Source: Solirubrobacterales bacterium (GTDB lineage: Bacteria; Actinomycetota; Thermoleophilia; Solirubrobacterales; 70-9). From it: a stretch of 64,000 nt of DNA. Positions 1 through 64,000 of the stretch are shown one piece after another. Both the position numbers and the translations under genes were made by a program. The DNA is taken from the NCBI GenBank assembly GCA_050180135.1, contig JBFXEM010000001.1:2667-66666 (forward strand), in the 5' to 3' direction. A model generated the notes under the pieces. The model saw only the letters and a list, made by a program, of their open reading frames with translations. It was not told where the DNA came from and ran no database searches. The number at the start of each line of letters is the position of its first letter. The stretch's first letter is position 1.

Positions 1-390
1 GAACTCCGCCATGACATCTCGGATCGCCTGCCGGGTCTCCCCCGGCACTTCGTCCCGATTGACGTGGACGTTCCGCACCGCCGAGCCGAGCGCGATCTGG
101 ATGCTGCGATAGCGCTCGTAAAGAGGTGCCGTGTCAATCCCGACGACCGAGCAGACGCGGATCGCGGTCAGCAGGTCGCCGAGGGCCCGCTCGAAGTTCG
201 GGCTGCGATCGAAGAGAGCGCGGTCCTTCCTCGTTAGGTCGGCGGTGCTGGCGTGGTCGAAGAGCGTCGGATAGCCGAAGGGCTCCCAGACATGGCGACT
301 GAGCCCGTTCCCGATCAGCAGCGTTTCCCATGGGCGACTGTCGGCGACCTCCGCCCAGGGCCGCAGCGTCCCGTCCGGGAGGTCGCTCAC
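1..390 (-). CDS. DUF4917-like (SIR2-like Gly-rich N-terminus) protein, N-terminal part; gene runs off the window start
   Basis: Reverse frame is open from GTG at 388-390 to the window edge. Translation: VSDLPDGTLRPWAEVADSRPWETLLIGNGLSRHVWEPFGYPTLFDHAS... The 'LLIGNGLS' strand-loop motif is recalled from the DUF4917 family. Not in the ORF track because it is truncated. Confidence 0.35.
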   Translation of the reverse strand, partial: MSDLPDGTLRPWAEVADSRPWETLLIGNGLSRHVWEPFGYPTLFDHASTADLTRKDRALFDRSPNFERALGDLLTAIRVCSVVGIDTAPLYERYRSIQIALGSAVRNVHVNRDEVPGETRQAIRDVMAEF

Positions 391-406
391 GAGCGGACCG
401 CTCGGC

Positions 407-664
407 CTACTTGCGATCCCTGGCAGGCGACTCGGAGTGGCGCGGCCCGCGCACCGTGTCAGAGTCGATCAGCTTGCCTTTCTTGTTGGCGATACGCAGC
501 TCGCCGCCGCCCTGGCCTTTGACGATCTCCCGGCCCCGGTCGATCGCCTCGGCCTTCGTACGTGCGTGAGCACTGGCGCGTTGGTGGTCCTCTTTGACCA
601 CGTCCCAGCCGCCGCGCTCGGAGTTCGGGACCACATAACGGTCGCTGTCATTTTTCCTGGTCAT
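407..664 (-). CDS. DUF2188-like small protein
   Basis: ORF 407..697. The internal ATG at 664 is preceded by GGAAGG. MTRKNDSDRYVVPNSERGGWDVVKEDHQRASAHARTKAEAIDRGREIV... fits the DUF2188 pattern (W.V....a...f.tK.eAi..gr). Confidence 0.55.
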   Translation of the reverse strand: MTRKNDSDRYVVPNSERGGWDVVKEDHQRASAHARTKAEAIDRGREIVKGQGGGELRIANKKGKLIDSDTVRGPRHSESPARDRK

Positions 665-748
665 ATGCGCCTTCCCTAAGTATTCGCCCGTGCCCAAGCA
701 TTATGGGCGGCGAGGCGGCGTGACCGGGCGGCAGTCGTGACCGTTTTT

Positions 749-1141
749 CTAGGGGTCGATCCGCTGGAAGGGATCGAGCGTGGTGGCGGCCGCGTCGATG
801 CCATCGACGCCGAGCCGGTAGCCGGCCCGGCTGGCGAGGTCCTGAAGCGCCTGCAGATGGTCATAGAGGAGCAGGCGCCGCTCAAAGGTCAGCGCCTCCT
901 CGCCGACTTTCAGCGAGCGGGAGCCCAGAACGGCAGGACCGCCGCCGATGACCGCGCTCTCGGCGACCAGCACGGAGGCGCTGCCCTCGCCCTCCAGGTA
1001 GGAGCCGCGCACCTCGATCCCAAGCGCCGCCGAGGTGCTGGTGAAGACCAGCACCGACGCGCCAGCCTCGGTGACGAGCGTCTCACCGCCGACCGACATG
1101 CCCTCAACCTCGAAGGTGATCGGCAGCGGAATCGGAGCCAT
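749..1141 (-). CDS. hypothetical protein (130 aa)
   Basis: ORF 749..1291. Start taken at ATG 1141 (MAPIPLPITFEVEGMSVGG...). Composition is protein-like and it is co-directional with its neighbours. No family recognised. Confidence 0.4.
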   Translation of the reverse strand: MAPIPLPITFEVEGMSVGGETLVTEAGASVLVFTSTSAALGIEVRGSYLEGEGSASVLVAESAVIGGGPAVLGSRSLKVGEEALTFERRLLLYDHLQALQDLASRAGYRLGVDGIDAAATTLDPFQRIDP

Positions 1142-1226
1142 GCGATCACCGTAGCGCGGGCGGCGGCGAGCGCGTGCTCGCTCGGCCGGGCGATCACGAC
1201 CACGACCTGACGGGAGCTCGCAGGCG

Positions 1227-1382
1227 CTAGTCCCGATCTGCGCAGCGCAGCGCGATCCACTCGAACTCGCCGTTGACCAGCGGGACCTCATCGGGGTAGT
1301 AGCCGGCCCAAATGTGACGTTCCCAAGACTTCCACCTATGCCTTGACGCGCGGATTCTCGACTCCGGCGTCATCCGAGCCAT
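1227..1382 (-). CDS. small hypothetical protein (51 aa)
   Basis: The distal part of ORF 1227..1589 that does not overlap the ParB-like gene: MARMTPESRIRASRHRWKSWERHIWAGYYPDEVPLVNGEFEWIALRCADRD. No family recognised. Confidence 0.25.
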   Translation of the reverse strand: MARMTPESRIRASRHRWKSWERHIWAGYYPDEVPLVNGEFEWIALRCADRD

Positions 1383-1494
1383 GCGGGCCAGGAACCCATC
1401 GCGGCGCTCGCGGTCACTCACAGGCAGCTGGGGCCAGTCGGGCGAGGGGCGGGAGACGATGCTCCCGCCCCTCTGACCGAGCTGAACCTCTGCC

Positions 1495-3000
1495 CTACCG
1501 CGACTCACGGCTGCGGCGCGGGCGCGCCGCCTTGACCTCGGCCGCGAGCAGCTTGATCGCCTCCCGGCCTCCCCGCGAGAACCAGCCAACCCGCCGGCTC
1601 TGCGCGATCGCCGCGTCGTCGACCAGCTCGCCGGCGATCATCGCCTCGGTGAGGATCTCCATCACCTCGCCTTCGCTGCGGGCCTTCTCGACGCGATTCC
1701 AGATGTACTCGTGGCAGGCGTCGCGGCTGGCGTAGTTGATCTTTTCCCGCTTCGCCCCCGACTTCAGCGTTTTCCGCTCGACCTCCCGCAACTGCGGCAG
1801 GGCCAACATGATCCCCGCCGCCGCGAGGCCGTCGTGATCGGCGAGCAGGACCGCCGCCACCGCCTTGGCCCGGTTGAGGCCGTGCTCCTTGCGCCCCGCC
1901 GCGCCCCGCCGCTCGATCAGCTTTACGCCGACCTTCTCGTTCGCCCGCTCGGCCGTCGCTTTGGCCGCTTTCGCCTCCTCGCGACCCTTCGCCCGGGCTG
2001 CTTTCTTCTCGTCCTCGGTGGTCGGCTTGCCAGCGCTCTCGGCCGCTTTGAGTTGTTTCTCCTCCAGCTCCCGCCTGCGCTTCAGGGCGCGGTCGACGTG
2101 GCGCTCGGCGAGGTCGCCGGCCAACTCGCGGTCGGTGATGAACCTCGTCGTGGAGACCCATTCGCCGCGATCGACCTCGACCTCGACCAGGCAGCCGGCC
2201 GCGCGGGCGTCGTCGATTTCGGGTTGGCCGAGCGAGACGGACTTCGGGACTCCAGCCATGTGGGGCATGGCCTCGTCCAGCGCCTCCAGGAGCTTGGCGC
2301 GCTTCTCCTCGTCCGCAATGACCTGATCGAGGTAGACGCTCCTCGGCTCGATCATCGGCGGCGCCTGCTCGAACTTCGCCTGTGAAACCGCGTAGAGGAC
2401 GTCACCGAAGGCGTCGAGGAGGTCGTGCGCCTCCACCTCGCCCCGCTGTGCCAGCTCGCAAGTGCAGACGGCGATCTGCGGCGAGACTTCGGCGACCTTC
2501 CGCAGGTTGCGCTCGGCCTCCATCGGCACCGCCCCGCTGGCGAAGAAGGGCAGGCAGTCCTCGGGCAGCTTCAACAGCCGCTTGCGATCGCCCACGTAGC
2601 CGGCCGATTTGCCGATCCGTGCGCCGATCTTTTTGTTCGTGCCCAGGTTCTCGAGCGCGGCCAGTCGCACGATCGCCTGCGCCTCCTCGACCGGGTTCAG
2701 GTCCGCCCGGATCAGGTTCTCGGCGAGCGCCGCCGCCAAGGCCCCGTCGCCCTCTCGGATTAGGACGGGGACCTTCTTCACCCCGGCCTCTCTTGCTGCC
2801 CGCAGCCGGCGCTCGCCCGCGACCAGGATGTAGTGGGTGCCGCCGTTCGGCCTCACGGTCAGCGCCTGGGCGATGCCGTTCTGTTCGATGCTGGCGACCA
2901 GCTCGCGGTGCTGGTCGGGATCGAACTCGGTCCTCGGGTTGAAGCCGTCCTCGACCTTGATCGTGTCGATGTCGAGCACGGCCGTGCTGGGATCGCTCAT
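1495..3000 (-). CDS. ParB/Srx-domain protein with long charged C-terminal extension (orphan, no ParA nearby)
   Basis: ORF 1495..3024. ATG at 3000 is preceded by AGGAGG. N-terminal ParB box 'HYILVAGERRLRAAREAG', an HTH-like segment 'NKKIGARIGKSAGYVGDRKRLLKLP', then a Lys/Glu/Ala-rich coiled region. Confidence 0.75.
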   Translation of the reverse strand: MSDPSTAVLDIDTIKVEDGFNPRTEFDPDQHRELVASIEQNGIAQALTVRPNGGTHYILVAGERRLRAAREAGVKKVPVLIREGDGALAAALAENLIRADLNPVEEAQAIVRLAALENLGTNKKIGARIGKSAGYVGDRKRLLKLPEDCLPFFASGAVPMEAERNLRKVAEVSPQIAVCTCELAQRGEVEAHDLLDAFGDVLYAVSQAKFEQAPPMIEPRSVYLDQVIADEEKRAKLLEALDEAMPHMAGVPKSVSLGQPEIDDARAAGCLVEVEVDRGEWVSTTRFITDRELAGDLAERHVDRALKRRRELEEKQLKAAESAGKPTTEDEKKAARAKGREEAKAAKATAERANEKVGVKLIERRGAAGRKEHGLNRAKAVAAVLLADHDGLAAAGIMLALPQLREVERKTLKSGAKREKINYASRDACHEYIWNRVEKARSEGEVMEILTEAMIAGELVDDAAIAQSRRVGWFSRGGREAIKLLAAEVKAARPRRSRESR

Positions 3001-3186
3001 CAGAGCCTCCTGTTCTGCGCCCACGCCCGATGCGTGAGCCGGTGGCCCCGACCCGCACGCGCAGCGTGCGAAAATCGGGGTCCCGGCGAGCGCAGGAGGC
3101 GCGGGGCGTGGGCGCTACAGGAGGCCCGCGGAGCGACCGCGATCGCCGAGCCGCAGAGCGCGACCCGGCGACCTCAGCCGAGCGGG

Positions 3187-5589
3187 TTAGCGGCGAACCG
3201 GCGCGCGGTGCTTCCCCCGCTGCTTCTTCGGGCATCCCTTCGACCCGCGCCGGCCGGCCTGCTTCTTCTTGGTCTTCGCGCAGCGACCCTTCGCCGCCGG
3301 CTTCTTCGGCTTCATCGACTCCGGCAGCACTCGCAGCCTGACCGGATCCGACTCGTTCTCGACATATGGGTAACCGCCCGCTTCGCGTACCTGGGCGCGC
3401 ATTTCGTAGAAGGTCGGCCGCGTGGTGCGACGGAACGGGTAGCTCATCTCGTAGTGGCCGCCGTCGCGGGTCCGGTAGCGGCGGAACACGAGCCAGCCCT
3501 TGCCGGTCTTCACCTGCAGGACCACCGTCACGTCGTCGTTGTGGGGGCCGGGGATCTCGCCCTGAAAGAAGGCGGATTCGCCGTTGTAGACCGTGGTCTT
3601 GCGCGCCCGCAGGGTCGGCTTCACGACCGTGCGGACCCTGGCGCTCGAGCTGAGCTGGCGGGTGCCGTCGCGGTGGACCGCGATCACTTCCCGCGAGGGC
3701 CCAGCCGGAATCGGGAAGCGGTAGGCACCCCCGCCGTCGGTGAGCGCGATGCCGAGGAAGTCCCGGCCGCGGTCGGTCTCCACCCGGGTGTAGACACAGA
3801 CCGGCGAGAGGGCGATCGGCCCCGAGGGACCGCGCAACGAGCCGGTGAACGTCGTCCCCTCACCCTGCTGGAGGGTCTGTTCGAGCTGGTTGCCGACGGC
3901 GGCGCTGATCAGCGAGGCGCCGGCCACCGTGGATCGCTGGCATTCATAGCCCAGCGGCGCCGTGATGGGTGCGCCGACGTTGCCCTCGGCGTCGCTCAAC
4001 CACAAGCGCAGCTGGTAGTTGCCGCCCGAAGCGGGCGAGTCGAGCTCGCCGATCGCCTCGATGTTCCTGCCGCTGACGGTGGCGCGCGGCACGATCACTT
4101 TGCGGGAGCCGTCGAGGATGTCGTAGTGAGCGGCGTCGATCGGCGCACCGGCGTCGACGATGTTCTGCCAGCGCAGGTCGAAGCCGTCGGCCGCGCGCGG
4201 CGTCGCCGGCGAGGTCACCGAGAGGACCTGCGGCGCGGCGGGCGGGATCGTGTCGTGTGGGATCTGCGCGACGGCCGCCGGGCCGGTGAAGCCGACCTGA
4301 TCCTCGAGCCAGACGCGGAGGCGGTAGTCGCCGGCGTTCGCCGGCCCTTCGATCCCGGTGATCGCGGTCGGGTTCGTCGCGGTGAGGACCTGCTCGGGCT
4401 TCACCACCGCGCCGGCCGCATTCAGCACCTCGTAGTGGACCTTGGCGATCGGGCTGCCCTGGTTTGGCGGCAGCGCGAACTGTGCACCGAAGCGGTCGAG
4501 GTAGCGGTTCGGGTTGGCGCTGGTGACGACCAGCCCGACCGGCGCCCCGGGCGGCGTGTTGTCGGTGTAGACCGGGCCCTGGACGCAAGACTCTGACGCG
4601 GTCCCGTTCAGGCCGACCGCCTGGCCGTAGTCCTGCGCGCACGCCTGCAGGGTGTGAACGCCATCGCCCAGGACGGCGGTATCGAGCGGGACCGAGAGGG
4701 GCCAAGGACCGCCGATCGGGCAGGGCTGGAAGACCCGCCCGTACTCGCCGTTGGCCTGCGAGGCATCGAGGTTGCAGAGGCCGCGATAGTCGTGGCGGAA
4801 GCGCTCGACGCCGTCGACGCGGAGATAGGTCCAGCGTATGCCGGACCCCTGGTCGCCATTGGTGTAGGTGACCGCCTGGCTGCCTTTTGACCACGCGCCG
4901 CTCATCAGGGTCGAGCCGTTCGTGAAGCCCACCTGCGCGTTCTGATCGTCGGAGAGGGTGAAGACGAGGGTGTTGACGTCGGCGGCGTTGAAGTTGCTGC
5001 GGTCGCAGCCAGCCGGCCGCACGCAGTTGACCTCGAAGGCGAAGCGCCAGAAGTCGGCGTTGCCACCCGGCCAGAGATGTGGCGCGAAGGTGGAGGTCGT
5101 GCCGGCGGGGGCTCCCACTCCTTGGCTGAAAATCTGGAAGCCGTTGTTGGCGAAGTCGACTCCCCAGAAGCGCGCCCGCCAGCCGTCGTTGAATGCAAGG
5201 GGCTGCCGGGTCCAACCCCCCGCCGTCTTGAAGTGGACGAACGGGGGCGTGTCCCAATAGACGAACCCGTAGGCCCCGTTGCCGGCGTTACCGCCGGCCT
5301 GGTTCTCGGCGATCCGTAGGAAGGCGGCGTTGCCGGCTGGGTCGGGGGCCGGGCCGCAGTAGTTCTCGAAGGAGAAGATGCCCCCGGGGTTCTGCGGGCT
5401 GGTGGTATTGGTCCCGGTCCCAAAGCCGTTGGAGCCGACGTTTCCGGCGCAGAGGACGGCCTTGAACTGCCCGGCGGGCGCGGCCTTGGCGGTCGCCGCC
5501 GAGATGACGGCGACGAGCAGGCAGATCGCCGCCAGGCACAGCGCGGTAAGGACTGGGCGCCGGGCGGTGGTCCTGGTCTGGGGTGGCAT
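3187..5589 (-). CDS. secreted repeat-containing protein with basic C-terminal tail
   Basis: ORF 3187..5619. ATG at 5589 is preceded by AAGGAGAG. Signal peptide 'RRPVLTALCLAAICLLVAVISAATAKA', two tandem ~100-aa Ig/FN3-like repeats, and the tail 'KPKKPAAKGRCAKTKKKQAGRRGSKGCPKKQRGKHRAPVRR'. Confidence 0.7.
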   Translation of the reverse strand: MPPQTRTTARRPVLTALCLAAICLLVAVISAATAKAAPAGQFKAVLCAGNVGSNGFGTGTNTTSPQNPGGIFSFENYCGPAPDPAGNAAFLRIAENQAGGNAGNGAYGFVYWDTPPFVHFKTAGGWTRQPLAFNDGWRARFWGVDFANNGFQIFSQGVGAPAGTTSTFAPHLWPGGNADFWRFAFEVNCVRPAGCDRSNFNAADVNTLVFTLSDDQNAQVGFTNGSTLMSGAWSKGSQAVTYTNGDQGSGIRWTYLRVDGVERFRHDYRGLCNLDASQANGEYGRVFQPCPIGGPWPLSVPLDTAVLGDGVHTLQACAQDYGQAVGLNGTASESCVQGPVYTDNTPPGAPVGLVVTSANPNRYLDRFGAQFALPPNQGSPIAKVHYEVLNAAGAVVKPEQVLTATNPTAITGIEGPANAGDYRLRVWLEDQVGFTGPAAVAQIPHDTIPPAAPQVLSVTSPATPRAADGFDLRWQNIVDAGAPIDAAHYDILDGSRKVIVPRATVSGRNIEAIGELDSPASGGNYQLRLWLSDAEGNVGAPITAPLGYECQRSTVAGASLISAAVGNQLEQTLQQGEGTTFTGSLRGPSGPIALSPVCVYTRVETDRGRDFLGIALTDGGGAYRFPIPAGPSREVIAVHRDGTRQLSSSARVRTVVKPTLRARKTTVYNGESAFFQGEIPGPHNDDVTVVLQVKTGKGWLVFRRYRTRDGGHYEMSYPFRRTTRPTFYEMRAQVREAGGYPYVENESDPVRLRVLPESMKPKKPAAKGRCAKTKKKQAGRRGSKGCPKKQRGKHRAPVRR
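3952..4563 (-). repeat. two tandem ~100-codon protein-level repeats inside the secreted protein
   Basis: R1: DNTPPGAPVGLVVTS...VHYEVLN...GDYRLRVWLEDQVGFTG. R2: DTIPPAAPQVLSVTS...AHYDILD...GNYQLRLWLSDAEGNVG. The two align over their full length. Confidence 0.5.
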
Positions 5590-5812
5590 AGAGCTCTCCT
5601 TTGTCCTCGCCCGCGACAAGGCGGCGATTCCGAGGCGTTAGGTTCGTCTTGTCACCCCCAGACGAGGGAGCGGCGCAATGCGATACCCCCGGTGATCCGC
5701 AAACCTGATTGTTTTCCGAGCGCTCAAACAAGCTCTGACACTCAACGGCTCGGAAAGCGGCACTCATATATCCGCTTACCTAAGCCGCTAGGGCTAAAGG
5801 AGCCCGCGACGA

Positions 5813-6379
5813 TTAGGCGGCAGCGTCGACCGGCCGCAGCGGCGGCAACGCAACCGTGTCGGGCCGATCCCAGAGCCGGTAGCCGACGCCCCAGGAGTTG
5901 ATGATCATCCCGTCCGCCCCGGCCGCTTTCAGCTTCCTCCGCAGTCTGCTCGCGTGGCTCTCGAGGGTCCGCGTTTTCGCGTTGCCGTCGTGACCCCAGA
6001 TGGTCGCGAGCAGCTCTTCCTTGCTGTAGACCCGGTCCGGTTTGGCCGCCAACACGGCCAGTAGCTGGAATTCTTTACGCGAGAGCTCCAGCCTGACGTC
6101 GCCCACGGTCGCGATCCTGATTTCCGGCTCGACGACCAGGGGTCCGCGGAGGAGCGCGTCCCGTTTCTCCGTTTCGGCGTTTATGGCCCCGCCGTCGAGG
6201 TCACCCCGGCAGGCGATCCGCCAGTTGTCCTCGTCCTCCTTGCGGAGATGCAGCTCCCAGTTGCCCCCTTCGCTCAGCCTGGCCTCGATCTCGCCGGCCG
6301 CCGTTTGGATCGAGACCTTCGTGAACCTGCCGGGCGCGACCAGCCTCAGCGGGGCGCCGTGGTCGATGGATGCGTCCAT
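5813..6379 (-). CDS. stand-alone OmpR/PhoB-type winged-helix DNA-binding protein with an unrecognised N-terminal domain (no receiver)
   Basis: The C-terminus 'LELSRKEFQLLAVLAAKPDRVYSKEELLATIWGHDGNAKTRTLESHASRLRRKLKAAGADGMIINSWGVGYRLW' is a trans_reg_C pattern. The N-terminal ~90 aa has no phospho-acceptor receiver features. Strong RBS TAAGGAGG. Confidence 0.7.
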   Translation of the reverse strand: MDASIDHGAPLRLVAPGRFTKVSIQTAAGEIEARLSEGGNWELHLRKEDEDNWRIACRGDLDGGAINAETEKRDALLRGPLVVEPEIRIATVGDVRLELSRKEFQLLAVLAAKPDRVYSKEELLATIWGHDGNAKTRTLESHASRLRRKLKAAGADGMIINSWGVGYRLWDRPDTVALPPLRPVDAAA

Positions 6380-6450
6380 TGTTGTTCCTCCTTACTCGGT
6401 GACGGTGGTCGCCGAGCCGCCCGGCGGGGAGCGGAGCGAGCGGAACCCGA

Positions 6451-6474
6451 GCGCAGCGAGGGCGCGCAGCGAGG
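6451..6474. repeat. tandem 13-bp direct repeat (GCGCAGCGAGG x2) in the leader of the winged-helix regulator gene
   Basis: gcgcagcgagg at 6451-6461 and again at 6464-6474. It is embedded in a GAGCG-rich tract and followed by the hairpin GGCCCGC-gca-GCGGGCC (6473-6489). Confidence 0.4.
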
Positions 6475-6603
6475 CCCGCGCAGCGGGCCTTTCAAGCGAG
6501 CCCGCTCCCTGCCAGGCTCGAAGCGACCACAGTCACCGAGACCGGGACCTCGGACTAGCGACCGGCTGGCTTGGAGGTGAAGGAGACCGGGAAGACGGAC
6601 AGT

Positions 6604-6633
6604 CCCGTCGGGAGCATCGAGGCCCCCGACGGG
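6604..6633 (-). terminator. hairpin downstream of the 6647..7477 gene
   Basis: 9-bp stem CCCGTCGGG / CCCGACGGG with a 12-nt loop, 14 nt past the stop codon. No U-tract, so only a candidate. Confidence 0.3.
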
Positions 6634-6646
6634 TACGCCGTGAAGC

Positions 6647-7477
6647 TCAGTTGACAGGCATCCGTTCGATTGCCGACCTGCCGGCGCCGAGCTTTCCTTC
6701 GAGGTCGCCGAGCTGGTTGTCGCGCTTTCCCTGGAGGGTCGCGACCCGCGCGTTGTAGATGCGCTTGTGGTCGTTGCGCAGCTTCTGGATCGCGGCGGCG
6801 TCGTCCCGGAGGACGAGCTGCGCCGCTGAGGCCTTTGCGGCGCGGATCGCCGCCTTTTCCTTCCCGTAGGCGGCCTTGAGGTCGGCGAGTTCCTCCCGTT
6901 CGAGTTCGCCGTCGGCAACGCGTCGGTCTACACGCCGTTCGATCGCTTCCTGAAACTGGGGTTGTTGGGCCGTGGCGGCAGCGCCCTTCTGTTTGCGCAG
7001 CCGTTTGATCTCTTTGTGGAGAGCCTCGATGCGGTCGCCGAACTCCTTTTGAATGCGGGCAAACTCGGCTTCGTAGTTGGCTGCGGCCGACGCCAGGCGC
7101 GCGTCGTATTCGCTGCGCAGGCCGGCGAGTTCGCCGGACTCACTGCGGCGGATCGTTTGCGAGCTCTTCTTGAAGGCCCGGTTGGATTCATTGTTCGCCT
7201 GCGCCTTCGCGCGATTGAAGAGCGCATTCGATTTGTTCACCGCGGCCTGGTGCTTATTGTCGAGCTGGCCGTCGTAGGCGCTCTTTTGCGCCGCGGCGGT
7301 CGGCGTTCCGGCGAGCACGTCGAGCTTGTCGACGAACTTGGCGAGTGCCTTGTATTGGGCGCTGGCGGAGAACGGCGGGACTTTGGCGGCGCTGGCGGTC
7401 GAAGCTAGAAGCGCCACGGCGAGAAGGGCAACGCCAGCGAGCTGTACGAGCAAGCGCAGCCTACGGTGCGGATTCAT
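6647..7477 (-). CDS. secreted Ala/Lys/Glu-rich coiled-coil protein
   Basis: Signal peptide 'RRLRLLVQLAGVALLAVALLASTASA'. The rest is helical and repetitive (AKAQANNESNRAFKK..., EIKRLRKQK...). No family recognised. Confidence 0.6.
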   Translation of the reverse strand: MNPHRRLRLLVQLAGVALLAVALLASTASAAKVPPFSASAQYKALAKFVDKLDVLAGTPTAAAQKSAYDGQLDNKHQAAVNKSNALFNRAKAQANNESNRAFKKSSQTIRRSESGELAGLRSEYDARLASAAANYEAEFARIQKEFGDRIEALHKEIKRLRKQKGAAATAQQPQFQEAIERRVDRRVADGELEREELADLKAAYGKEKAAIRAAKASAAQLVLRDDAAAIQKLRNDHKRIYNARVATLQGKRDNQLGDLEGKLGAGRSAIERMPVN

Positions 7478-7746
7478 CTTTCAGGGACTCCTTGTACGGG
7501 CGCCGGCCAGGGCGCCAGTGGATCTTGAGCGCTTCTCCCTAACCCGCTTCTTGCCCGGTCGATGCGGCAGGCTATGGCGGGGCGGATAGAGCTTGCGATG
7601 GGCGTGGGCGGCGCTGCCTCAGGGGAGAATGTCAGAGGAACCTGGGACGAGATCTGCCGAAGGCACAGGCCTGAGTCCGCGCCTTCTCCTGCTTTCAAAC
7701 TGCTGTCGTCACGCCGGGTCCCCTCCGGAGATCGCCCGGCAAACCT

Positions 7747-9390
7747 CTACCGAAGCCCCCGTGCGCAAAGAGAATCTGGCCTCGTTGGCACCATTGTCGT
7801 TCCGTCTGACGCCGCGGCCGGTCTGGCCGGTGTCCCCACCGAGGTCTCGTCACGCGGCACACGCCGAGCCGGAGGTTTTGGCCGGGGCGGAGCGGGCGGG
7901 CGGCGCAGGGCTACGGCCGACAGCACCGCGCTGACCGCCAGGAGTACGGCGCTCGCGAGCATCACCACGTGCAAGCCGGTGACGAACGCGTCGCTCGCCT
8001 CGGCGACCAGGGCATTGCCGACCGTCGCCGGCAGGCCAGCCGCCACGTCGACCGCCCGCCCGAGCGACTCGCCGGCGGCGTCCATCCCGGCCGCGCCGAC
8101 CCCGGACACCGGACCCAGCGCGCTGCTGTAGACGGCGGCGAGGATTGACCCGAGCACCGCGACCCCGAGGCCGCCGCCGAGCTCGTAGGCGGTCTCCTCG
8201 ATCGAGGCCGCGTTGCCCGCTCGATCCGCCGGGACCGCGGAGATGATCACGTCGTTGGCTGCGACCAGCGCAATCTCCAGGCCAAGCCCCAGGGCGACGA
8301 ACGGCAGCGCCAGCAACAGGTACTCGTCTTCGACCCCGAGCGCCAGCATCGGCAGCAGGGCTACGGTCGACAGCAGGAGCCCACCGCTGATCGTCGCCCG
8401 CGTGCCCAGCCGCCGCAGGAGCGGCGCCGCCAGCAGGCCGCCCGCGAGACCCGCGATCATCAGCGGCAGCAGGCGGACGCTGGCCGCCAGCGGCTCGAGG
8501 CCGAGCACGAGCTGGAAGTAGAGGGCGAAGAAAAGCTCCAAACCGACGAGCCCGAACATCGCCAGCAGCACGCAGCCGACGGCGATGGCGAAAGCGCGGT
8601 CGCCGAAGAGCCGCACGTCGAGCAGCGGCTCCGGCCGCGCCAGCTGGCGGCGCACGAACACCGTCAACGAGACCAGGGCCAGGGATAGCGCGACCAGAGC
8701 AGCGGGCTCGGCGAAGCCGTGGCGGGCGCCCTCCTTGATCCCGAATGCGAGTCCGAGGATGCCCACCCCGGAGAGGATCACCGCGGTCGTGTCCCACGGC
8801 GGCGGCTTGGCGGCGCGGCTCTCGGGCAGCAGCCTGAGGGCGATCGGCAGCACGATCAGCACCACCGGGACGTTGATCAGGAAGACGGCGCCCCACCACC
8901 AGTGTTCGACCAGGAAGCCGCCGACGAGGGGACCGATCGCGGCGCCGCCGGCCAGCGTCGCGCTCCAGATTCCGACCGCGGTGCGGCGCTCGTCGCGGTC
9001 CTCGAAAACGTTGCGGACGATCGACATCGTCGCCGGCAGGATCATCGCGCCACCGACGCCCATGACCGCACGGGCCCCGATCAGGACTGCGGGGGACCAG
9101 GCAAAGGCGGCGAGCACCGAGGCGAATCCGAAGACGACCAGGCCGGTGAGCAGCAGGCGCTTGCGGCCAAAGCGGTCGCCGAGCGCGCCCGAGGCGACGA
9201 GCAGCGGCGCGACCACGAGCGGGTAGACGTCGATGATCCACAGCAGCGCCACGGACGAGGGCTGCAGGTCCTCGGTCATCGCCGGGGCGGCGACGTGAAG
9301 CACCGTGACGTCGATTACGACGACGAGGACCGCGGCGCAGATCACGGCCAGCACCGTCCAGCGCCCGGCCGGGCGGGAGAGCGGACTCAT
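7747..9390 (-). CDS. MFS transporter, DHA2 (EmrB/QacA-like, 14-TM) drug:H+ antiporter family
   Basis: 'VIDVTVLHVAAPAM', 'GALGDRFGRKRLLLTGL', and many hydrophobic spans over ~480 aa, followed by a Pro/Arg-rich tail. The start overlaps the TetR stop (ATGA). Confidence 0.85.
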   Translation of the reverse strand: MSPLSRPAGRWTVLAVICAAVLVVVIDVTVLHVAAPAMTEDLQPSSVALLWIIDVYPLVVAPLLVASGALGDRFGRKRLLLTGLVVFGFASVLAAFAWSPAVLIGARAVMGVGGAMILPATMSIVRNVFEDRDERRTAVGIWSATLAGGAAIGPLVGGFLVEHWWWGAVFLINVPVVLIVLPIALRLLPESRAAKPPPWDTTAVILSGVGILGLAFGIKEGARHGFAEPAALVALSLALVSLTVFVRRQLARPEPLLDVRLFGDRAFAIAVGCVLLAMFGLVGLELFFALYFQLVLGLEPLAASVRLLPLMIAGLAGGLLAAPLLRRLGTRATISGGLLLSTVALLPMLALGVEDEYLLLALPFVALGLGLEIALVAANDVIISAVPADRAGNAASIEETAYELGGGLGVAVLGSILAAVYSSALGPVSGVGAAGMDAAGESLGRAVDVAAGLPATVGNALVAEASDAFVTGLHVVMLASAVLLAVSAVLSAVALRRPPAPPRPKPPARRVPRDETSVGTPARPAAASDGTTMVPTRPDSLCARGLR

Positions 9391-9953
9391 GGTCTCGCCG
9401 CGCCTTCGGAATGGCCGTGCGTGGCGATCCCCTCAAACACGGTGGCGCGAAGAAGGCGCCCCGCGTCGCGGCTGCCGACGAAGCCGTCGTCAACGGCCCA
9501 CCAGAGGGCGGTCAGCTGACCGCCGACCGAGCAGACGAGCCATCGCGGCGGCAGGTCCTGGCGAAAAACGCCGGCTGCCTGCCCGCGGGTGAAGTAGCGC
9601 TCGAAGCGCTGTTCCTGGGACGTGATCTCCTTGACCAGCTCGGTGTTCCGGTAGGCGCCGGGCTCGGCGAACAGCAGCGCGTAGGCCTTGCCGAGCCGCA
9701 GCGGCTCCGCGATCAGACCAGCGAAAGCGTCCAAGACCGGCGCGTCGTCGATGCCCGCCTCGTCGAAGAGTCGCTCGCAGTCGGCGAGGACGTGCTTGCT
9801 GATGCGCTCGACCAGCGCCGCCCGGTCTCCGAAGGTGCGGTGAAGCGTGGTCCGGCCGATGCCTGCAGCGGTCGCGATCTCCTGCATCGAAGAGCCGGGC
9901 TCACGGGCGAGGACACCCGCGACAGCGTCGACCAGGTTCGCTTCGTCGGACAT
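9387..9953 (-). CDS. TetR family transcriptional regulator
   Basis: ORF 9387..10043, start taken at ATG 9953. HTH 'SSMQEIATAAGIGRTTLHRTFGDRAAL'. Co-transcribed with the MFS gene. Confidence 0.85.
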   Translation of the reverse strand: MSDEANLVDAVAGVLAREPGSSMQEIATAAGIGRTTLHRTFGDRAALVERISKHVLADCERLFDEAGIDDAPVLDAFAGLIAEPLRLGKAYALLFAEPGAYRNTELVKEITSQEQRFERYFTRGQAAGVFRQDLPPRWLVCSVGGQLTALWWAVDDGFVGSRDAGRLLRATVFEGIATHGHSEGAARP

Positions 9954-9971
9954 GAACAGAAGTGTACTAGA

Positions 9972-9989
9972 TGGAACATCTATGTTCCA
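9972..9989. promoter_or_regulatory. perfect palindrome TGGAACAT-ct-ATGTTCCA, candidate TetR operator
   Basis: 8-bp arms, located 19 nt upstream of the TetR start in the TetR/ybaK-like divergent region. Confidence 0.4.
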
Positions 9990-10040
9990 GAGGCATCTCG
10001 ACCACCCGTTGGCGCGTTGGGTCGAGTCGGTCCTGTGTGT

Positions 10041-10063
10041 CATAGCGGGCTATGGCATATAGT
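10041..10063 (+). promoter_or_regulatory. CATAGC-gg-GCTATG palindrome plus TATAGT -10-like box just upstream of the YbaK-like gene
   Basis: catagcgggctatg at 10041-10054. TATAGT at 10058-10063, only 7 nt before GTG 10071, which implies a leaderless-type arrangement. Confidence 0.3.
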
Positions 10064-10070
10064 CCGGCCC

Positions 10071-10556
10071 GTGAGCGAATCGCTGCCGAGTTCAGTCCAG
10101 CGCGTGGCCCGAGCCTTGGAGGCCGCGGACCACCCATCCGCTATCGAGATCCTCGGCTCCAGCACCCACACCGCTCAAGAGGCCGCGGATGCGCTCGGTG
10201 TCGAGCAGCGGCAGATCCTGAAGTCGATGGTCTTCCGCGGCACGCCCAGCAACCGCCTGGTAGTCGTCATCGTTGGCGGCCATCGTCAGGTCGACCTCGC
10301 GCGGGTCGGCGAGGAGTTGGGCGAAGTGATCAAGCGAGCCGACCCCGACTGGGTTCAGCAGCGGACCGGCTACCCGATCGGCGGGATCCCCCCGCTCGCA
10401 CACGACACTCCCTCCACCGTCTTCATCGACCGCGAGGTGCTGGGCGAGGAGACCCTCTGGGCCGGCGCGGGAAGTGCCAACGCGATGTTCCGGACGAGCG
10501 GGACGAGCCTGGCCTTGCTCACGGGTGGCGTCGTCGCCGACGTCGCCAAGCGCTGA
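10071..10556 (+). CDS. YbaK/ProX-type aminoacyl-tRNA deacylase (trans-editing) domain protein, copy 1
   Basis: Distal part of ORF 9411..10556, start taken at GTG 10071. 'THTAQEAADALGVEQRQILKSMVF...VVVIVGGHRQVDLARV...TGYPIGGIPPLAH...LWAGAGS'. Paralog of 29421..29921. Confidence 0.7.
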   Translation: MSESLPSSVQRVARALEAADHPSAIEILGSSTHTAQEAADALGVEQRQILKSMVFRGTPSNRLVVVIVGGHRQVDLARVGEELGEVIKRADPDWVQQRTGYPIGGIPPLAHDTPSTVFIDREVLGEETLWAGAGSANAMFRTSGTSLALLTGGVVADVAKR

Positions 10557-10580
10557 GCCGAGGCGCGCCCCGCCCCAGCC

Positions 10581-12332
10581 CTACCCGGCCGCCTTCCGGA
10601 GCTCAGCCGTCTCGTCCCCTCGCACCGCCTGCGCCTCGACGTCGACGGCGACGCCGTAGATCTCGCGTGCTTCATCGGCAGTGATCAGGTCGTCGAGGAC
10701 GTCGTCGAGCACCCGCTGCGGATCGCGCGCCAACGGCGAGCCGACACCGCCGCCGTTCGGCGAGACGATGCGAAGCACCCGGCCCTTCGGGATCACCCGA
10801 CCCGGCTGCTTCGAGCTCAGCCGCTCGCGGCGATCCGGGTCCTCGAAGTCGAGGGCCATTTCGCTCGGCGCTCCGGAGAGACCGCCATCCATTCCCCAGG
10901 GAGCGTGCAGCTGACCGTCCGCCTCGCTGGAGAAGAACCCGTCGCTGAGGTAACGGTACTCGCGCACGCCACCCTTGCCACCGCGGAACTCCCCGTGCCC
11001 CGGAGGGTTCGCATTCAGCTGCCACTGCACACAGCGCAGCGGGAACTCGGTCTCGATCTCCTCGATCGGGGCGCAGCGGGTGTTGGCGAAGAGGGTGTCG
11101 ACGGCGTCCATCCCGTCCCTCCCCCAGGTGGCGCCGTAGCTGCCCTCGTGGATGTCCATGTGGATCCAGTACTTCTCGTCCACCACGCCGCTGTAGCTGA
11201 GCACGGCGAGCGCCCCGGTGCCGGCGCAACAGAGCTCCGGAACGACCTCGGAGAACGCTTTGACCAGGGTGTCCGCGAGCGTCAGCGCCGGCAGGACGCG
11301 GGCGATCGTGGGCGCCGGGAAGGTCGGGTTGACCATCGTCCCCTTCGGCGCGATGACCTCGATCGGCCGCATCAGGCCACGATTCTGCGGTACCGCCTCG
11401 TGGTCCCAAGTGTCGATCAGAACCGAGCGGACCACGGTGAAGATGGCGCACATCACCGTCCCCTGCAGCGGCATGTTCAACGGCAGGTCATCCAGCTGCG
11501 GCGAGGTTCCGGTGAGGTCGACCTCGATCGAGTCGCCCTTGATCCGCAAGGTGACGGCGAACCGCAGGTTCTTGCTCGCGGGGTCGTCGCGCTCGTCGAA
11601 ACCGTCGGCGAATCCCTCGGCGAAGTACTCGCCATCCGGGACCTTCGCGATCTCGGCGCGCAGCACCCGCTCGGAGTAATCCTCGAACCACTTCTGGGTG
11701 GCGAAGACCTCGTCCTTGCCGACCTCGTCGATCAGCGACAGCAACCGCCGGGCGCCGAGCTCGCAGGCGGCGATCTGCGCCTGCATGTCTCCGACGACGA
11801 TGTCCGGGATGCGAACGTTGTCTTCGATCATCTCCCAGAGCACCGCATTGTCCTCACCCTCGCTGCGGATCTTCAGGGCGCGGAGACGAAGCCCGCAGGC
11901 CCAGTCGTCGACCGCGTCGATCACCGACGTGCCGGGCTTGGAGCAGCCGATCTCGAGGTGGTGCGCGGTCGTGCACGACCAGCCGATCAACTCGTCATCG
12001 CGGAAGATCGGCGCGAAGAAGCCGATGTCCGGCGAGTGCGACGCGCCGCGGTAGGGGTCGTTGTGGATGAAGACGTCTCCGGGTCGGATCGTGTCGCCAC
12101 GTTCCTCGACGGTCTTCAGCACACCCTGCACGTACCAAGGGATCGCCCCCATCTGAAAGGGCGTCGTGTCGGCCTCGCAGAGCTGCCAGCCGTCTTTGTC
12201 GGTCAGCGCGGCGCCGATGTCCTCGGATTCCTTGATGATGATCGAGAAGCCCATGCGGATGAGTTTGCGGCTCATCTCGAGGGCGATCTGGTTGAGGCGA
12301 CCCTGGACGACCTGTGCGGTGATGGGATCCAT
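10581..12332 (-). CDS. hyuB: hydantoinase B/oxoprolinase family subunit (HyuB-like), copy A
   Basis: The real start, 'MDPITAQVVQGRLNQIALEMSRKLIRMGFSIIIKESEDIGAALTD', is at ATG 12332 after AAGGAG. Colinear with 40204..41949. Confidence 0.9.
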   Translation of the reverse strand: MDPITAQVVQGRLNQIALEMSRKLIRMGFSIIIKESEDIGAALTDKDGWQLCEADTTPFQMGAIPWYVQGVLKTVEERGDTIRPGDVFIHNDPYRGASHSPDIGFFAPIFRDDELIGWSCTTAHHLEIGCSKPGTSVIDAVDDWACGLRLRALKIRSEGEDNAVLWEMIEDNVRIPDIVVGDMQAQIAACELGARRLLSLIDEVGKDEVFATQKWFEDYSERVLRAEIAKVPDGEYFAEGFADGFDERDDPASKNLRFAVTLRIKGDSIEVDLTGTSPQLDDLPLNMPLQGTVMCAIFTVVRSVLIDTWDHEAVPQNRGLMRPIEVIAPKGTMVNPTFPAPTIARVLPALTLADTLVKAFSEVVPELCCAGTGALAVLSYSGVVDEKYWIHMDIHEGSYGATWGRDGMDAVDTLFANTRCAPIEEIETEFPLRCVQWQLNANPPGHGEFRGGKGGVREYRYLSDGFFSSEADGQLHAPWGMDGGLSGAPSEMALDFEDPDRRERLSSKQPGRVIPKGRVLRIVSPNGGGVGSPLARDPQRVLDDVLDDLITADEAREIYGVAVDVEAQAVRGDETAELRKAAG

Positions 12333-12343
12333 TGCTAGCTCCT

Positions 12344-14419
12344 TCAGGCGGATGCGCCCGCAGCGGGCGGAATCTCGATGACAAGGTTGTTGCTGGGGTC
12401 TCGTTCGACCGTGCAATCGGGCGGCACGAGGGTGGTCGAGTCGACCTGGGTGACGATCGCCGGCCCCGGCACCCGCTCGCCGACCGGCAGCTTTTCGTGG
12501 GCGTAGACGGACACGTCGACGGTGGACACGCCGTCCCCGGAGTCGAAGCTCGCGGAGGTGTCGCCGACGTGCGCCTCTTCGACGCTGCCACCCGAGACGG
12601 TTGGGGCGCTCAGCCTCGGCAGGCGGCCGGTACCGGTCAGGCGCAGGTTGACGAAGGCGATGCCCATGTCCGTGAACGCGTGGCCGAACTCCTTGCGATG
12701 GGTCTCGTGGAAGTCCTCGCTGAGGCCGGCGATCGTCTCCGCGTCGATCCGACGGGACTGAAGTGGGACTTTGAGCTCGTAGCTCTGCCCCTGGTACCGC
12801 AGGTCGGCGGCCCACTCGATCGTGATGTCCTCATCAGCGATCCCGTCTTCCCTCAGGCGTTCGCGCATCACCTCCTCTTCCGCCTCGTAGCGCCGGCCGA
12901 GCTCCTCCGGGTCGACGCCCGCCAACGGCTGCAAGTAGGACTGGGTCACGTCGTAGCGCAGGTCGGTCGTAAGCAGACCGCTTGCCGAGGTGACGCCGGG
13001 GTGCTCGGGGATGAGCACGCGGGTGATCCCCAGCAGGCGTGCGACCTCTGCCGTCTGCAGCGGACCGCCGCCGCCAAAGCCCGCGAGCAGGAAGTCACGC
13101 GGATCGAGACCACGCTCGATCGTCTTCGTGCGCAGCGCGGCCGCCATGCTCTCGTTGACGACGCGGATGATGCCCGCCGCCGTCTCCAGCAGCCCGAGGC
13201 CGAGCTTCTCGGCGACCGCGCCGACCGCCTGCTCGGCAAGGTCGGGCCGCAGCTCCAAGCCGCCGGCGAGCTCGGAGGGAAGGCGCCCGAGGACGACGTT
13301 GGCGTCGGTCACGGTGGGCTCCGTCCCGCCACGCCCGTATGCGGCCGGCCCCGGTCGAGCGCCGGCGCTGCGCGGACCGACATGCAGACCGCCGGCCTCG
13401 TCGACGTACGCGACGCTGCCGCCGCCGGCGCCGATCGTCTCGATGTCGATCATCGGCACCATGATCGGATAGCCCGCGATCCAGGTATCGCGGGAGCGCG
13501 CCTCGACCAGCCCGCGTTCCGCGACGATCCCGATGTCGGCGCTGGTCCCACCGACGTCGAGCGTCGCCAGGTACTGCTTGTCGCCGCCGGAGGCCCAGAT
13601 CCCGCCCATGACCCCGCCGACCGGTCCCGACAACAGCAAGGTCACCGGCCGCTCCATCGCCGCTTCCGGCTTGGCCGTGCCGCCGTTGGACTGCATCACG
13701 TAGAGCACGTCCTCGGCGCCGATCTCGCGCAGGCGATCGTCGAGACGGCCGATGTAGGAGCGAGTGTCCGGACCGACGAACGCGTTCACCGCGGTGGTCG
13801 TGAAGCGCTCGAACTCGCGGAACTGGGGCACGACGCCGCTCGACGTGCAGACGAAGGCATCGGGCATGACCTTGCGGACGATCGCCGCCGCCTCGTCCTC
13901 GTGGTCGGGGTTCAGGTAGGAGAAGAGGAAGCAGATGGCGACCGAGTCGACTCCTTCGGCGGCGAGCTCGCGGGCGGCGTTGGCGACGGCCTCGCGGTCG
14001 AGTTCCTCGACCACCTCGCCCGAGGGCGGAACCATCCGCTGGGGAACTGGCCGGCGATGGCGTCGGCGGACCAGCGGCCGGGCCTGCCAGGGAATCTCCT
14101 GGCGGATCGAGTAGCTCATCGGGCGCTGGTGACGACCGATGTGGGTGACGTCGCGGAAGCCCTCGGTGGTGATCATCCCGACGGTCGCGCCGTTGAACTC
14201 GAGGATCGCGTTGGTGGCCACGGTCGTCCCGTGGATCAGCAGACCGATGTCCGCCGGAGCGCACCCGGCCTTGGCGGTGATTTCCTCGGTGCCACCGGCG
14301 ATCGTCGCGGCCGTGTCCTCGCCACTGGAAATCTTCAGAACCCACGACTCCAGGGTTTCGGTGTCGTGAAGTATGAAGTCGGTGAAGGTTCCACCGACGT
14401 CGATACCGAGTAGCTTCAT
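12344..14419 (-). CDS. hyuA: hydantoinase A/oxoprolinase family subunit (HyuA-like), copy A
   Basis: 'MKLLGIDVGGTFTDFILHD', 'DVGGTSADIGIV'. 691 aa. The start abuts the M20 stop (TAGATG). Confidence 0.9.
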   Translation of the reverse strand: MKLLGIDVGGTFTDFILHDTETLESWVLKISSGEDTAATIAGGTEEITAKAGCAPADIGLLIHGTTVATNAILEFNGATVGMITTEGFRDVTHIGRHQRPMSYSIRQEIPWQARPLVRRRHRRPVPQRMVPPSGEVVEELDREAVANAARELAAEGVDSVAICFLFSYLNPDHEDEAAAIVRKVMPDAFVCTSSGVVPQFREFERFTTTAVNAFVGPDTRSYIGRLDDRLREIGAEDVLYVMQSNGGTAKPEAAMERPVTLLLSGPVGGVMGGIWASGGDKQYLATLDVGGTSADIGIVAERGLVEARSRDTWIAGYPIMVPMIDIETIGAGGGSVAYVDEAGGLHVGPRSAGARPGPAAYGRGGTEPTVTDANVVLGRLPSELAGGLELRPDLAEQAVGAVAEKLGLGLLETAAGIIRVVNESMAAALRTKTIERGLDPRDFLLAGFGGGGPLQTAEVARLLGITRVLIPEHPGVTSASGLLTTDLRYDVTQSYLQPLAGVDPEELGRRYEAEEEVMRERLREDGIADEDITIEWAADLRYQGQSYELKVPLQSRRIDAETIAGLSEDFHETHRKEFGHAFTDMGIAFVNLRLTGTGRLPRLSAPTVSGGSVEEAHVGDTSASFDSGDGVSTVDVSVYAHEKLPVGERVPGPAIVTQVDSTTLVPPDCTVERDPSNNLVIEIPPAAGASA

Positions 14420-15766
14420 CTACGCGCTCCTAGCCTGTTTGCGGTCTTGACTTTCTGAGCCGGACGCGAGCGAGAGCAGCGCGTTCAGCATGATCTCCAC
14501 GCCGAGAGCCGCGTCTGCGGTCTCTGCGTGCTCGAGCGGCGAGTGACTGATGCCGTCCCGACAGGGGACGAAGACCATCGCGCCGGGGACGTTCCTGGCG
14601 ATGTGCATCGAGTCGTGGCACGACCCGGACCTCATGGTCATGTGGCGCACGCCTGCTTGGCCAGCCGCCGCATCGAGTGCGGCAATCACAGTGTCGTCCA
14701 TCGGCGTGGGCATCACCCGGAAGCGCTCGGAGTGCTCGATCTGCAGGCCGTGTGCCGACGCCGAAGCCTCGGCATCGGCAAGGGCCCGCCCGATGATCTC
14801 GTCGATCTCGTCGCTGTCGGGCCCGCGAACGTCGAGGGAGAGACGCGCGGCACCGGGCACGACATTGATCAGACCGGGGTCGAGCTCGTACTCGCCGACC
14901 GTCGCCACCACGCCGGAGAGACTGGCCTTCGCAAGGTCGAAGATGTTCACCGTCAGCCGAGCCGCCTCGGCACCGGCGTCCCGGCGGATGTCCATCGGCG
15001 TACTCCCGGCGTGATCCGCGCTGCCGGTGAAGCGGACGTCGGCATGCACGATGCCGACGATCGCGTCGACGATTCCGATCGGAGTCTCGGCGTCCTGCAG
15101 CAGCCGCCCTTGCTCGATGTGAAGCTCCATCCATCCGAGCATCTGGTCGAGGGCGTTACCGCACTCGCGCCAGCGGGCGGGCTCGAACCCTGCGGCTTCC
15201 GCATGCGCCCAGAAAGGCTCCCCGTCGTCGAGGGCAGGCAGGCTCCGCAGCAGCTCCTCCGTCGTCGCCTGCGCGATGATCGCCGAACCGAGCATGGTGT
15301 GGCCGAACCCCGACCCCTCCTCCTCGATCGGGACGACGACCTGCAGCGGCAGGTCCAACCCCAGCTCGGACTCGAGCCGGCAGAGCTCGAGCGCGGCGAC
15401 CACGCCGAGCGTGCCGTCGTATTTGCCGCCGTTGCGGTTGGAGTCGCAGTGCGATCCAATGCCGAAGGTCGGGACCCCGTCTGGCCGGTTGCGGGCAATC
15501 AGATTCCCGACCGGGTCCAAGCTCGCCCGGTAGCCGAGTTGCTCGAGCGCCTCGGCGAAGAAGCGAACGGTATTCGCGTACTCGGGGGTGTAGGAGTAGC
15601 GGCTGATCGCGGTCGAGGAGCGGGTGTAGTCCGGTCCGCTCACCGTCTCGAGGTCAGCTTCGATGCGCCGCGCGCTCGAGGCCCGATCGATGGTTACCGC
15701 CAAGTCTGCGCCTCCCTGGTTCGAGATTCCACGATTTGGTTCTTTGTCTGCTTGGCCCATTTGCAT
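14420..15766 (-). CDS. M20 Zn-amidohydrolase, N-carbamoyl-amino-acid / allantoate amidohydrolase family, copy A
   Basis: 'GIGSHCDSNRNGGKYDGTLGVVAALE' matches the AmaB/AllC-type metal motif. ATG 15766 overlaps the upstream TGA by 1 nt. Confidence 0.85.
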   Translation of the reverse strand: MQMGQADKEPNRGISNQGGADLAVTIDRASSARRIEADLETVSGPDYTRSSTAISRYSYTPEYANTVRFFAEALEQLGYRASLDPVGNLIARNRPDGVPTFGIGSHCDSNRNGGKYDGTLGVVAALELCRLESELGLDLPLQVVVPIEEEGSGFGHTMLGSAIIAQATTEELLRSLPALDDGEPFWAHAEAAGFEPARWRECGNALDQMLGWMELHIEQGRLLQDAETPIGIVDAIVGIVHADVRFTGSADHAGSTPMDIRRDAGAEAARLTVNIFDLAKASLSGVVATVGEYELDPGLINVVPGAARLSLDVRGPDSDEIDEIIGRALADAEASASAHGLQIEHSERFRVMPTPMDDTVIAALDAAAGQAGVRHMTMRSGSCHDSMHIARNVPGAMVFVPCRDGISHSPLEHAETADAALGVEIMLNALLSLASGSESQDRKQARSA

Positions 15767-17349
15767 CAACCCATGTACGCCTGCTCGACGATCCGGTCAG
15801 CGCTGAGGTCCTCGCGTCGCAACTCGGTGACTAGACGGCCGTCGCGGATGACCAGTACCCGGTCGCAGAGATGCGCCAGGTCCTCGTACTCAACGCTGGC
15901 GACCAGGACCGCCATACCGCGCTCGCTGGCGCGCTCGACCTCGGCGAAGATCTGCTGGCGGGCGCCGATGTCCACGCCCTGAGTCGGCTCGTGGAGGATC
16001 ATCACCGCGGGTTCGGTCTCGAACCACTTCGCGACCAGGATCTTCTGCTGGTTGCCACCGCTGAACGTCGAGAAGCTCGCCTCCGGAAGCGGCGGTCGCA
16101 CGTCGAACTCCTCAAACAGTTCGGCCGCGCGAGCGCGCTCCTCGCGATGGCGCAGCCGCCATCCCCGGAAGTAGCGCATCAAGGTGGGCAGCGACAGGTT
16201 CTCGAGGCCGGTCGCCTCACCGACACCGCCGCGGATGGCGCGGTCGGCCGGGAGCAACGCCAGGCCCTGGCGCAGCGCCGCGCCGGGCTTCAGGCCTGAG
16301 ATCTCGGTTTTGCGGCCAAGGATCTCCACCGACCCCGTCGCCGGCTCAGCTCCGACGAGCACGTAGGGAAGTTCCTCGAACCCCATCCCGACCAGTCCCG
16401 TCACGCCAAGGATTTCTCCGCGGCGAAGCGTGAACGAGATGTCCTTCAGCAGCTGACCCGAGGCGCCCTCGACCTCCAGGACGGTCTCGCCCTTCTCGCT
16501 GTGGTGCTCGGGGTAGAGCTGGCCCATCTGCCGCCCCAGGATCTGGCTGATCAGGCCCGCGGGATCCATGTCCGCGGCGTCCGAGGTCGCCACCCGGCGA
16601 CCTTCACGCAGGACCGTGACCTTGTCGGCATGGTCGGTGACCTCGTCGAGGCGGTGGGTGACCATCAACACGGCGTGGCCCTCGGAGGTGGCTCGACGCA
16701 CGGATACGAACAGCTCTTTGACGGCGTCCCGGGGCAGGTACACCGTGGTCTCGTCGAGGACGAGCAGGCCCTGCTCGACGTGGCTCAGGCCTTCGAGCGC
16801 CCGCACGATCGCGACGATCGCCCGATCGGCATGGGAGAGCGACTCGATCGTCGCGTCGGGATCGGCCTCGAAGCCGAATCTCTCCATGTGCTCGCGCAGG
16901 TTGCGACGTTCACGGCCCCATGGGATGCGCCAGAGACCGGTGGTTTCGTAGCGGCCAACGCGGAGGTTCTCGAGCACAGTGAGCGAGGGCACGAGGCCGA
17001 GGTCCTGATGGACGAAGGCAAACCCCAGGCCACGCGAATCGGTTGCACGAACCGGCAGCTCGTAGGGCTCCCCGCGAACCAGCATCTCGCCGGCGGGCTC
17101 GGGGCGGTGGTAGCCCGTGAGCACCTTGATGAAGGTCGACTTCCCCGAGCCGTTTTGGCCGAGCAGCGCGTGGACCTCGCCGCCGAGCAGGTCGACCGAG
17201 AACTCGTCGAGAACCTTGCGGGCCCCGAACGACTTCGAGAGCCCGCGCACCTGCACCACGGGCGGGCCCGCCACCGCCGCATCGGCGGTGGATACTCCCG
17301 AGCCTTGCGGCTCGGGAGTATCTTCGCTCGTGCTTATTCGACCTGCCAT
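15766..17349 (-). CDS. ABC transporter ATP-binding protein, duplicated-ATPase CUT2 (RbsA/MglA-like) type, copy A
   Basis: Walker A 'GQNGSGKST', second-domain signature 'FSGGNQQKILVAKW'. ATG 17349 is chosen by alignment with copy B. 16-nt overlap with the SBP gene. Confidence 0.9.
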   Translation of the reverse strand: MAGRISTSEDTPEPQGSGVSTADAAVAGPPVVQVRGLSKSFGARKVLDEFSVDLLGGEVHALLGQNGSGKSTFIKVLTGYHRPEPAGEMLVRGEPYELPVRATDSRGLGFAFVHQDLGLVPSLTVLENLRVGRYETTGLWRIPWGRERRNLREHMERFGFEADPDATIESLSHADRAIVAIVRALEGLSHVEQGLLVLDETTVYLPRDAVKELFVSVRRATSEGHAVLMVTHRLDEVTDHADKVTVLREGRRVATSDAADMDPAGLISQILGRQMGQLYPEHHSEKGETVLEVEGASGQLLKDISFTLRRGEILGVTGLVGMGFEELPYVLVGAEPATGSVEILGRKTEISGLKPGAALRQGLALLPADRAIRGGVGEATGLENLSLPTLMRYFRGWRLRHREERARAAELFEEFDVRPPLPEASFSTFSGGNQQKILVAKWFETEPAVMILHEPTQGVDIGARQQIFAEVERASERGMAVLVASVEYEDLAHLCDRVLVIRDGRLVTELRREDLSADRIVEQAYMG

Positions 17350-18557
17350 AGCTTCTTGTAGTTGGATTTGAAGTCCGTGGTTCCGTACCACGATTCTTCG
17401 CTTGCATCGAGGTCGATTTCGTCGAGGTTTTCCTCGGTGAACATCCGCAGCGGAATGTTCTCGTCGTCGACGGGAGGCTGGCCGGAAAGGACACGGAGCG
17501 ACTGGTCCGCAAGCCCCCAGCCCAGCCAGGTGTACGCGCCGCCGACATCGGCGGCCATGGTGTCACCCTGGGCCATCATTTCCACTACGGCCGGGGTGGC
17601 GTTCAGGCTCACTACCCTGACGTCCGGTTTATTCGCCTGTTCGACGGCCGGCACCACGGTGATCGCCATGCCGTCGTAGAGCGGCATCAGGTATTTCGCA
17701 TCGGGATTCGAAAGCAGCGTCGACCGCGTCAGCGTCGGCAGACGCTTTCCCCAGTCGGCGATTGCCACGTTTTCGATGTTGAAGTCACAGTCCGGGCAGA
17801 GCTCGTCGAACTCGTTTTCGATACCCGCGAGCTCGTCTTCGCCGCTGGTCACTTCTTCGGAGACGAAGATCGTGCCCTTCGCATCCCCCTCGCTGTCGGC
17901 GATCACGTAGTCGGCCATCAGCGCGCCGGCGCATGAGTAACAGGACGTACCGGAAGCGGCGACGGTCGGCAGCTGGACCTTCCCGGGGTCGCCGTTGATC
18001 GCTTCGATCACTTTGACACCGGCACGATCGGCGTCGGCGACGGCGCCCGCGACGAGTTTGGGAGAGATCGACATCAGGACGACCGCGTCGTAGTTCTGCG
18101 AGATCGCCGTTTCCATCCCGCGGTTGAATTCCGACACCTGGCCCTTACCGTCGAACAGGTCGACCTGAACGCCGCCTTCTTTGGCGCCTTCGGACATCGC
18201 GTTGTAGATGTTTTCGACCACGGGGATCTTCGCGTCTACCGCGATGTAGAGAACTTTTTTGCCATCCGCTTTCTTCGCATCGAAGGCCGGGCCCGGCTGT
18301 TCCCATTTCGGTTCGACCATCGCCGCCTGCAGCCGTTCCCTGGCGGTCTCCACCGCGGAGTCGCCGCCGCCTTCGCTCGAACTGGTGCCTTCGGATCCAG
18401 CCGTCTCCGAGCCGGAGCTGCCCGAATCCGAATCGCTCGAGCCGCAGGCCGCGAGAAACAGCACAGTCAGAAGCGCCATCAGCGCGAGCAAAGTGCGGTA
18501 GGCGCCGGTCCTGCGCCGACTGGCTCGGGGAACGCCCCTCTTATCGGTGTTCGACAT
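17334..18557 (-). CDS. ABC transporter substrate-binding lipoprotein (type I periplasmic-binding fold, sugar-family), copy A
   Basis: Lipobox 'FLAACGSSDS', Ser/Gly linker, PBP-like body. ATG 18557 follows AAAGGAGAGA. Confidence 0.85.
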   Translation of the reverse strand: MSNTDKRGVPRASRRRTGAYRTLLALMALLTVLFLAACGSSDSDSGSSGSETAGSEGTSSSEGGGDSAVETARERLQAAMVEPKWEQPGPAFDAKKADGKKVLYIAVDAKIPVVENIYNAMSEGAKEGGVQVDLFDGKGQVSEFNRGMETAISQNYDAVVLMSISPKLVAGAVADADRAGVKVIEAINGDPGKVQLPTVAASGTSCYSCAGALMADYVIADSEGDAKGTIFVSEEVTSGEDELAGIENEFDELCPDCDFNIENVAIADWGKRLPTLTRSTLLSNPDAKYLMPLYDGMAITVVPAVEQANKPDVRVVSLNATPAVVEMMAQGDTMAADVGGAYTWLGWGLADQSLRVLSGQPPVDDENIPLRMFTEENLDEIDLDASEESWYGTTDFKSNYKKLWQVE

Positions 18558-18640
18558 CAATCTCTCCTTTTGGTTTGACTTTCGGCCTTCCCAGGCCGGA
18601 CGGCTTCATCCACGTCTTCGGCTTTCCCGTAACCGAACTG

Positions 18641-19552
18641 TCAGCCGCCCGCGCGAGCGCGGGCGACGAGCTTCGCGAACGTGACTGCGATGATCAGCGA
18701 GGCGCCGTAGAAAAACTGTTCGACCCAGCCGATCGCTCCGAGGAGCTGCAGTCCGGTAATGCCGGTGACCAGGAAGTAGACGGCCACGAACGCACCCCAG
18801 GGGTTGAATCGCCCTGGGACGATGGCGGTGGCGCCGAGGTATGCGGCAGCGAAGGCCGGCAGCAGGTAGCTGGGGCCGACACTGGGATCCGAGCCCCCCA
18901 AGGTTCCGGCCAGGACAACGCCGGCGAGAGCGGCGAAGAAGCCGGAGAAGACGAGTGACCCGACGCGTAGCTGGTCGACGCGCAGACCGGTCAGACGACC
19001 GACCTCGCGACCGGCGCCGACGAAGTAGAGATAACGCCCAAGGGGCGTGTACGAGTACACGTACCAGATGAGGATGGTCAGGAACAAGCCGAACCAGAAG
19101 GCCATCTGAATCCCGAGGAACTGGTCGCGGGCGAGTTCGACCAGTCCGCGATCAATGCCACTGATGGTCGAGTTCTCCACGCCAATTGCGATCCCGGCGA
19201 GCAGGGTCCCCATGCCGAGCGTGACGACCAAGGACTCGACCCCGACGACGACGACGAAGAAGGCGTTGATGAAGCCGACGACGATTCCTGCCAGCAGGGC
19301 GATCAACACCGCGAGCACGATCGGCCAGCCCATGGTCACGTTGAGCCAGCCGACCAGGGTGAGCGAAAGGCCGAGCATGCCGGCGACCGACAGGTCGTAC
19401 TCCCCGGCGCTCAGAGGAACGATCAAGCTGAGAGTGAGGATCAGCAGCACCGCCTGGGACCCAAAGATGGTCTGGAAGTTCGAGGCGGTGAGAAACGTGT
19501 CCGGCTTGAGGATGCCGAAGATCGCGATCAGGGCGATCCAGGCCAGCACCAA
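18641..19552 (-). CDS. ABC transporter permease (RbsC/AraH-like), copy A; TTG start directly at TM1
   Basis: Hydrophobic 303 aa, colinear with 48370..49422. The upstream frame is closed by TAG (19616-19618), with no ATG or GTG before the TTG at 19552. Confidence 0.8.
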   Translation of the reverse strand: MVLAWIALIAIFGILKPDTFLTASNFQTIFGSQAVLLILTLSLIVPLSAGEYDLSVAGMLGLSLTLVGWLNVTMGWPIVLAVLIALLAGIVVGFINAFFVVVVGVESLVVTLGMGTLLAGIAIGVENSTISGIDRGLVELARDQFLGIQMAFWFGLFLTILIWYVYSYTPLGRYLYFVGAGREVGRLTGLRVDQLRVGSLVFSGFFAALAGVVLAGTLGGSDPSVGPSYLLPAFAAAYLGATAIVPGRFNPWGAFVAVYFLVTGITGLQLLGAIGWVEQFFYGASLIIAVTFAKLVARARAGG

Positions 19553-19670
19553 GGCGAACCGGTAGCTGAAGTCGACGACGATTTTCCGGCGAGCGGGCGC
19601 GGAAGGCTCGCTCTGCTACGGTTCGTTTGTTGGCGCGGTTGTAGCCAAGTTCACTGTTGTCTATTCCCCT

Positions 19671-19686
19671 GTGCCGCTTGCGGCAC
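19671..19686 (-). promoter_or_regulatory. hairpin GTGCCG-cttg-CGGCAC in the predicted 5' leader of ABC/hyu operon A
   Basis: Lies between the predicted -10 (19697-19702) and the permease start. A hairpin sits at the equivalent place in copy B. Confidence 0.3.
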
Positions 19687-19696
19687 ATCCAGGTGG

Positions 19697-19726
19697 GTTA
19701 TATCAGACCCACGTTGACAGATGCAA
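19697..19726 (-). promoter_or_regulatory. sigma-70-like promoter of ABC/hyu operon A (TTGCAT-18-TATAAC on the minus strand)
   Basis: The -35 is the reverse complement of atgcaa (19721-19726). The -10 is the reverse complement of gttata (19697-19702). Position and sequence are conserved with copy B (49428-49456). Confidence 0.4.
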
Positions 19727-19772
19727 TAGTCCAGTTAGGCAATTGCTGCCCTAAGACATAGGGACACGTGCT

Positions 19773-20636
19773 TTAGGCGTAGCTGTACAAGCCGCGGTTC
19801 GCCTTCCTGCCGTTCAGCCCGGCGGAAACCAGACGCTGCAGGAGCGGCGGCGGGGCGAAGAGCTGCTCGCGATGCTCGGCGTAGAGCGTCTCCGCCACGC
19901 CCATCACGGTGTCGAGCCCGATCAGGTCCGCGAGGGCAAGTGGCCCCATCGGGTGGGCACAGCCCTCGACCATCCCCTTGTCGATGTCCTCTGCGGAAGC
20001 CAGGCCCTGTTCGAGCATGCGGATCGCGGACAGCAGGTAGGGGATCAGCAGCGCGTTGACGGTGAAGCCGGCCCGGTCGGGAGCGACGATCGGGTCCTTG
20101 CCCAACCGGTCACGGGCAAAGGTGGATGCGCGCTCGACCGCCCGTGGGGCAGTCAGCAGCGACGGGATCACCTCGACCAGCGAGAGCACCGGCACCGGGT
20201 TGAAGAAGTGGAGGCCGAGGACCTGCGGCGCCCGGTCGCCAACCACGCTGCCGAGCTCGACGATCGGGATCGAGGAGGTGTTCGAGCAGAGCAGCGCGTC
20301 GGGGGACGTGACGATCTCACTCAGGGCCCGGAAGACGCCGAGCTTGACCCCCTTGTTCTCGACGACGGCCTCGACCACGAGATCGCGGTCGGCGAGATCC
20401 TCCAGCGTGTCGCCCGTCCGCAACCTCGCGAGCGCGGTCCCGACCGTGGCCGCCTCGAGCTTGCCGCGGTCGACCGCCTTGTTCAACGACCTCTCGATTC
20501 GGCTGCGAGCGGCCGTGGCGGCCCCCTCGTCGGCCTCAACGAGGACGACGTCGAGGCCGGCGCGGACACAGACCTCGGCGACCCCGGAGCCCATGATGCC
20601 GCCGCCGACCACCCCGACCTTGTCGATCTCCGCCAT
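19773..20636 (-). CDS. hbd: 3-hydroxybutyryl-CoA dehydrogenase (3-hydroxyacyl-CoA dehydrogenase, NAD-binding)
   Basis: 'VGVVGGGIMGSGVAEV', 'HFFNPVPVLSLVEVIPS', 'MGPLALADLIGLD'. 287 aa. Confidence 0.9.
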   Translation of the reverse strand: MAEIDKVGVVGGGIMGSGVAEVCVRAGLDVVLVEADEGAATAARSRIERSLNKAVDRGKLEAATVGTALARLRTGDTLEDLADRDLVVEAVVENKGVKLGVFRALSEIVTSPDALLCSNTSSIPIVELGSVVGDRAPQVLGLHFFNPVPVLSLVEVIPSLLTAPRAVERASTFARDRLGKDPIVAPDRAGFTVNALLIPYLLSAIRMLEQGLASAEDIDKGMVEGCAHPMGPLALADLIGLDTVMGVAETLYAEHREQLFAPPPLLQRLVSAGLNGRKANRGLYSYA

Positions 20637-20650
20637 CGCCGCCGCGGACC

Positions 20651-21085
20651 TCAGGCGCCGGCCTGCTCGTCGACGCCGTCGACGATGAACTTGATGATGT
20701 CCTCGGTGCGGGTGCCGGGGCCGAACACCTCGGTCACACCGACCCGCTTCAGCTGCGCCGCGTCCTCCTCGGGAATCGTGCCGCCGACCAGGAAGAGCAC
20801 GTCCTCGCGATCGTTTTCGCGCAACAGCGTGCAGAGGTCTTCCGCGTACTCCATGTGGGCGCCGGAGAGGCTGGAGAGTCCCAGCACTTGGGCGTCCTCT
20901 TGAATCACCGCGCGCAGGATCGACTCCGGCGTCTGGAAGATGCCGGTGTAGACAACCTCCATCCCGGCGTCGCGCAGGGAGCGGGCCACGACCTTGGCGC
21001 CACGGTCGTGGCCGTCGAGTCCGGGCTTGGCGACGACGACCTTGATCGGCGGGGCCTGGGGGCTGCTGGTGGTTGAACCACTCAT
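20651..21085 (-). CDS. B12-binding small subunit of split acyl-CoA mutase, copy A
   Basis: Real start ATG 21085 after AAGGAG. '[34 protein letters not shown]' carries the DxHxxG cobalamin motif. 144 aa. Confidence 0.9.
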   Translation of the reverse strand: MSGSTTSSPQAPPIKVVVAKPGLDGHDRGAKVVARSLRDAGMEVVYTGIFQTPESILRAVIQEDAQVLGLSSLSGAHMEYAEDLCTLLRENDREDVLFLVGGTIPEEDAAQLKRVGVTEVFGPGTRTEDIIKFIVDGVDEQAGA

Positions 21086-21105
21086 GTCGGTTCTCCTTTC
21101 GTGAC

Positions 21106-22790
<1,685 letters not shown>

Positions 22791-22803
<13 letters not shown>

Positions 22804-23696
22804 CTCTTTGCTGCCTCCTCCAGGATCGTTTTGACCGCGCTGCCGAGGTCAAGGTCTTGTTGCGGGATTTCGTCGGCGCAGGAACGGGTCCAGGCCTCCG
22901 CGATCAGCGCCGCCTCCCGGGCGCGCTTGTGTGCTCGCAGCTCGTCGATGCCGCCGTCGCTCTGCAGGCGCTGCCAGCGCTCGTCGACCGCGGTCCGAAA
23001 CTCGTCGACCCCCACCCCTTCGGTGGCGATCGTGGTCGTCACGTAGAACTCGCGGCCAAGGGTGAGGCGCAGGTGGCGGACCGTCTCCGGGGCGCCAGGG
23101 CGGTCGGCCATGTTGACGACGACCATGTCGGCGACCTCCATCAGGCCGGCCTTGATCGCCTGCACCGCGTCGCCGAGGCCCGGCACCGTGACCAGGGCGA
23201 TCGTGTCGGCGAGCTCGGCGATCGCGACCTCGGTCTGCCCGGCGCCGACCGTCTCGATCAGGATCACGTCGAAGGAGCCGGAGAGCTCGAGCAGGCGGGC
23301 GACGTTGCGGGTGGCGCCGGCGATCGCACCATGCGATCCGCGGCTCGCGAGGCTGCGCACGAAGACGTCTTCTCGTCCCATCAGGTGGGTCTCCATCCGC
23401 AGCCGGTCGCCGAGTACGGCGCCGCCGGTGATCGGGCTCGAGGGGTCGATCGCCAGCACCGCGACCCGCGCCCCCGCCTCCGAGTAGGACTCGATCAGGC
23501 GCCCGGTCAGGGTGCTCTTGCCGGCGCCCGGGGGCCCGGTGATCCCGACCACGTGGACCGGCAGCTCGGGTGGCGGCAGCGTGACCTGCCAAGGCGGGCT
23601 GTTCTCGATCCGGGTTATGGCTCGTGCGAGCGGGCCCCAACCGCCACTGGTGGCGTGCTTCTCCAGCAACGCCTGAAACTCAGTTTGCCCGTACAA
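22791..23696 (-). CDS. meaB: MeaB/ArgK-type G-protein chaperone for the mutase, copy A
   Basis: TTG start at 23696 by alignment with copy B. P-loop '[18 protein letters not shown]'. Overlaps the ligase by 17 nt and the mutase by 13 nt. Confidence 0.85.
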
Positions 23697-25182
23697 GTTC
23701 GATCTCCCCGTCGAGGATCTGCTGGCGGATGACGGCCTTCGCCGACTTGCCGATTCCGGTCGAAGGCAACTCCTCGACGACGGCTGCGCCAGACGGGCGC
23801 TTGAACGACGCGAGGTCGCGGCGGCAGTGCTCGAGGATCGCCGTGGCATCGAGCTCGCTTCCGTTCGCCGGAACGACGACGACCACCGGCGTCTCACCCC
23901 AGCGCTCGTCGGGGATACCGACGACGGCAGCGGTGGTGACCGCGGGGTGCCGGCAGGCGACGGCCTCGATCTCGGCCGGCGCGATGTTGAGGCCGCCGCT
24001 GATGATCAGGTCCTTGAGGCGGCCGGTCAGATAGACGCGACCGTCCTCGTCGAATCGTCCGATGTCGCCGGTCCGCATCGCCCCATCAGGCATCCGCGCC
24101 GACGCCGTCGCCTCGGGGTCGCCGAGGTAGCCGAGCATCTTCGAGGGGCTCTTGCAAGCGAGCTCCCCGGCTCCACCGTCGAGGATCTCCCCGCCCTTCT
24201 CGTCGATCGCGATCAGCCCAGAGCTGGGAAAGGGAACGCCGACTGAACTCGGGACCTGGCGCAGGAGACGGTCGCTGGCGGCGGTGATCGTCAGCAGCTC
24301 GGTCATGCCGTAGAACTGGTGCGTCTCCACGTCCGGCAGGGCGTCCCACCACCGTTCGAGCAGGCTGACGGGCATCGGCTCGGAGGCGAACGACACCCAG
24401 TGAAGCCCGGCCAGATCCTCGTGCGGGGCCTGGTCGAGCAACCTCGCCATCACGGTTGGGACCGCGTTCAGGGCCGTCGCCTCGCGAGCCGCTCTGGCGA
24501 CCCGCTCGGCGTCGAAGCCGGGCAGCACGTCGAGCGCGCCGCCGGTGCAGAGCGTTGGCAGCACCTGCTCCGGAACCGAGGCGTAGAAGGGAAGAAATGC
24601 GACGTTGCGGTCGCGGGGGCCGAACGGCAGCCCTGCGGCCATCTGCAGAGCCGCGTGAAGCAGCGTCCCCTGCGAATGAACGACACCCTTGGGGCGGCCG
24701 GTGCTGCCGCTGGTCAGGAGGATGCAAGCGGGTGAGCTTGGCCCGAGGCGGGGAAGGTAGCCCGACCTGCCGGCTGGCAGCTTGTCGAGCGACCAAACCG
24801 GGAGCTCCTCGGCGATCGTCTCGCGCACCTCGCCGTCGACCTTGCCGGCAATCAAGCCGCTGGCCTCGACCAGCGCGAGCTGCTCGCGCGTCGCGCCGGC
24901 GTCGAGCATCGCGTTGATCGGGACGACGACGCAGCCGGCGCGCATGATCCCGAAGTAGGCCGCGAGGTAGGCCGGCTCGTTCGCGCCCAAGAGCGCAACC
25001 CGGTCGCCCTGGGCAAGACCGAGATCCTTCGTCAGGTGCTGGGAAATATTCCCGGCGCGCTCCCAGAGCTCCCCATAGGTCCAGACGACACCGTCGCCGA
25101 TGACCGCCGGCCAGCTCGACTGCGCCCGGGCGACGGCGGCGATCCAAGCGACCAGCGTCTGCGGCGTCCTCGCTGCGCTCAC
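23680..25182 (-). CDS. AMP-forming acyl-CoA ligase (ANL superfamily), copy A
   Basis: GTG 25182 lies 1 nt after the upstream TGA. 'ILLTSGSTGRPKGVVHSQ', 'FYGMTE', 'TGDIGRFDEDGRVYLTGRLKDLIISGG'. Confidence 0.85.
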   Translation of the reverse strand: MSAARTPQTLVAWIAAVARAQSSWPAVIGDGVVWTYGELWERAGNISQHLTKDLGLAQGDRVALLGANEPAYLAAYFGIMRAGCVVVPINAMLDAGATREQLALVEASGLIAGKVDGEVRETIAEELPVWSLDKLPAGRSGYLPRLGPSSPACILLTSGSTGRPKGVVHSQGTLLHAALQMAAGLPFGPRDRNVAFLPFYASVPEQVLPTLCTGGALDVLPGFDAERVARAAREATALNAVPTVMARLLDQAPHEDLAGLHWVSFASEPMPVSLLERWWDALPDVETHQFYGMTELLTITAASDRLLRQVPSSVGVPFPSSGLIAIDEKGGEILDGGAGELACKSPSKMLGYLGDPEATASARMPDGAMRTGDIGRFDEDGRVYLTGRLKDLIISGGLNIAPAEIEAVACRHPAVTTAAVVGIPDERWGETPVVVVVPANGSELDATAILEHCRRDLASFKRPSGAAVVEELPSTGIGKSAKAVIRQQILDGEIELVRAN

Positions 25183-25183
25183 C

Positions 25184-26014
25184 TCAGCTCGCCTTGTTGT
25201 CTCGGGTCGTGGTGGAGACGACGATCGTCGCGCTCGCACGGGCTGCCAGGATCGGCTCGCTGGCCTGAAGCTTTCCCTGCTCGTCGACCGAAGCGACCTT
25301 GTGGATCTCGGCGGCAATGCGCCGGCTGCTGCGACCGCGCTCGACGACTCGGGCCCGGCCTTCGATGAAGTCACCGACCCGCAGCGGCGCCAGGAACTCG
25401 ACCATGTCGTAGGCGACGCAGAGACCCTCGTCACCGCCCTCGCGCAGCGCCAGCTCGGTCTCGAGATCGGCGAAGATCTCCATCGATTTCGAGCCAGCCG
25501 CGATCCCACCGGCGTAGCGGGCGTCGGCGGGGGCGAGCCGCAACCTGATCACCGACTCGAACTCATCGGTCGAGCTGGGTGCCACGTCTTGGCTCTGGGT
25601 CAAGGTGCCGCCTTGGCTCCCGGCCGTCGCGAGCCCCTCGATCTCGACCTGAGCGCCGCCGATCAGACCGCTGACCTCGACCAGCGTCGAGGCCGGGTAG
25701 TGGCCGTGCAACCGAGCCCGAAAGCAAGTGCCGATGTCCGCAAGGGCAGCTGAGTAGGCCGCCAGATCGGTGACGAAGGTCCGCAGGTGCAAGAGGTCTC
25801 CGGGGTTACCGCCGATTTCCTCCAGGCTGGCGATTACCTTCGCGAGGGCCGAGTCGAACTCGGCGGTGAAGCCCTCCTTCGCCTCGATGACTTCTGGCTT
25901 GGCGGTGTGCCCAGCTAGTGCGATCACCTTCCCCGCACGGGCGGCCCGGTTGTAGCCGGGCTGCGGGCCAGCGAGGGTTACGGCAGATTGGCGATGCGTG
26001 TACTGGTTGTCCAT
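25184..26014 (-). CDS. RidA/YjgF-like domain fused to a hotdog-fold domain (resembles 3-aminobutyryl-CoA ammonia-lyase / thioesterase fold), copy A
   Basis: N-terminal half: '...LRTFVTDLAAY...YPASTLVEVSGLIGGAQVEIEGLA' (RidA pattern). C-terminal half: 'IRLRLAPADARYAGGIAAGSKSMEIFADLETELALREGGDEGLCVAYDMVEFLAPLRVGDFIEG'. Confidence 0.7.
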   Translation of the reverse strand: MDNQYTHRQSAVTLAGPQPGYNRAARAGKVIALAGHTAKPEVIEAKEGFTAEFDSALAKVIASLEEIGGNPGDLLHLRTFVTDLAAYSAALADIGTCFRARLHGHYPASTLVEVSGLIGGAQVEIEGLATAGSQGGTLTQSQDVAPSSTDEFESVIRLRLAPADARYAGGIAAGSKSMEIFADLETELALREGGDEGLCVAYDMVEFLAPLRVGDFIEGRARVVERGRSSRRIAAEIHKVASVDEQGKLQASEPILAARASATIVVSTTTRDNKAS

Positions 26015-26256
26015 GTCAGAAGATGGCTCCACTGTTCGTTTGTCCGCCCCGAAAAACAGCCGACACAGAGCTACCGGCACTCTGCATCGGCCATTATTTG
26101 CCCCATGCTACTAGGTCAAATGGGATCGTGCTCGCAGCCTGCGTGGGCAGGCGAGATCAGGGGACTCGACGTCGCCCGCGCCTTCTGCGCGATGGATAGT
26201 CGGCAGATCGCAATCGGACCGTGACAAGCCCAGCGATCTGTGACAAAGTTGAACCG

Positions 26257-26481
26257 ATGAGCTATGACGAAACCCAGGGCGGCGAGATCGAGTGCTTCGT
26301 CGGAGACGGCCGCAAAATAAGCCTCTATTCCCCAGTCGGCCCTGCGAGCTGCGATCGCTGCGGGGAGACCGCCAACGACGTCGAGTACATGGTCTATGAC
26401 AAAGGCGAGCCGCAGGCGAGCGGGGGGCTGTGCGGTCTCTGCCTGATCGCCGCCCTGCCGGCAGAGCGGAAGGCTGGCTGA
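26257..26481 (+). CDS. small CxxC...CxxC zinc-ribbon-like protein upstream of the adenosyltransferase
   Basis: MSYDETQGGEIECFVGDGRKISLYSPVGPASCDRCGETANDVEYMVYDKGEPQASGGLCGLCLIAALPAERKAG. Ends 3 nt before pduO-type ATG. The start is uncertain (GTG 26221 is possible). Confidence 0.4.
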   Translation: MSYDETQGGEIECFVGDGRKISLYSPVGPASCDRCGETANDVEYMVYDKGEPQASGGLCGLCLIAALPAERKAG

Positions 26482-26484
26482 CCG

Positions 26485-27048
26485 ATGGCTGCGATCAATC
26501 TCACCCGGATCTACACGCGCCTCGGCGACGGCGGCGAGACCCACCTGGGCGACATGAGTCGCGTCCCCAAGACGCATCCACGACTCGAGGCCTACGGAAC
26601 GATCGACGAGCTGAACGCGCACGTCGGCGCGGCGATCGCCGGCGGCGGACTGAGCGAGGAGCACGCGCGTTGGATGGCGCGCATCCAGAACGATCTGTTC
26701 GACCTCGGCGCGGACCTCTCGCTGCCGCCAACCACCGAGGGCGAGCAGAAGCTCCGGGTACTGCCGTCGCAGACCGAATGGCTCGAGGGTTGCTGCGACG
26801 AGGCCAACTCTGACCTCGAGCCCCTGCGCTCATTCGTCCTTCCCGGCGGCAGTCCCGCCGCGGCCGCCCTTCATATCTGCCGCACGGTCTCCCGTCGGGC
26901 CGAGCGGCGAGCGATCCTCGTCGAGGATGGGAATCCCGAGGTCGTCCGCTATCTCAATCGCCTCTCGGACCTTTTCTTCATCCTCGCTCGCGTCGCGAAC
27001 GCGGGCGGAACCGAACCGCTCTGGCAGCCCGGCGCGTCTCAGGACTGA
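26485..27048 (+). CDS. pduO: PduO-type ATP:cob(I)alamin adenosyltransferase
   Basis: 'IYTRLGDGGETHL', 'EAYGTIDELNAHVG', 'FVLPGGSPAAAALHICRTVSRRAER'. Confidence 0.9.
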   Translation: MAAINLTRIYTRLGDGGETHLGDMSRVPKTHPRLEAYGTIDELNAHVGAAIAGGGLSEEHARWMARIQNDLFDLGADLSLPPTTEGEQKLRVLPSQTEWLEGCCDEANSDLEPLRSFVLPGGSPAAAALHICRTVSRRAERRAILVEDGNPEVVRYLNRLSDLFFILARVANAGGTEPLWQPGASQD

Positions 27049-28100
27049 ACCACGGGGAGGGGAATCTCGTCGGCGACCGGCGCGAAATGCCGCGCCACCA
27101 TCGGCTCCGAAACCGCTGCAAGGCTGGTTGGATCCCAGCGCGGACGCCGGTCCTTGTCGACGAGCACCGCGCGGATCCCCTCGGGTAGGTCGTGCGTCGA
27201 TAGGAAGGCGCTGGAGACGCGGAAGTCCTGCTCCAGGCATTCCTCCACCGCCGCCATCGAGCGCGCCCGTCGAATCGCCTCGAGCGTCACCTTGAGCGCG
27301 AGCGGCGACATCAAGCCGATCTCCGCGGCCGCCGCATGCGCCGCTGGGTCCGGGTGCCGCTCGAGCGCGGCGACGATTCCCTCAACCGAGTCGTGGGAGT
27401 AGCACGAGTCGATCCAAGCCTCTCTCGCCGGCAATGTCAGTTCATCCGACTCCCCGTCGACAGGGGCCGGTCGCAAGCTTCCCAAAGCCGCCTCGACGTC
27501 GCCCGCACTCAGCGCCTCCACCAGAAGATGGTGAGCCTCAGTTGGTGCGATGGCGTCCGCCAGCCCGCAGTGGATCGCATCGCGCGCGCCGATCACCTCT
27601 CCCGTGAGCGCGAGGTGGATCCCGGACTCGCCCGGTGCCCTCGCCAACAGGAAGGATCCACCGACGTCGGGGGCGAGGCCGATCTTCACCTCCGGCATGG
27701 CGATCGCGGCGCCAGGCACGACGAGACGATGGCTGGCATGCCCGGCCAAGCCGATCCCCCCACCCATCACGACCCCCTCCATGAGCGCGACGATCGGCTT
27801 CGGGTAGCGCGCGATCCGCGCGTTGAGTTCGTACTCCCGACGCCAGAACTCGCGCGCCACCTGTGGTTCGCCGGCCCGAATCGAATCGCGGACCAGGATT
27901 ACATCGCCGCCGGCGCAGAAGCCGCGCTGGCCCGCTCCCCGCAGGAATACGCACGAGACCTCGTCGTCGCGCCGCCAATCCTCCAGGGCGCCCGTCAGCG
28001 CCTGCACCATCGCGAGGCTGAGGGAGTTGATCGCCTCTGGGCGGTTGAGGGTCAGCACCCCGAGTCGCCCTGCCCTCTCCACAATGACCTGTTCCGTCAT
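27039..28100 (-). CDS. enoyl-CoA hydratase/isomerase superfamily, 3-hydroxyisobutyryl-CoA hydrolase-like (ECH_2)
   Basis: 'VFLRGAGQRGFCAGGDV', 'ALMEGVVMGGGIGLAGH', and a ~350-aa length with the C-terminal helical extension typical of HIBCH-like proteins. Confidence 0.85.
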   Translation of the reverse strand: MTEQVIVERAGRLGVLTLNRPEAINSLSLAMVQALTGALEDWRRDDEVSCVFLRGAGQRGFCAGGDVILVRDSIRAGEPQVAREFWRREYELNARIARYPKPIVALMEGVVMGGGIGLAGHASHRLVVPGAAIAMPEVKIGLAPDVGGSFLLARAPGESGIHLALTGEVIGARDAIHCGLADAIAPTEAHHLLVEALSAGDVEAALGSLRPAPVDGESDELTLPAREAWIDSCYSHDSVEGIVAALERHPDPAAHAAAAEIGLMSPLALKVTLEAIRRARSMAAVEECLEQDFRVSSAFLSTHDLPEGIRAVLVDKDRRPRWDPTSLAAVSEPMVARHFAPVADEIPLPVVQS

Positions 28101-28196
28101 CCGGAAAGTGACCCTATCGCTTATCCCTTTGCGGCCTAAGGTGCTGGGACTTTCGTGCGCGGTTTAGGGACCCGCGGGACCGATACGATCTTCTCC

Positions 28197-29183
28197 ATGC
28201 AAACCATCCGGCTGAACACGGTTACCGGCGTTCCGGTCTTCAGGCAGATCATCGAGCAGATCACCTACATGATCGAGATGGGTCAGCTGAACAACGGCGA
28301 CCGGCTGCCCAGCAGCCGGATGCTGGCCGACAACCTGCACGTCAACCGCAACACCGTCGCCCGCGCCTACGGCGAGCTTCGCAACCGCGGCCTAGTCAGC
28401 CGCCAGGGGCGCCACGGGATGGTCGTCCGCTCGGCTGAGAGCGCCCGCGAGCGGATGGCCGCCCGCGAGAGCGCCCACGCGATCCTCGGCACCGCGGTCA
28501 CCCGCTGCATCGAGCTTGGCCTGCCAGCCGAGGAAATCGCCTCGCTCGCCTACCAGCAGAGCCTCCACGCCGAGCGGACCGAGGTCCAGCTCTCCTTCGT
28601 CGAGTGCAACGTCGAGCGCGCCGACGCCTTCGCCGCCGAGCTCGGCGGAGCGCTTGAGGCGCCGATCAACCCCCTCGTCCTCGGCTCAATCGACGCCACC
28701 GACGTGCGGGGGCAGGATCTCGTCATCACCACCTTCTTCCACCTCTCCGAAGTCCGCCGCCTGGTCCGCGAGCTGGCGCCCGAGGATCCGCCCGAGGTGC
28801 TGGCGATCGTCGTCGCCCCACACGTGAAAACGCTAGTGCGGCTGAGCCAAATCCCCGCCGACCACCGGATCGGGATCTACTACACGACCGACGACCAGGC
28901 GCAGGCGCTGCGCCAGTCGCTGACCGACACCGGGGTGACGGAGATCGACGTGATCTCCGGCCCCGACGACCCGGCGATCGCCGGCTGCGACCTGGTGATC
29001 GTGCCGAGCGAGAGCCCCGAGCTGGCCAAGGAGCTCGACGGCAAGGTGCCGCTGCTCGAGTACGGCAACGTGCTCGACGCCGGCTCGATCAAGATGGTCT
29101 CCGACGTGGTCGACGAAGTCCGCGAGCGCAAGGGCGACGTCGGTGGCGTCACCGCGACCGAGGACCTCGTCACCCAATCCTGA
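28197..29183 (+). CDS. GntR-family regulator with a large uncharacterised C-terminal domain
   Basis: ATG 28197. wHTH 'GDRLPSSRMLADNLHVNRNTVARAYGELRNRGLVSRQGRHG'. Divergent from the HIBCH-like gene. Confidence 0.8.
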   Translation: MQTIRLNTVTGVPVFRQIIEQITYMIEMGQLNNGDRLPSSRMLADNLHVNRNTVARAYGELRNRGLVSRQGRHGMVVRSAESARERMAARESAHAILGTAVTRCIELGLPAEEIASLAYQQSLHAERTEVQLSFVECNVERADAFAAELGGALEAPINPLVLGSIDATDVRGQDLVITTFFHLSEVRRLVRELAPEDPPEVLAIVVAPHVKTLVRLSQIPADHRIGIYYTTDDQAQALRQSLTDTGVTEIDVISGPDDPAIAGCDLVIVPSESPELAKELDGKVPLLEYGNVLDAGSIKMVSDVVDEVRERKGDVGGVTATEDLVTQS

Positions 29184-29361
29184 GATCCCAGCGTCGATAG
29201 CTCGTTCGCTCCTGCCAGGAGCAGGTCACGGGGAGCCCATGGCGGTGGCCTCGGTGCGATTCGAGCCGCGAGCTGCCCAGACTCGATCAGTCCGACCAGC
29301 CGTTCGGCGATTTGCTCGTAGGCCGGCGGCGCCGACGCGCCGCACGATCACATGCTGTAGT

Positions 29362-29411
29362 GACATAGCCCCCGCGTTAACAATTGACCCAAGTAGCTAT
29401 GTCAATACAAT
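29362..29411 (+). promoter_or_regulatory. promoter TTGACC-16-TACAAT bracketed by the 8-bp inverted repeat GACATAGC...GCTATGTC, upstream of YbaK-like copy 2
   Basis: -35 at 29384-29389, -10 at 29406-29411, ATG at 29421 (very short or no leader). IR arms at 29362-29369 and 29396-29403. Confidence 0.4.
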
Positions 29412-29420
29412 AACGGAGCG

Positions 29421-29921
29421 ATGAGCGCCGAAGCACCGAGATCCAACGCCCTGCCCGAGCCCGTGCGGCGCGTCGCCGACGCGCTCGAAGCGGTCGGCCT
29501 CGCCGCCGAGATCCGCCTCGTCGACAAGCGCACCCACACCGTCGAGGAGGCGGCGAGCGCGCTCGGGGTCGAGCCGCGGCAGATCGTCAAGTCGATGGTC
29601 TTCCGCGGCCGGCGGGAGGACCGGCTGGTGCTGGTCGTGCTCGCCGGCGACCGCCAGGTCGACCTCGCCAAGGTCACCGCCAAGCTCGGCGAAAACGTCG
29701 TCCGCGCCGACCCCGACTGGGTCCGCGAGCGGACCGGCTTCGCCATCGGCGGCATCCCGCCGCTCGCCCACGCAACCCCGGCGACCGTCCTCGTCGACGC
29801 CGGCATCCCCGGCGACGACGACCTCTGGGCTGGCGCCGGAACCTCCCGCGCCCTCTTCCGCGCCAGCGGCCACCAACTGCGCGTGGCCATCGGCGGCACT
29901 GTCGCCGACGTCGGCTGCTAG
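29421..29921 (+). CDS. YbaK/ProX-type aminoacyl-tRNA deacylase domain protein, copy 2
   Basis: 'THTVEEAASALGVEPRQIVKSMVF...LVVLAGDRQVDLAKV...TGFAIGGIPPLAH...LWAGAGT'. Colinear with 10071..10556. Confidence 0.8.
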   Translation: MSAEAPRSNALPEPVRRVADALEAVGLAAEIRLVDKRTHTVEEAASALGVEPRQIVKSMVFRGRREDRLVLVVLAGDRQVDLAKVTAKLGENVVRADPDWVRERTGFAIGGIPPLAHATPATVLVDAGIPGDDDLWAGAGTSRALFRASGHQLRVAIGGTVADVGC

Positions 29922-29935
29922 GCGACTCGCCCCGG

Positions 29936-31330
29936 CTAGACGAACGCCCGTGCCGCCTCGCCGATTGCCTGGTCAAGGATCTCGAGCCCTTGAGCGAGCT
30001 GCGCTGGGGTCGTGGTCAGTGCAGGGGCGAGCCGCAGGGTGCCGCCGAGGTCGCCGCCGAGCTGGACGACATTGACGTGCAGACCGAGGTCGAGGCAGCG
30101 GGCGGTGACCGCGGCGCCGAGCTCGGGCGCCGCGGCCTTCGTCTCCGGGTCGAGGACGAACTCGAGCCCCAGCATCAGGCCGCGGCCGCGGACGTCGCCA
30201 ATCACCGCGTGGCGCATCTTCAGTTCGTTCAGCCCGCCGGCCAGCTGGGCGCCCTTGACCCGCACCTGCGCCGCCATCTCCTCGCGCTCGAGCACGTCGA
30301 GCACGGTGTTGCCGACGGCGGCGGCGAGCGGGTCGGAGACGTGGGTGGTGAAGAAGAGGTAGCCGAGCTCGTGCCCGCGCTGCTCGATCTCGGCGCTGGT
30401 AATGACGGCGGCCACCGGCAGCCCCGCCCCGAGCGTCTTCGAGAGGGTGAGGACGTCTGGGACGAAGCCCTCCGCTTCAAAGGCGTACATCGCGCCTGTG
30501 CGACAGAGGGCGGTCTGCGCTTCGTCGAGGATCAGCAGCATGCCGCGCTCGTGGCACTTGCGCTGCAGCGCCGCCAGGTAGCCGCGGGGCGGGACGATCA
30601 CGCCGCCGCTCGAGAGGATCGGCTCGACGATGCAGGCGGCGAGGCTGCCGCACGACTCCTGGTCGATCTGGGCGAAGCTGAATTCGAGCTGCTCCTGCCA
30701 GTCGAGCTGGCCGTGGGCGTCGGTGAAGTCGGGGCGGTAGCCGTAGGGGGTCGGGATCGCGAAGTTGCCCGGGACCGAGGGGCCGTAGCCGCGGCGCGGG
30801 GTCGAGTAGGTGGCGTTGGCGACGCCGAGCGTCATCCCGTGCCAGGAGCGGCTGAAGGAGACGACCTCGTGCTTGCCGGTGACCAGCTTTGCCAGCCGCA
30901 GCGCCGCCTCGTTCGACTCGGCCCCGGTGCTCAGCAGCAGCACCCGCTCGAGCGGATCGGGCAGCGACTCGGCGAGGCGGCGCGAGAGCTCGACCACCGG
31001 CCGGCTCAGCATGCCGCTAAAGAGGTGCGAGAGGTTCTCGCTTGCGGTCCGGACGATGGCGGTGATCGCCGGGTGCGAGTGGCCCAGGATCGCGCTCATC
31101 TGGCCCGAGGTGAAGTCGAGCACCTCGCGGCCGTCGTTGAGGTGGAGGACGCTGCCCGCGGCCCGCTCGACGATCACAGGCGAGAACGAGGAGGTGTAGC
31201 GGAGGACGTGGCGGCCGGCTTCGGCCCAGAAGTCGGCGTCATCGGAGGTGCCGATGGGCGCGGCGGTGGCGGTGGACGGGACGGGAGCGATTGCAGTCGG
31301 GTTGGTCATGGGCACCACGCTAGGCGTCAT
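29936..31330 (-). CDS. dgdA: 2,2-dialkylglycine decarboxylase (pyruvate)-like class-III PLP aminotransferase
   Basis: Long blocks match the recalled Burkholderia DGD sequence: 'LDFTSGQMSAILGHSHP', 'HLFSGMLSRPVVELSRRLA', 'LLLSTGAESNEAALRLAKLVTGK', 'SWHGMT', 'EPILSSGGVIVPPRGYLAALQRKCHERGMLLILDEAQT', 'LTLSKTLGAGLP', 'HELGYLFFTTHVSDPLAAAVG', 'IGDVRGRGLMLG'. An alternative start is ATG 31309. Confidence 0.85.
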   Translation of the reverse strand: MTPSVVPMTNPTAIAPVPSTATAAPIGTSDDADFWAEAGRHVLRYTSSFSPVIVERAAGSVLHLNDGREVLDFTSGQMSAILGHSHPAITAIVRTASENLSHLFSGMLSRPVVELSRRLAESLPDPLERVLLLSTGAESNEAALRLAKLVTGKHEVVSFSRSWHGMTLGVANATYSTPRRGYGPSVPGNFAIPTPYGYRPDFTDAHGQLDWQEQLEFSFAQIDQESCGSLAACIVEPILSSGGVIVPPRGYLAALQRKCHERGMLLILDEAQTALCRTGAMYAFEAEGFVPDVLTLSKTLGAGLPVAAVITSAEIEQRGHELGYLFFTTHVSDPLAAAVGNTVLDVLEREEMAAQVRVKGAQLAGGLNELKMRHAVIGDVRGRGLMLGLEFVLDPETKAAAPELGAAVTARCLDLGLHVNVVQLGGDLGGTLRLAPALTTTPAQLAQGLEILDQAIGEAARAFV

Positions 31331-31384
31331 AACCGTTCATGTCCATCGACTTTTCCTGCCCTTGCTATTAAGTTTATCCGCACA

Positions 31385-32290
31385 ATGCTCGACCCTCGCC
31401 GCCTCCGCCTGCTCGTCACCCTGGAGTCGCTCGGGACCGTCCGCGCCGTCGCCGCCGCGGTTTCGATGAGCCCCTCGGCGGTCTCGCAGCAGCTCGGCGT
31501 GCTCGAGACCGAAAGCGGGATCAAGCTGCTCGAGCGGCACGGCCGCTCGGTCCGCCTGACCCCCGCAGGCCATGCGCTGGCGGCCAGCGGGGTCGAGATT
31601 CTCGACCGGATCGCCAGTGCCGAAGAGGAGCTGCGGGCCTGGCAGGGAGCCGCCGGGGTTGTCCGAGTCGGCACCTTCACCAGCGCCCTCACCGCCTTCG
31701 TCATCGCGGCGGCCGGGCGGGTCGAGGCCGCCCACGAGGGCTTGCGGGTCAGCCTCAGCGAGCTGCCGCCGGAGCTACTCGTGCAGTCACTGGCGCGGGG
31801 CGAGGTCGACCTCGCCGTGGTCGGCGACTACGGCGACGGCTCGAGCCCCTACCCGGCCGAGCTCGACCTGACGCCGCTGGTCACCGACCGCCTGCTGGCG
31901 ATCCTCCCCGCCGGCCACCCGCTCGCCGGCGAGGTCGTCACCTTCGAGCAGTTGCGCGGCGAGCGCTGGCTGCTCGACGGCACCGACCTCGAGCGCCACG
32001 TCGTCGCCCAGTGCCGCCGCGCCGGCCTCGAGCCGGCGGTCGCGGGCCGGATCGCCAGCCACGTGCCGCTGATGCAGGCGGTCGCGGTCGGGCTCGGGGT
32101 GACGGTCCTGCCCTCGCTGGCGGTCGAGCCGCGGCCGGCCGGGGTGGTGAGCTGCCCGCTGGAGCCGGCCAGCGGCCGCAACCTCGCGGTCCTGGTCCGC
32201 CCCGAGGCAGCGCGGCGCGACTCGATAGTCGTCGCCCGCGAAGCGATCGTCGCCACCGCCGAGGAGAAGTTGGCCCGCCTCCGGGCTTGA
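31385..32290 (+). CDS. LysR-family regulator divergent from dgdA (DgdR-like arrangement)
   Basis: ATG 31385. 'LRLLVTLESLGTVRAVAAAVSMSPSAVSQQLGVLETESGIKLLERHGRSVRLTPAG'. 54-nt divergent intergenic region. Confidence 0.85.
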   Translation: MLDPRRLRLLVTLESLGTVRAVAAAVSMSPSAVSQQLGVLETESGIKLLERHGRSVRLTPAGHALAASGVEILDRIASAEEELRAWQGAAGVVRVGTFTSALTAFVIAAAGRVEAAHEGLRVSLSELPPELLVQSLARGEVDLAVVGDYGDGSSPYPAELDLTPLVTDRLLAILPAGHPLAGEVVTFEQLRGERWLLDGTDLERHVVAQCRRAGLEPAVAGRIASHVPLMQAVAVGLGVTVLPSLAVEPRPAGVVSCPLEPASGRNLAVLVRPEAARRDSIVVAREAIVATAEEKLARLRA

Positions 32291-32414
32291 TGTGCATCTG
32301 TACATGAAATGGCCTACTTCCTAGCCCTGCAGGCGATCGTCGTCGAGGCCTTCGCGCCGTCCCCGAGCCGGGTGTAGATCCGCGTCAGGTTGCCTCGTTC
32401 CACCTCGATAACGC

Positions 32415-32840
32415 CTAGCGGCTCGGCGCGTTCTGGACGATGAACGAGATGATGTCTTCGGTCCGGGTGCCGGGGCCGAAGACCTCGGTGACGCCTACCT
32501 GTTTCAGTGCCTCCGCGTCCTCCTCGGGGATCGTGCCGCCGACCAGGAAGAGGACGTCTGAGCGGTCGCTCGCGGCCAGCAGCTTGCAGAGGTCCTTGGC
32601 GTACTCCATGTGGGCGCCGGAGAGGCTCGAGAGTCCGAGAACCGCCGCGTCCTCCTGGATCACCGCCCGCAGGATCGAGTCCGGGGTCTGGTAGATGCCG
32701 GTGTAGACGACCTCCATCCCGGCGTCCCGCAGGGCGCGGGCGACGACCTTGGCGCCGCGGTCGTGGCCGTCGAGCCCCGGCTTGGCGACGATCACCTTGA
32801 TCGGCGGGGCTTGGGTCCCGCCGGCGGTTGGGCTGGTCAT
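32415..32840 (-). CDS. B12-binding small subunit of split acyl-CoA mutase, copy B
   Basis: '[34 protein letters not shown]'. 141 aa. Colinear with 20651..21085. Confidence 0.9.
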
Positions 32841-32862
32841 GGGTAAGTGCTCCTTTCGTGGC

Positions 32863-34560
32863 CTAGAAGACCGTCGAGGGCTGGTAGAGGCCCCAGGCGT
32901 TGCGGAGGACGTCGGTGATCTCTTCGACCGTGGCCCGGGCGCGGACCGCCTCCTCGATCTCCGGCATCCGGTTGTGGTGCAGGTCGCCGGCCACCGCCTC
33001 GAGCTCGCGCAGCGCTTGCGCGACCCGTTTCTCCTCGCGGGAGGCCTTCACTTCCTTCAGCCGCTTGATCTGCCGCTCCCCGACCCCGGGGTCGGGGCGG
33101 AAGAGCTCGACGCCCCCGGTCGAGCGGTCGTCGTCGACGAACTCGTTGACACCGACCGTGATCCGGTCGTTCGACTCGAGCGCGATCTGCTGTTCCCAGG
33201 CGGAGTCGGCGATCAGCTGGTTCGCGTAGCCGGTTTCGATCGCCGGGATCATGCCGCCCATCTCGTCGATCCGCTTGATCAGCTCGAGCGCTTCCTCCTC
33301 GATCCGCGAGGTCAGCGACTCGATGTAGTACGAGCCCCCGAGCGGGTCGACGACGTCGGCGACACCGGTCTCGTGCAGGATCAGCTGCTGGGTCCGGACC
33401 GCGACCTTGATCGCTTCCTCGGAGGGGATCGCGAAGGCCTCGTCGAGCGAGTTGGTGTGCAGCGACTGGGTGCCACCGAGGATGCTCGCCAGCGCCTGGA
33501 TCGCGGTCCGGGCGACGTTGTTGAGCGGCTGCTGCGCGGTCAGCGAGACGCCCGCAGTCTGGCAGTGGGCCCGCATCAGCCAGGAGCGCGGATCGGTGCA
33601 CTTCAGCCGCTCGCGGGTCAGGCGCGCCCAGAGGCGACGGGCGGCCCGCATCTTCGCGATCTCCTCGAGGAAGTCGTTGTGGACGTCCCAGAAGAAGGAG
33701 ACCCGCGGCGCCAAGGTGTCGGGGTGGATGCCGCGTTCCTGCCCCAGTTCGAGGTAACAGAGGGCGGCGCTGAGGGTCAGCCCGACCTCCTGCACGGCGG
33801 TCGCCCCGGCGTCGCGGATGTGGTACCCGCAGGCGTTCAGCGGGTTGAAGCGGGGCATCACCTTGGCGCCGTACTCCATCGTGTCGACGACCAGCTCGGC
33901 CGCTTTCGCGGGCGGGAAGATGAACTCGTTCTGCGCGGTGTACTCCTTGAGGATGTCGTTCTGCGTCGTGCCGGTCAGCTGGCTGCCGGCGATTCCGCGT
34001 TCGTCGCCGACCACCCGGTACATCGCCAACAGGATCGCCGCCGAGGCGTTGATCGTCAGCGAGGTCGAGACTTCCTCCAGCGGGATCCCGTCGAACAGGG
34101 CGTGGAAGTCGACGACGGTGTCGACGGCGACGCCGATCTTGCCGATCTCGCGGTGGTACTCGGGATGGTCGGAGTCGTAGCCGAGCAGGGTCGGCAGGTC
34201 GAAGTCGGTCGAGAGCCCGGTCTCGCCGTGGGCGAGCAGGTACTTGTAGCGGCCATTGGTGTCCTCGGCCTGCCCGAAGCCGGCGACCTGGCGGATCGTC
34301 CACGGCCGGCCGCGATACATGCTCGCGTGGGGGCCGCGGGTGAAGGGGTACTCGCCCGGCAGGCCGATGTCCTTGACCGGGTCGATGTCCTTGACGTCGT
34401 CCTCGGTGTAGACGTCGTCGATGTCGAGGCCGGAGAGCGTTTTGAACTCCTCGCGCCGGGGGGATATGCGCTCGTAATCCTTGCTGAGTCGCTCCTCCTT
34501 CCACTTCTCGACGCGGTCGGACTTGGTGGCTGGCTTCTTGACTGCGTTTACGTCGTCCAT
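32863..34560 (-). CDS. acyl-CoA mutase large subunit (ICM/HCM-like), copy B
   Basis: '[32 protein letters not shown]...[18 protein letters not shown]', '[17 protein letters not shown]'. 565 aa, the same length as copy A. Confidence 0.9.
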
Positions 34561-35453
34561 CTGCGTGCTGCCTCCCTCAGGATGCGTTTGACCGCGCTGT
34601 TCAGGTCGAGGTTCTCTTCGGTTGGTTCGTCGGCGCAGGAGCGGGTCCAGGCCTCGGCGATCAGGGCCGCCTCGCGGGCGCGCTTGCGGGCGCGCAGCTC
34701 GGTCAGTCCCTCGTCCTCCTGCAGGCGACCCCAGCGCTGCTCGAGCGCGTCCCGCAGCTCCGGCACCCCGACCCCTTCGGTGGCGATCGTCGTCGTGACC
34801 GGGAAGTCGCGGCCCATGCTGAGCCGCAGGTGGCGGACGGTCTCGGGGGCGCCGGGGCGGTCGGCCATATTGACGACGACCATGTCGGCGACCTCCATCA
34901 GGCCGGCCTTGATCGCCTGCACCGCGTCGCCGAGACCGGGCACCGTTACGAGGGCGATGGTGTCGGCCAGCTCGGCGATCGCGACCTCGGTCTGGCCGGC
35001 GCCGACCGTCTCGATCAGGATCACGTCGAAGGAGCCGGAGAGCTCGAGCAGCCGCGCGACGTTGCGGGTCGCGCCGGCGATCGCGCCGTGCGAGCCGCGG
35101 CTGGCGAGGCTGCGCACGAAGACGTCCTCGCGCCCCATCAGGTGGGTCTCCATCCGCAGCCGGTCGCCGAGGACCGCGCCGCCGCTGATCGGGCTCGAGG
35201 GGTCGATCGCGAGCACCGCGACGCGGGCGCCGGCGTCGGCGTAGGCCTCGATCAGGCGGCCGGTCAGGGTGCTCTTGCCGGCCCCGGGGGGGCCGGTGAT
35301 CCCGACCACCTGGACCGGCTGCGACGGCGGCGGCAGCGTCACCTGCCAGGGCGGGCTGTTCTCGATCCGCGTGATCGCCCGGGCCAGCGCGCCCCAGCCC
35401 GGCTTCTCGCGGTGCTCGGCGATCAGCCCCTGGATGTCAGTTTGCCCGTACAA
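34548..35453 (-). CDS. meaB: MeaB/ArgK-type G-protein chaperone, copy B
   Basis: TTG start. '[18 protein letters not shown]'. 301 aa. Same 13-nt and 17-nt overlaps as copy A. Confidence 0.85.
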
Positions 35454-36942
35454 GCTCGATCTCCCCGTCGAGGATCTGTTTGCGGATCAGCCCCTTGTCG
35501 GACTTGCCGATCCCGATCGACGGCATCGCGTCGATCACGGCGGCTCCCGAAGGGCGCTTGAAGGAGCTGAGTTCCTCGCGGCAGTGGCTCAGCAAGGCGC
35601 CGGCGTCGAGCCCGTTGCTGCCTGCGGCGGCGACCGCGACCACCACCGGGGTCTCGCCCCAGCGCTGGTCGGGGATGCCGACGACGGCGGCGGCGCTGAC
35701 CGCGGGGTGGCGGCAGGCGACCGCCTCGATCTCAGCCGGGGCGATGTTCAAGCCGCCGCTGATGATCAGATCCTTGAGCCGGCCGGTGAGGAAGACCCGG
35801 CCCTCCTCGTCGACGCGGCCGAGGTCACCGGTCCGCATCGAGCCGTCAGGGGTCCAGGCGGCGGCGGTCGTCGCCTCGTCGCCGTAGTAGCCGAGCATCC
35901 GCGCCGGGCTGCGGCAGATCAGCTCGCCGGGGGTGCCTTCGGTGATCTCGGCGCCGGCCTCATCGATGGCGACGACCCGCGAGCTTGGGAAGCTGACCCC
36001 GACCGTGGTCGGCTGCTCGCGCAGCATCCGGTCGCTGGCGACGGTCATCGGCAGCACCTCGGTCATCCCGTAGAACTGGTGGGTCTCGACGTTCGGCAGC
36101 GCGTCCCACCAACGCTGCAGGAGGCTGACCGGCATCGGCTCAGAGGCGAAAAGGATCCAGCGCAGGTTGGCGAGGTTCTCGAGCGGTGCCTTGTCGAGCA
36201 GCCGCGACATGATCGTCGGCACGGTGTCGAAGTTGGTGCAGTCGCGGGCGGCGAGGGCGACGCGCTCAGCGTCGAAGCGGGGCAGCACCCGGACCGAGCC
36301 GCCGGTCGCCAAGGTCGGCAAGATCTGCTCGCCGACCGCGGTGTAGAAGGGAAGGAAGGCGAGGTTACGGTCCTCGGGCCCGTAGGGGAGCGCGGTCGCC
36401 ATCTGCAGCGTCGCGTGGAGCAGCGTCCCCTGGGTGTGGACGACGCCCTTCGGCCAGCCGGTGCTGCCGCTGGTGAGCAGGATCGAGGCCGGACTCGAGG
36501 GGCCGAGGTTCGGCAGGTAGCAGTTGCCGTCACTGGCGAGCCCGCGCATCGAGAAGGTCGGCAGCGTCTCAGCCAGGCCGTCGCGCATCTCGTCGTCGAC
36601 CTCGCCGACGATCACTGCCGCCGCCTCGACCAGGGCGAGCTGGTCACGGATCGCCGGCACGTCGAGCATCACGTTGAGCGGGACGACGACGCAGCCAGCC
36701 CGCATGACTCCGAAGTAAACGGCGAGGTAGGCGGGCTCGTTGGTGCCGGCGATCGCCACCCGGTCGCCGGGCTGCAGCTTCAGGTCGTGGAGCAGGTGGT
36801 GGGCGATGCCGCGGGCGCGGTCCCAGAACTCGGTGTAGCTCCACTGCTCCTCGTGGGTGACGATGGCGGGGCGGCGGCCCTGGGCGCGGGCGACGGCGGC
36901 GATCCAGGCGACCAGGGTTTGCGGGGCCTTGCTGCCGGCCAT
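35437..36942 (-). CDS. AMP-forming acyl-CoA ligase, copy B
   Basis: ATG 36942 lies 1 nt after the upstream TGA. 'ILLTSGSTGWPKGVVHTQ', 'FYGMTE', 'TGDLGRVDEEGRVFLTGRLKDLIISGG'. Confidence 0.85.
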   Translation of the reverse strand: MAGSKAPQTLVAWIAAVARAQGRRPAIVTHEEQWSYTEFWDRARGIAHHLLHDLKLQPGDRVAIAGTNEPAYLAVYFGVMRAGCVVVPLNVMLDVPAIRDQLALVEAAAVIVGEVDDEMRDGLAETLPTFSMRGLASDGNCYLPNLGPSSPASILLTSGSTGWPKGVVHTQGTLLHATLQMATALPYGPEDRNLAFLPFYTAVGEQILPTLATGGSVRVLPRFDAERVALAARDCTNFDTVPTIMSRLLDKAPLENLANLRWILFASEPMPVSLLQRWWDALPNVETHQFYGMTEVLPMTVASDRMLREQPTTVGVSFPSSRVVAIDEAGAEITEGTPGELICRSPARMLGYYGDEATTAAAWTPDGSMRTGDLGRVDEEGRVFLTGRLKDLIISGGLNIAPAEIEAVACRHPAVSAAAVVGIPDQRWGETPVVVAVAAAGSNGLDAGALLSHCREELSSFKRPSGAAVIDAMPSIGIGKSDKGLIRKQILDGEIELVRAN

Positions 36943-36943
36943 C

Positions 36944-37744
36944 TCAGGTACCGGCCTCGCTCTCGGTGACGCCGACGACGATGGTGACGCTGGCCCGGGC
37001 AGCGAGCACGCGCTCTTCGGAGGTGAGGATGCCGCGATCGTCGACCGCCAGCACCTTGTAGATCTCGGTCGCGATGCGGCGGCTGGTGCGGCCGCGCTCG
37101 ACCACCCGAGCGCGACCCTCGACGAAGTCGCCAACCCGCAGGGGGGCGAGGAACTCGACCATGTCGTAGGCGACGCACAGACCCTCGTCGCCGCCCTCGC
37201 GCAGGGCCAGCTCGGTCTCCAGGTCGGCGAAGATCTCCATCGCTTTCGAGCCGGCCGCGATGCCGCCGGCGTAGCGCGCGTCGGCGGGGCTGAGCCGCAG
37301 ACGGATCACCGCGTCTTCGGACTTGGGGGTGGCCGAGGCGGCCGGGGTTGGGACCGCCTCGGCCGTCTTGCCGCGGGGGGCAGCGGCAAGACCCTCGACC
37401 TCGACCCCGGCGCCCCCGATCAGGGCACTGACCTCGACCAGAGTCGAGGCAGGGTAGTGCGAGCCGAGGTGCTCGCGGTAGGCCTCGCCGACGGCGGGGC
37501 CGGCGTCGGCGTAAGCCGCGAGGTCGGTGACGAAGATGCGGAGCACCAGCAGGTCGGTTGGCTCGCCGCCGGCCGCCTCGAGCGCGGCGACGAGACGCTC
37601 GAGGGCGGAGCCGAACTCAGCCGCGAAGCCCTCGCCGGCGGAGATCACCTCCGGCTCGGCGGTCTGGCCGGCGAGCGCCAGCACACCGCCAGCGGCCGCG
37701 GCATCGTGGTAGCCGGGCTGGCGACCGGACAGGTTGACGCTCAT
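36944..37744 (-). CDS. RidA-like / hotdog-fold fusion protein, copy B
   Basis: 'YPASTLVEVSALIGGAGVEVEGLA' then 'IRLRLSPADARYAGGIAAGSKAMEIFADLETELALREGGDEGLCVAYDMVEFLAPLRVGDFVEG'. 266 aa. Confidence 0.7.
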   Translation of the reverse strand: MSVNLSGRQPGYHDAAAAGGVLALAGQTAEPEVISAGEGFAAEFGSALERLVAALEAAGGEPTDLLVLRIFVTDLAAYADAGPAVGEAYREHLGSHYPASTLVEVSALIGGAGVEVEGLAAAPRGKTAEAVPTPAASATPKSEDAVIRLRLSPADARYAGGIAAGSKAMEIFADLETELALREGGDEGLCVAYDMVEFLAPLRVGDFVEGRARVVERGRTSRRIATEIYKVLAVDDRGILTSEERVLAARASVTIVVGVTESEAGT

Positions 37745-37924
37745 TTCAGGCTGTCTCCAATCGTTCTCTGGTCGTCATCTGACGGTCCCCCAACGGGACA
37801 CCGAAAGTGGCAGGACTTTGTCGTCATTTGTGTCCTGTCAAGTTGTTCGACTTTTATCATAGATCGGTAGGTCATAACATACCCACCCCTTCTTACCTAG
37901 CCCTTCTGGTGGATCGCCGAGCCG

Positions 37925-38222
37925 TCACGACGGCGGCATCCGCAGGGCGCCGTCGGTGGACGACCTCTCCGTTCGACCGCGATCCGCAGCGGGCCGGGCT
38001 CGGCGGCCGTGGCGACCGCACTCTCGGCCGAGGCGGCGTCGGCCACGTCGACCTCGACCGGCAGGCCGTCGAGGTCCTCGGCGAGTCTCGCAGCGCGATC
38101 CACCGCCAGGTCGGCGACCACGACCTCGGCGCCCTTCTCGGCGAGGCGGCGAACGGTCGCCGCCCCCAGCCCAGCCCAGAGGCGTCGCCGAAAACGACGG
38201 CCACTGTTCGCCTCATCTTCAT
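37925..38222 (-). pseudogene. remnant of a type-II 3-hydroxyacyl-CoA dehydrogenase-like SDR (paralog of 51944..52702) with a frameshift and a large internal deletion
   Basis: 'MKMRRTVAVVFGDASGLG' then, in another frame, 'AATVRRLAEKGAEVVVADLAVDRAARLAEDLDGLPVEVDVADAASAESAVATAAEPGPLRIAV'. This is joined directly to the C-terminal 'NGEVV..DGALRMPPS*'. About 150 central codons, including the YxxxK region, are missing. Confidence 0.7.
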
Positions 38223-38287
38223 CCCTCCCCTATCAGCTGAGAATAGCCTATGTCATTGGGTCATAAGTCTCTAAAGACAGCGCTCGA

Positions 38288-40024
38288 TTGGCACGAGAAC
38301 GTTCAGAGCAGAGCGGAAATGGTGATGAGACGATCGCGGATGCACTCGCCCCCGGATTGATCGCCCAAGCGATCGAGCGGGTCTACAGCGTGCCCGGGAG
38401 TCACATGAAGCCGCTCTGGCATGCCCTTGACGCACGCGGCGTCCGGATCGTCACCGCCCGCGACGAGCGCGCCGCCGTTCACATGGCACGGCTGAAGCGA
38501 AATTGAGCAACCGGTTGGCGGTCGCGATACTCACCGCCGGTCCCGGCATCACCAACGACGTGACCGGCCTCGGCGCGGCATATCTCGACCGGGCGCCGGT
38601 ACTGATCGTCAGCACCCGTGCGCCGCTGCTCCAGGACGGGATGAGAGCACTCGAGGAAGTCGAACCAGCTCGCCGTCGTCCGTCCGCTTTGCCGCGCTGC
38701 CCACGCGGTCCTCGATCCGCGCCACGCGCTGCCTCGCCTCGACCTGGCGATCTCGGCGGCGATCGGCGACGACGGACCGCCCGGGCCTGCCTACTTTGAG
38801 CTTCCTTCCGACCTCTTCATCGCCCCCGTGCCGCGGGCCTACACGGAGATCGATCCGCCCACCTGCGCGCAGCATCCGGGTCCCGGCGCCGGCCGACGTC
38901 GAGGAAGCCGCCGAGCTGCTCCGCTCCACCCGGCGCCCGCTGGTGATCGCCGGACGCGAGGCGCTGGCCGCGACCGAGGTCATACCCCGATTCATCGACC
39001 AAGCTGGAGCGGCCTACCTCGACCCGCGAGCGAGCCGCGACGGGTCTTCGAGCGCGATCGGGTCCTCGTCCCGGCGACCAGGGCGAGGACGATGGCGGAG
39101 GGGGACCTGGTCGTCCCCTTGGGTCGCCGACTCGACTTTCGAGCTCGGGTACGGCTCGCCGGTCGTCTTCCGTGCTGCGAAGGCGTTCCTCCGTATCGGC
39201 CGCGGATCCGAGGACGTCAGCGCGAACCGCCGCGGCGACGTCGACCTGCGCGGTGACGTCGGCCTCGCACTCGCGGCGCTGTTGAGCGTCGGCATCTCCA
39301 CCGACGACCGCGACGACGGCTGGCTGGCCGAGGTGATTGCGGGGAATCAGCGCAAGGCCGAGCGCCTCGAAGAGCGCATGGCGACCGCGACAGAGCTGGA
39401 CGACGGCCTCCACCCGCACCAACTCCTTGCCGCGGTCAATCGCATCGTCGACGAGGAGACGATCGTGATCGCAGACGGCGGCGACATCCTCTCCTGGTCC
39501 GCACGGGCCTCCGCGCCCCTACCTATCTCGACCTCAGCGCCTTCGGCTGCCTCGGTACGGGGATCCCGTACGCCGTCGCCGCCTCGCTCAGTAATCCGAC
39601 CCGTCGGGTGATCCTCGTGGTGGGCGACGGCTTCTTCGGCCTCAACGACGATGGAGCTGGAGACGGTCGCTCGCGAAGGGGCGCGAATCCTCGCCGTCGT
39701 CGCCGACAACCGCGCCTGGAACATCGAACGGGCTGACCAACTCGAGAACTACGGCGGCGAGGTGCTGGGGACCGAACTCTCGAGCTGCGACTTCGGCATG
39801 CTGGCCCGTGCGCTCGGCGTGAGCGGCGAGAAAGTCAAGCGCGCCGCCGATTTCGACGCGGCGCTCGCCCGTGTGCTCGACGAAATGCCAGCCGTCGTCG
39901 ACGTGAAGGTCAGCCGCGAGCGGCGGTCCGCCGACACCAAGAGCGGCCTCGCAGTCGTTCCTCCCGCCACGCCCCGAGCGCCTGGGACCGCGACGAGCGC
40001 GCCTGGCTCGAGGAAGCGGGCTAG
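38288..40024 (+). pseudogene. multiply frameshifted ThDP-dependent enzyme (paralog of 52807..54507)
   Basis: Homology to the intact copy hops between frames. Examples: 'ERVYSVPGSHMKPLWHALDARGVRIVTARDERAAVHMA|', 'NRLAVAILTAGPGITNDVTGLGAAYLDRAPVLIVSTRAPLLQDGMRALEEVE|', 'RRPLVIAGREALAATEVIPRFIDQAGAAYLDPRASRD|', '|ELGYGSPVVFRAAKAFLRIGRGSEDVSANRRGDV', '|MELETVAREGARILAVVADNRAWNIERADQLENYGGEVLGTELSSCDFGMLARALG'. At least six frame changes. Confidence 0.8.
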
Positions 40025-40099
40025 GAAATTGATCCGCCGCGCCTGCCTGGGCGGCCAGCAGGTGTAGTTCGTCGGCGCCGCCAGTGGACGGCCGTTAGC

Positions 40100-40195
40100 C
40101 TCTCGATCCCGGCCGGCGGCGGCGACCAGACCGCGGGCAGCCTCTGTGGACCGTGCCTGATCGCCTTGCTGCGGGAGGTGACGGAGACAGCATAG
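40100..40195 (+). pseudogene. C-terminal remnant of a paralog of the small zinc-ribbon ORF (26257..26481)
   Basis: '...GGGDQTAGSLCGPCLIALLREVTETA*' compared with '...KGEPQASGGLCGLCLIAALPAERKAG*'. Only the last ~25 codons are alignable and there is no start codon. Confidence 0.35.
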
Positions 40196-40203
40196 ACCTG
40201 CCC

Positions 40204-41949
40204 TCAGCGTTCGCGAAGCTCGGCCGTCTTCTCCTCGAGCACCGCCGTGGCCTCGAGGTCAAGGGCGACCCCGTAGATGTCACGAGCTTCCTCTGGTGTG
40301 ATCAGCTCGTCCAGGACGTCATTGAGAACGCGCTGCGGATCGCGGGCGAGCGGGGAACCTACGCCGCCACCATTGGGTGAGACGATTCGGAGCACGCGGC
40401 CCTCGGCGATCGACCGTCCCGGCTGCTTCGAGGTGAGACGTTCGGCGCGCTCGGGATCGTCATGGTCCAGCGCCATTTCGCTCGGCGAGCCTGGCAGACC
40501 GCCGTCAAGCCCCCACGGTGCATGGAGCTGCCCGTCGGCCTCGCTGGAGAAGAAACCGTCATTGAGGTACTGATACTCGCGGATACCGCCCTTGCCGCCG
40601 CGGAACTCGCCGTGGCCCGGAGGATTATCGTTCAGCTGCCATTGGACGCAGCGGAGCGGAAACTCGGTCTCGATCTCCTCGATCGGGGCGCAGCGTGTAT
40701 TGGCGAAGAGGGTATCCACGGCGTCCATCCCGTCCCTGCCCCAGGTGGCGCCGTAACTGCCCTCGTGAATGTCCATGTGGATCCAGTATTTCTCGCCAAT
40801 GACACCGCTGTAGCTGAGTACGGCAAGCGCACCGGTGCCGGCGCAACACAGCTCCGGTACCACCTCGGCGAACGCTTTCACCAAGGTGTCGGAGAGCGAC
40901 AGCGCCGGCAGCGCCCGCGCCAGCGTCGGCGCCGGAAAGCTCGGATTGACGAGGCTACCCTTGGGTGCGACGACCTTAATCGGCCGGACAAGCCCGCGGT
41001 TCTGAGGAACCGCCTCGTGGTCACTGGTGTCGAGCAACACCGACCTCACCACAGTGAAGATCGCGCACATCGCGGTCCCCTGCAGTGGCATGTTCAACGG
41101 CAGGTTGTCAAGCTGCGGCGAGGTTCCGGTAAGGTCGATCTCCAGGGTCTCGCCCTGGACCCGCAGAGTGACCGCGAAACGGAGGTTCTTACTTGCCGGA
41201 TCGTCGAGCTCGTCGAATCCATCGGCGAAACCCTCGGCGAAGTACTCGCCGTCGGGGACCTTCGCGATCTCTGAGCGCAGCATTCGTTCGGAATAGTCCT
41301 CGAACCACTTCTGCGTCGCGAAGACGTCATCCTTCCCGACCTCGTCCATCAGCGTCAGGAGTCGCTGGGCGCCGAGTTCGCAGGCCGCGATCTGGGCCTG
41401 CATGTCGCCGATGACGACGTCCGGAATACGGACATTGTCTTCGATCATCTGCCAAAGAACCTCGTTGTCTCGACCCTCGCTGCGAATCTTCAGGCCACGG
41501 AAGCGCAACCCGCACGCCCACTCGTCGACGGCGTCGATCACCGACGTACCGGGCTTGGAGCAGCCGACCTCGAGGTGGTGTGCGGTAGTGCAGGACCACC
41601 CGATGAGCTCGTCTTTCCGGAAGATCGGGGCGAAAAAGCCGACGTCGGGGCCATGCGAGGCGCCGAGGTACGGATCGTTGTGAACAAAGATGTCACCGGG
41701 CCGGATCGTGTCGCCGCGCTCGTCGATCATCTTCAACACACCCTGCACATACCAAGGGATCGCGCCCATCTGGAAGGGCGTGGTATCAGCCTCGCAGAGC
41801 TGCCAACCGTCCTTGTCAGTCAGCGCCGCACCGATGTCCTCGGATTCCTTGATGATGATCGAGAAGCCCATTCGGATGAGTTTGCGGCTCATCTCCAGCG
41901 CGATCTGGTTGAGGCGGCCCTGGATGACTTGTGCGGTTATGGGATCCAT
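40204..41949 (-). CDS. hyuB: hydantoinase B/oxoprolinase family subunit, copy B
   Basis: 'MDPITAQVIQGRLNQIALEMSRKLIRMGFSIIIKESEDIGAALTD'. 581 aa. Confidence 0.9.
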   Translation of the reverse strand: MDPITAQVIQGRLNQIALEMSRKLIRMGFSIIIKESEDIGAALTDKDGWQLCEADTTPFQMGAIPWYVQGVLKMIDERGDTIRPGDIFVHNDPYLGASHGPDVGFFAPIFRKDELIGWSCTTAHHLEVGCSKPGTSVIDAVDEWACGLRFRGLKIRSEGRDNEVLWQMIEDNVRIPDVVIGDMQAQIAACELGAQRLLTLMDEVGKDDVFATQKWFEDYSERMLRSEIAKVPDGEYFAEGFADGFDELDDPASKNLRFAVTLRVQGETLEIDLTGTSPQLDNLPLNMPLQGTAMCAIFTVVRSVLLDTSDHEAVPQNRGLVRPIKVVAPKGSLVNPSFPAPTLARALPALSLSDTLVKAFAEVVPELCCAGTGALAVLSYSGVIGEKYWIHMDIHEGSYGATWGRDGMDAVDTLFANTRCAPIEEIETEFPLRCVQWQLNDNPPGHGEFRGGKGGIREYQYLNDGFFSSEADGQLHAPWGLDGGLPGSPSEMALDHDDPERAERLTSKQPGRSIAEGRVLRIVSPNGGGVGSPLARDPQRVLNDVLDELITPEEARDIYGVALDLEATAVLEEKTAELRER

Positions 41950-41958
41950 GGTGGCTCC

Positions 41959-44031
41959 TTACGCGAGGCCCGCCCCGGGCGGGATCTCGATGATGAGATT
42001 GTTGTGGGGGTCGCGCTCGACCGTGCAGTCCGGCGGTACGAGCGTCGTCGAGTCGATCTGGGTGACGATCGCCGGTCCCGGCACGCTCTCGCCAACCGGC
42101 AGCTTCTCGTGGGTGTAGACCGGAACGTCCACGGTGTAGACGCCACGCTCCGACTCGAAGGTCGCTGCGGTGTCGGCGACATGGGCGTCCTCGATGCTGC
42201 CGCCCTCGACCGTCGGCGCGATCAGCCGCGGCAGCCGGCCGGTGCCGGTGAGGCGGAGGTTGACAAAGGCGATGTCCATCCCGGGGAAGGCGTGGCCGAA
42301 CTCCCGCCGGTGGGCCTCATGGAAGGCCTCGCCGAGCCTGAACGGCGTGTCCGCGTCAATCCGGCTCGTCTCGAGCGGAACCTTGAGCTCGTAGCTCTGC
42401 CCTTGGTAACGAAGATCGGCGGCCCATTCGATCGCCATGTCGTCGTCGGCGATCCCGTCCTCTCGCAGCCGCTCACGCATCGCCTGCTCTTCGGCCTCGT
42501 ATCGGCGCGCTAGCTCGGCCGGATCGATGTCGGCCAGCGGCTGCAGGTAGGATTGGGTGACGTCGTAGCGCAGGTCGGTAGTGAGCAGCCCACTGGCGGA
42601 GGTGACGCCGGGGTGCTCGGGGATCAATACCCGGGTGATCCCGAGGAGGCGGGCGACCTCAGCCGTCTGCAGAGGACCCCCGCCTCCGAACCCAGCGAGC
42701 AGGAAGTCCCGCGGGTCGAGGCCACGCTCGATCGTCTTCGTGCGCAGGGCGGCGGCCATGTTCTCGTTGACGACGCGGACGATGCCGGCCGCCGTCTCCA
42801 ATGGATCGAGGCCCAGCCGCTCGGCGACCCGTCCAACCGCTTCCTCGGCAAGGTCGCGCCGCAGTTGCAGGCCGCCAGCGAGCTCGGCCGGGAGACGGCC
42901 GAGAACGACGTTAGCGTCAGTCACGGTGGGCTCGCTGCCGCCGCGGGCGTAGGCAGCGGGTCCAGGGAGCGCGCCCGCGCTGCGAGGACCGACGTGCAGG
43001 CCGCCGGCCTCGTCGACGTAGGCGATGCTGCCGCCACCGGCGCCGATCGTCTCAATGTCGATCATCGGCACCATGATCGGGTAGCCGGCGATCCAAGTAT
43101 CGCGCGAGCGCGCCTCGACCAACCCGGATTCGGCGACGATCCCAATATCCGCACTTGTCCCGCCGACATCGAGCGTCGCCAGAAATGGGGCATTTCCGCC
43201 CGAAGCCCAGATTCCGCCCATGACACCGCCGACCGGACCGGAGAGCAGCAGCGTCACGGGCCGTTCCATCGCCGCCTCCGGTTTCGCCGTGCCGCCGTTC
43301 GATTGCATCACGTAAAGGACATCCTCGGCGCCGATCTCGCGCAGGCGCTCGTCGAGACGACCGATGTAAGAGCGGGTGACGGGGCCGACAAAGGCGTTGA
43401 CCGCGGTCGTCGTAAAACGCTCGAACTCGCGAAACTGCGGAACGACCCCGCTGGAGGTGCAGACGAAGGCATCGGGCATCTCTTCACGGACGATCTGCGC
43501 CGCCTCGTCCTCGTGGGCGGAGTTCAAGTAGGAAAATAGAAAGCAGATGGCGACGGAGTCGACGCCCTCCGCCTTCAGGTCGCGGGCGGCGCGGGCGACC
43601 GCGTCGCGGTCGAGCGCCGTGATCACCTCGCCCGACGGCGGAATCATCCGCTGGGGCACGGGCCGCCGGTGGCGCCTCAGCACTAATGGCCGAGCCTGCC
43701 AGGGGATCTCCTGCCGAATCGAGTAGCTCATCGGGCGCTGGTGGCGACCGATGTGGGTGACGTCGCGAAATCCCTCTGTGGTGATCATCCCGACGGTTGC
43801 GCCCTTGAACTCGAGGATGGCGTTGGTTGCCACGGTCGTGCCGTGGATCAGGAGTCCGATATCCGAGGGGCTGCATGCCGCCAGGCGAGTGATCTCCTCG
43901 GTTCCCTCCGCGATCGTGGCAGCCGTATCCTCGCCGCTCGAGATCTTCAGGACCCAGGACTCACGCGTCTGCGTGTCGTGGAGGATGAAGTCCGTGAAGG
44001 TTCCACCGACGTCGATGCCGAGTAGCTTCAT
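41959..44031 (-). CDS. hyuA: hydantoinase A/oxoprolinase family subunit, copy B
   Basis: 'MKLLGIDVGGTFTDFILHD'. 690 aa. Colinear with copy A. Confidence 0.9.
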   Translation of the reverse strand: MKLLGIDVGGTFTDFILHDTQTRESWVLKISSGEDTAATIAEGTEEITRLAACSPSDIGLLIHGTTVATNAILEFKGATVGMITTEGFRDVTHIGRHQRPMSYSIRQEIPWQARPLVLRRHRRPVPQRMIPPSGEVITALDRDAVARAARDLKAEGVDSVAICFLFSYLNSAHEDEAAQIVREEMPDAFVCTSSGVVPQFREFERFTTTAVNAFVGPVTRSYIGRLDERLREIGAEDVLYVMQSNGGTAKPEAAMERPVTLLLSGPVGGVMGGIWASGGNAPFLATLDVGGTSADIGIVAESGLVEARSRDTWIAGYPIMVPMIDIETIGAGGGSIAYVDEAGGLHVGPRSAGALPGPAAYARGGSEPTVTDANVVLGRLPAELAGGLQLRRDLAEEAVGRVAERLGLDPLETAAGIVRVVNENMAAALRTKTIERGLDPRDFLLAGFGGGGPLQTAEVARLLGITRVLIPEHPGVTSASGLLTTDLRYDVTQSYLQPLADIDPAELARRYEAEEQAMRERLREDGIADDDMAIEWAADLRYQGQSYELKVPLETSRIDADTPFRLGEAFHEAHRREFGHAFPGMDIAFVNLRLTGTGRLPRLIAPTVEGGSIEDAHVADTAATFESERGVYTVDVPVYTHEKLPVGESVPGPAIVTQIDSTTLVPPDCTVERDPHNNLIIEIPPGAGLA

Positions 44032-44047
44032 TCAGCGCTCCTTAGCG

Positions 44048-45373
44048 TTATTTGCGGTCGTTCATTGGCTCGCTGGACGCGAGCGAAAGGAGCGCGTTGA
44101 GCATGATCTCCGCGCCCAGGGCAGCATCGGCCGGATCGGCGTACTCGCGGGGCGAGTGGCTGATCCCGTCTCGACAGGGAACGAAAACCATCGCGGCCGA
44201 CACGTGTCTGGCGATGTGCATGGTGTCATGGCACGCCCCCGATCTCATGGTCAAATGGGGGATGCTTAAGCGTTGCGCCGCGCCTTCGAGAGCGTCGACC
44301 ACTCGGCCGTCCATTGGGGTCGGCGCGACCCGCGACCGCTCTGAGTGCTCGACCCGCATCCCGAGCGCGGCCGCTGACGCCTGCGCATTGGCAAGCGCCT
44401 TGTCGAGTACTTCGTCGACCTCGACGCCATCGGGGCCGCGCACGTCGAGGGAGAGTCGCGCGGAACCGGGAACGACGTTGATCAGTCCGGGATCGAGATC
44501 GAGCTCGCCCACCGTGGCAACTACTCCGGAGCGGCTGGCCCTGGCAAGCTCGGTAATTTCGAGGGCGAGCCGGGCCGCCTCGATGCCGGCGTCGCGCCGG
44601 ATCCCCATCGGCGTCGCACCTGCATGGTCGGCGCTCCCGTGAATCGTGACGTCGGCGTGGACGATGCCGACGATCCTGTCGACGATGCCGATGGGTACTT
44701 CGGCGTCCTGCAGGACCCTGCCCTGCTCGATGTGAAGCTCGAGCCAGCCAAGCATCTGCTCGAGCGGGGCCCGACACTCGCGCCAGCGGTCAGGCTCGAA
44801 GCCGGCCGCTTCGGCGTGCGACCAGAAGGACTTGCCGTCGTCGATCGCCCTGAGTTCCCGCAGGTCGACCTCCTCGACTGCCTGGGCCATGATCGCCGAG
44901 CCGAGCATTGCGTGGCCGAACCCGGAGGCCTCCTCCTCAACCGGGACGACCACTTGCAACGGCAGGCCGAGGTTCAGTTCGGAATCGAGCCGACACAGCT
45001 CGAGCGCCGCGACCACGCCCAGGGTGCCGTCGTATCTGCCGCCGTTGCGGTTGGAGTCGCAGTGCGACCCCACGCCATAGGTAGGCTCACCGTCCGGGCG
45101 GTTCCGCGCGATGAAATTGCCGACCGGATCCTCCTGAGTCTCGTAACCGAGCTCTTCGAGTGCGGTAGCGAAGTAGCCGACGGTATTCGTATACTCCGGC
45201 GTGAACGCATAGCGGCAAATGGCGGTCGGCGAGCGGGTGTAACGGGGTCGGCTCACCTCGTCGAGGACCTCTTCAATCCGGCGCGCGCTGCGGGCGCGAT
45301 CGATCTTCACCGCGGGTTCGACAGCGTCCGGCTCAAGCGTGTCCCCTTCCTGTGAAATTCCCATATGACCCAT
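44048..45373 (-). CDS. M20 N-carbamoyl-amino-acid / allantoate amidohydrolase family, copy B
   Basis: 'GVGSHCDSNRNGGRYDGTLGVVAALE'. 441 aa. Confidence 0.85.
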   Translation of the reverse strand: MGHMGISQEGDTLEPDAVEPAVKIDRARSARRIEEVLDEVSRPRYTRSPTAICRYAFTPEYTNTVGYFATALEELGYETQEDPVGNFIARNRPDGEPTYGVGSHCDSNRNGGRYDGTLGVVAALELCRLDSELNLGLPLQVVVPVEEEASGFGHAMLGSAIMAQAVEEVDLRELRAIDDGKSFWSHAEAAGFEPDRWRECRAPLEQMLGWLELHIEQGRVLQDAEVPIGIVDRIVGIVHADVTIHGSADHAGATPMGIRRDAGIEAARLALEITELARASRSGVVATVGELDLDPGLINVVPGSARLSLDVRGPDGVEVDEVLDKALANAQASAAALGMRVEHSERSRVAPTPMDGRVVDALEGAAQRLSIPHLTMRSGACHDTMHIARHVSAAMVFVPCRDGISHSPREYADPADAALGAEIMLNALLSLASSEPMNDRK

Positions 45374-45479
45374 GAGATTAGGCTATATCATCACGGTCTG
45401 TGACGTCAAGTGGAAGCCCAAGTCCACCGTTTTGGCTGTCACTACTGTGCCATTTATGAGCAACTCGGGCACCGTCCGC

Positions 45480-47063
45480 TCAAGCCACGTAGGAGCGCTC
45501 GACGATTCGATCCGCGCTGAGGTCGTCGCGGCGAAGCTCCGCGACCTGGCGACCCTCGCGAACCACGATCACGCGGTCGCACAGGTGCGCCAGATCCTCG
45601 TACTCGACGCTGGCGACGACGACCGCCATCCCACGCTCGCTGGCGCGCTCCACCTCGGCAAAGATCTGCTGGCGGGCGCCGATGTCGACACCCTGCGTTG
45701 GCTCGTGCAGGACCATTACCTCAGGGGCCGTCTCAAACCACTTCGCGACCAGAATCTTCTGCTGGTTGCCGCCGCTGAAGGTAGAGAAGCGCGCGTCGGG
45801 CGCCGGCGGTCGGACGTCGAAGTCACGGAAGAGCTCGATCGTCCGGTCCCGCTCGCGCCGGTGCCGCAGCCTGCCTCGCTGCATGTAGCGCCGGAGGGTG
45901 GGGAGCGTCAGGTTTTCCCGGCCGCTGGCCTCGCCGACACCGCCCCGCAGCGCGCGGTCGGCCGGTAAGAGCGCCATCCCTTGATGTAGCGCGGCGCCCG
46001 GATTGAGATTCGACAGCTTGATGCTCCGGCCATGGATCTCGATCGAGCCGCTCGCCGGCTCCGCCCCGACGAGAACGTAGGGAAGTTCTTCGAACCCCAT
46101 CCCGACGAGTCCGGTGACGCCAAGGATTTCGCCGCGTCGGAGGGTGAAGGAGATGTCCCGGAGGCGCCGTCCAGTGAGACCGTCGACCCTCAGGACCGTA
46201 TCCCCCTTTTCGCTGTGGTGCTCCGGATATAGCTGCCCCATCTGACGGCCGAGAATCTGGTGGATCAGCTCGGCCTGACCAACCTCCGCGGCGGTCGAGG
46301 TCGCGACCCCACGGCCCTCCCGCAAGACGGTGACCTTGTCGGCAAGCTCGGTGACCTCGTCGAGGCGGTGCGTGACCATCAGGACCGCATGGCCCTCGGC
46401 CGTTGCGCGCCGCACCGACACGAACAGCTCCTGTACAGCATCTCGCGGCAGATAGGCCGTCGTCTCGTCGAGGACGAGCAGTCCCTGCTCGACGTCGCCG
46501 AGCTCTTCCAGCGCTCGCACGATCGCGACGATCGCCCGGTCGGCATGCGAGAGAGAGCGGACCGTCGCGTCGGGGTCCGCTTTGAACCCAAACCGCTCCA
46601 TATGCTCTCGGAGCTTGCGGCGTTCGCGACCCCAGGGGATTCGCCATAGGCCACGGGTCTCATAGCGGCCGACGCGCAGGTTCTCCAAGACGGTGAGCTC
46701 GGGGACGAGACCAAGGTCCTGGTGAACGAAGGCGAAGCCGAGGCTTCGTGCGTCGGTCGACTTGACCGGCAGCTCGTACGGTTCGCGGCGAACCAGCAAC
46801 CTGCCACCGCCGTCGGGCCGGTGGTAGCCGGTGAGGATCTTGATAAACGTGGACTTGCCCGACCCGTTCTGTCCGAGCAACGCATGCACCTCACCGCCGA
46901 GCAGCTCGATTGCAAAGTCGTTCAGCACCGGCCGGGCGCCGAAGCTCTTGGAGAGTCCACGCACCTCGACCACCGGCGGACCCGGCGCGCGGACTTCGAA
47001 CGGGCCGGCCTCCGAGCCATTCGGCTCGGAGGCACCGACCTTGGTGTTCAGCCGGTCTTCCAC
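45480..47063 (-). CDS. CUT2-type ABC ATP-binding protein, copy B
   Basis: 'GQNGSGKST', 'FSGGNQQKILVAKW'. GTG start. 16-nt overlap with the SBP gene, as in copy A. Confidence 0.9.
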   Translation of the reverse strand: MEDRLNTKVGASEPNGSEAGPFEVRAPGPPVVEVRGLSKSFGARPVLNDFAIELLGGEVHALLGQNGSGKSTFIKILTGYHRPDGGGRLLVRREPYELPVKSTDARSLGFAFVHQDLGLVPELTVLENLRVGRYETRGLWRIPWGRERRKLREHMERFGFKADPDATVRSLSHADRAIVAIVRALEELGDVEQGLLVLDETTAYLPRDAVQELFVSVRRATAEGHAVLMVTHRLDEVTELADKVTVLREGRGVATSTAAEVGQAELIHQILGRQMGQLYPEHHSEKGDTVLRVDGLTGRRLRDISFTLRRGEILGVTGLVGMGFEELPYVLVGAEPASGSIEIHGRSIKLSNLNPGAALHQGMALLPADRALRGGVGEASGRENLTLPTLRRYMQRGRLRHRRERDRTIELFRDFDVRPPAPDARFSTFSGGNQQKILVAKWFETAPEVMVLHEPTQGVDIGARQQIFAEVERASERGMAVVVASVEYEDLAHLCDRVIVVREGRQVAELRRDDLSADRIVERSYVA

Positions 47064-48289
47064 AGCTTCTTGTAATTGCCCTTGAAGTCCGCTTTTCCGT
47101 ACCAGTCGACTTCCGGGCCTCCAAGGTCGATTTCATCGAGATTTTCCTGGGTGAACATCCGCAGCGGAATGTTCTCGTCCTTGACCGGTGGCACTCCGGC
47201 CAACACACGGAACGTCTGATCCGCAAGGCCCCAGCCCAGCCACACGTTCGCCCCCCCGACGTCTGCCGCCATAACTTCACCTTCGTTCATCATTTCCATG
47301 ACCGACGGGGTCGCATTGAAACTGACCACCTTGACATCCGGTTTGTTGGCCTGCAGGACGGCCGGCACGATGGAGATCGCCATACCGTCGTAGAGCGGAA
47401 TCATGTAGTTGGTCTCTGGATTCGACAGGAGCGTCGATCGAGTCAGAGTCGGAAGCCTCTTGCTCCACTCGGCAATCGGCACGTTCTCCGTGTCGAAATC
47501 GCATTCCGCGCACAGTTCATCGAACTCGCTCATGAGCCCTTTGACCTCGTCGGTCCCGCTAGTCACTTCCTCGGAGACGAAGATGGTGCCGTTGGCATCG
47601 CCGCCGCTGTCTGCAATGACGTAGTCCGCCATCTGCTTGCCGGCGCAGGAATAACAGAACGAGACCGAGGCAGAAACGCCAGGTAGTTGCACCTTGCCGG
47701 GGTCCCCGTTGATAGATTCGATCACCTTGACCCCCGCCCGGTCAGCCTCGGCCACGGCGCCCGCCACCAGTTTCGGTGAGATCGAAAACAGGATGACGGC
47801 ATCGTAGCTCTGGGAGATGGCGGTTTCCATTCCTCGATTGAACTCGGACACCTGACCCTTGCCATCGAACTGGTTCGCCTGCACGCCGACTTCGGCCGCG
47901 GCCTCAGCGAATGCCTTGTAGATCGTCTGAACCACGGGTATCGATGAATCGACCCCTATGAAGAGGACCTTTTTGCCTGTCGCCTTGCTGGCGTCGAAGG
48001 CGGGACCCGGCTGTTTCCATTCCGGTTCGGCCATCGCTGCCTGCAGTCTTTCTTTCGCCTCGCTGACGGGATCGCCTGCCGCGCCGCCGTCGTCGGTCGA
48101 TTCGCCCGTTCCGCCGGAGCTGGAGGCTTCGGTCGCAACGGAACCTTCGTCATCGGTACCGGAACCGCTCGAGCCGCAGGCGGACAGTCCGATGACGGCC
48201 AACAGGGCCAAAAAGACCAACAGAACACGATAGGTACCCAGCCGCCGTCCGACTGCGGATACATCTCTCTCGTCGGTGTGGTGTGACAT
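47048..48289 (-). CDS. ABC substrate-binding lipoprotein, copy B
   Basis: Lipobox 'GLSACGSSGS'. RBS AGAGGAGAGAG. Colinear with copy A. Confidence 0.85.
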   Translation of the reverse strand: MSHHTDERDVSAVGRRLGTYRVLLVFLALLAVIGLSACGSSGSGTDDEGSVATEASSSGGTGESTDDGGAAGDPVSEAKERLQAAMAEPEWKQPGPAFDASKATGKKVLFIGVDSSIPVVQTIYKAFAEAAAEVGVQANQFDGKGQVSEFNRGMETAISQSYDAVILFSISPKLVAGAVAEADRAGVKVIESINGDPGKVQLPGVSASVSFCYSCAGKQMADYVIADSGGDANGTIFVSEEVTSGTDEVKGLMSEFDELCAECDFDTENVPIAEWSKRLPTLTRSTLLSNPETNYMIPLYDGMAISIVPAVLQANKPDVKVVSFNATPSVMEMMNEGEVMAADVGGANVWLGWGLADQTFRVLAGVPPVKDENIPLRMFTQENLDEIDLGGPEVDWYGKADFKGNYKKLWKTG

Positions 48290-48369
48290 CTCTCTCCTCT
48301 TGAATTGACTTTTCCGCCTCGCCGGTCCAAAGGACCCGATTGACGGCCCCGATCCCGACTAACCGATGC

Positions 48370-49422
48370 TTACCCGCCCGTCCGGGCGCGGCCGACGAGC
48401 TTCGAAAACGTCACTGCGACGATCAGCGAGAAGCCGTAGAAGAACTGTTCGACCCAGCCGATCGCCCCGACCAATTGCAGTCCCGTGATGCCGGTCACCA
48501 GGAAATAGACGGATACAAAAGAGCCCCAGGGATTGAAGCGGCCTGGGGTGATAGCGGTTGCTCCGAGGAAGGCGGCAGCGAACGCCGGCAGCAGGTAGCT
48601 GGGACCGACCGTCGGATCCGAGCCGCCGAGCGTACCGGCGAGGACGACGCCGGCCAGGGCGGCCAAGAACCCCGAAAAGACGAGTGACCCCGCCCGGATC
48701 GCTTTGACCCTGACGCCGGTGAGGCGGGCGACCTCGGGACCGGCACCGACGAAGTACAGGTACCGACCAAGCGGAGTGTAGGAGTACACGTACCAGATCA
48801 GGACGGTCAGCGCGAGGCCGAACCAGAAGGCGAGTTGGACACCGAGGAACTGCGTGCGGGCAAGATCGACGAAGCCATGGTCGATCCCACTGAGCGTCGA
48901 ATTTTGCACCCCGACCGCGATTCCGGTCAGAAGCGTTCCCATCCCTAACGTGACGACGAGCGACTCGACTCCGACGACGACCACGAAGAAGGCGTTGATC
49001 AGGCCGGCCATGACTCCTGCTGCCAAGGCGAGCATGATGGCGAGGTAGATCGGCAACCCGACCGTGACGTTGAGCCAGCCCATGAGCACGAGGGACAGAC
49101 CCAACATCCCCGCAACCGAAAGATCGTACTCGCCGGCGCTGAGGGGAACGATGAGTCCCAGTGTCAGGATCAAAAGAACCGCCTGGGAGCCGAAGATGGT
49201 TTGAAAGTTCGAGGCGGTGAGGAACGTGTCTGGCTCCAGAAGGCCGAAGACGACGATCAACGCGATCCAGGCCAGGACGAGCGCAAATCGATAGCCGAGG
49301 TCAACGACTCGCACCCGTCGCGGCTGCCCGGTCGCCTGAACGTCCGTGGCCTTCGTCGTTTGCGTTGTGATCGCGGGGTCCACTATTGGTCGGATCCGTT
49401 GTGCCGTAAGAGACACAAGCAA
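48370..49422 (-). CDS. ABC permease (RbsC/AraH-like), copy B; start uncertain
   Basis: The longest ORF starts at TTG 49422. That position lies at or inside the predicted promoter/TSS. GTG 49314 (VRVVDLGYRFALVLAW...) is favoured by comparison with copy A. Confidence 0.8.
   Translation of the reverse strand: MLVSLTAQRIRPIVDPAITTQTTKATDVQATGQPRRVRVVDLGYRFALVLAWIALIVVFGLLEPDTFLTASNFQTIFGSQAVLLILTLGLIVPLSAGEYDLSVAGMLGLSLVLMGWLNVTVGLPIYLAIMLALAAGVMAGLINAFFVVVVGVESLVVTLGMGTLLTGIAVGVQNSTLSGIDHGFVDLARTQFLGVQLAFWFGLALTVLIWYVYSYTPLGRYLYFVGAGPEVARLTGVRVKAIRAGSLVFSGFLAALAGVVLAGTLGGSDPTVGPSYLLPAFAAAFLGATAITPGRFNPWGSFVSVYFLVTGITGLQLVGAIGWVEQFFYGFSLIVAVTFSKLVGRARTGG
49399..49418 (-). promoter_or_regulatory. 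hairpin TTGTG-N10-CACAA in the predicted leader of ABC/hyu operon B
   Basis: Sits at the same position relative to the -10 box as the copy-A hairpin. The flanking 'tgtgccg' is conserved between the copies. Confidence 0.25.
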
Positions 49423-49427
49423 GTGGG

Positions 49428-49456
49428 TTTATAGCATAAGGAAGTGGCACAGGCAA
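49428..49456 (-). promoter_or_regulatory. sigma-70-like promoter of ABC/hyu operon B (TTGCCT-17-TATAAA on the minus strand)
   Basis: The -35 is the reverse complement of aggcaa (49451-49456). The -10 is the reverse complement of tttata (49428-49433). It lies 109 nt upstream of the GTG 49314 codon. The copy-A box is 108 nt from the equivalent codon. Confidence 0.4.
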
Positions 49457-49580
49457 GGATCAAGCAGGACTTTTTTACGTCCTAAGCCTTTAGACCTTGA
49501 CCGAAAGGTCAGACCTGTTTGCGCCCGCGTATCGGGCTGCGCTACCTCACCGCGCCGGACCTACGCGGCGCCGCGTCGAC

Positions 49581-49900
49581 TCAGTGGATGGAAATGTCGG
49601 AGATGCTGGCGAAGCTGAACCCCGCCGGCTCGGACCGCTCGGCCTGGGCGACCAGGGTCGGCGCGTCGAACTCCTCGCAGGAGAGGGTGTAGCCGAGCTG
49701 GGCGATGACCTCCCGAGTTCCCGTCGCCTCTCGGCGCTGAGCCCGAGCGTTTCGGCGATCTCCCCCGGCGTCCGCTCCGGCTCGCCTTCGAGCCCGAACC
49801 GCGCCGCAGGATCGCCCGCTCGCGGTCGGAGAGTCCCGGACAGCAGCGCCAGCAGCTCGCGCGCCTGCAGACTGATCTGGCCCCATTGCGACGGCTTCAA
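49581..49900 (-). pseudogene. mosaic of gene fragments: a sigma-70 region-4 piece (frameshifted) abutting an N-terminal piece of an LLM-class (F420-type) oxidoreductase
   Basis: Across three frames: 'LSDRERAILR', 'ARFGLEGEPERTPGEIAETLGLSAERRRE', then 'LGYTLSCEEFDAPTLVAQAERSEPAGFSFASISD' followed by a shifted 'HFHP' and a stop. Confidence 0.4.
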
Positions 49901-49983
49901 CGTCCCACCTCCGTCCGATAGCGACCCGACGTTTCTCGCATCAAGCAGCGCGAGCCGGAGGTCACACAGGGAGTGGATCAAGA

Positions 49984-50150
49984 GTGGAGCAGTTTGAGCA
50001 GATCAGGCGCGACCGCGATTGCGAGGGGCTGTCGATCAGGGAGCTGGCGCGCCGCCACGGCGTCCACCGCCGGGCGGTCCGCCAAGCGCTGGCCTCGCCG
50101 CTGCCGCGGCCGAAGCGCAAGCCCTGCACCTGTCCGGCGCCGAAGCTCGG
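49984..50150 (+). mobile_element. 5' fragment of an IS21-family istA transposase gene
   Basis: 'MEQFEQIRRDRDCEGLSIRELARRHGVHRRAVRQALASPLPRPKRKP' matches the IstA N-terminal HTH. Similarity is lost after ~55 codons. Confidence 0.5.
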
Positions 50151-50443
50151 CCTCAACCGGGTCATCTCCACGGCGCGGCCACTTCAGGCCGTCGCACCGG
50201 GGCCAGTGCAAGCCGTCGCTCCGACGAAGTCGCCGCCTACGCGCGATCTGCCTGATCACTCGGTCGTGACTGGCCCGAGCCGCTGCTCGGGCAACCGAGG
50301 AGCGAGCGGCTGATCGCGCCCCGCGTGCGGGAGCGGGGTCGACAGGCTCGATCCCGCTGAGACCCCTGAGCGGGGCACGACAGGTGACGGTAGCGACCTG
50401 AGGCTTTAGGCTGGGCGCGCGGGCATGTTCGTCATAGACTGCT

Positions 50444-51697
50444 ATGGCAAAAATACCGGACCAGACCAAACCAAGCAGCGAGCCTGCGGCGGGCCTGCCG
50501 CCGTGGGTCACCATCTTCGGTGCGATCCTCGTCTGCACTTGGACCGGGAACCAGTTCACCCCGCTCCTGCTGCTCTACGAGGCCAACGACCACTACTCCG
50601 TGGTGACGCTCAACGTCCTGCTCGGCGTGTACGTGCTCGGACTTGCGCCGACGATGTTGGTCGGCGGCGCACTCTCGGACCGCTACGGCCGTCGGCGCTG
50701 CCTGATCGCGGGCGTCCTGGCCTCGGTTGCTGCGAGCGCCACGCTAGCCTTCGGTGAGTTCGGCGCGGTGAGCCTGGTGGTTGGGCGCCTGCTCTGAGGC
50801 GTCGGTGTCGGTGCCTCGGCGGTGGCCGGGTCGAGCTGGCTGAAAGAGGTCTCGCAGCCGCCGTACGACGCTCGCGCCGATGCGACTGCCGGTGCTCGTC
50901 GCGCCTCGGTGGCCTTCACGCTGGGCTCCTCGCTTGGCGCCGTGGTCGCGGGTTCGATCGCCCAGTGGACCGACGCGGGGGGAGTGGCGCCGTTTCTCGT
51001 CCACATCGCCATCACGGCGCCCTTCGCGTTCCTGCTGGCTCAGATACCCGAGCCAAGAACGGTGGCCCGCACCCGGATTCGGATGGATGCAGATGAGAAA
51101 CGTCAGGCGTCATTGCTGCTCGTCGCGTTCGCCCCCTGGCTTTTTCTCGCCGCGGGAGTCGGATACGGATACCTGCCACTACTTCTCGACCACCGTACCG
51201 AGGGTTGGGGTCTTGCCTACGCCACCCTCCTGAACGTCATCGCGATGACGATCGCCGGGGTGGTCCAGCCACTGGCTCGCCGGTTCGTCGTCCGCCTCGG
51301 ACGTGTCGCCCTCGCCATACCGCTCGCGATCTTCGGTTCCGGCTTCGGCCTGTCCGCCATCGCAGAGGCCGCTCAGTCACCTGCTCTGGGGCTCGCCGTC
51401 AACGTGATCTTCGGCATCGGCATCGGCTGCGGACTGCTCACGGGCCTGCTCGAGGTCCAGCGGATCGCCCGCGGGCATTCCAACCTGGCGCAGCTCACCG
51501 GGGCCTTCTACACGGCCGCTTACCTCGGATTCCTCGCCCCGGTCGCGCTCGCCCAGCTGGCCCTGTATGTCCCGGTCTCGACCTTGTTCACCTGCGTCGG
51601 CGGCCTTGCCATAGCCGCCTCGCTCTACGTCTTCGGCGCGACCAAAGGCCGCGGCGGGATGGTCGCGACGCCCTCCCGGCCTCGCCACTCGCGTTGA
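50444..51697 (+). pseudogene. MFS transporter interrupted by a single in-frame TGA (50795-50797)
   Basis: ORFs 50444..50797 and 50822..51697 are in the same frame. Read-through gives '...SLVVGRLL*GVGVGASAVAGSSWLKEVS...', a typical MFS TM4-TM5 region. 'GGALSDRYGRRRCLIAG' is the MFS motif A. Confidence 0.6.
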
Positions 51698-51943
51698 TAG
51701 GCCGGGGCTTCTTGCGCGTCGGAGATGCTCCACTGACGGGACCCCTGCCCGGGCACTATTTGCTTTAGCTGTCGCGCAAGTCAAGTCCCAGCTCTTGGGT
51801 TCGTTATTCGGTGGCGTCTTGAGCAGGAGATCGGAGAAGCGGAGCGGCTTCGCCCCGTTCCTCAGTGTCCCCCCGAGGAACCGATTCTTACCATAGGCCG
51901 ATAGGACACAACAAGTCGGACATAAATTCGGCTCGCAGAGCGG

Positions 51944-52702
51944 CTAGGACGGCTGCATCCGCAGCGCACCGTCGAGCCGGATCACCTCGCCGTTGATCAT
52001 CCGGTTGGTCGCGAGGTGCGCGACCAGGTCGGCGAACTCGCCCGGATCTCCGAGCCGCGACGGGTACGGGACGTTGGCCGCCAACGATTCGCGCGCTCGC
52101 GCTGGCAGCCCGGCCAGGAGCGGCGTGTCGAAGAGGCCGGGGGCGATCGTCACTACCCGGATCGCGCTGTCCGCCAGCTCGCGGGCGACGGGCAGGGTCA
52201 GCCCCACCACACCGCCCTTCGAGGCGGCATAGGCGACCTGGCCGACCTGACCATCGTAGGCGGCGATCGAGGCGGTATTGACGCAGACGCCGCGGTCGCC
52301 GTCCGCGCTCTCCGGGTAGGAGGACATCGCTCCGGCGGCGCAGCGCAGCACGTTGATCGTGCCCAGGAGGTTGACTTCAAGCACGTTGGCGAAGTTCTCG
52401 AGCGGGGTCGGACCGTCGCGGCCGAGCAGCTTGGTCGGCGTTCCGAGGCCGGCGCAGTTGACGCAGATGCGCAGCTCGCCGAGCTTGGTCGCACTCGCCA
52501 CCGCGTGCTCGACCGAGCCGGCATCGACGACGTCGACCTCGGCGGCGCGGCCGCCGATCTCGGCGGCAAGGCTCTCGGCGCGGTCAGCCACTAGGTCTGC
52601 GACGAGTACCGTGGCACCCTCCGCGGCGAAGCGGCGTGCGGTTGCGGCTCCCAGTCCTGAAGCGCCGCCGAAGACGGCGGCGACAGCACCCTCGATCTTC
52701 AT
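51944..52702 (-). CDS. short-chain dehydrogenase, type-II 3-hydroxyacyl-CoA dehydrogenase (HSD17B10)-like
   Basis: 'AAVFGGASGLGAATARRF', 'NTASIAAYDGQVGQVAYAASKGGVVGLT' (YxxxK), 'NGEVIRLDGALRM'. Confidence 0.85.
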   Translation of the reverse strand: MKIEGAVAAVFGGASGLGAATARRFAAEGATVLVADLVADRAESLAAEIGGRAAEVDVVDAGSVEHAVASATKLGELRICVNCAGLGTPTKLLGRDGPTPLENFANVLEVNLLGTINVLRCAAGAMSSYPESADGDRGVCVNTASIAAYDGQVGQVAYAASKGGVVGLTLPVARELADSAIRVVTIAPGLFDTPLLAGLPARARESLAANVPYPSRLGDPGEFADLVAHLATNRMINGEVIRLDGALRMQPS

Positions 52703-52806
52703 CTTTCTCCTTACGGGGGGAAAATATCCCAGACCACTATGCCATATAGTCTACCTAGAGCGTTGCTCTATTGGGTCATTAACTCGACGAGCGGAGGCTG
52801 AGGGAT

Positions 52807-54507
52807 ATGGAGAAGACGATTGCGGAGGCGCTCGCCGAGGGGCTGGTCGCGCAGGGCATCGAGCGCGTCTACAGCCTGCCCGGCAGCCACATGAAGCCGC
52901 TCTGGCACGCCCTCGACAAGCTCGGCGTGCGGGTCGTCACCGCCCGCGACGAGCGCGCAGCGGTGCACATGGCGCAGGCCGAAGCGGAACTGCGCAACCG
53001 GCTGGCGGTGGCGATCCTCACTGCCGGCCCCGGCCTCACCAACGGCGTCACCGGGCTCGGCGCCGCCTACCTCGACCGGGCGCCGGTGCTGGTGATCGGC
53101 ACTCGAGCGCCGCTGCTGCAGGACGGGATGGGGGCGCTCGAGGAAATCGAGCAGGTCGCGGTCGTCGCTCCGCTCTGCCGCGCCACCTACGCGGTGCTCG
53201 ATTCGCGCCACGCCCTCCCCCGCTTCGACCTCGCGATCTCGGCGGCGATCGGCGATGACGGCCCGCCCGGGCCGGTCTACTACGAGCTGCCCTCCGACCT
53301 TTTCAAAGCGCCGCTGCCGCGACCCTACGCCGAGATCCGCTGCCGCAGCCGCAGCGTCCGCCTCCCCACCGAGGCCGATGTCGCGGCGGCGGTAGAGCTG
53401 CTGCGCTCAGCCCGGCGGCCGCTGGTGATCGCCGGCCGCGAGGCGCTGGTGGCGGCGGACCAGCTGCCGCGCTTCGTCGCCACGGCGGGCGCCGCCTACC
53501 TCGATACGCGAGCCAGCCGTGACCGACTCTCGCGCCGGGTCGAGTCCTTCGTGCCGGCGCTGCGCGGCCGGGCGATGGCCGAGGCCGACCTCGTCGTCAC
53601 GCTCGGCCGGCCGCTCGACTTCGAACTCGCCTACGGCTCGCCGGCGGCCTTCCGGACGGCGCGGGCGTTTCTGCGGATCGGCCGCGGCGCCGAGGACGTC
53701 AGTGCCAACCGCCGGGGAGACGTCGAGCTGCGCGCCGACGTCGGCCCGGCGCTAGCGGCGCTGCTCGCCGCAAGCGCCGCCCCTGAGCGGCCCGACCGCG
53801 AGTGGCTGGCGGCGCTGGTGGACGAGAACGCAAGCAAGGAGAGTCGCTTCGAGGAGCGCGTCGCCGCAGCCGAGGAACTCGAGGACGGCCTCCATCCGCA
53901 CCAGCTGCTGGCGGCGGTCAACCGCGTCGTTGACGAGGAGACGATCGTTATCGCCGACGGCGGCGACATCCTCTCCTGGGCCCGCACCGGCCTGCGGGCG
54001 CCGACCTACCTCGACCTCGGCGCCTTCGGTTGCCTCGGGACCGGAGTTCCCTACGCGGTCGCTGCCGCGCTCAGCAACCCGGGCCGGCGGGTGATCGCGG
54101 TGGTCGGCGACGGCGCCTTCGGCTTCAACGCAATGGAGCTCGAGACCGCCGCCCGGGAAGGCGCCCAGATCGTCGTCGTCGTCGCCAACAACAGCGCCTG
54201 GAACATCGAACGCGCCGACCAGCTCGAGAACTACGGCGGCGAGGTGCTGGGCACCGAGCTATCGAGCTGCGACTTCGGGATGCTGGCCCGGGCGCTCGGC
54301 GCCAGCGGCGAGAAAGTCGAGCGCGTCGCCGACCTCGACGCGGCGCTCGAGCGAGCGCTAGCGGCTGCACCGGCGGTAGTTGACGTCCGGGTCAGCCGCG
54401 AGCCGGCCTCGGCCGACACCAAGAGCGGCCTCGCCGCCGTCCCCCGCTCGCACGTGCTGTCCGCTTGGGATCGCGACGAGCGGGCCTGGCTCGATCAGAG
54501 CGAGTAG
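52807..54507 (+). CDS. ThDP-dependent enzyme, oxalyl-CoA decarboxylase / 2-hydroxyacyl-CoA lyase-like
   Basis: 'LTAGPGLTNGVTGLGAAYLDRAPVLVIG'. The ThDP motif 'VVGDGAFGFNAMELETAAREGAQIVVVVANNSAWN' has AFGF..ME.ET, recalled as typical of the OXC/HACL clade rather than acetolactate synthases. Confidence 0.8.
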   Translation: MEKTIAEALAEGLVAQGIERVYSLPGSHMKPLWHALDKLGVRVVTARDERAAVHMAQAEAELRNRLAVAILTAGPGLTNGVTGLGAAYLDRAPVLVIGTRAPLLQDGMGALEEIEQVAVVAPLCRATYAVLDSRHALPRFDLAISAAIGDDGPPGPVYYELPSDLFKAPLPRPYAEIRCRSRSVRLPTEADVAAAVELLRSARRPLVIAGREALVAADQLPRFVATAGAAYLDTRASRDRLSRRVESFVPALRGRAMAEADLVVTLGRPLDFELAYGSPAAFRTARAFLRIGRGAEDVSANRRGDVELRADVGPALAALLAASAAPERPDREWLAALVDENASKESRFEERVAAAEELEDGLHPHQLLAAVNRVVDEETIVIADGGDILSWARTGLRAPTYLDLGAFGCLGTGVPYAVAAALSNPGRRVIAVVGDGAFGFNAMELETAAREGAQIVVVVANNSAWNIERADQLENYGGEVLGTELSSCDFGMLARALGASGEKVERVADLDAALERALAAAPAVVDVRVSREPASADTKSGLAAVPRSHVLSAWDRDERAWLDQSE

Positions 54508-55459
54508 AGGTCGGGCCGGCGGTCGCCGAGCGCGTCGGTCCGCTTGTCGCGGACGAGCGCCAGGTCGAGGTCGGCGACGGCGGCGCCTTCCTCGATCTGG
54601 GTGGAGGCGACAGCCTTCGGGATCGACGATCGTCGTCCCCGCCGTCCAGCGTCGCCTGCAACTCGGGATCGAATTCGCCTGACCTTCCGCGCTCGGCAGC
54701 GGGACGTCGGACTCCAGCGCGCCGCTCGAGTCGAGCAGCTCGGCTTCCTCGGCGGCTCCGCCTGAGCTGACGAGGTTTTTTTTATAGAAGGCCCCGTTGT
54801 CCGCGGTCGTGAAGGCATCGACCGGACGCCAGCCGGCGGTGGTGGTGGCGCCCTTCGGGGTACCGCCGCCAGCCCAACCCAGCACCGACCATTCGGCCGC
54901 GAAACGCGAGTTGGAGGTGCTGCTGCCGTCAAAGACCTCGGTAACGGGCAGGGCGGCGAGGGCCGCCGGAATGCGCGGGGTCAGATCCAGCTCCCCGGCC
55001 TTGAATTTGTAGATCCGGACGATGTTGCCGGCGCCGAAGACCCCGACCTTGCTTGCTCGAAGGACGAGTCGACGGCGCTCAATCGCTGAGCGAACCCCGA
55101 GCCCGTGTTGGTCCAGGCCGAGACGGTCGCGCCCTCGTCGACCAAGGCCAGCGAGTTCCCCGCAGTGAAGGACACCCCGGCTTTGGATGCGGGTTCAGAT
55201 TTTTCGCCGGCCTGCCACTTGAGCAGCGTAACGTCGTAGGTGTTGGCCGAAGATGAGCTCGAACTTCAACTCGTAGCCCGTCCGAGCGCCCGCCGGGGTC
55301 GGCATGTCCAGCCACAGCGAGAATAGCGTTCGGCAATCGAGGGATCTACGGCCATCGTCGCAGCCGCCGAGAGAGCCGAGCCGCCACCGGCTTCAGATCC
55401 GGCGTCTCAGCCAGAGTCCAGCCCTCGCCCCACTCGGTGTCCTCGGAGTCCGGGAGCAT
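54495..55459 (-). pseudogene. frameshifted ORF remnants encoding LamG/concanavalin-like beta-sandwich segments
   Basis: Coherent peptide pieces appear in three frames: 'YSLWLDMPTPAGARTGYELKFELIF', 'TYDVTLLKWQAGEKSEPASKAGVSFTAGNSLALVDEGATVSAWTNTGSGFAQRLSAVDSSF', 'FDGSSTSNSRFAAEWSVLGWAGGGTPKGATTTAGWRPVDAFTTADNGAFYKKNLVSSGG', 'IEEGAAVADLDLALVRDKRTDALGDRRPDLYSL*'. Confidence 0.35.
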
Positions 55460-55468
55460 CGAGTTGTA

Positions 55469-55696
55469 TTAGCGCTCGACCTCCAGGTCGAGGGCGGCAG
55501 TGCTCTCCACGTCCAGATCCTTCTGGCGGTAGACGAGGTTGCCGTTGATCACGTCGGCGAACGCGCGGCCCAGCGCGTCGGCCTTCTCGAAGTCCCTAGC
55601 GTCGATCGCGAGCCAGAGGTCGCTCAACCCACTCAGGTGGTCGAGCACCTGGATATAGAGAGCCTCCCGCTGCTCCGCGCTGATCGTGATGGTCAT
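55469..55696 (-). CDS. small acidic hypothetical protein (75 aa)
   Basis: The ATG is preceded by GGGAGGA. MTITISAEQREALYIQVLDHLSGLSDLWLAIDARDFEKADALGRAFADVING... No family recognised. Confidence 0.5.
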   Translation of the reverse strand: MTITISAEQREALYIQVLDHLSGLSDLWLAIDARDFEKADALGRAFADVINGNLVYRQKDLDVESTAALDLEVER

Positions 55697-56053
55697 GGCG
55701 TCCTCCCGTTCGGTCGGGCGCCGAAGACTGGCCTCGGGGCATGTTGCGCGAGCGCGTCCGGCGGTACCGTCCCTCTCGCATCGAAGCTAGGCCTTCGGTG
55801 CCGGGCCCCGGGGCGCGCCAACGCCGCCGGGGCCGCTCATCTGCGTTTCCGCAAGCGAACGTAGGCGGACCCGAGGCCGGCTTTCAAGGGCGGAACAGAC
55901 CCTCACTCGAAGCTCACCTTGCCCCAGGGCTTGCCCCAGAGGCCTTTGTCGCGATACGGCGCCGTACTTCGAGGCGAGGAGTGAAGCCAGGCGCAAGCCC
56001 CAAAAGTGGCCCATTTGCAGCGCCTCTTCAATCGAGAAGGGCCCCATTTCTGG

Positions 56054-56098
56054 GACCCTTCTCTAGTAGCGGGGGCAGGATTCGAACCTGCGACCTTC
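56054..56098 (-). tRNA. truncated 3' half of an initiator-type tRNA-Met (anticodon loop to acceptor end only); att-like remnant, not a functional tRNA
   Basis: The reverse complement reads CTCATAA-CCCGA-AGGTC-GCAGG-TTCGAAT-CCTGC-CCCCGCT-A. That is a CAT anticodon loop, a CCC-rich anticodon stem 3' strand as in tRNA-fMet, the variable loop, the T-arm and the acceptor 3' strand. The 5' side (GGTGAA) cannot pair, and no D-arm or 5' acceptor strand is present. Confidence 0.6.
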
Positions 56099-56114
56099 GG
56101 GTTATGAGTTCACC

Positions 56115-56204
56115 GGATTGACCGCGCTAGGCACGATTTCGGTCGATTTCAGGCGATTTCGCTAGGCGTCGCTGCGCGCACTTGGGGCGCGAATTGACGG
56201 CACG
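56115..56204. repeat. arrays of short direct repeats next to the tRNA fragment: CGATTTC x3 at 10-bp spacing flanked by GCTAGGC x2, then ATTGACGGCA x2 at 12-bp spacing
   Basis: cgatttc at 56124, 56134 and 56144. gctaggc at 56115 and 56151. attgacggca at 56183 and 56195. Confidence 0.55.
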
Positions 56205-56320
56205 ATTGACGGCAAGTGGCGCCGTGGCCGCGTTGGCCCAGGGACTCACGGAGTCCTCCACGGGAACCGAGTGGCAAATCCCCGATGGGGCGCGCTCGAT
56301 CGAGTGATCTAATTGCTGGC

Positions 56321-56668
56321 GTGAGAATTCTCGTCGTGGTCAACGACCAGCCCTATGGCAGTGAGCGCCCCTACAACGCCCTGCGCCTTGCCACTGCCCT
56401 GAGCAAGCGCGAGGGTTCCGAAGTTCGGGTATTCCTGTTTGGCGACGCCGTGATGTGCGCAGCAGCAGGGCAATCACTGCCGGACGGCCATTACCACCTC
56501 GACCGCATGCTCAAGGGTCTGCTCCACCGAGCGGAAGTCGCGTGCTGCGGGACCTGCATGGATGCGCGGGCACTCAAAGAGGAGAGCCTGGTCGGAGGGG
56601 CTCAGCGCTCGACCCTGGAGGAGTTGACCGACTGGGTTGTCTGGGCAGAGACGACGCTGACCTTCTAG
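56321..56668 (+). CDS. DsrE/DsrF-like family protein
   Basis: GTG 56321. 'VRILVVVNDQPYGSERPYNALRLATALSKREGSEVRVFLFGDAV...CGTCMDARAL' fits the DsrE-fold family. Confidence 0.65.
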   Translation: MRILVVVNDQPYGSERPYNALRLATALSKREGSEVRVFLFGDAVMCAAAGQSLPDGHYHLDRMLKGLLHRAEVACCGTCMDARALKEESLVGGAQRSTLEELTDWVVWAETTLTF

Positions 56669-56675
56669 TCCGCTC

Positions 56676-57317
56676 TCAAGGCCCATCATCGCCGCGCCGC
56701 TCGAAGTGCGCGTAGTGGAACTGCTGGATCGCTCCACTGGGCGTCCGGTGGTCATGAAGTCGCGAGGAGACAGGCTCAAAATCAGGGCCTACGGCGCTGG
56801 CAAGCGTATGGGCGTCGTAGCAGCGTACGGGGAGGCCGCTGCATTCGTTCGGACCGTCGGGACCGAAGGTGGCGAGAATCAATTGACCCCCGACCCGGAG
56901 CGAGCGCTTCAAGTTCTCTACATACGCGGCGCGATCACGCGGCTCCACCATGAAGTGGAAGACGGCGCGGTCGTGCCAAAGGTCGAAACGACGACCGAAA
57001 TCGACGGTGCGTACGTCCCCAGTGACCCAGGTGATCCGGCCTGCGTCGCCCCCGAGGTCAGATTTCGCCCGCTCAAGCGCAGTCAACGAAATATCGGAGA
57101 CAGTGAGATCCGAGTAGCCCAAGTGCAATAGCTCCTTAGAGAGGCGGGAGGCACCGCCACCAACGTCGATAAGCGCCGCCTCGGGATCGAGCTTGCACGC
57201 CTTGATCAGTTCCCACGAAAGGCGTGGGGATTCCTCGGTCCAGCTCATTTGGGCGCTCGTGCGCTCCGCGTAGGCCTGGTCCCAGTGGAGCATCTGATCT
57301 TGAGCGGTCTGCGTCAT
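56676..57317 (-). CDS. class I SAM-dependent methyltransferase
   Basis: Motif I 'ALIDVGGGASRLSKELLHLGYSDLTVSDIS', post-I/II 'WVTGDV...FDLWHDRAVFHF', 'GGQLILATF'. Confidence 0.8.
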   Translation of the reverse strand: MTQTAQDQMLHWDQAYAERTSAQMSWTEESPRLSWELIKACKLDPEAALIDVGGGASRLSKELLHLGYSDLTVSDISLTALERAKSDLGGDAGRITWVTGDVRTVDFGRRFDLWHDRAVFHFMVEPRDRAAYVENLKRSLRVGGQLILATFGPDGPNECSGLPVRCYDAHTLASAVGPDFEPVSSRLHDHRTPSGAIQQFHYAHFERRGDDGP

Positions 57318-57380
57318 CTCAACCTCGCGGTCAACAAATCGGGGTCCAGCCTAACTCTAATTCGGGGCCCTTCCCGTGCT

Positions 57381-57698
57381 TCAGGACGGCGGCGTAGAGG
57401 ATCGAACGGTCCCTTGAAGAAGGCGATTGGGCAAGAGACCAAGGGTCTTCATCAAGCGCAACAGCGTCGTCAACCGCACCTCCCGCACTCCGCGCTCGAT
57501 CCGCGAGACCTGCACCGTCGCCAACCCCGCCTCCTCCGCGAGGCGATCGCGGTCGCCGTGCTCGCCGAAGGCATGCCAGCTCGAGAACAGCCGCTTGGTC
57601 AGCTCCAGGCCGGCCTCGCCGAAGGCCTGCTGCTCGGAGAGGCCCTCGGAGTGGCGGGTGAAGTCGCGCCATAGATGCTGCCGGCACGCTTGGCGCAG
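57381..57698 (-). CDS. XRE-family HTH protein; no ATG/GTG/TTG start in the open frame (CTG at 57698 is the only candidate)
   Basis: Frame open 57381..57707. '...RLFSSWHAFGEHGDRDRLAEEAGLATVQVSRIERGVREVRLTTLLRLMKTLGLLPNRL'. It is masked in the ORF track by the overlapping spurious ORF 57331..58056. Confidence 0.5.
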   Translation of the reverse strand: MRQACRQHLWRDFTRHSEGLSEQQAFGEAGLELTKRLFSSWHAFGEHGDRDRLAEEAGLATVQVSRIERGVREVRLTTLLRLMKTLGLLPNRLLQGTVRSSTPPS

Positions 57699-57759
57699 CT
57701 GAGCTTCTCAAGACGTTCTTGGGGTGAAAGTGGGCAAACTGGGCGAGGCTTCGCCGTAG

Positions 57760-58527
57760 GCTGCTGCGATCTCCGAAGGCGTCGAGATCTCGATCTGGAT
57801 CGTCGCGTCGGGCGCCGCCACCGGCGTCGGCGGGCTGGCGATCCTGCTGCTGCGGCGCCCCTCCCACCTCACGCTCGACGCGCTGCTCGGCTTTACCGCG
57901 GGCGTGATGCTCGCCGCGACCGCGTTCAGCCTGCTGGTGCCGGCGCTCGACCGTGGCGGGGTCTGGGAGGTGGTCGCCGGCCTCGGCGCCGGCGCCGCCT
58001 TGATGGGGGTCCTCGATGCGATCGTCCCGCACGCCCATGCGCGCTTCGCCGAGCACGAAGATCTACCCGCCGAGCAGCGCGCGGCCCGCGAACGGAGCAC
58101 CCTGCTGCTCTCGGCGCTGACCATCCACAATCTGCCGGAGGGGATGGCGGTCGGCATCGCCTTCGCGGCCGGCGGGGTCGAGCTCGGCGCACCGCTCGCC
58201 CTGGCGATTGGCATCCAGAACATCCCGGAGGGATTCGCCGCGGCTGCGCCCCTGGTGGGCGGCGGCACCTCGCGCCGTAACGCCGCCGGAATCGCTGCCT
58301 TGACCGGAATCGTCGAGCCGCCCGCCGCGGCGCTTGCCTTCGTGGCATTCGAGGCGGTGGAGGCGCTGCTGCCGTTCGGCCTGGCCTTTGCCGGCGGCGC
58401 GATGCTCTACGTCATTGTCGACGAGCTGATCCCCGAGAGTCAGGTGCGAGGGAATGAGCGCATCGCCACCTTCGCCCTGCTCGTCGGCTTCGCGCTGATG
58501 CTGGTGCTCGACAACGCTTTCGGGTAG
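57760..58527 (+). CDS. ZIP (ZupT/GufA-like) metal transporter; start unresolved, possible pseudogene
   Basis: 'ALTIHNLPEGMAVGIAF', 'IGIQNIPEGFA', 'YVIVDELIPES'. TM1 (IWIVASGAATGVGGLAILLL) is encoded in frame after TAG 57757-57759. There is no canonical start before GTG 57901 / ATG 57904. Confidence 0.6.
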   Translation, partial: AAAISEGVEISIWIVASGAATGVGGLAILLLRRPSHLTLDALLGFTAGVMLAATAFSLLVPALDRGGVWEVVAGLGAGAALMGVLDAIVPHAHARFAEHEDLPAEQRAARERSTLLLSALTIHNLPEGMAVGIAFAAGGVELGAPLALAIGIQNIPEGFAAAAPLVGGGTSRRNAAGIAALTGIVEPPAAALAFVAFEAVEALLPFGLAFAGGAMLYVIVDELIPESQVRGNERIATFALLVGFALMLVLDNAFG

Positions 58528-58534
58528 CTACGGC

Positions 58535-59248
58535 TCAGCCGGAGGCGTTCGATGCCCTGGCCGAAGCATCGATCGTGGTCACCGGCAGGCCAACCTCGGC
58601 TCGAACCCGCTCGGCCATCCTGGCGGCCGACTCCCAGCTGGTCTCGCGGTCGGGCAGCATCACGACCTCGTTGGGCGGGTACTCCCGCAGGCCGTCCATC
58701 AGGGAGTCCATCGGGTGGGCGATGTCGGCTCGCCCGTCGGCGATCACGCCCGCGCCGCGCAACCTCGCCAAGGCGGCCTCCACGCGCCGCTGCGCCACCT
58801 CCATCTCGCGGTCGACATCGTCGGCGAGCTCGGCCAGGTGCGAACTGGCGACCACCGGCGCGACGATCATCGCCTCGGTGGCGGTACGAGCCGTGCGGCG
58901 ACAAACCTCGTCGCACAGGGCCTCGTCCTCGAGCCCCTGATTGGCGATGACCAGGACACGATGGCGCGGGCCCTCAGGCGGAATCTCCATCCGCAGCCGG
59001 GCCGGCGGCTTTCCCCACCCCCGGATCGCGAAGAGGACCATCGGAACCCAGGAGACAACGATGACGATCATGCCGGCGATCCCGCCACCGACGCGGAAGA
59101 CCACGAAGGCGAGGACCAAGACGACGAAGGCGTAGAGCGTGGCAACGATGCCGATCAGGTCGGAATCGAGCCAGTATTTGACCCGTGCCTTGAGGCCTGA
59201 TGCCCTACCGCTGGGCGTGCCTTGCTGCGCTCGCTTCTCGTCTGCCAT
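58535..59248 (-). CDS. membrane protein (2 TM) with a C-terminal USP-like alpha/beta domain
   Basis: ATG 59248. TM spans 'LIGIVATLYAFVVLVLAFVVF' and 'GMIVIVVSWVPMVLFAI', then 'RVLVIANQGLEDEALCDEV...MIVAPVV...VVMLPDRE'. Confidence 0.55.
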   Translation of the reverse strand: MADEKRAQQGTPSGRASGLKARVKYWLDSDLIGIVATLYAFVVLVLAFVVFRVGGGIAGMIVIVVSWVPMVLFAIRGWGKPPARLRMEIPPEGPRHRVLVIANQGLEDEALCDEVCRRTARTATEAMIVAPVVASSHLAELADDVDREMEVAQRRVEAALARLRGAGVIADGRADIAHPMDSLMDGLREYPPNEVVMLPDRETSWESAARMAERVRAEVGLPVTTIDASARASNASG

Positions 59249-59534
59249 CGCGGACAAGGTTACGCCGACGGCCAAGCAGCCGTATCCGCAGTAATCACCT
59301 TGCGGCCTTCCCATCCGTCAGGACGTGTCGGCGCGGACTGGACTAGCAGCCAGCCGACCAGGGCGATGACGCTCATCGCTAGACCGAAGGCGACGATCAG
59401 CGCCAGGGTCGGCATCGCTTAGTTCCCGCCACTCCTCGTTGAGCCACTCGAACAGCACGATCCTTGCGAGACCGCATTGCCCCCGATACGGTTCCCGTGG
59501 TCCCGGGACAACGCCCCTTTCGAAGGAGTGGACG

Positions 59535-60536
59535 ATGCCCAAGGCGCTGCAGCTGATCGCGGTATCTCTCCCCCCAGGCGATGATCCGATCGCTCACCTC
59601 CTCGTTGAGATCGATCGAATCGAGTCCAGCAGTGGCGTTCGCGTGCTGGACCTGATGATCGTGAGCAAGAACCAGGACGACAGCATCGTCCGGGCGTCCT
59701 TCGGCGGGGACGACGACTTCGGCGATCTCGTAGCGAGACTCTTCCCGATCGGCGACGCCGAAGCCGAGCAGGGCGCCGGCGCGGCCGCCGAGCTGTGGGG
59801 AGAGGCGCAGGGTCTGCCTGCCGGCAGCGCGGTCGCCTTCCTGCTCGTCGAGCACCGCTGGGCCCAAGGGATCTTCGAGACGATCGACGCAGAGGGTGGC
59901 GCTCTGTTGGGTGCCGCCTTCCTCACGCCCGAGCTTGGTCTGATCGTCGACGCCGAGATCACCGCGATGGAGAACGCGGCCCACTCGATCGCCGCGGCGC
60001 AGGCCGCCGAAGCGAGCGCAAACCTGCGCGCCCTCGCGGCGATGGCGGCAGCGGACGAGGCTGTCGCCGCCTCGGCCCGGGTCCGGTCCGCGGCCGCGGC
60101 CGAAGCCCTCGGCGTGCTGACGGAGGCGGGGCTGCTTGAGCTGGCCGCGACGCACGAGGCGGCTGCCGCCCTCAGCGCGGCCGGCCTGATCATCGACGTC
60201 GCCGACGAGGCCGCCCGCCTCGCCGTCGAGGAAGACGTGTCGAGAATCGACGCGGCCGACGAGGCCGCGACCGAATCGATCGCCGAGGATCTGGAGGCGG
60301 TGCGGGCCGCCGATCAAGCAGCGGCTGAGGCCCGCATCGCCGCCTCCGTCACCCCGGCCGAGATCCGCGTGCTGCGCTACCTGCCGACGAAGCTGAGCTT
60401 CGCGCTCATCGCCGACAAGCTGGGGATCTCACGGGGAGCTGCCAAGAGTCGGGCCGAGCGCGCCTACAAGAAGCTCGGCGTTCACAACCGTGCCGACGCG
60501 ATGGACCGGGCGCGCGCGCTCCGGGTCATCCCCTAG
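59535..60536 (+). CDS. LuxR/GerE-type HTH protein with an uncharacterised N-terminal domain and an Ala-rich linker
   Basis: ATG 59535 after GAAGGAG. C-terminus 'TPAEIRVLRYLPTKLSFALIADKLGISRGAAKSRAERAYKKLGVHNRADA'. ~130-aa Ala/Glu-rich low-complexity middle region. Confidence 0.7.
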   Translation: MPKALQLIAVSLPPGDDPIAHLLVEIDRIESSSGVRVLDLMIVSKNQDDSIVRASFGGDDDFGDLVARLFPIGDAEAEQGAGAAAELWGEAQGLPAGSAVAFLLVEHRWAQGIFETIDAEGGALLGAAFLTPELGLIVDAEITAMENAAHSIAAAQAAEASANLRALAAMAAADEAVAASARVRSAAAAEALGVLTEAGLLELAATHEAAAALSAAGLIIDVADEAARLAVEEDVSRIDAADEAATESIAEDLEAVRAADQAAAEARIAASVTPAEIRVLRYLPTKLSFALIADKLGISRGAAKSRAERAYKKLGVHNRADAMDRARALRVIP

Positions 60537-60701
60537 CAGGCACTCGTGGCTCGTCGTCGCCGCCGCTGTCCGGCTCGGGGGTGGGCCTACCACCACACCG
60601 CACCTCTCTAGCTGGATGTCCGAGACCAGAGCCCAGCTAACCACCGCTTTTTTGGCCGACAGTCTGCTCTCAGGGACTTTTTTCTCACCGATTACGTCCC
60701 G

Positions 60702-62166
60702 CTAGCCCTGATCCACCGATAAGCACCTGAGGAACCATCCGGGAGCGTCCTCTTGGCTCTTGAGAATGCGGTTTGCGAAGACCCATTCCCCAAGCCAGGA
60801 GGACACCCGGAAGGTGAAGACACAAACGACGCGCCAAACCGTAGAAGTCAGGGCGGACGGCGAGGGGCTCGTCTCCCACGCCGGCGCCTATCTCCTGGTC
60901 GAGCTGGCCGATCGGCTGGGCCTCACCGCGGCGCTCGCAGATGCGATGGCACCAACCCGCGAGCGCCGCTCCGCCCACGACCCCGGCGTCGTCGTGCGCG
61001 ACCTCGCCGTCGCGATCGCCGACGGCGGCGATCACGTCTCTGACCTCGGGGTGCTGCGCGGCCAGCAGGCCCTGTTCGGGGCGGTGGCCTCGGAGACGAC
61101 GGCCCACCGGGTGCTGAAGTCGGTCGACCCCGGCCTGCTCGATGGGCTCCGCGGCGCCCGCGCGGTGGCGCTGAGCAAGGCCTGGGATGCCGGCGCCCGG
61201 CCGAAGGAGCTGATCCTCGACATCGACGCCAGCCTTCTCTGCGCCCACTCCGAGAAGGAGAGCGCCGCCGGCACCTACAAGGGCGGCTTCGGCTTCTTCC
61301 CCCTGCTCTGTTACCTCGGCGAGCCATTGGCCGGGGTCCTTCGCCCCGGCAACGCCGGCGCCAACACCGCCGCCGATCACTTCGAGGTGCTGGCGCTGGC
61401 GCTCGAGCAGTTGCCCGCCCAAGACCTCGACCGAGAGATCCTCGCCCGCGCCGACATCGGCGGGCGCACCCACGCCTTCACGCAGGACTGCCGCGACGCC
61501 GGCATCCGCTTCTCGGTCGGCTACGAGGTCGAGGTGCGGGTGCGCGAGGCGATCGGCGCGCTGGCAGATCGGGCCTGGCGACAGGCGATCAACGGCGACG
61601 GCGAGGCGCGCGAGGGCGCCCAGGTCACGGAGCTGACCGAGCATGTCGACCTCTCGAGCTGGCCGCAGGGCACCCGTCTGATCGTCCGCCGCGAGCGGCC
61701 TCACCCCGGCGCCCAGCTCTCGGGGTCTCCCTGCTCGCGCAGGCGCTGCTGCGCTGGGTCGCCCGGCTCTGCCTGGAAGGGGACCTCGCCCTGGCCGAGC
61801 CCAAGCGCGTTCGCCAGCGCCTGCTCCACGTCGCCGGGCGCCTGGTGCGCTCGGGGCGGCGGGTGGCGCTGCGGCTGCCGCGGAGCTGGCCCTGGGCCGA
61901 GGCGCTGGTCGCGGCGTTCGCGCGATTGCGGGCGTTGCCGGTCGCGTCGAGCCCTTAGCCAACTGGGCTCGCTCCCCGGCCTCAGTCCCTCCTCACCGCA
62001 GCTGCCGATCCCGGCCTGCCCGCGCACGGGCGTCGGGGCTCCCATTCGCCGATGGACCGCATCGAACGAAGCGCCAGGGCGGTTCCGAGGAACCGCCCTG
62101 GCGCTGTTACCTACCTCAAGTCAGCCGATCACACCCTGCGGGGTGAAAACGGTGGATCGAGGCTAG
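60702..62166 (+). mobile_element. IS1380-family insertion sequence remnant with terminal inverted repeats and an internally deleted transposase
   Basis: IRL CTAGCCCTGATCCACCG (60702-60718). The reverse complement of IRR is CTAGCCTCGATCCACCG (62150-62166), with 15 of 17 positions matching. No flanking target-site duplication seen. Confidence 0.7.
60814..61958 (+). pseudogene. IS1380-family transposase, N-terminal ~300 codons joined out of frame to the last ~75 codons
   Basis: 'VEVRADGEGLVSHAGAYLLVELADRLGLTAAL...HDPGVVVRDLAVAIADGGDHVSDL...RERPHPGAQLS', then in another frame 'LLAQALLRWVARLCLEGDLALAEPKRVRQRLLHVAGRLVRSGRRVALRLPRSWPWAEALVAAFARLRALP'. The central catalytic part is missing. Confidence 0.7.
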
Positions 62167-62469
62167 TTCATACCTCAATGCTCGCCTTCGCATCAACGGC
62201 GGAGAGCACGATGGGGTTGCGCTCTGGATGCCGATGTCGCTCCGTGTGGACCTGCGGCGGATGCTGCGAAGCACGCTTCGCGCGCTCGGGATCGAGGACG
62301 AGGATCTCACTATTGAGACCGAGGACCCGGAACCTGGGCACGAGCACCCCCACGGTCGTAACCCCGGATCTCGTCCGACGACGAGCCATTGCGGTGGTCG
62401 TTCACGACGAGTACATGGGCGAGGTTCGGGCCAAGGTCAAGCGGCTGAAGCCGCTCGTCTGATCCGGTT

Positions 62470-62499
62470 GAGGCCCCCGGCGATCTAGTCGGGGGCCTC
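62470..62499. terminator. strong GC hairpin between convergent genes (candidate bidirectional terminator)
   Basis: Perfect 10-bp stem GAGGCCCCCG / CGGGGGCCTC with a 10-nt loop, followed by TTCC. Confidence 0.5.
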
Positions 62500-62569
62500 T
62501 TCCCGTCCCCCCTGGGGATCCGCGTATGGGGCCGCAGGATTTCTTCACAGTTCCCGGCCCGGCCCGACC

Positions 62570-62914
62570 CTAGGCTGGCGCCTCGGGAATCACGCCGAGC
62601 TGCTGCATCATCGCGAACATGTCGACGAGGCCCCAGTGCTCGCGGATCATTCCCGCTTCATCGAAAGCCATGATGTCGATCAGCTTCACCTCGACGCTGC
62701 GGCCGGTCGCGGGCATTCCCATCAGCTCACCTTCGTGCGTGCCGGTGGCCGTGGCCCGGATGGCGGTCTTCTCGCCGCTGAGGAGCACCTCCTCGACCCG
62801 CATCTCCAAATCGGGGAATGCGGACCGGTACATCCGGAAGAACTCGATCACTCCCTCCTTCGTCGGAGCCATGCCGGGAGTCTCCTCATGCTCGACGAAG
62901 TCGTCGGCCAGCAA
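62570..62914 (-). CDS. SnoaL-like / NTF2-fold (ester cyclase-like) protein; N-terminus apparently lacks a canonical start
   Basis: 'FVEHEETPGMAPTKEGVIEFFRMYRSAFPDLEMRVEEVLLSGEKTAIRATATGTHEGELMGMPATGRSVEVKLIDIMAFDEAGMIREHWG'. Family-like residues (ATARRAYDLINAGDIDGFGE) continue upstream of TTG 62914 up to the TGA at 63026. Confidence 0.6.
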   Translation of the reverse strand: MLADDFVEHEETPGMAPTKEGVIEFFRMYRSAFPDLEMRVEEVLLSGEKTAIRATATGTHEGELMGMPATGRSVEVKLIDIMAFDEAGMIREHWGLVDMFAMMQQLGVIPEAPA

Positions 62915-63025
62915 CTCTCCGAAGCCGTCGATATCGCCGGCGTTGATCAGGTCGTAGGCGCGCCGCGCAGTGGCTGAGAGGTGCCAACGAGTGCCGCCAG
63001 CCGATTGTGTGAGCGGAGGCCTGCC

Positions 63026-63313
63026 TCAACCCACCTCCGCCTCGACCTTGATCTCGCAGTGGTCAACGGAAACCCGGGTGCCCGGAGTCTCGCCGGCATC
63101 CATCTGATCGAGCGCATCTCCCCCCGTGCGCATATCCTCCTCGGTCTCGAAGAAGACCACGACCACCGCCGTCGACTGGCCCTCATCGAGCAGCATCTGG
63201 ATCTTCTTCGCGGGCACCCCGGGCGGCGGACCCTCGCCCCCCTCGATCCGGTCGCGCACCTCCGCGATCCGCCCTGCGTCGACGTCGGTGAACCGGACAA
63301 CTCGAGCGAACAT
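63026..63313 (-). CDS. small ferredoxin-fold (ABM/Dabb-like) protein
   Basis: ATG 63313 after AAGGGGG. MFARVVRFTDVDAGRIAEVRDRIEGGEGPPPGVPAKKIQMLLDEGQSTAVVVVFFETEEDMRTGGDALDQMD... The family call is tentative. Confidence 0.45.
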   Translation of the reverse strand: MFARVVRFTDVDAGRIAEVRDRIEGGEGPPPGVPAKKIQMLLDEGQSTAVVVVFFETEEDMRTGGDALDQMDAGETPGTRVSVDHCEIKVEAEVG

Positions 63314-63574
63314 GGGAACCCCCTTGGTAGTTGCTACGAGCCTAACCCGGCCACCATGGCATGCCAAGGCCGCATCGCCGCGCTTAATAGTCGCGCTCAG
63401 AATGACGGCAGATCGACGGCAACCGCCCAACCGGCCAGTTCGCTCGAGAGGGAAAAAGGCCCGCATTCGCCCGCTTCGTCCTTAGGCGGGGACGTGATTC
63501 GGAACCCCGCGACCTTCGCGTTGGGAGCTCACCGGAGCCAACTGGCCGGGCGCGACGCCATCAGAGGCGGTTGA

Positions 63575-64000
63575 ATGACCGCAATGCCACGCGAGCTCAA
63601 AGCTGACTACCTGGTAGTCGGGGCCGGGGCGTCGGGCGTGGCATTCGCCGATGCGGTCACGCGCCATGCCGACGTCAAGGTCGCCCTGGTCGATCGAAGG
63701 CACGGCCCCGGTGGCCACTGGCTCGATGCCTATCCGTTCGTGCGGTTGCATCAGGCATCCTCGTTCTACGGCGTCGCGTCGACGCTTCTGGGATCCGGAT
63801 CGGTCCAGCGCGAAGGCCCCGAGGCCGGCCTGCACCAACGCGCCAGCGCACCTGAAATCTGCGCCTACTACGAGCGGGTGCTGAACGAGCAACTTGTGCC
63901 CTCTGGCCACGTGCAGTTTCACCCGAACTGCGAGTACCTCGGTGAAGGCTCGTTCGTCTCACGCCTCTCCGGAGAGCGTTATGGGGTGCGACGGGATTGC
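63575..64000 (+). CDS. FAD/NAD(P)-binding oxidoreductase (flavin monooxygenase-like), N-terminal part; runs off the window end
   Basis: ATG 63575. The dinucleotide motif 'DYLVVGAGASGVAFAD' is followed by 'VALVDRRHGPGGHWLDAYPFVRLHQASSFYGV'. Open to the window edge. Confidence 0.6.
   Translation, partial: MTAMPRELKADYLVVGAGASGVAFADAVTRHADVKVALVDRRHGPGGHWLDAYPFVRLHQASSFYGVASTLLGSGSVQREGPEAGLHQRASAPEICAYYERVLNEQLVPSGHVQFHPNCEYLGEGSFVSRLSGERYGVRRDC

Follow-up and report, generated by a model that had tools for sequence, protein, structure and literature searches.

The only enzymes that PMC7782822 names for 2-aminoisobutyrate (Aib) are DgdA and the monooxygenase AibH. For 2-hydroxyisobutyrate a B12 pathway is known, and a known gene cluster for this compound, ibc cluster 2 of ELW1, shares with the locus described here genes for a mutase, MeaB, a GntR regulator, 3-hydroxybutyryl-CoA dehydrogenase (Hbd) and a ThDP lyase; this overlap counts against assigning our locus to Aib. 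In the literature we found no paper on an Aib/B12 pathway of this kind, and no mention of aminoisobutyryl-CoA or several synonyms.

We read the window, i.e., the whole 64,000-nucleotide stretch that was analyzed, as a catabolic island with many mobile elements; the contig, from a Solirubrobacterales genome, is 86 kb long. Component calls by Pfam and NCBIfam profiles within the window recovered, in place, all genes listed in the original prediction, in two copies (A and B). That prediction set the start at 10071; the stop codon of HyuB, at 10581, follows some 500 bp later. The features are as follows.

10581-12338, minus strand, copy A HyuB (Pfam Hydantoinase_B)
12344-14419, minus strand, copy A HyuA (Pfam Hydant_A_N, Hydantoinase_A, Hydant_A_C)
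14420-15769, minus strand, copy A M20 amidase, hydantoinase/carbamoylase family (TIGR01879)
15766-17349, minus strand, copy A double ABC ATPase (two ABC_tran stretches)
17334-18560, minus strand, copy A ABC binding protein (Peripla_BP_4)
18641-19552, minus strand, copy A CUT2-type ABC permease (BPD_transp_2)
19773-20636, minus strand, Hbd (Pfam 3HCDH_N and 3HCDH)
20651-21085, minus strand, copy A mutase small subunit, B12-binding (PF02310)
21106-22803, minus strand, copy A mutase large subunit (PF01642, 659 bits)
22791-23696, minus strand, copy A MeaB-type G-protein chaperone (Pfam MeaB)
23680-25182, minus strand, copy A acyl-CoA ligase, ANL family, FadD-like (Pfam AMP-binding and AMP-binding_C)
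25184-26014, minus strand, copy A RidA-hotdog fusion (Pfam Ribonuc_L-PSP and 4HBT)
26485-27048, plus strand, PduO-type cobalamin adenosyltransferase (PF01923)
27039-28100, minus strand, ECH_2 protein, 3-hydroxyisobutyryl-CoA hydrolase-like (PF16113)
28155-29183, plus strand, GntR-family regulator (PF00392)
29421-29921, plus strand, YbaK/ProX-like aminoacyl-tRNA trans-editing domain protein (PF04073)
29936-31330, minus strand, DgdA, 2,2-dialkylglycine decarboxylase homolog (PDB 1D7R)
31388-32290, plus strand, LysR-type regulator, divergent from dgdA (HTH_1 and LysR_substrate)
32415-32840, minus strand, copy B mutase small subunit (Pfam)
32863-34560, minus strand, copy B mutase large subunit (Pfam)
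34548-35453, minus strand, copy B MeaB (Pfam)
35437-36942, minus strand, copy B ligase (Pfam)
36944-37744, minus strand, copy B RidA-hotdog fusion (Pfam)
37921-38222, minus strand, decayed short-chain dehydrogenase (SDR) remnant (tblastn segments)
38324-40015, plus strand, frameshifted ThDP lyase remnant (tblastn segments)
40204-41949, minus strand, copy B HyuB (Pfam)
41959-44031, minus strand, copy B HyuA (Pfam)
44048-45373, minus strand, copy B M20 (Pfam)
45480-47063, minus strand, copy B ATPase (Pfam)
47048-48289, minus strand, copy B binding protein (Pfam)
48370-49422, minus strand, copy B permease (Pfam)
51944-52702, minus strand, SDR, divergent from the ThDP lyase (adh_short)
52807-54507, plus strand, ThDP-dependent acyl-CoA lyase, actinobacterial HACL family (NF058623)

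The two copies are diverged paralogs, with 69-88% protein identity and 75-81% DNA identity over both modules. Our best explanation of the whole, to which we give about an even chance, is that the island serves the use of amino acids whose alpha-carbon is fully substituted, with Aib as the likeliest substrate and isovaline as a possible one. Judged from sequence, the cassette of hotdog, ligase, MeaB and mutase genes looks like an uncharacterized, amino-acid version of the B12 pathway for 2-hydroxyisobutyrate. The mutase clade, a ligase that is not of the HCL type, the homology of the hotdog domain, the recurrence and neighbors of the cassette and a Glu128 subfamily of ThDP enzymes together point to an amino counterpart of the network for 2-hydroxyisobutyrate, its putative hub being 2-aminoisobutyryl-CoA. 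If true, an Aib cassette would represent new enzyme chemistry. The original interpretation was supported in part: for DgdA, the HcmA-like mutase, the ThDP enzyme and the deamination step, but not for a hydantoinase-mutase linkage or an HCL-type ligase.

An architecture like HcmAB/MeaH/HCL had been proposed for the cassette, and its mutase part was borne out by the closest structural match, a retained Asp and the tree position. The copy A large subunit is closest to HcmA (PDB 4R3U, 584 bits). Both copies and 14 homologs share the three-site signature R-Q-V / S-T-D / A-Q-N. At these sites, I/D/Q-K is found in HcmA and ELW1 IbcP, F/A/Q in the ICM-like group and Y/A/R in the MCM-like group. The window clade keeps the polar-group Asp of HcmA and always has Val at the Ile90 position; all 50 bootstraps recovered it as monophyletic, and 43 of the 50 grouped it with HcmA. 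We thus place the window mutases in a distinct clade, sister to the 2-hydroxyisobutyryl-CoA mutase HcmA. The Asp and Gln of the signature do not discriminate between -OH and -NH3+ as the substituent, which also counts against the Aib reading. The copy A small subunit has 144 residues (gene call on an identical Logan contig); copy A MeaB scores 235.6 bits against TIGR00750, slightly below the cutoff of 240.75, and PduO scores 174 bits against TIGR00636 (cutoff 108). If the substrate is Aib, the split adenosylcobalamin mutase, loaded by MeaB and supplied with cofactor by PduO, would shift the thioester carbon and convert 2-aminoisobutyryl-CoA to 3-aminobutyryl-CoA.

The ligase part of the proposed architecture did not hold. 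The best PDB match of the copy A ligase is 8WEV (216 bits), and comparison with the ELW1 stretch carrying the HCL-type ligase gene gave no tblastn match at E < 1e-5, which together rule out an HCL-type identity; no HCL-type ligase was found in cassette loci L085 to L087. The FadD-like enzyme would activate the amino acid to 2-aminoisobutyryl-CoA.

The guess that the RidA-hotdog fusion is a 3-aminoacyl-CoA deaminase gains support from homology to 3-aminobutyryl-CoA ammonia-lyase. The copy A hotdog domain scores 101.6 bits over the whole profile of that enzyme (NF052388), below the equivalog cutoff of 160, and copy B scores 96.4 bits (E values, 3.5e-29 and 1.4e-27). Copy A also matches the beta-alanyl-CoA ammonia-lyase 4MTU (E = 2e-9), and the domain shares 39% identity with proteins from Fusobacterium and Acetoanaerobium, which ferment lysine. 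We assign the hotdog half as a homolog of 3-aminobutyryl-CoA and beta-alanyl-CoA ammonia-lyases; the N-terminal half of copy A is an Arg-less RidA domain, with the motif YPAS in place of PAR. The hotdog domain would eliminate ammonia from 3-aminobutyryl-CoA to give crotonyl-CoA. Crotonyl-CoA hydration followed by Hbd (415 bits against NF005875; cutoff 319), encoded beside copy A like PduO, as predicted, would yield acetoacetyl-CoA.

With its GntR regulator, the hotdog-ligase-MeaB-mutase cassette recurs across Actinomycetota, and comparative genomics favors an amino acid such as 2-aminoisobutyrate, one of the substrate types proposed originally. Cultured carriers are Jiangella alkaliphila, Amycolatopsis sulphurea and Nonomuraea spp. 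At seven of the eight closest loci, as in each of six other contexts that we inspected, the gene directly upstream of the ligase gene is that of the hotdog protein. The copy B cassette is 90-95% identical to its orthologs in L004 and L005, and GntR homologs adjoin the cassette in L002-L008, L085-L087 and L090-L092. Neighbors elsewhere include DgdA, peptidases (M19, S9, S58, M14), an amidase, PF00144 and M20 enzymes, an Opp-type peptide ABC transporter and an amino-acid permease. The ECH_2 protein (408 bits against NF004127; cutoff 274) is conserved in L002, L004 and L005, as is the YbaK-like gene beside the cluster, whose product may shield translation from a non-protein amino acid.

DgdA matches 1D7R with 537 bits (next family, 230 bits) and keeps Q52, W138, M141, S215, K272 and R406, Y301 being Phe; by these measures it is the genuine, close dialkylglycine decarboxylase homolog that had been predicted. 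With its LysR regulator, it would provide a parallel, CoA-independent route to acetone. L002, L005 and L087 have a DgdA ortholog next to the cassette, accompanied in L005 by a LysR ortholog (81% identical). Among the 14 other loci with the cassette, DgdA is an immediate neighbor in only 3 and perhaps in a fourth, a further count against the Aib reading.

HyuA, HyuB, M20 and ABC importer genes are present in both copies, as predicted. Copy A HyuA best matches N-methylhydantoinase 7HK5 (581 bits), versus 416 bits for 6YRA (caprolactamase family, deposited as 5-oxoprolinase) and 193 bits for acetone carboxylase, and we classify HyuAB as an ATP-dependent hydantoinase-type ring-opening enzyme. The copy A M20 protein scores 285 bits against TIGR01879 (cutoff 204), and its best PDB match is the N-carbamoyl-L-amino-acid hydrolase 3N5F. 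The proposed linkage of hydantoinase and mutase genes was not sustained. The module lies beside the cassette twice in the window, arranged differently each time, and a single time in the close relative MAG STL-ACT49, whose module is 87-96% identical to the copy B proteins and flanked by insertion-sequence elements (transposases). Of the eight closest mutase loci, the other seven lack it within 10 kb, and so do all 72 loci that are more distant. The nearest other HyuAB homologs lie in unrelated contexts, and comparison of Hyu and mutase promoters revealed no convincing common operator. The two modules would most simply be a lineage-specific feeder that imports a hydantoin-type cyclic ureide and releases the free amino acid; 5,5-dimethylhydantoin as its substrate is a guess.

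The intact ThDP enzyme, predicted to be OXC/HACL-like, scores 611 bits against NF058623, above the NCBIfam cutoff of 600 for actinobacterial 2-hydroxyacyl-CoA lyase, and 440 bits against PDB 7PT1. It keeps E493 and has Glu for Q128, Pro for Q41 and Ser for G43; Glu replaces Q128 in all cassette-linked homologs and in 119 of the 120 nearest homologs. Among the 120 closest homologs, 17 are longer at the C terminus by about 145 residues, at the RidA-domain position; this extension is listed in Pfam as PF01042 (RidA family) and belongs to the same subfamily as the hotdog-fused RidA of the window (34-45% identity). This lyase probably opens a second route from 2-aminoisobutyryl-CoA, one that does not depend on B12, and the Arg-less RidA domain would hydrolyze an imine or enamine by-product. 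Its pairing with the SDR also occurs in L004. A decayed SDR/ThDP pair, missing from the original prediction, lies at 37921-40015, where the intact proteins give several tblastn segments in different frames (47-60% identical) and TPP domains are detected only as fragments; we interpret it as the remnants of a second SDR/lyase pair.

Every gene named in the original prediction was recovered where that prediction had placed it, by GC3-based gene calling and by scans with Pfam and NCBIfam profiles. The window holds two copies, A and B, of a mutase cassette (genes for a RidA-hotdog fusion, a CoA ligase, MeaB and the large and small mutase subunits), each accompanied by a Hyu/ABC module that codes for HyuA, HyuB, an M20 amidase and a CUT2-type ABC importer.

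Main features of the locus
26014 to 10581, minus strand: copy A, a single co-directional run
49422-40204: Hyu/ABC module of copy B, followed by its mutase cassette at 37744-32415, the two modules being in the order opposite to that of copy A
51944-54507: intact SDR/ThDP pair

In copy A, the genes for RidA-hotdog, ligase, MeaB, mutase large subunit, small subunit and 3-hydroxybutyryl-CoA dehydrogenase (Hbd) are followed, after a spacer of about 120-220 bp, by those for the permease, the binding protein, the double ABC ATPase, M20, HyuA and HyuB. In copy B, a decayed SDR/ThDP pair lies between the Hyu module and the mutase cassette. That remnant (37921-40015), with a frameshifted ThDP-lyase part and a fragment of the SDR part, matches the intact arrangement in L004, a cassette locus of another genome. 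Genes for PduO, an ECH_2 protein, a GntR regulator, a YbaK-like protein and DgdA, and a divergent LysR gene, are found between cassettes A and B. The two copies are diverged paralogues, with protein identities of 69-88% and DNA identities of 75-81% that are alike for both modules. No Rfam family, cobalamin riboswitch included, and no tRNA gene was detected in the search for RNA genes, and promoter and terminator scans gave nothing exceeding shuffled controls.

The split large subunit, the B12-binding small subunit and a MeaB-type chaperone are encoded in the same operon in both copies (PF01642, PF02310 and PF03308). The best PDB match of the large subunit is HcmA (4R3U), with 584 bits against 478 for human MCM. 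The window copies and every close homologue have RQV / STD / AQN at three positions that define the substrate, where HcmA and the enzyme of Mycolicibacterium sp. ELW1 have RQI / S(T/V)D / AQK; a group of approximately 55% identical mutases, mainly from Myxococcota, has the ICM-like combination F / A / Q, and a few sequences have the MCM-like Y / A / R. The equivalent of HcmA Asp117 (STDFD) and the Gln (AQ) are kept in both window copies and in 14 of 14 members of their clade, while position 90, Ile in HcmA and in the ELW1 mutase IbcP, is invariably Val in the clade. We take Ile90 and Asp117 to be the known substrate sites of HcmA, with the Asp binding the polar substituent and the Gln replacing Arg207 of MCM. 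In a neighbour-joining tree all 50 bootstraps recovered the window clade as monophyletic, and 43 of the 50 placed it as the sister of HcmA and IbcP; its identity to these two enzymes is 48-55%, and it lies outside the clade of characterised HcmA enzymes. Because of the three-site signature and the tree, we assign the window mutases to a separate HcmA-like clade that has kept the putative polar-group Asp.

The closest described system is the HCL-HcmAB-MeaH pathway for 2-hydroxyisobutyrate (2-HIBA), in which a ThDP lyase is optional (PMC7176365, PMC13188929). The HcmA systems of Aquincola tertiaricarbonis and ELW1 resemble the window in the clustering of genes for a split AdoCbl mutase, a MeaB-type chaperone, a CoA ligase and a GntR regulator, in the presence of Hbd and a ThDP lyase nearby, and in the Asp and Gln of the active site. 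The cassettes might then be ordinary 2-HIBA modules, in which the ligase would form 2-hydroxyisobutyryl-CoA and the mutase would convert it to 3-hydroxybutyryl-CoA for Hbd, the hotdog would be an accessory thioesterase or dehydratase, and the ThDP lyase would provide an alternative route to acetone and formyl-CoA, as in Aquincola, ELW1 and Actinomycetospora. The mutase, with HcmA as its best PDB match and the Asp117 equivalent in place, agrees with such a function, and so does the company of MeaB, GntR, Hbd and ThDP lyase genes, as in published hcl-hcmAB-meaH clusters. The same mutase nevertheless differs from HcmA by its separate clade and by two invariant replacements, Val for Ile90 and Asn for the Lys that follows the Gln.

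The ligase also speaks against a 2-HIBA module. It had been expected to be of the HCL type, but tblastn with the window ligases gave no hit at E < 1e-5 in the part of the ELW1 plasmid where the HCL-type ligase gene ibcN is located, and they come from a different ANL subfamily. Their best PDB match is 8WEV, a feruloyl/fatty-acyl-CoA synthetase. HCL identity was rejected on two further counts: the ELW1 ligase protein had no hit at E < 1e-10 in L085-L087, three cassette loci of other genomes, and none of the 26 PDB sequences that match the window ligase at E <= 1e-40 is named for 2-hydroxyisobutyrate. Thus, the proposed likeness to HcmAB/MeaH/HCL holds for the split mutase, MeaB and the Asp/Gln pair, and fails for the ligase type, Ile90 and membership in the HcmA clade.

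A further difference from the HcmA system is the conserved, ammonia-lyase-like hotdog with its RidA domain. The hotdog half aligned with positions 2-119 of the 120 of NF052388, the profile for 3-aminobutyryl-CoA ammonia-lyase (Kal), scoring 101.6 and 96.4 bits in copies A and B (E-values of 3.5e-29 and 1.4e-27), under the equivalog cut-off of 160, and it matched the structure of the beta-alanyl-CoA ammonia-lyase Acl2 (4MTU) with an E-value of 2e-9. Its top tblastn matches in the 'plasmids' collection, 39% identical, were from the lysine fermenters Fusobacterium and Acetoanaerobium; homologues of the domain are numerous in soil metagenomes and are also present in cultured strains. The window hotdog is like Kal and Acl2 by its match to the whole Kal profile and to Acl2, but it differs from them by its score under the cut-off, its occurrence in Actinomycetota and its fusion to RidA in this lineage; unlike Kal, it is encoded inside a B12 mutase operon and not in a kam/kdd/kce lysine-gene setting. 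The RidA half has YPAS in both window copies and lacks the carboxylate-binding Arg105 (PAR motif) of archetypal RidA. The conservation of a hotdog from the beta-aminoacyl-CoA ammonia-lyase family argues against 2-HIBA as the substrate.

The gene neighbourhood was compared at the eight closest mutase loci (74-94% identity), from Solirubrobacterales, Haloechinothrix, Sphaerisporangium and other actinobacterial genomes. The anticipated conservation was seen for the hotdog-ligase-MeaB-mutase set, present at seven of the eight, and not for the Hyu module, which seven of them lack within 10 kb of the mutase. A GntR regulator gene accompanies the mutase at six of these loci, a ThDP lyase gene at four, YbaK-like and ECH_2 genes at three each, and PduO and DgdA genes at two each. 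Six further contexts, from Amycolatopsis sulphurea, Jiangella alkaliphila, Nonomuraea sp. and three more contigs, all have the cassette with GntR, and the V/D/Q signature was found in the five that were checked. Their neighbours include genes for transport (an Opp-type peptide ABC transporter and an amino-acid permease), for hydrolytic enzymes (M20, a PF00144 hydrolase, an amidase and peptidases of families M14, M19, S9 and S58), for an orthologue of DgdA that is 58% identical in Nonomuraea, and for a ThDP lyase with a second, paralogous ligase. These peptidase, transporter and DgdA neighbours point to a peptide-derived amino acid, and not a hydroxy acid, as the cassette substrate. Together with a presumed tRNA-editing protein of the YbaK type, such amino-acid and peptide genes are at odds with a 2-HIBA function; the HcmA system has the diol-oxidation genes mpdBC as neighbours instead.

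In cultured actinomycetes, a Peptidase_M19 dipeptidase gene directly precedes the cassette (L086:8877-19214; L085:8834-9874; also in a contig of JGI 3300047160), and the Jiangella cassette is followed by genes for an S58 (DmpA/BapA-type) aminopeptidase, the ThDP lyase and the second paralogous ligase. The YbaK/ProX-like gene, at 29421-29921 in the window, lies beside the DgdA gene and the cassette and is conserved in loci L002, L004 and L005; its product might deacylate tRNA mischarged with a non-protein amino acid.

The DgdA homologue proved genuine, with 537 bits to 1D7R from Burkholderia cepacia against 230 bits for the next family. Residues Q52, W138, M141, S215, K272 and R406 are conserved, and the sole difference read from the alignment is Phe in place of Y301. 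The divergent LysR gene was likewise confirmed at 31388-32290 on the plus strand, 57 bp from the start of dgdA, and the same pair is found in cassette locus L005. The window pair thus resembles DgdA/DgdR of B. cepacia in sequence, in pocket and catalytic residues and in the divergent regulator gene, but it carries Phe for Tyr301 and is flanked on both sides by a B12 mutase cassette.

Neither transamination nor oxidation at C-alpha is possible for amino acids whose alpha-carbon is quaternary. For 2-aminoisobutyrate (Aib), the gene content of the cassette predicts a pathway in which the ligase would form 2-aminoisobutyryl-CoA, the mutase would rearrange it to 3-aminobutyryl-CoA, and the Kal-like hotdog would eliminate ammonia to yield crotonyl-CoA; hydration and Hbd would lead on to acetoacetyl-CoA, and DgdA would offer a parallel PLP route to acetone. 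Rearrangement of the skeleton would precede beta-elimination because the alpha-carbon is quaternary. No paper naming an aminoisobutyryl-CoA pathway or linking hydantoinases to this mutase was found in the literature searched.

The substrate might instead be another amino acid or a beta-amino acid, with a separate role for the neighbouring DgdA. Examples would be alanyl-CoA, converted via beta-alanyl-CoA to acrylyl-CoA, larger alpha-methyl amino acids, or beta-aminoisobutyrate or 3-aminobutyrate derived from beta-peptides or pyrimidines. That the best structural relative of the hotdog is a beta-alanyl-CoA ammonia-lyase, that the Jiangella cluster includes an S58 (DmpA/BapA-type) aminopeptidase, that beta-ureidopropionases are also among the relatives of the M20 enzyme, and that DgdA adjoins the cassette at a minority of loci only would all agree with this possibility. 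We nevertheless find it rather unlikely. Ordinary alpha- and beta-amino acids have simpler routes and should need no carbon-skeleton mutase, and only a quaternary alpha-carbon would explain the succession of ligase, mutase and beta-elimination. In addition, the nearest relatives of the mutase act on a C4 tertiary skeleton, and the 2,2-dialkylglycine-specific enzyme DgdA turns up again next to the cassette in three distant genomes.

The ThDP enzyme bears on both the 2-HIBA and the Aib interpretations. It had been placed in the clade of the actinobacterial 2-hydroxyisobutyryl-CoA lyase, and membership of the actinobacterial 2-hydroxyacyl-CoA lyase family is borne out by its score against NF058623 (611.1 bits for a cut-off of 600) but not by the position of Gln128, which is replaced. 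The enzyme matches the lyase AcHACL (PDB 7PT1) with 440 bits. In AcHACL Glu493 is catalytic (PMC8760513), and both this residue and the cofactor Glu are kept in the window enzyme. The residues that position Glu493 in AcHACL, the conserved active-site Gln128 with Gln41 and Gly43, are Glu, Pro and Ser, respectively, in the window enzyme, and Glu occupies the Gln128 position in 119 of its 120 nearest homologues. Seventeen of those 120 (P0247-P0341) carry a C-terminal Arg-less RidA domain of approximately 145 aa, a fusion that sets them apart from AcHACL, as a hydroxyacyl-CoA lyase has no obvious need for RidA. These lyase-fused domains have Thr, Ser, Ile, Ala or Met at the Arg105 position, never Arg, and belong to the same Arg-less subfamily as the hotdog-fused RidA of the window, with 34-45% identity. 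Through the RidA domain that the fusions share, the mutase is tied to one pathway together with the lyase and the ammonia-lyase-like hotdog, and the domain argues for an imine or enamine intermediate, which is not expected in a hydroxy-acid pathway. A 2-HIBA module would be compatible with the NCBIfam cut-off being reached and with the retention of E493, but not with Glu in place of Gln128 or with the fusion of RidA to either hotdog or lyase, and we consider that function distinctly improbable.

Returning to Aib, we tentatively propose, as a possibility rather than a probability, that Actinomycetota harbour a full amino analogue of the 2-HIBA network around 2-aminoisobutyryl-CoA, composed of the mutase with the Kal-like lyase, a ThDP 2-aminoacyl-CoA lyase, an Arg-less RidA and interchangeable feeder modules. 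The Glu128 ThDP lyase may cleave 2-aminoisobutyryl-CoA to formyl-CoA and an imine (ketimine), which the RidA domain would hydrolyse; fused to the lyase or to the ammonia-lyase, the Arg-less RidA would be a dedicated imine hydrolase of the network. The feeders would be the hydantoinase and carbamoylase in the window, and peptidases for Aib-rich peptides (peptaibols) elsewhere. In another locus (L092:1-17160), the lyase-RidA fusion is clustered with the hotdog, the ligase and a V/D/Q mutase, and also with genes for a glutamine-synthetase-like protein, a Peptidase_C26, an SDR, an aldehyde dehydrogenase and a diiron protein resembling the RNR small subunit. These additional genes resemble an ipu/puu-type module for amine oxidation via gamma-glutamylation, which could feed a hindered amine (tert-butylamine, 2-amino-2-methylpropanol) into Aib, so that the network might also take tert-butylamine-type amines.

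In both Hyu modules, Pfam profiles identified HyuA (three domains), HyuB and M20 encoded together, and both M20 copies scored above the TIGR01879 cut-off, with an N-carbamoyl-L-amino-acid hydrolase as the closest structure. We take this set to correspond to hyuA/hyuB/hyuC of Pseudomonas sp. NS671. Like NS671-type hyuABC and N-methylhydantoinase, it combines a HyuA/HyuB pair with an M20 enzyme of the N-carbamoyl-L-amino-acid amidohydrolase family, but it has a CUT2-type ABC importer, no racemase and a B12 mutase cassette beside it. HyuA matched N-methylhydantoinase 7HK5 with 581 bits and 6YRA, a caprolactamase-family protein deposited as 5-oxoprolinase, with 416. Acetone carboxylase was an attractive alternative because DgdA and the lyase both yield acetone. 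This assignment was rejected, as there is no gamma-subunit gene, HyuB has 581-585 aa where a long alpha subunit is expected, and HyuA has only 193 bits to the beta subunit, against the 581 bits to N-methylhydantoinase. In the proposed network, the Hyu module would supply the free amino acid from a hydantoin-type precursor; this is its least secure step.

The Hyu/M20/ABC module was absent within 10 kb of the mutase at seven of the eight closest loci and at 72 of 72 more distant ones, and it was not near the cassette in any of the six further contexts. The MAG STL-ACT49 has the module beside a B-type cassette, with proteins 87-96% identical and with transposases (IS1595 and DDE) and a recombinase on its flanks. 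Since the module is missing at the other loci and flanked by transposases in STL-ACT49, the linkage is specific to this lineage and goes together with mobile elements. The HyuAB homologues next in similarity (62-69% identity) are encoded elsewhere, with nitrilase-superfamily hydrolases, CoA ligases, MaoC, ECH and luciferase-like oxygenases.

These observations raise a distinct possibility, short of an even chance in our judgment, that the Hyu/ABC modules are unrelated to the mutase cassettes, being mobile units that act on another cyclic amide or ureide (a lactam, N-methylhydantoin or a 5-monosubstituted hydantoin) and came to lie beside the cassette in a rearrangement-prone region. Consistent with this, the STL-ACT49 module is framed by transposase and recombinase genes, the window carries ParB and DDE transposase genes and several pseudogenes, seven of the eight closest loci and the six further contexts have the cassette without the module nearby, HyuA is closest to N-methylhydantoinase, and a search for a shared operator found none: the one candidate, AAAAGTCC with one mismatch allowed, is no more frequent than by chance, with 16 occurrences in the window where 16.7 are expected. 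However, the modules adjoin the cassettes twice in the window, in two arrangements and with equal A-to-B divergence (75-81% DNA identity), which speaks against pure chance and implies that the linkage has persisted. Elsewhere, moreover, the cassette adjoins other upstream modules that could release amino acids (peptidases, the gamma-glutamyl amine module), and a carbamoylase fits this pattern of variable modules beside a constant cassette.

In copy A, the upstream regions of the Hyu/ABC genes (19552-19772) and of the mutase genes (26015-26484) share the 10-mers GGGGAATAGA, ACAAACGAAC, CCCGCTCGCC and AGCCTTCCGC, which are not collinear. As the candidate motif is at chance frequency and the shared 10-mers are not collinear, we make no claim of co-regulation.

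The only bacterial routes of Aib degradation described are those of DgdA and the AibH monooxygenase (PMC7782822). If the predicted pathway is correct, the CoA-dependent B12 route would be a third one and would conserve all four carbons. Its mutase would be the first acyl-CoA mutase of the MCM family to rearrange an alpha-aminoacyl-CoA, adding an amino substrate to a small list of reactions, and a ThDP lyase that cleaves 2-aminoacyl-CoA esters might emerge as well. Engineering of the 2-hydroxyisobutyryl-CoA mutase and lyase families is under way, with a view to synthetic pathways of carbon assimilation and C-C bond formation (PMC11599936, PMC8760513); we suggest that amino-accepting variants could possibly serve for making beta- or alpha,alpha-dialkyl amino acids. 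The predicted pathway would also suggest a way for soil actinomycetes to live on fungal peptide antibiotics rich in Aib and, possibly, on hindered amines or industrial hydantoins. As the cassette is present in cultured Jiangella, Amycolatopsis and Nonomuraea strains, the prediction is directly testable.

A recurrent HyuAB cluster was noted at two other loci (L083:7900-21300 and L088:7800-19300). In this arrangement, HyuAB homologues next in similarity to those of the window (66-69% identity) are encoded with two or three AMP-ligases, MaoC, ECH, a luciferase-like oxygenase, a CN_hydrolase and a GAF/PucR-type regulator, and L083 has a second HyuAB pair; the cluster is another, uncharacterised, ring-opening and CoA pathway.

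The contig is part of a Solirubrobacterales MAG and carries a ParB-like gene, a DDE transposase gene and several pseudogenes. A search of plasmids for near DNA relatives found none, the matches being of 60-80% over the mutase gene only. The ParB-like protein (509 aa) is encoded beside a protein of 810 aa that matches no Pfam family, at 1495-5619, and a DDE_Tnp_1_4 transposase gene is located at the opposite end of the window (60760-62166); the 86-kb contig could represent a plasmid or mobile island. The region 49984-51697 contains an HTH fragment, with weak HTH_23 and Sigma70_r4_2 matches, and an MFS transporter gene in two parts, an N-terminal piece of 117 aa and an ORF of 291 aa that has no Pfam hit; these are probably pseudogenes derived from rearrangement.

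What the first reader, a model, noticed from the sequence alone, without database searches (positions are those of the whole stretch)
10581..49422. Two diverged copies of an 11-gene set, duplicated as two modules whose order is swapped
- Module H is permease-SBP-ATPase-M20-hyuA-hyuB. It occurs at 19552-10581 and at 49422-40204.
- Module M is RidA/hotdog-ligase-meaB-mutase large-mutase small. It occurs at 26014-20651 and at 37744-32415.
- All genes are on the minus strand. Paralogs have the same or nearly the same length (large subunits 565/565 aa, MeaB 301/301, HyuA 691/690, HyuB 583/581). By eye most residues are identical.
- In transcription order copy A is M then H, and copy B is H then M.
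- Only copy A keeps hbd, pduO, the small zinc-ribbon ORF, the HIBCH-like gene and GntR. Between its two modules copy B carries decayed SDR and ThDP genes.
- This is an old segmental duplication followed by rearrangement and differential loss. It may reflect sub-functionalisation toward two related substrates.
Basis: seen in the sequence. Interest (0 to 1): 0.7.

Follow-up and report, generated by a model that had tools for sequence, protein, structure and literature searches.

The report
Twin hydantoin and B12-mutase gene sets
An uncultured Solirubrobacterales bacterium carries two roughly 80%-identical versions of a gene set that probably takes up a hydantoin, converts it to an unusual amino acid (most likely 2-aminoisobutyrate) and degrades it with a vitamin-B12 enzyme. 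The two versions are real, but they are old relatives put together separately, not one block copied in place.

Summary
All 11 gene pairs exist at the stated coordinates (66-88% amino-acid and 75-81% nucleotide identity), all 22 genes are intact, and dN/dS is 0.10-0.34.

- M-A and M-B fall in different clades (100% bootstrap), and each has closer orthologs in other genomes.
- The whole copy-B layout (H, then lyase, then M, then LysR/DGD/YbaK) recurs in another species at 87-95% identity. There H is flanked by transposase and recombinase genes.
- For all 11 genes, A differs more from B than B differs from that relative.
- H therefore behaves as a mobile cassette joined to M twice. There is no sign of a rearrangement after a single 11-gene duplication, and no sign of accelerated sub-functionalisation.

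Function (inferred):
- H is an ABC importer, an ATP-dependent N-methylhydantoinase-like HyuAB and an L-carbamoylase-like M20 enzyme.
- M is a beta-aminoacyl-CoA ammonia-lyase-like hotdog (fused to RidA), a CoA ligase, MeaB and an HcmA-like mutase with a Val/Asp/Gln signature.
- M sits beside a dialkylglycine decarboxylase homolog.

The locus is best read as a 2-aminoisobutyrate island, possibly with an undescribed aminoacyl-CoA mutase.

The parts
10053..10556 (+). Second YbaK-like (aminoacyl-tRNA editing domain) gene, converging on hyuB_A
   Evidence: Pfam tRNA_edit E 6e-24. 58% identical to the YbaK-like gene at 29421-29921.
10581..12332 (-). hyuB_A (hydantoinase B subunit), H-A
   Evidence: Pfam Hydantoinase_B E 7e-139. 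86.6% identical to hyuB_B.
12344..14419 (-). hyuA_A (hydantoinase A subunit), H-A
   Evidence: Pfam Hydant_A_N, Hydantoinase_A and Hydant_A_C. Best PDB match is N-methylhydantoinase 7HK5 at 581 bits; acetone carboxylase scores 193 bits.
14420..15769 (-). M20 carbamoylase-type amidohydrolase, H-A (start perhaps 15703)
   Evidence: TIGR01879 hydantoinase/carbamoylase family, 285 bits, above the 204-bit cut-off. Best PDB match is N-carbamoyl-L-amino acid hydrolase 3N5F.
15766..17391 (-). ABC ATPase (two ABC domains), H-A (start perhaps 17349)
   Evidence: Pfam ABC_tran x2. The 527-aa gene call comes from L001.
17334..18560 (-). Periplasmic binding protein (Peripla_BP_4), H-A
   Evidence: 70% identical to SBP_B.
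18641..19654 (-). ABC permease (BPD_transp_2), H-A
   Evidence: The 337-aa gene call comes from L001. Homology to perm_B runs to 19654.
19670..19687 (.). Palindrome TGTGCC-N6-GGCACA upstream of perm_A; conserved in all three known H modules
   Evidence: 3 matches in the window; 0.01 expected by chance.
19773..20636 (-). hbd, 3-hydroxybutyryl-CoA dehydrogenase (single copy, between M-A and H-A)
   Evidence: Pfam 3HCDH_N and 3HCDH. NF005875, 415 bits, above the 319-bit cut-off.
20651..21085 (-). Mutase small (B12-binding) subunit A
   Evidence: Pfam B12-binding. DGHDRG motif at residue 24.
21106..22803 (-). Mutase large subunit A (HcmA-like, Val/Asp/Gln signature)
   Evidence: Pfam MM_CoA_mutase E 8e-198. 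Best PDB match is HcmA 4R3U, E 3e-174. 48% identical to HcmA. Signature residues.
22791..23696 (-). MeaB-type G-protein chaperone A
   Evidence: Pfam MeaB E 3e-68. P-loop GPPGAGKS.
23680..25182 (-). Acyl-CoA ligase A (ANL family; not the HCL type)
   Evidence: Pfam AMP-binding and AMP-binding_C. Best PDB matches are FadD, feruloyl-CoA and malonyl-CoA synthetases.
25184..26014 (-). RidA + KAL/ACL-like hotdog fusion A
   Evidence: Pfam Ribonuc_L-PSP and 4HBT. NF052388 3-aminobutyryl-CoA ammonia lyase, E 4e-29, below the cut-off. PDB match beta-alanyl-CoA:ammonia lyase 4MTU.
26221..27048 (+). Small Cys-rich ORF (26221-26481) and PduO-type cobalamin adenosyltransferase (26485-27048)
   Evidence: The small ORF is conserved in L001 and, weakly, in L002.
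27039..28100 (-). HIBCH-like ECH_2 enoyl-CoA hydratase/hydrolase
   Evidence: Pfam ECH_2 E 2e-113. NF004127, 408 bits, above the 274-bit cut-off.
28155..29183 (+). GntR-family regulator (conserved partner of M in relatives)
29421..29921 (+). YbaK-like editing-domain protein
   Evidence: Pfam tRNA_edit E 2e-27. Present near M in L002, L004 and L005.
29936..31330 (-). 2,2-dialkylglycine decarboxylase (DGD) homolog
   Evidence: PDB 1D7R, E 2e-160, 537 bits; the next enzyme type scores 230 bits.
31388..32290 (+). LysR regulator, divergent from the DGD gene (dgdR-like arrangement)
   Evidence: Pfam HTH_1 and LysR_substrate. The same pair occurs in L005.
32415..37744 (-). M-B: mutase small 32415-32840, mutase large 32863-34560, meaB 34548-35453, ligase 35437-36942, RidA-KAL 36944-37744
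   Evidence: Orthologous to L004 and L005.
37921..40067 (.). Decayed SDR fragment (-) and frameshifted 2-hydroxyacyl-CoA lyase pseudogene (+) in the position they hold in the relative
   Evidence: The HACL matches lie in three frames and the ORFs are broken. 87.3% nt identity to the relative's pair; 76.4% to the intact window pair.
40204..49422 (-). H-B: hyuB 40204-41949, hyuA 41959-44031, M20 44048-45373, ATPase 45480-47063, SBP 47048-48289, permease 48370-49422 (true start probably near 49383)
   Evidence: HyuA_B is 95% identical to P0002 of GCA_046330305.1. Palindrome at 49400-49417.
49547..51697 (.). Junk at the outer border of H-B: broken sigma-r4-like ORF, IS21-like HTH fragment (49984-50313) and an MFS gene with an in-frame stop (50444-51697)
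51944..54507 (.). Intact SDR (51944-52702, -) and intact actinobacterial 2-hydroxyacyl-CoA lyase (52807-54507, +)
   Evidence: NF058623, 611 bits, above the 600-bit cut-off. PDB 7PT1, 440 bits. 82-83% identical to the lyases of L004 and L005.

Best explanation
What it is (shown). The window holds two complete, intact and anciently diverged versions of two linked catabolic modules.

- Version B runs H-B, decayed lyase, M-B, then LysR/DGD/YbaK/GntR/HIBCH/PduO. It is the ortholog of a collinear locus in at least one other Solirubrobacterales species. Its M part is also orthologous to a third species.
- Version A is a single 12-gene, 15.4-kb run: RidA-KAL, ligase, meaB, mutase large, mutase small, hbd, permease, SBP, ATPase, M20, hyuA, hyuB. 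It belongs to a different M clade with its own orthologs elsewhere.

The two M modules are therefore old paralogs or xenologs that predate these species. H is a compositionally distinct, self-contained cassette. It has its own conserved upstream palindrome and has IS elements around it in the relative. It was joined to M on different sides in the two versions. That explains the swapped order without any rearrangement after a duplication.

How it works (inferred from homology and conserved gene context).
1. H imports a hydantoin through a CUT2-type ABC system.
2. An ATP-dependent N-methylhydantoinase-like HyuAB opens the ring.
3. An L-carbamoylase-type M20 enzyme removes the carbamoyl group and releases an amino acid. 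The simplest candidate route is 5,5-dimethylhydantoin to 2-aminoisobutyrate (AIB).
4. In M, the ligase makes the CoA thioester.
5. The HcmA-like mutase, loaded by MeaB and PduO, shifts the carbon skeleton: 2-substituted isobutyryl-CoA becomes 3-substituted butyryl-CoA.
6. The KAL/ACL-like hotdog eliminates ammonia to give crotonyl-CoA.
7. The ECH_2 enzyme and Hbd lead on to acetoacetyl-CoA.

DGD (AIB to acetone) and the lyase (2-hydroxyisobutyryl-CoA <-> acetone + formyl-CoA) supply a second branch.
For: Evolution.
- The pairs are real and old.
- The trees separate A and B with 100% bootstrap.
- B against the relative gives dS 0.25-0.50. For 11 of 11 genes that is less than A against B, in both dS and dN.
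- HyuA_B is 95% identical to P0002.
- The order H -> HACL -> M is collinear in GCA_046330305.1, where transposase and recombinase genes flank H.
- The decayed lyase is 87% identical (nt) to the relative's lyase but 76% to the intact window copy.
- No H module lies within 10 kb of the mutase in any of the 80 loci. The relative's H is the one known case and lies about 7 kb beyond its lyase.
- GC3 is 0.74-0.84 in H-B and 0.90-0.95 in M-B.
- The palindrome upstream of the permease is conserved in all three H modules.
- An independent assembly reproduces the M-A/hbd/H-A junction.
- Both versions are seen in the same two sequencing runs.

Function.
- HyuA matches N-methylhydantoinase at 581 bits.
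- M20 matches TIGR01879 above its cut-off and L-carbamoylase 3N5F.
- DGD scores 537 bits.
- The lyase matches NF058623 above its cut-off.
- The hotdog domain matches only beta-aminoacyl-CoA ammonia lyases.
- The hotdog sits directly upstream of the ligase in 13 of 15 further loci of this mutase clade. One more (L166) keeps a 45-aa remnant and one (L008) has none. It is 67-86% conserved in 12 of the 13 (46% in L009).
- The whole mutase clade has Val90/Asp117/Gln208, that is, the polar-substituent Asp of HcmA.
- The neighbours in other genomes are all enzymes that release amino acids: M19, S58 and S9 peptidases and GGT in Jiangella and Nonomuraea, and a gamma-glutamylation set in L170.
- YbaK-like editing proteins recur next to M.
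Against: - No species tree is available, so an ancient duplication followed by losses cannot be separated from horizontal transfer.
- The three H modules (A, B and the relative's) form a tight group (at least 87% identity; the next relative is at 69%). H-A could therefore descend from an H-B-like copy inside this lineage.
- dS is uneven: 0.38-0.47 in mutS, mutL and meaB against 0.74-1.34 in the other eight genes.
- The window comes from a MAG contig, and the A-B junction region has no independent assembly.
- Functional assignments rest on homology and context only.
- The KAL-like domain scores below the NCBIfam cut-off (101 against 160 bits).
- The Asp117 signature and the adjacent 2-hydroxyisobutyryl-CoA lyase fit a 2-hydroxyisobutyrate substrate equally well.
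- No hydantoin substrate is identified.
- Knowledge of the HcmA signature residues comes from my memory of Yaneva 2012 and Kurteva-Yaneva 2015, which could not be read here.
Confidence: 0.55

Rival explanations
1. One old in-genome segmental duplication copied a single 11-gene (or larger) H+M block. A later rearrangement swapped the module order, and accessory genes were then lost differentially.
For: - H and M pairs have similar nucleotide identity, 75-81%.
- Both copies lie within 40 kb.
- The YbaK-like gene and the SDR-lyase pair are also duplicated.
- H-A and H-B are each other's closest relatives apart from one other genome.
Against: - M-A and M-B sit in different, well-supported clades, each with orthologs in other genomes.
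- For every gene, B is closer to the relative than to A.
- The 'rearranged' B order is the conserved one in another species.
- Alpha-type M+hbd occurs elsewhere without H (L002, L171, L172).
- The model needs the duplication to predate several species and the A type to be lost repeatedly.
Confidence: 0.2
2. Functional rival. M is an ordinary 2-hydroxyisobutyrate pathway: the ligase makes 2-hydroxyisobutyryl-CoA, an HCM-type mutase makes 3-hydroxybutyryl-CoA, and Hbd follows. The hotdog domain acts as a thioesterase or dehydratase. H is an unrelated hydantoin-utilisation cassette that merely lies nearby. Alternatively, DGD-derived acetone is condensed with formyl-CoA by the lyase and passed to the mutase.
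For: - The best PDB match of the large subunit is HcmA, and Asp117 and Gln208 are conserved.
- A bona fide 2-hydroxyisobutyryl-CoA lyase homolog accompanies M in the window and in L004, L005, L009, L168 and L171. L008 has only a 46% homolog.
- GntR and hbd are partners, as in known hcm clusters.
Against: - The ligase is not the HCL type.
- The large subunit is only 48% identical to HcmA, with Val in place of Ile90.
- The strictly conserved hotdog partner matches only beta-aminoacyl-CoA ammonia lyases.
- M-A, hbd and H-A form one tightly packed same-strand run.
- The neighbours in other genomes release amino acids, not hydroxy acids.
Confidence: 0.3
3. Assembly artefact. The MAG contig joins the loci of two related strains or species, so the two copies do not co-reside in one genome.
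For: - The window comes from an 86-kb MAG contig.
- Only short Logan contigs back up the B side.
Against: - The copies are only about 80% identical, so no long shared k-mers exist to mis-join them.
- 6.4 kb of unique genes connects M-A to M-B.
- L001 reproduces 11 kb of copy A.
- Exact proteins of both copies occur in the same runs, SRR32609465 and SRR32609469.
- The relative also has two M modules on one 807-kb contig.
Confidence: 0.05

Closest known systems
hcl-hcmA-hcmB-meaH cluster for 2-hydroxyisobutyrate (Aquincola tertiaricarbonis, Methylibium; PDB 4R3U; Rohwerder et al. 2020, PMC7176365)
   Same: - Split large and small B12 mutase subunits.
- A MeaB-type chaperone, an acyl-CoA ligase in the same operon and a GntR regulator nearby.
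- Asp117 and Gln208 equivalents are present.
- The product would feed Hbd.
   Different: - The large subunit is only 48% identical, with Val instead of Ile90.
- The ligase belongs to a different ANL subgroup.
- There is an extra, strictly conserved KAL/ACL-like ammonia-lyase domain (here fused to RidA).
- It is associated with DGD, YbaK-like proteins and amino-acid-releasing enzymes.
Actinobacterial lyase-HCL cluster (Actinomycetospora chiangmaiensis; 2-hydroxyisobutyryl-CoA -> acetone + formyl-CoA; PMC7176365, PMC8760513; PDB 7PT1)
   Same: - The window's ThDP enzyme passes the NCBIfam equivalog model for this lyase.
- It lies next to a CoA-ligase-containing operon.
   Different: - A. chiangmaiensis was reported to lack the mutase. 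Here lyase and mutase are combined.
- One of the two lyase copies has decayed.
- mpdB and mpdC are absent.
dgdA/dgdR of Burkholderia cepacia (2,2-dialkylglycine decarboxylase and its divergent LysR regulator; PDB 1DGD, 1D7R)
   Same: - A DGD homolog at 537 bits.
- A divergently transcribed LysR gene.
   Different: Embedded in a much larger locus. Activity and inducer are untested.
Hydantoin-utilisation (hyu) systems and ATP-dependent N-methylhydantoinase (PDB 7HK5) plus L-carbamoylase (PDB 3N5F)
   Same: HyuA and HyuB plus an M20 carbamoylase-type amidohydrolase and a dedicated transporter, all in one operon.
   Different: - An ABC (CUT2-type) importer instead of an NCS1 permease.
- No racemase was seen among the annotated genes.
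- HyuA and HyuB are separate proteins.
- In copy A, directly fused in an operon with a B12-mutase pathway.
Lysine-fermentation KAL (3-aminobutyryl-CoA ammonia lyase) and Clostridium propionicum beta-alanyl-CoA:ammonia lyase (PDB 4MTU)
   Same: The hotdog domain matches only these enzymes. The proposed substrate, 3-aminobutyryl-CoA, is KAL's own substrate.
   Different: - The score is below the equivalog cut-off.
- Fused to RidA.
- Aerobic actinobacterial context beside a mutase.
AibH1H2 hydroxylase route for AIB in Rhodococcus wratislaviensis (PMC10029006)
   Same: The same presumed substrate, 2-aminoisobutyrate.
   Different: Entirely different chemistry (C-H hydroxylation), and no homologous genes here.

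Membership tests
In-genome segmental duplication (the process claimed) | The paralog pairs are each other's closest relatives | tested here: not met
   M: winB groups with L004, L005 and L167; winA groups with L166 and L170; both at 100% bootstrap. H: HyuA_B is 95% identical to the relative's HyuA and 87.6% to HyuA_A.
In-genome segmental duplication (the process claimed) | Uniform synonymous divergence across the block | tested here: not met
   dS is 0.38-0.47 for mutS, mutL and meaB and 0.74-1.34 for the other eight pairs.
In-genome segmental duplication (the process claimed) | Collinear gene order within the copies | tested here: met
   Order is collinear within H and within M. It is not collinear between the modules.
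2-hydroxyisobutyryl-CoA mutase system (HcmAB/MeaH/HCL) | Large subunit homologous to HcmA, with a separate B12-binding small subunit (DxHxxG) and a MeaB-type chaperone | tested here: met
   4R3U E 3e-174. DGHDRG motif and P-loop present. Pfam.
2-hydroxyisobutyryl-CoA mutase system (HcmAB/MeaH/HCL) | Substrate signature Ile90/Asp117/Gln208 (from my memory of the HcmA papers) | tested here: inconclusive
   Val/Asp/Gln in both copies and in the whole actinobacterial clade.
2-hydroxyisobutyryl-CoA mutase system (HcmAB/MeaH/HCL) | HCL-type 2-HIBA-CoA ligase in the operon | tested here: not met
   The 60 best PDB matches are FadD, feruloyl, malonyl and NRPS-type ANL enzymes; no HCL is among them.
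2-hydroxyisobutyryl-CoA mutase system (HcmAB/MeaH/HCL) | Interconverts 2-hydroxyisobutyryl-CoA and 3-hydroxybutyryl-CoA | not testable with these tools
   Needs an enzyme assay.
Hydantoin utilisation (ATP-dependent hydantoinase + carbamoylase) | HyuA and HyuB subunits of the hydantoinase/oxoprolinase family | tested here: met
   Pfam. N-methylhydantoinase 7HK5 at 581 bits. The caprolactamase models are below their cut-offs.
Hydantoin utilisation (ATP-dependent hydantoinase + carbamoylase) | N-carbamoyl-amino-acid amidohydrolase | tested here: met
   TIGR01879 at 285 and 305 bits, above the 204-bit cut-off. PDB 3N5F.
Hydantoin utilisation (ATP-dependent hydantoinase + carbamoylase) | Identity of the hydantoin substrate | not testable with these tools
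   5,5-dimethylhydantoin is an inference from the AIB context only.
Actinobacterial 2-hydroxyacyl-CoA lyase | Passes the curated equivalog model | tested here: met
   NF058623 at 611 bits, above the 600-bit cut-off. PDB 7PT1 at 440 bits. The second copy is a pseudogene.
2,2-dialkylglycine decarboxylase / DgdR | Close homology to DGD, and a divergent LysR regulator | tested here: met
   537 bits to 1D7R; the next enzyme type scores 230 bits. LysR lies 57 bp away on the other strand.
KAL/ACL beta-aminoacyl-CoA ammonia lyases | Passes the curated equivalog model | tested here: not met
   NF052388 at 101 and 96 bits, below the 160-bit cut-off, although nearly the full profile is covered. This marks a homolog, not an equivalog.

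The most novel reading that the evidence does not exclude
The conserved actinobacterial module is a KAL-like ammonia lyase, an ANL ligase, MeaB and a Val/Asp/Gln mutase, present here twice. It may encode an undescribed coenzyme-B12-dependent 2-aminoisobutyryl-CoA mutase pathway: AIB -> AIB-CoA -> 3-aminobutyryl-CoA -> crotonyl-CoA + NH3. That would be a third route for degrading alpha,alpha-dialkyl amino acids. Different lineages would supply it through interchangeable feeder cassettes:
- hydantoinase plus carbamoylase here;
- peptidases in Jiangella and Nonomuraea;
- a gamma-glutamylation set in L170.

No paper in the searchable library mentions aminoisobutyryl-CoA.
Probability: 0.4. Interest if true: 0.8.

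Novelty: new variant of a known kind. Interest (0 to 1): 0.5.

Why it matters
The duplication itself is ordinary biology for catabolic islands. What the comparison shows is how such islands are built: a mobile 'feeder' cassette (hydantoin uptake and hydrolysis) has been attached to a conserved 'core' pathway at least twice, in different orientations.

The core is the more interesting part.
- It is a distinct clade of HcmA-like B12 mutases that always travels with a beta-aminoacyl-CoA ammonia-lyase homolog and, in most of the longer loci examined, lies within about 10 kb of a dialkylglycine decarboxylase homolog.
- If it acts on 2-aminoisobutyryl-CoA, it would add a new substrate class (alpha-amino acyl-CoA) to the carbon-skeleton mutases.
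- It would also explain how soil actinobacteria use AIB from fungal peptaibols or from synthetic 5,5-dimethylhydantoin.
- Together with the neighbouring 2-hydroxyacyl-CoA lyase, it would offer parts for C1 and tertiary-carbon biocatalysis.

Tried and rejected
- A metagenome-contig scan with lig_A found nothing close: best 60%, the rest generic 30-37% ligases.
- Promoter and terminator scans were at chance level.
- There were no Rfam families (so no cobalamin riboswitch) and no tRNA genes.
- The HcmA and RcmA primary papers are not held. The signature-residue roles therefore rest on my memory, and RcmA was not compared.
- Literature searches found nothing for mutase+hydantoinase, aminoisobutyryl-CoA, DGD+mutase or dimethylhydantoin+hydantoinase.
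- The first NJ run timed out and was redone with my own distance code.

Readings considered and rejected:
- HyuAB as acetone carboxylase. It scores 193 bits against 581 for N-methylhydantoinase, and there is no gamma subunit.
- HyuAB as caprolactamase. The scores are far below the NCBIfam cut-offs.
- A recent duplication. dS is at least 0.38.
- The intact SDR-lyase pair as the alpha-type partner of M-A. It is 82-83% identical to beta-type lyases and 72% to the alpha-type lyase of L171, so its origin stays open.
- Accelerated divergence of 'specificity' genes as evidence for sub-functionalisation. The same rank order of dN is seen between B and its ortholog.

Full report
OBSERVATION

Self-BLASTN of the window gives three long collinear matches, all at E = 0:
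- 10597-15700 ~ 40214-45313, 80.9%.
- 15766-19579 ~ 45480-49308, 75.2%.
- 20681-25963 ~ 32436-37720, 79.6%.

All 22 genes are on the minus strand and have intact reading frames. Pair identities run from 66-69% (RidA-hotdog, ligase) to 87-88% (HyuA, HyuB). Pfam and NCBIfam confirm each family.

Two more duplicated items were not in the finding:
- The decayed SDR/ThDP stretch at 37981-40011 has an intact counterpart at 51944-54507, 76.4% nt.
- A second intact YbaK-like gene lies at 10053-10556, 58% identical to 29421-29921.

Homology ends abruptly at the module borders.

AGE AND SELECTION

Nei-Gojobori estimates give dS 0.38-1.34 and dN/dS 0.10-0.34 for all 11 pairs. The copies are old and both have been under purifying selection.

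dS is uneven. It is 0.38-0.47 in mutS, mutL and meaB and 0.74-1.34 in the other eight pairs. Patches of 87-95% identity lie inside meaB and mutL. Possible causes are gene conversion or an extreme GC3 of 0.93-0.95. This remains unresolved.

WHO IS RELATED TO WHOM

The window is from a Solirubrobacterales MAG. The exact proteins are in NCBI on an 86,126-bp contig. A Logan contig (L001) reproduces 11 kb of copy A at 99.3-100% protein identity for the coding genes.

A scan of one genome per species found close mutase homologs (74-89%) in only eight genomes. Identity then drops to 55% or less, and the sampled proteins there carry ICM- or MCM-type signatures.

Synteny maps and trees show that M-B is the ortholog of the module in L004 (GCA_046330305.1) and L005:
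- mutL is 93-95% identical, the ligase 81-85%.
- Bootstrap support is 100%.

M-A belongs to another clade:
- It groups with L166 and L170 (ligase 81-82%, 100% bootstrap).
- That group lies next to L002 and L171.

GCA_046330305.1 itself has a second beta-type M 420 kb away (L167).

For H, only three close modules exist in the databases: A, B and one in GCA_046330305.1. HyuA_B is 95% identical to that one and 87.6% to HyuA_A. The next relative is at 69%.

For all 11 genes, both dS and dN are larger between A and B than between B and the relative.

LAYOUT

In GCA_046330305.1 the order is:
- permease-SBP-ATPase-M20-hyuA-hyuB;
- then transposases and a serine recombinase;
- then lyase (-), a broken SDR and M.

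An IS1595 transposase lies upstream of H. The window's copy B has the same order without the mobile genes. Its decayed lyase region is 87.3% identical to the relative's lyase region but 76.4% to the window's intact copy.

Downstream of M-B, the run LysR(-) DGD(+) YbaK(-) ... HIBCH(+) matches L005. The 'accessory' genes between the two M modules therefore belong by synteny to the B-type locus rather than to copy A.

Copy A is one tight run of 12 same-strand genes with overlaps or gaps of at most 118 nt. An M+hbd arrangement also occurs in L002, L171 and L172, there without H. None of the 80 mutase loci has H within 10 kb.

Several features mark H as a self-contained cassette:
- It has lower GC3 than M: 0.74-0.84 against 0.90-0.95 in B.
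- It carries a conserved palindrome, TGTGYC-N6-GGCACA, upstream of its permease in all three known copies.
- In the window it is bordered by IS and sigma-factor fragments and a broken MFS gene.

The simplest reading is that H is a mobile cassette attached to two already diverged M lineages on different sides. I cannot decide between an ancient duplication with losses and horizontal transfer of one version, because no species tree can be made from the data at hand.

FUNCTION (inferred)

H module:
- HyuA matches N-methylhydantoinase far better than caprolactamase or the carboxylases: 581 bits against 416 and 251 or less.
- The M20 enzyme passes the hydantoinase/carbamoylase family model and best matches an L-carbamoylase.
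- The transporter is a complete CUT2-type ABC system.

M module:
- The large subunit best matches HcmA but is only 48% identical to it.
- The whole actinobacterial clade carries Val/Asp/Gln at the positions that are Ile90/Asp117/Gln208 in HcmA. The corresponding residues are Phe/Ala/Gln in ICM-like proteins and Tyr/Ala/Arg in MCM. The role of these residues is from my own knowledge of the HcmA literature.
- The ligase is not of the HCL type.
- The hotdog half of the first gene matches only 3-aminobutyryl-CoA ammonia lyase (E 4e-29, below the cut-off) and beta-alanyl-CoA:ammonia lyase.
- That domain sits directly upstream of the ligase in 13 of 15 further loci; L166 keeps only a remnant and L008 has none. 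It is as well conserved as the mutase in 12 of them, 67-86% (46% in L009). The RidA fusion is confined to the Solirubrobacterales-type clades.

Neighbours:
- The aminotransferase between the M modules is a close homolog of 2,2-dialkylglycine decarboxylase (537 bits) with a divergent LysR gene.
- DGD homologs (59-60%) also lie near the module in Jiangella and Nonomuraea, together with M19, S58 and S9 peptidases and gamma-glutamyl transpeptidase.
- L170 has a gamma-glutamylation-type set directly upstream.
- The ThDP enzyme passes the equivalog model for the actinobacterial 2-hydroxyisobutyryl-CoA lyase. That enzyme was described in a strain that lacks the mutase (PMC7176365).

All these parts deal with a tertiary C4 skeleton, and most deal with an amino acid. 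This makes 2-aminoisobutyrate the most economical common substrate. It also makes the route AIB-CoA -> 3-aminobutyryl-CoA -> crotonyl-CoA chemically coherent for M, with 5,5-dimethylhydantoin as the simplest substrate for H.

The classical 2-hydroxyisobutyrate reading remains a serious rival. Nothing here was tested biochemically. I found no paper on such a pathway. The known AIB routes are DGD and the AibH hydroxylase (PMC10029006).

SUB-FUNCTIONALISATION

The most diverged pairs are the ligase, RidA-hotdog, SBP and M20. The same rank order holds between B and its ortholog, and the ratio dN(A-B)/dN(B-relative) is 1.8-4 for all genes. Both mutases have the same signature. There is therefore no positive evidence for two substrates. 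Different regulation (one long operon against separate H and M units) is as likely an explanation.

VERDICT

The duplication itself is of moderate interest. The conserved KAL-ligase-MeaB-mutase core beside DGD is the part worth following up.

Noticed in passing
window 19670-19687 and 49400-49417; L082 about 4600: A palindrome, TGTGYC-N6-GGCACA, lies just upstream of the permease gene in all three known H modules (0.01 matches expected by chance). It is probably an operator or a 5' hairpin. It also suggests that the TTG start of perm_B at 49422 is too far upstream.
   Followed up: partly
window 49547-51697: The outer border of H-B holds a broken sigma-70-region-4-like ORF, an IS21-like HTH fragment (49984-50313) and an MFS transporter gene interrupted by an in-frame stop at 50798.
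   Followed up: partly
window 1495-5637 and 60712-62166: A ParB-like protein (539 aa), an 816-aa ORF with no Pfam match and a DDE_Tnp_1_4 transposase flank the locus. This hints at a plasmid or a genomic island.
   Followed up: no
window 21690-22690 and 23190-23590: Patches of 84-95% nucleotide identity between M-A and M-B lie inside mutL and meaB. A-B dS is only about 0.38 there, against 0.74-1.34 in the eight pairs outside mutS/mutL/meaB. Gene conversion is possible.
   Followed up: partly
L171 2395-4530: A ThDP (lyase-like, 72% identical to the window lyase) enzyme is fused at its C-terminus to a RidA domain. It lies directly upstream of RidA-KAL, ligase, MeaB, mutase and hbd. RidA thus recurs with both candidate C-N or C-C cleaving enzymes.
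   Followed up: no
L170 2653-7008: In an alpha-type relative (ligase 81-82% identical to lig_A), a glutamine-synthetase-like gene, an SDR, a Peptidase_C26 and an aldehyde dehydrogenase sit directly upstream of M. This looks like a gamma-glutamylation feeder for an amine or amino alcohol.
   Followed up: no
L167 (GCA_046330305.1, contig positions 649192-670691): The relative has a second beta-type M module. It lies beside a split alanine racemase, an SBP_bac_5 protein, another class-III aminotransferase, a thiolase with DUF35 and a third B12 mutase.
   Followed up: partly
L004 5959-6662: The SDR next to the lyase is also frameshifted in the relative, so loss of that SDR predates the split from the window's copy B. 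Only the decay of the lyase is specific to the window.
   Followed up: partly
L168 (Jiangella endophytica) and L169 (Nonomuraea sp.): In cultured actinomycetes the same KAL-ligase-MeaB-mutase core sits among M19, S58 and S9 peptidases, GGT, a DGD homolog and (in Jiangella) a lyase with a second ligase. These strains could serve for experiments.
   Followed up: partly

Follow-up and report, generated by a model that had tools for sequence, protein, structure and literature searches.

A Kal-like hotdog domain fused to an Arg-less Rid-like domain heads two B12-dependent mutase operons in a Solirubrobacterales bacterium and may serve a pathway for 2-aminoisobutyrate

Two genes in the 64,000-nucleotide stretch of Solirubrobacterales DNA analysed here (the window) each encode a Rid-like N-terminal domain joined by a linker to a C-terminal hotdog-fold domain (Table 1), as the preliminary description of this DNA had proposed. 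Both open reading frames lie on the minus strand, the plus-strand frames at these positions being full of stop codons; their GC3 values (0.80 for copy 1 and 0.88 for copy 2) are usual for coding sequence in the window, and the two proteins are 66% identical when aligned. A longer, GTG-initiated reading frame of copy 1 extends to 26080. Pfam assigned the N-terminal halves to Ribonuc_L-PSP (E 9e-14 and 5e-15 for copies 1 and 2) and the C-terminal half to 4HBT (E 2e-6), and the hotdog core peptide quoted earlier, IRLRL.PADARYAGGIAAGSK.MEIFADLETELALREGGDEGLCVAYDMVEFLAPLRVGDF.EG, was found in both copies. The AlphaFold model of copy 2 has a mean pLDDT of 89, with values mostly above 90 over residues 145–258 (hotdog domain), and its sole low-confidence stretch is the Ser/Thr/Ala/Pro-rich linker (about residues 122–144; pLDDT below 50 at 132–140), in agreement with the Ser/Thr/Ala-rich linker previously noted between the halves. 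The pTM of this single-chain model is 0.57, because the arrangement of its two domains is undefined.

Each fusion gene is the first of a minus-strand run that continues with an AMP-ligase, a MeaB GTPase, a mutase large subunit and a B12-binding small subunit. A gap of 1 nt separates its stop codon from the start of the CoA-ligase gene, the junctions reading ...TGA g GTG at 25186–25180 and ...TGA g ATG at 36946–36940. The earlier claims of a first position in both mutase operons and of this 1-nt spacing were both borne out, and both the leading position and the tight coupling to the ligase recur in 29 other genome loci. The closest solved structures for the operon 2 ligase were FadD/feruloyl-CoA synthetase types and NRPS adenylation domains, and the operon 2 MeaB scored 233.5 bits on TIGR00750, slightly under the cut-off of 240.75. 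A 3-hydroxybutyryl-CoA dehydrogenase gene begins 14 nt downstream of the operon 1 small subunit, and the ECH_2 protein exceeded the cut-off of the 3-hydroxyisobutyryl-CoA hydrolase subfamily model NF004127 (408 vs 274 bits). Downstream of operon 2, the 2,2-dialkylglycine decarboxylase (DGD) orthologue matched residues 3–432 of 1D7R (E 2e-160, 537 bits; next unrelated match, 230 bits), and in the alignment it retains Gln52, Trp138, Met141, Ser215, Asp243, Gln246, Lys272, Asn394 and Arg406, which we take to be the active site of Burkholderia cepacia DGD, together with the THVSD loop, presumably that of the K+ site. The window also encodes a 2-hydroxyacyl-CoA lyase orthologue (613 bits vs an NCBIfam equivalog cut-off of 600; 7PT1 match, E 1e-130), and both blocks contain an ABC transporter, N-methylhydantoinase-like HyuA/B and a carbamoylase-family amidase. 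Neither the annotated window open reading frames, which cover all but a few stretches, nor the related loci included a Kce/BKACE, aminomutase or radical-SAM gene.

Table 1. Positions and supporting matches of the fusion genes, operon members and neighbouring genes in the window.
Feature	Position	Strand	Details
Fusion gene, copy 1	25184..26014	-	276 aa from ATG; translation
Copy 1, Rid-like domain	~25625-25960	-	Pfam Ribonuc_L-PSP, residues 19-130
Copy 1, linker	~25559-25624	-	
Copy 1, Kal-like hotdog domain	~25217-25558	-	Pfam 4HBT, residues 186-239; NCBIfam Kal model, residues 153-266
Fusion gene, copy 2	36944..37744	-	266 aa; translation, Pfam, NCBIfam, AlphaFold model
Copy 2, Rid-like domain	~37382-37714	-	
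Copy 2, disordered linker		-	
Copy 2, Kal-like hotdog domain	~36974-37312	-	
AMP-forming acyl-CoA ligase, operon 1	23680..25182	-	GTG start; Pfam AMP-binding and AMP-binding_C
AMP-forming acyl-CoA ligase, operon 2	35437..36942	-	ATG start; Pfam, junction sequence
MeaB-type G-protein chaperone, operon 1	22791..23696	-	Pfam MeaB E 7e-68; start uncertain, longest ORF to 23897
MeaB-type G-protein chaperone, operon 2	34548..35453	-	Pfam MeaB E 1e-67
Acyl-CoA mutase large subunit, operon 1	21106..22803	-	565 aa; Pfam MM_CoA_mutase E 8e-198
Acyl-CoA mutase large subunit, operon 2	32863..34560	-	565 aa; 83% identical to operon 1 subunit
B12-binding small subunit, operon 1	20651..21100	-	Pfam B12-binding E 2e-28; start approximate
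B12-binding small subunit, operon 2	32415..32840	-	141 aa; Pfam B12-binding; TIGR00640 159 bits
3-Hydroxybutyryl-CoA dehydrogenase	19773..20636	-	Pfam 3HCDH_N and 3HCDH; NF005875 415 bits vs cut-off 319
2,2-Dialkylglycine decarboxylase (DGD) orthologue	29936..31330	-	Downstream of operon 2; 1D7R match
YbaK/ProX-type aminoacyl-tRNA trans-editing domain protein	29421..29921	+	Pfam tRNA_edit; 2CX5 'putative trans-editing enzyme' E 5e-30
GntR-family regulator	28155..29183	+	Pfam GntR
ECH_2 crotonase-superfamily protein (3-hydroxyisobutyryl-CoA hydrolase / enoyl-CoA hydratase type)	27039..28100	-	Pfam ECH_2 E 2e-113
PduO-type cob(I)alamin adenosyltransferase	26482..27048	+	Divergent from operon 1; Pfam Cob_adeno_trans; TIGR00636 174 bits

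Profile searches of the C-terminal halves gave far stronger matches to the NCBIfam model NF052388 (3-aminobutyryl-CoA ammonia lyase, Kal; E 3.5e-29 for copy 1 and 1.4e-27 for copy 2) than to the YciA thioesterase model (E 1e-4), a difference of about 25 orders of magnitude. The closest solved structure by sequence was beta-alanyl-CoA:ammonia lyase 4MTU (E 2e-9), which was also the top Foldseek match (rmsd 1.8 Å over 123 columns, 29% identity, target TM 0.73), the domain being modelled as a single hotdog fold nearest to this solved member of the Kal/Acl family. The suggestion that this half resembles Kal more than typical thioesterases was therefore upheld, and its profile matches are not to thioesterases only. 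The likeness is one of family rather than of equivalence, as the two copies scored 101.6 and 96.4 bits on NF052388, below its equivalog cut-off of 160; other members of the mutase-linked clade scored 93–110 bits and classical Kal relatives 120–172. At 28 of the 34 family-conserved columns (at least 80% conserved among 122 sequences) the window residue is the family consensus, the kept residues including R148, R150, D155, Y158, G165, D174, T177, E178, GDEGL185–189, Y193, F198, P201, GD205–206, E209, S221 and R222. Three motif positions are changed in a correlated manner relative to both characterised lyases (DAHY to DARY, DVATE to DLETE and DGDEGL to GGDEGL; H157R, A176E and D184G), such that the His of DAHY and the Asp of DGD(E/I), common to both enzymes, are missing in the window clade and a Glu is gained in DLETE; these substitutions may reflect an altered leaving group or stereochemistry.

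A thioesterase of the YciA/4HBT type, releasing the rearranged acid or proofreading wrong CoA esters with the Rid domain as an unrelated passenger, is a very improbable alternative for this half. The generic 4HBT family is all that Pfam gives, the YciA match, although weak, exists, and Acl and YciA share a common hexameric architecture; against this stand the much better Kal score, a best fold match that is a lyase, the retention of the family-specific residues and the ATP that would be wasted by coupling a thioesterase translationally to a CoA ligase. Sequence and model together place this half, as a divergent member, in the Kal/Acl family of beta-aminoacyl-CoA ammonia-lyases, with lyase activity predicted.

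The N-terminal domains reach the Rid superfamily in Pfam (PF01042, 51.9 and 56.1 bits vs a gathering score of 27.3), and the fold search with the AlphaFold model, which is of high confidence here, matched many RidA structures (TM about 0.7–0.85, normalised to the target), in keeping with the chorismate-mutase-like Rid fold. The GQ, VTD and PAxT-VEV motifs of the RidA (YjgF/YER057c/UK114) superfamily are present, and the VE(I/V)E motif has kept its Glu. The RidA model TIGR00004 was, however, not reached (26.4 and 35.6 bits vs a cut-off of 106), and both copies carry Ser where E. coli RidA has Arg105, the residue on which 2-iminoacid deaminase activity depends (in 6L8P and 3K0T, too, an Arg aligns with Ser100). 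None of the sequences displayed (alternate rows of a 42-protein alignment) has Arg in this column, which is occupied by Ser, Thr, Met, Ala, Leu or Val, and the nearest free-standing and SDR-fused relatives also lack the Arg. The domain is fused in just 7 of the 29 genome loci and absent in the other 22 with the cassette otherwise unchanged, and it is truncated in some lineages, truncated and domain-free versions occurring at 83% hotdog identity. The earlier designation of this half as RidA-like thus stands for fold and Pfam family and fails at the RidA subfamily model and the catalytic Arg; as a functional imine/enamine-quenching RidA it is not supported, and the missing Arg, the TIGR00004 scores and the truncation or loss in most relatives speak against a canonical RidA deaminase.

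The Rid domain is nevertheless under purifying selection (omega 0.2–0.44), its dN being about 2.5 times that of the hotdog domain yet 2.7–4 times below that of the linker. This constraint, the confident fold and the retained Glu would suit a domain that acts on a CoA-bound imine or enamine (3-iminobutyryl-CoA/3-aminocrotonyl-CoA, or acetone imine), the fusion channelling a reactive intermediate from the lyase, the mutase or a neighbour; moreover, the task of the missing Arg in canonical RidA is to bind the carboxylate of the substrate, a group that is not present in a CoA thioester. We consider such an activity improbable, given that the catalytic-Arg position is variable rather than re-specialised, that the domain is truncated or missing in loci as described above and that what Kal/Acl leave on eliminating ammonia is an enoyl-CoA rather than an imine. 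Also against it, no independent Rid–Kal fusion was found among the 10 multi-domain representatives scanned (from the 150 best listed of 502 family representatives), which were fused to ACPS, HCDH or BKACE, or were tandem. We know of no demonstrated deaminase activity in the Rid4–7 subfamilies. It is among these Arg-less subfamilies, as defined by Niehaus et al. 2015, that the domain presumably belongs. It would be an accessory domain whose likeliest role is to trimerise and so scaffold a hotdog hexamer built as a trimer of dimers, a role suggested because Acl has this architecture.

The Rid–hotdog fusion occurs in about 85 database clusters, labelled 'Rid family hydrolase' or '3-aminobutyryl-CoA ammonia-lyase', and where source names identify the organism the carriers are Solirubrobacterales, Gaiellaceae and unclassified Actinobacteria MAGs. 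The architecture, which had been put forward as new, is accordingly already present in databases, while our literature search found no paper on the fusion or on its operon. In each of the 29 genome loci that yielded the hotdog domain, its gene lies directly upstream of the same ligase, and the large and small mutase subunits follow in 25 of the 27 whose contig extends far enough, giving the order hotdog–ligase–(MeaB)–mutase, hotdog gene first, in Actinomycetota and Chloroflexota. A GntR homologue is near the cassette in 20 of the 29. DGD-like genes lie within 10 kb in 7 other loci, 2-hydroxyacyl-CoA lyase homologues are beside the cassette in 7 (together with DGD in 4 of these), a trans-editing domain protein adjoins it in 5 other loci and S58 peptidases in 7; in other lineages the neighbours include S58, M19, M24, M14 and S9 peptidases, an amidase and peptide transporters. 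The DGD, hydantoinase/carbamoylase, peptidase and trans-editing neighbours suggest an amino acid as substrate, and more precisely a dialkylglycine.

The mutases of these cassettes fall into a single clade, with identities of at least 67% among themselves, 47–48% to HcmA and 45% to human MUT. Public sources give this clade generic names alone. HcmA (4R3U) was the closest solved structure to the operon 1 large subunit (584 bits), which has Gln at the inferred MCM-Arg207 position. All 31 aligned clade members have Val at HcmA-Ile90 and Asp at HcmA-Asp117, positions that we take to be the substrate-site pair after Kurteva-Yaneva et al. 2015; an Asp117 equivalent would suit a hydroxyl group as well as an ammonium group. 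On sequence grounds we propose that the hotdog clade is the dedicated partner of this distinct B12-dependent acyl-CoA mutase clade.

The window operons share much with the HcmAB/HCL/MeaH clusters of Aquincola and Methylibium and with RcmAB of Kyrpidia: an acid-CoA ligase, a G-protein chaperone and a two-subunit B12 mutase, with a GntR-type regulator, an adenosyltransferase, a TPP enzyme and a 3-hydroxybutyryl-CoA dehydrogenase as in the M. petroleiphilum hcm cluster, whose TPP protein is 44% identical to that of the window; a substituent would be moved off a tertiary carbon in both. These likenesses favour the main alternative, in which the mutase is a 2-hydroxyisobutyryl-CoA mutase (HCM/RCM type) forming 3-hydroxybutyryl-CoA. 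Here DGD would turn 2-aminoisobutyrate (Aib) to acetone and a reversed 2-hydroxyacyl-CoA lyase would join acetone with formyl-CoA to 2-hydroxyisobutyryl-CoA, or the ligase would activate 2-hydroxyisobutyrate directly, the hotdog domain being recruited as a 3-hydroxybutyryl-CoA dehydratase that, for example, epimerises the (R)-product via crotonyl-CoA for an (S)-specific dehydrogenase. The conserved Asp117, the rank of HcmA among solved structures, the lyase orthologue above its equivalog cut-off and the absence from the clade of the His and Asp conserved in characterised ammonia-lyases fit this scheme. The lyase, encoded in the window, near 7 loci and also in a genuine hcm cluster, points towards 2-hydroxyisobutyryl-CoA chemistry, and the dehydrogenase directly after the operon 1 mutase is explicable by a hydroxy-mutase without any lyase.

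We nonetheless regard this hydroxyacid scheme as unlikely. The ligase and first-gene hotdog are present in all loci, whereas the 2-hydroxyacyl-CoA lyase and DGD are each near just 7 of 32, and we know of no natural formate-CoA ligase. The mutases are no closer to HcmA than to other plasmid mutases (46–52% identical, none exceeding 52%), and the acidic and other residues that the ammonia-lyase family conserves are still present in the hotdog domain. Nor is the ligase a relative of HCL: its matches to the M. petroleiphilum hcm ligase are short motifs only (best 25 bits), which in itself counts against a simple 2-hydroxyisobutyrate cluster. A Kal-like gene heads the window operons, while no hotdog gene figures in the description of the hcm and rcm clusters (PMC7176365). 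The window also differs from the hcm cluster in its regulator, which is not homologous, and in its neighbours, which concern amino acids, not fuel oxygenates.

The reading we prefer, at slightly short of an even chance, is that the cassette converts Aib through its CoA ester to 3-aminobutyryl-CoA by a new B12 mutase and on to crotonyl-CoA and ammonia by the hotdog domain. An alpha,alpha-dialkyl amino acid, most likely Aib or, for the second operon, possibly isovaline, would be freed from hydantoins or peptides and made into its aminoacyl-CoA by the ligase. The mutase, with MeaB and the PduO adenosyltransferase, would shift the thioester carbon to give 3-aminobutyryl-CoA, paralleling the HcmAB conversion of 2-hydroxyisobutyryl-CoA to 3-hydroxybutyryl-CoA, with the Asp117 equivalent binding the ammonium group. 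The hotdog domain would then eliminate ammonia to form crotonyl-CoA, which the hydratase (ECH_2) and 3-hydroxybutyryl-CoA dehydrogenase would carry to acetoacetyl-CoA; the presence of these two downstream enzymes is consistent with a crotonyl-CoA product. Transaminases, dehydrogenases and oxidases are unable to remove the Aib amine because it sits on a tertiary carbon. A second Aib route is not strictly needed, since DGD already offers one. None of the papers found in our literature search mentions a 2-aminoisobutyryl-CoA mutase. A fuller version, in which this previously unknown B12-dependent 2-aminoisobutyryl-CoA (dialkylglycyl-CoA) mutase pathway is joined in Thermoleophilia by an Arg-less Rid domain that hydrolyses 3-iminobutyryl-CoA escaped from the alpha-amino product radical of the mutase, is somewhat less probable.

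The same logic could serve a different amino acid whose CoA ester needs skeleton rearrangement before beta-elimination, for example 2-aminobutyryl-CoA rearranged to 3-aminoisobutyryl-CoA and deaminated to methacrylyl-CoA, followed by hydration and cleavage by the 3-hydroxyisobutyryl-CoA hydrolase-like ECH_2, or a beta-amino acid freed by S58 (DmpA/BapA-type) peptidases. The ECH_2 score and the adjoining S58 peptidases accord with this, and the remodelled hotdog site, like the presence of two paralogous operons, hints that the substrates are not the classical (S)-3-aminobutyryl-CoA. It appears distinctly unlikely all the same, as no mutase is needed to deaminate 2-aminobutyrate or ordinary beta-amino acids, and an Aib carbon skeleton is indicated by DGD, which is known to act on Aib and isovaline, and by the 3-hydroxybutyryl-CoA dehydrogenase.

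Kal is the 3-aminobutyryl-CoA ammonia-lyase of anaerobic lysine fermentation, reportedly described by Kreimeyer et al. 2007. It provides the best HMM match to the window domain, which is about 38–40% identical to its Fusobacterium and Acetoanaerobium homologues, and the substrate and product proposed for the window would be the same as those of Kal. Besides the score and motif differences and the N-terminal Rid-like domain of a subset, the setting differs: kamA, kamDE, kdd and kce of lysine fermentation were not found in the scanned window open reading frames or related loci, the hosts, Actinomycetota and Chloroflexota, are aerobic soil bacteria and not anaerobic fermenters, and the window-type hotdog is always paired with a CoA ligase and nearly always with the mutase. 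Acl1/Acl2 of Clostridium propionicum (4MTU/4MZQ), the nearest solved relatives, act in beta-alanine fermentation with a CoA-transferase, and Acl2 has the DAHY and DGD motifs that are changed here. The DGD route of Burkholderia cepacia shares the presumed substrate class but releases the skeleton as acetone and CO2, whereas the proposed CoA route would retain four carbons as acetoacetyl-CoA. CoA activation followed by CoA-dependent ammonia elimination is known for another amine on a tertiary carbon, that of beta-valine (BvaA/BvaB of Pseudomonas sp. SBV1; PMC4619459). The Bva lyases are crotonase-fold, not hotdog, and that pathway needs no mutase because the amine is already at the beta position.

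The cassette is carried by cultured Streptomyces (S. malaysiensis and S. boninensis among them), Jiangella, Longivirga and Nonomuraea strains, so the hypothesis is directly testable, and the Rid–hotdog fusion offers a natural experiment on the role of an Arg-less Rid domain. Aib and isovaline, with their amines on tertiary carbons, are abundant in fungal peptaibols and resistant to the usual deaminating enzymes; to our knowledge, the known Aib routes are the decarboxylation-dependent transamination by DGD, in which the skeleton is lost as acetone, and a hydroxylase route. If our preferred reading is true, the cassette would contain the first carbon-skeleton mutase of the acyl-CoA family to accept an alpha-aminoacyl thioester, working together with its own ammonia-lyase, and would add an amino-substituted substrate to the methylmalonyl-, isobutyryl-, ethylmalonyl-, 2-hydroxyisobutyryl- and pivalyl-CoA mutase types. 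Its enzymes could also be used to make or break down beta-amino acids and alpha,alpha-disubstituted ones. The Kal/Acl lyases, a small family, would acquire a second physiological setting beyond anaerobic fermentation, and the four carbons of Aib or isovaline, whether from peptaibols, hydantoins or other sources, could all be assimilated by Actinomycetota and Chloroflexota of the soil.

The two fusion genes agree with the preliminary description in every detail of reading frames, domains and position at the operon head except for the strand: both lie on the minus strand (see table), and the plus-strand frames at both loci are interrupted by stops. The copies share 66% identity, and their GC3 values (0.80 for copy 1 and 0.88 for copy 2) match those of genuine genes in this window of 68% GC. 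Pfam places Ribonuc_L-PSP (Rid/YjgF family) over ~120 N-terminal residues and 4HBT over ~115 C-terminal residues, and an AlphaFold2 model built with 42 homologues as input (mean pLDDT 89) gives both domains confidently, with a disordered linker at residues ~122-144. A single G separates the stop codon of each copy from the start of the AMP-forming ligase gene, in keeping with the 1-nt spacing described earlier, and after the ligase the minus strand encodes a MeaB GTPase, an MM_CoA_mutase large subunit (565 aa) and a B12-binding small subunit. The regions upstream of the two operons share no word longer than 10 nt that could serve as a common operator, and the window contains no Rfam match and hence no B12 riboswitch.

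Coordinates, strand and characteristics of the fusion genes and neighbouring features in the window
Feature	Position	Strand	Remarks
ParB-like protein	1495-3114	-	
Paralogous block 1	10581-19615	-	downstream of operon 1
Fusion gene, copy 1	25184-26014	-	276 aa
YbaK/ProX-type trans-editing domain protein	29421-29921	+	between regulator and DGD; best match 2CX5 (T. thermophilus TTHA1699)
2,2-Dialkylglycine decarboxylase (DGD) orthologue, class-III aminotransferase	29936-31330	-	after operon 2; 1D7R E 2e-160, 537 bits
ORF without Pfam or NCBIfam match	31787-32305	-	172 aa; between operon 2 small subunit and DGD
Fusion gene, copy 2	36944-37744	-	266 aa
Decayed SDR, N-terminal fragment	37893-38222	-	frameshifted
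Decayed TPP-enzyme copy	38288-38506, 38503-38799, 38796-39611, 39651-40067	+	split over at least four frames
Paralogous block 2	40204-49428	-	upstream of operon 2
SDR	51944-52750	-	divergently paired with 2-hydroxyacyl-CoA lyase
2-Hydroxyacyl-CoA lyase orthologue	52783-54507	+	7PT1 E 1e-130; NF058623 613 bits (equivalog cut-off 600)
DDE transposase	60712-62166	+	

The proposal that the hotdog half resembles 3-aminobutyryl-CoA ammonia-lyase (Kal) more than thioesterases was upheld: the best curated model was NF052388 (3-aminobutyryl-CoA ammonia lyase; E 3.5e-29 and 1.4e-27) whereas the YciA thioesterase model reached only about 1e-4, and the nearest solved structure by both sequence and fold was 4MTU (rmsd 1.8 A over 123 columns), the beta-alanyl-CoA:ammonia lyase (Acl) of Clostridium propionicum. 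An exhaustive search over 1.84 billion cluster representatives yielded 502 for the Kal/Acl hotdog family at E up to 1e-3, which makes it a small family. Of the 34 columns with at least 80% conservation among 122 aligned members, 28 hold the consensus residue in the window domain. We assign the domain to a divergent branch of the Kal/Acl lyases and not to Kal itself, because its NF052388 scores of 96-102 bits fall below the equivalog cut-off of 160 bits (clade members score 93-110 and classical relatives 120-172), because no lysine-fermentation genes were seen among the scanned window ORFs, and because the clade departs from classical Kal and Acl2 at three motif positions (DAHY to DARY, DVATE to DLETE and DGDEGL to GGDEGL). 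Classical lysine fermentation was rejected on the same absence of pathway genes and on the host being an aerobic-type actinobacterium. Fusions to holo-ACP synthase (ACPS; P0185, P0230, P0182 and P0196) or to 3-hydroxyacyl-CoA dehydrogenase (3HCDH; P0136) occur among more distant Kal-like hotdog domains, and two Streptomyces plasmid matches to such fusions (H34, H38) bear the plain annotation 'holo-ACP synthase'.

Scanning one genome for each species brought up 29 loci, which come from Solirubrobacterales, Gaiellaceae, Streptomyces, Jiangella, Longivirga, Dactylosporangium, Sphaerisporangium, Nocardioides, Nonomuraea, Haloechinothrix, Mycobacteriales and Chloroflexota (including Limnocylindrales and Anaerolineaceae). 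The same ligase lies directly downstream of the hotdog gene in all 29. Contigs reach far enough beyond it in 27 loci, and in 25 of these the large and small mutase subunits come next; further metagenomic and Streptomyces examples have the same arrangement. The two exceptions, Dactylosporangium (L018, 10001-13370) and Sphaerisporangium (L021), lack a mutase large subunit within 10 kb, although the genes for the hotdog protein, ligase, MeaB and B12 small subunit are retained. In the metagenomic contig L035 (1-9919), a second, different set of small-subunit, large-subunit and ligase genes lies directly upstream of the Rid-Kal cassette, accompanied by a thiolase, a class-III aminotransferase, an M24 peptidase and HyuA/B. 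Two MAG assemblies of Solirubrobacteraceae (L036 9492-13183, P0093, P0094) have a stand-alone hotdog ORF that continues into the ligase in the wrong frame, and ligase and mutase are themselves fragmented; these run-ons are probably long-read frameshift errors and not true fusions.

The Rid domain itself is present in only 7 of the 29 loci. Pfam and structure comparison confirm a Rid-like fold in the N-terminal half, but the idea of an imine-quenching RidA was not borne out: canonical RidA requires an arginine (E. coli Arg105), which is replaced by Ser in both window copies, and the scores of 26-36 bits with the RidA model TIGR00004 fall short of its cut-off of 106. Every sequence displayed in a 42-protein alignment has Ser, Thr, Met, Ala, Leu or Val in this column, and since the nearest free-standing and SDR-fused relatives likewise lack the arginine, the domain derives from an Arg-less Rid subfamily. 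It is shortened in some metagenomic relatives (P0064, P0081) and absent from Solirubrobacteraceae proteins whose hotdog domain is 83% identical; judged from these comparisons, it is evolutionarily dispensable. Purifying selection nevertheless still acts on it, with dN/dS of 0.2-0.44 (0.14-0.25 for the hotdog domain) and dN 2.7-4 times below that of the linker. Ten multi-domain proteins, picked for scanning from the 150 best listed of the 502 family representatives, included no independent Rid-Kal fusion, their partners being ACPS, 3HCDH, BKACE or a tandem hotdog. Given that hotdog dimers assemble into a trimer in Acl and that Rid proteins are trimeric, the simplest reading is that the Rid domain would act as a scaffold. 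As for the claim of a new architecture, the fusion already occurs in ~85 database clusters labelled 'Rid family hydrolase' or '3-aminobutyryl-CoA ammonia-lyase'; what stands is that no description of the fusion, the cassette or an aminoacyl-CoA mutase was found in the searchable full-text literature.

The mutases linked to the cassette form one clade (at least 67% mutual identity), 47-49% identical to HcmA of 2-hydroxyisobutyryl-CoA mutase (4R3U) and 45% to human MUT, for which public sources give generic names only. All have Val at the position of HcmA Ile90 and Asp at that of Asp117, and a Gln of the window mutase aligns to the inferred position of MCM Arg207. At the A4-motif position of the ligase, where an alpha-amino-binding Asp was sought, there is a Tyr, which was judged by eye and is not informative.

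The substrate is suggested by the neighbourhood. DGD acts naturally on 2-aminoisobutyrate (Aib) and isovaline, and the window orthologue is full-length, with the active-site residues all conserved and the next family scoring 230 bits; NCBIfam lacks a model naming DGD and yields only generic 'aspartate aminotransferase family' matches below their cut-offs. Another 7 loci, from three orders, have DGD-like genes no more than 10 kb from the cassette. That the cassette handles a different amino acid we regard as quite improbable. Each paralogous block combines an N-methylhydantoinase-like HyuA/HyuB pair with an M20 amidase of the carbamoylase family and an ABC transporter (BPD_transp_2 permease and ATPase), to which block 1 adds a Peripla_BP_4 binding protein, and is a predicted module leading from hydantoin through the N-carbamoyl amino acid to the amino acid; the gene content suggests a hydantoin such as 5,5-dimethylhydantoin as the amino-acid source. 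Acetone carboxylase was rejected for the HyuA/HyuB (HydA/HydB) pairs (44 bits, against 424 for N-methylhydantoinase). Other lineages instead have S58 (DmpA/BapA-type), M19, M24, M14 and S9 peptidases, an amidase and peptide transporters by the cassette. The trans-editing deacylase, which also adjoins the cassette in five loci (L005-L008 and L011), may guard translation against a non-protein amino acid, and its recurrence might be expected if a small one accumulates. The 172-aa ORF has a counterpart in an equivalent position in L005 (9116-9439; 71% identity).

Aib is not deaminated by transaminases, dehydrogenases or oxidases. A parallel argument applies to beta-valine, for which the solution is a CoA ligase with a CoA-dependent ammonia-lyase (PMC4619459), a strategy that Aib could share except that its amine is at the alpha position, so that a 1,2-shift of the thioester carbon would be required first. 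This is exactly the shift that HcmAB performs on the tertiary alcohol 2-hydroxyisobutyryl-CoA (PMC7176365). We tentatively propose, inferring every enzymatic step, a route from Aib to crotonyl-CoA in which the ligase would form the aminoacyl-CoA, the mutase with its chaperone and an adenosyltransferase would convert 2-aminoisobutyryl-CoA to 3-aminobutyryl-CoA, and the Kal-type lyase would release crotonyl-CoA, which neighbouring enzymes would take to acetoacetyl-CoA. For the downstream functions, a 3-hydroxybutyryl-CoA dehydrogenase gene directly follows the mutase genes of operon 1, and the ECH_2 protein encoded nearby belongs to the crotonase superfamily. The scheme gives all four universal genes a role. 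What distinguishes the two operons may be the substrate (Aib against isovaline) or the stereochemistry; no residue difference was found that indicates which of these applies.

In an alternative that we consider unlikely, DGD would convert Aib to acetone, a 2-hydroxyacyl-CoA lyase running in reverse would form 2-hydroxyisobutyryl-CoA, and the window mutase, as a 2-hydroxyisobutyryl-CoA mutase, would yield 3-hydroxybutyryl-CoA, with the hotdog protein conceivably a dehydratase or an aid to epimerisation. The actinobacterial lyase interconverts 2-hydroxyisobutyryl-CoA with acetone and formyl-CoA, and the window encodes an intact orthologue; homologues lie by the cassette in 7 loci, 4 of them also with DGD, and the genuine hcm cluster of M. 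petroleiphilum (L038) contains an unnamed TPP protein (8586-10346) that is 44% identical to the window lyase, an adenosyltransferase and a 3-hydroxybutyryl-CoA dehydrogenase. This lyase homologue and Asp117 keep the hcm-type reading as a rival. However, lyase and DGD are occasional neighbours whereas ligase and hotdog gene are universal, the hotdog gene is missing from described hcm and rcm clusters, and its product keeps the residues conserved in the ammonia-lyase family. The ligase is unrelated to 2-hydroxyisobutyrate-CoA ligase (HCL), and an ordinary hcm cluster for 2-hydroxyisobutyrate is weakened because neither ligase nor regulator is homologous to those of M. petroleiphilum. Beside operon 2 lies a decayed second copy of the lyase/SDR pair (37893-40067), representing either pseudogenes or MAG assembly errors.

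The catabolic region is flanked by the ParB-like protein and DDE transposase genes, and these flanks, the duplicated blocks and the pseudogenes hint at a plasmid or mobile catabolic island. Neither clade is represented on any PLSDB plasmid, where identity reaches at most 40% for the hotdog domain and 52% for the mutase.

We rate the system as a variant built from known kinds of enzyme, a Kal/Acl lyase and an acyl-CoA mutase. The lyase-like hotdog gene marks an unstudied mutase clade, whose dedication to dialkylglycine catabolism is probable, and as such a marker it is of greater interest than the domain fusion originally claimed, whose scope did not extend to it.
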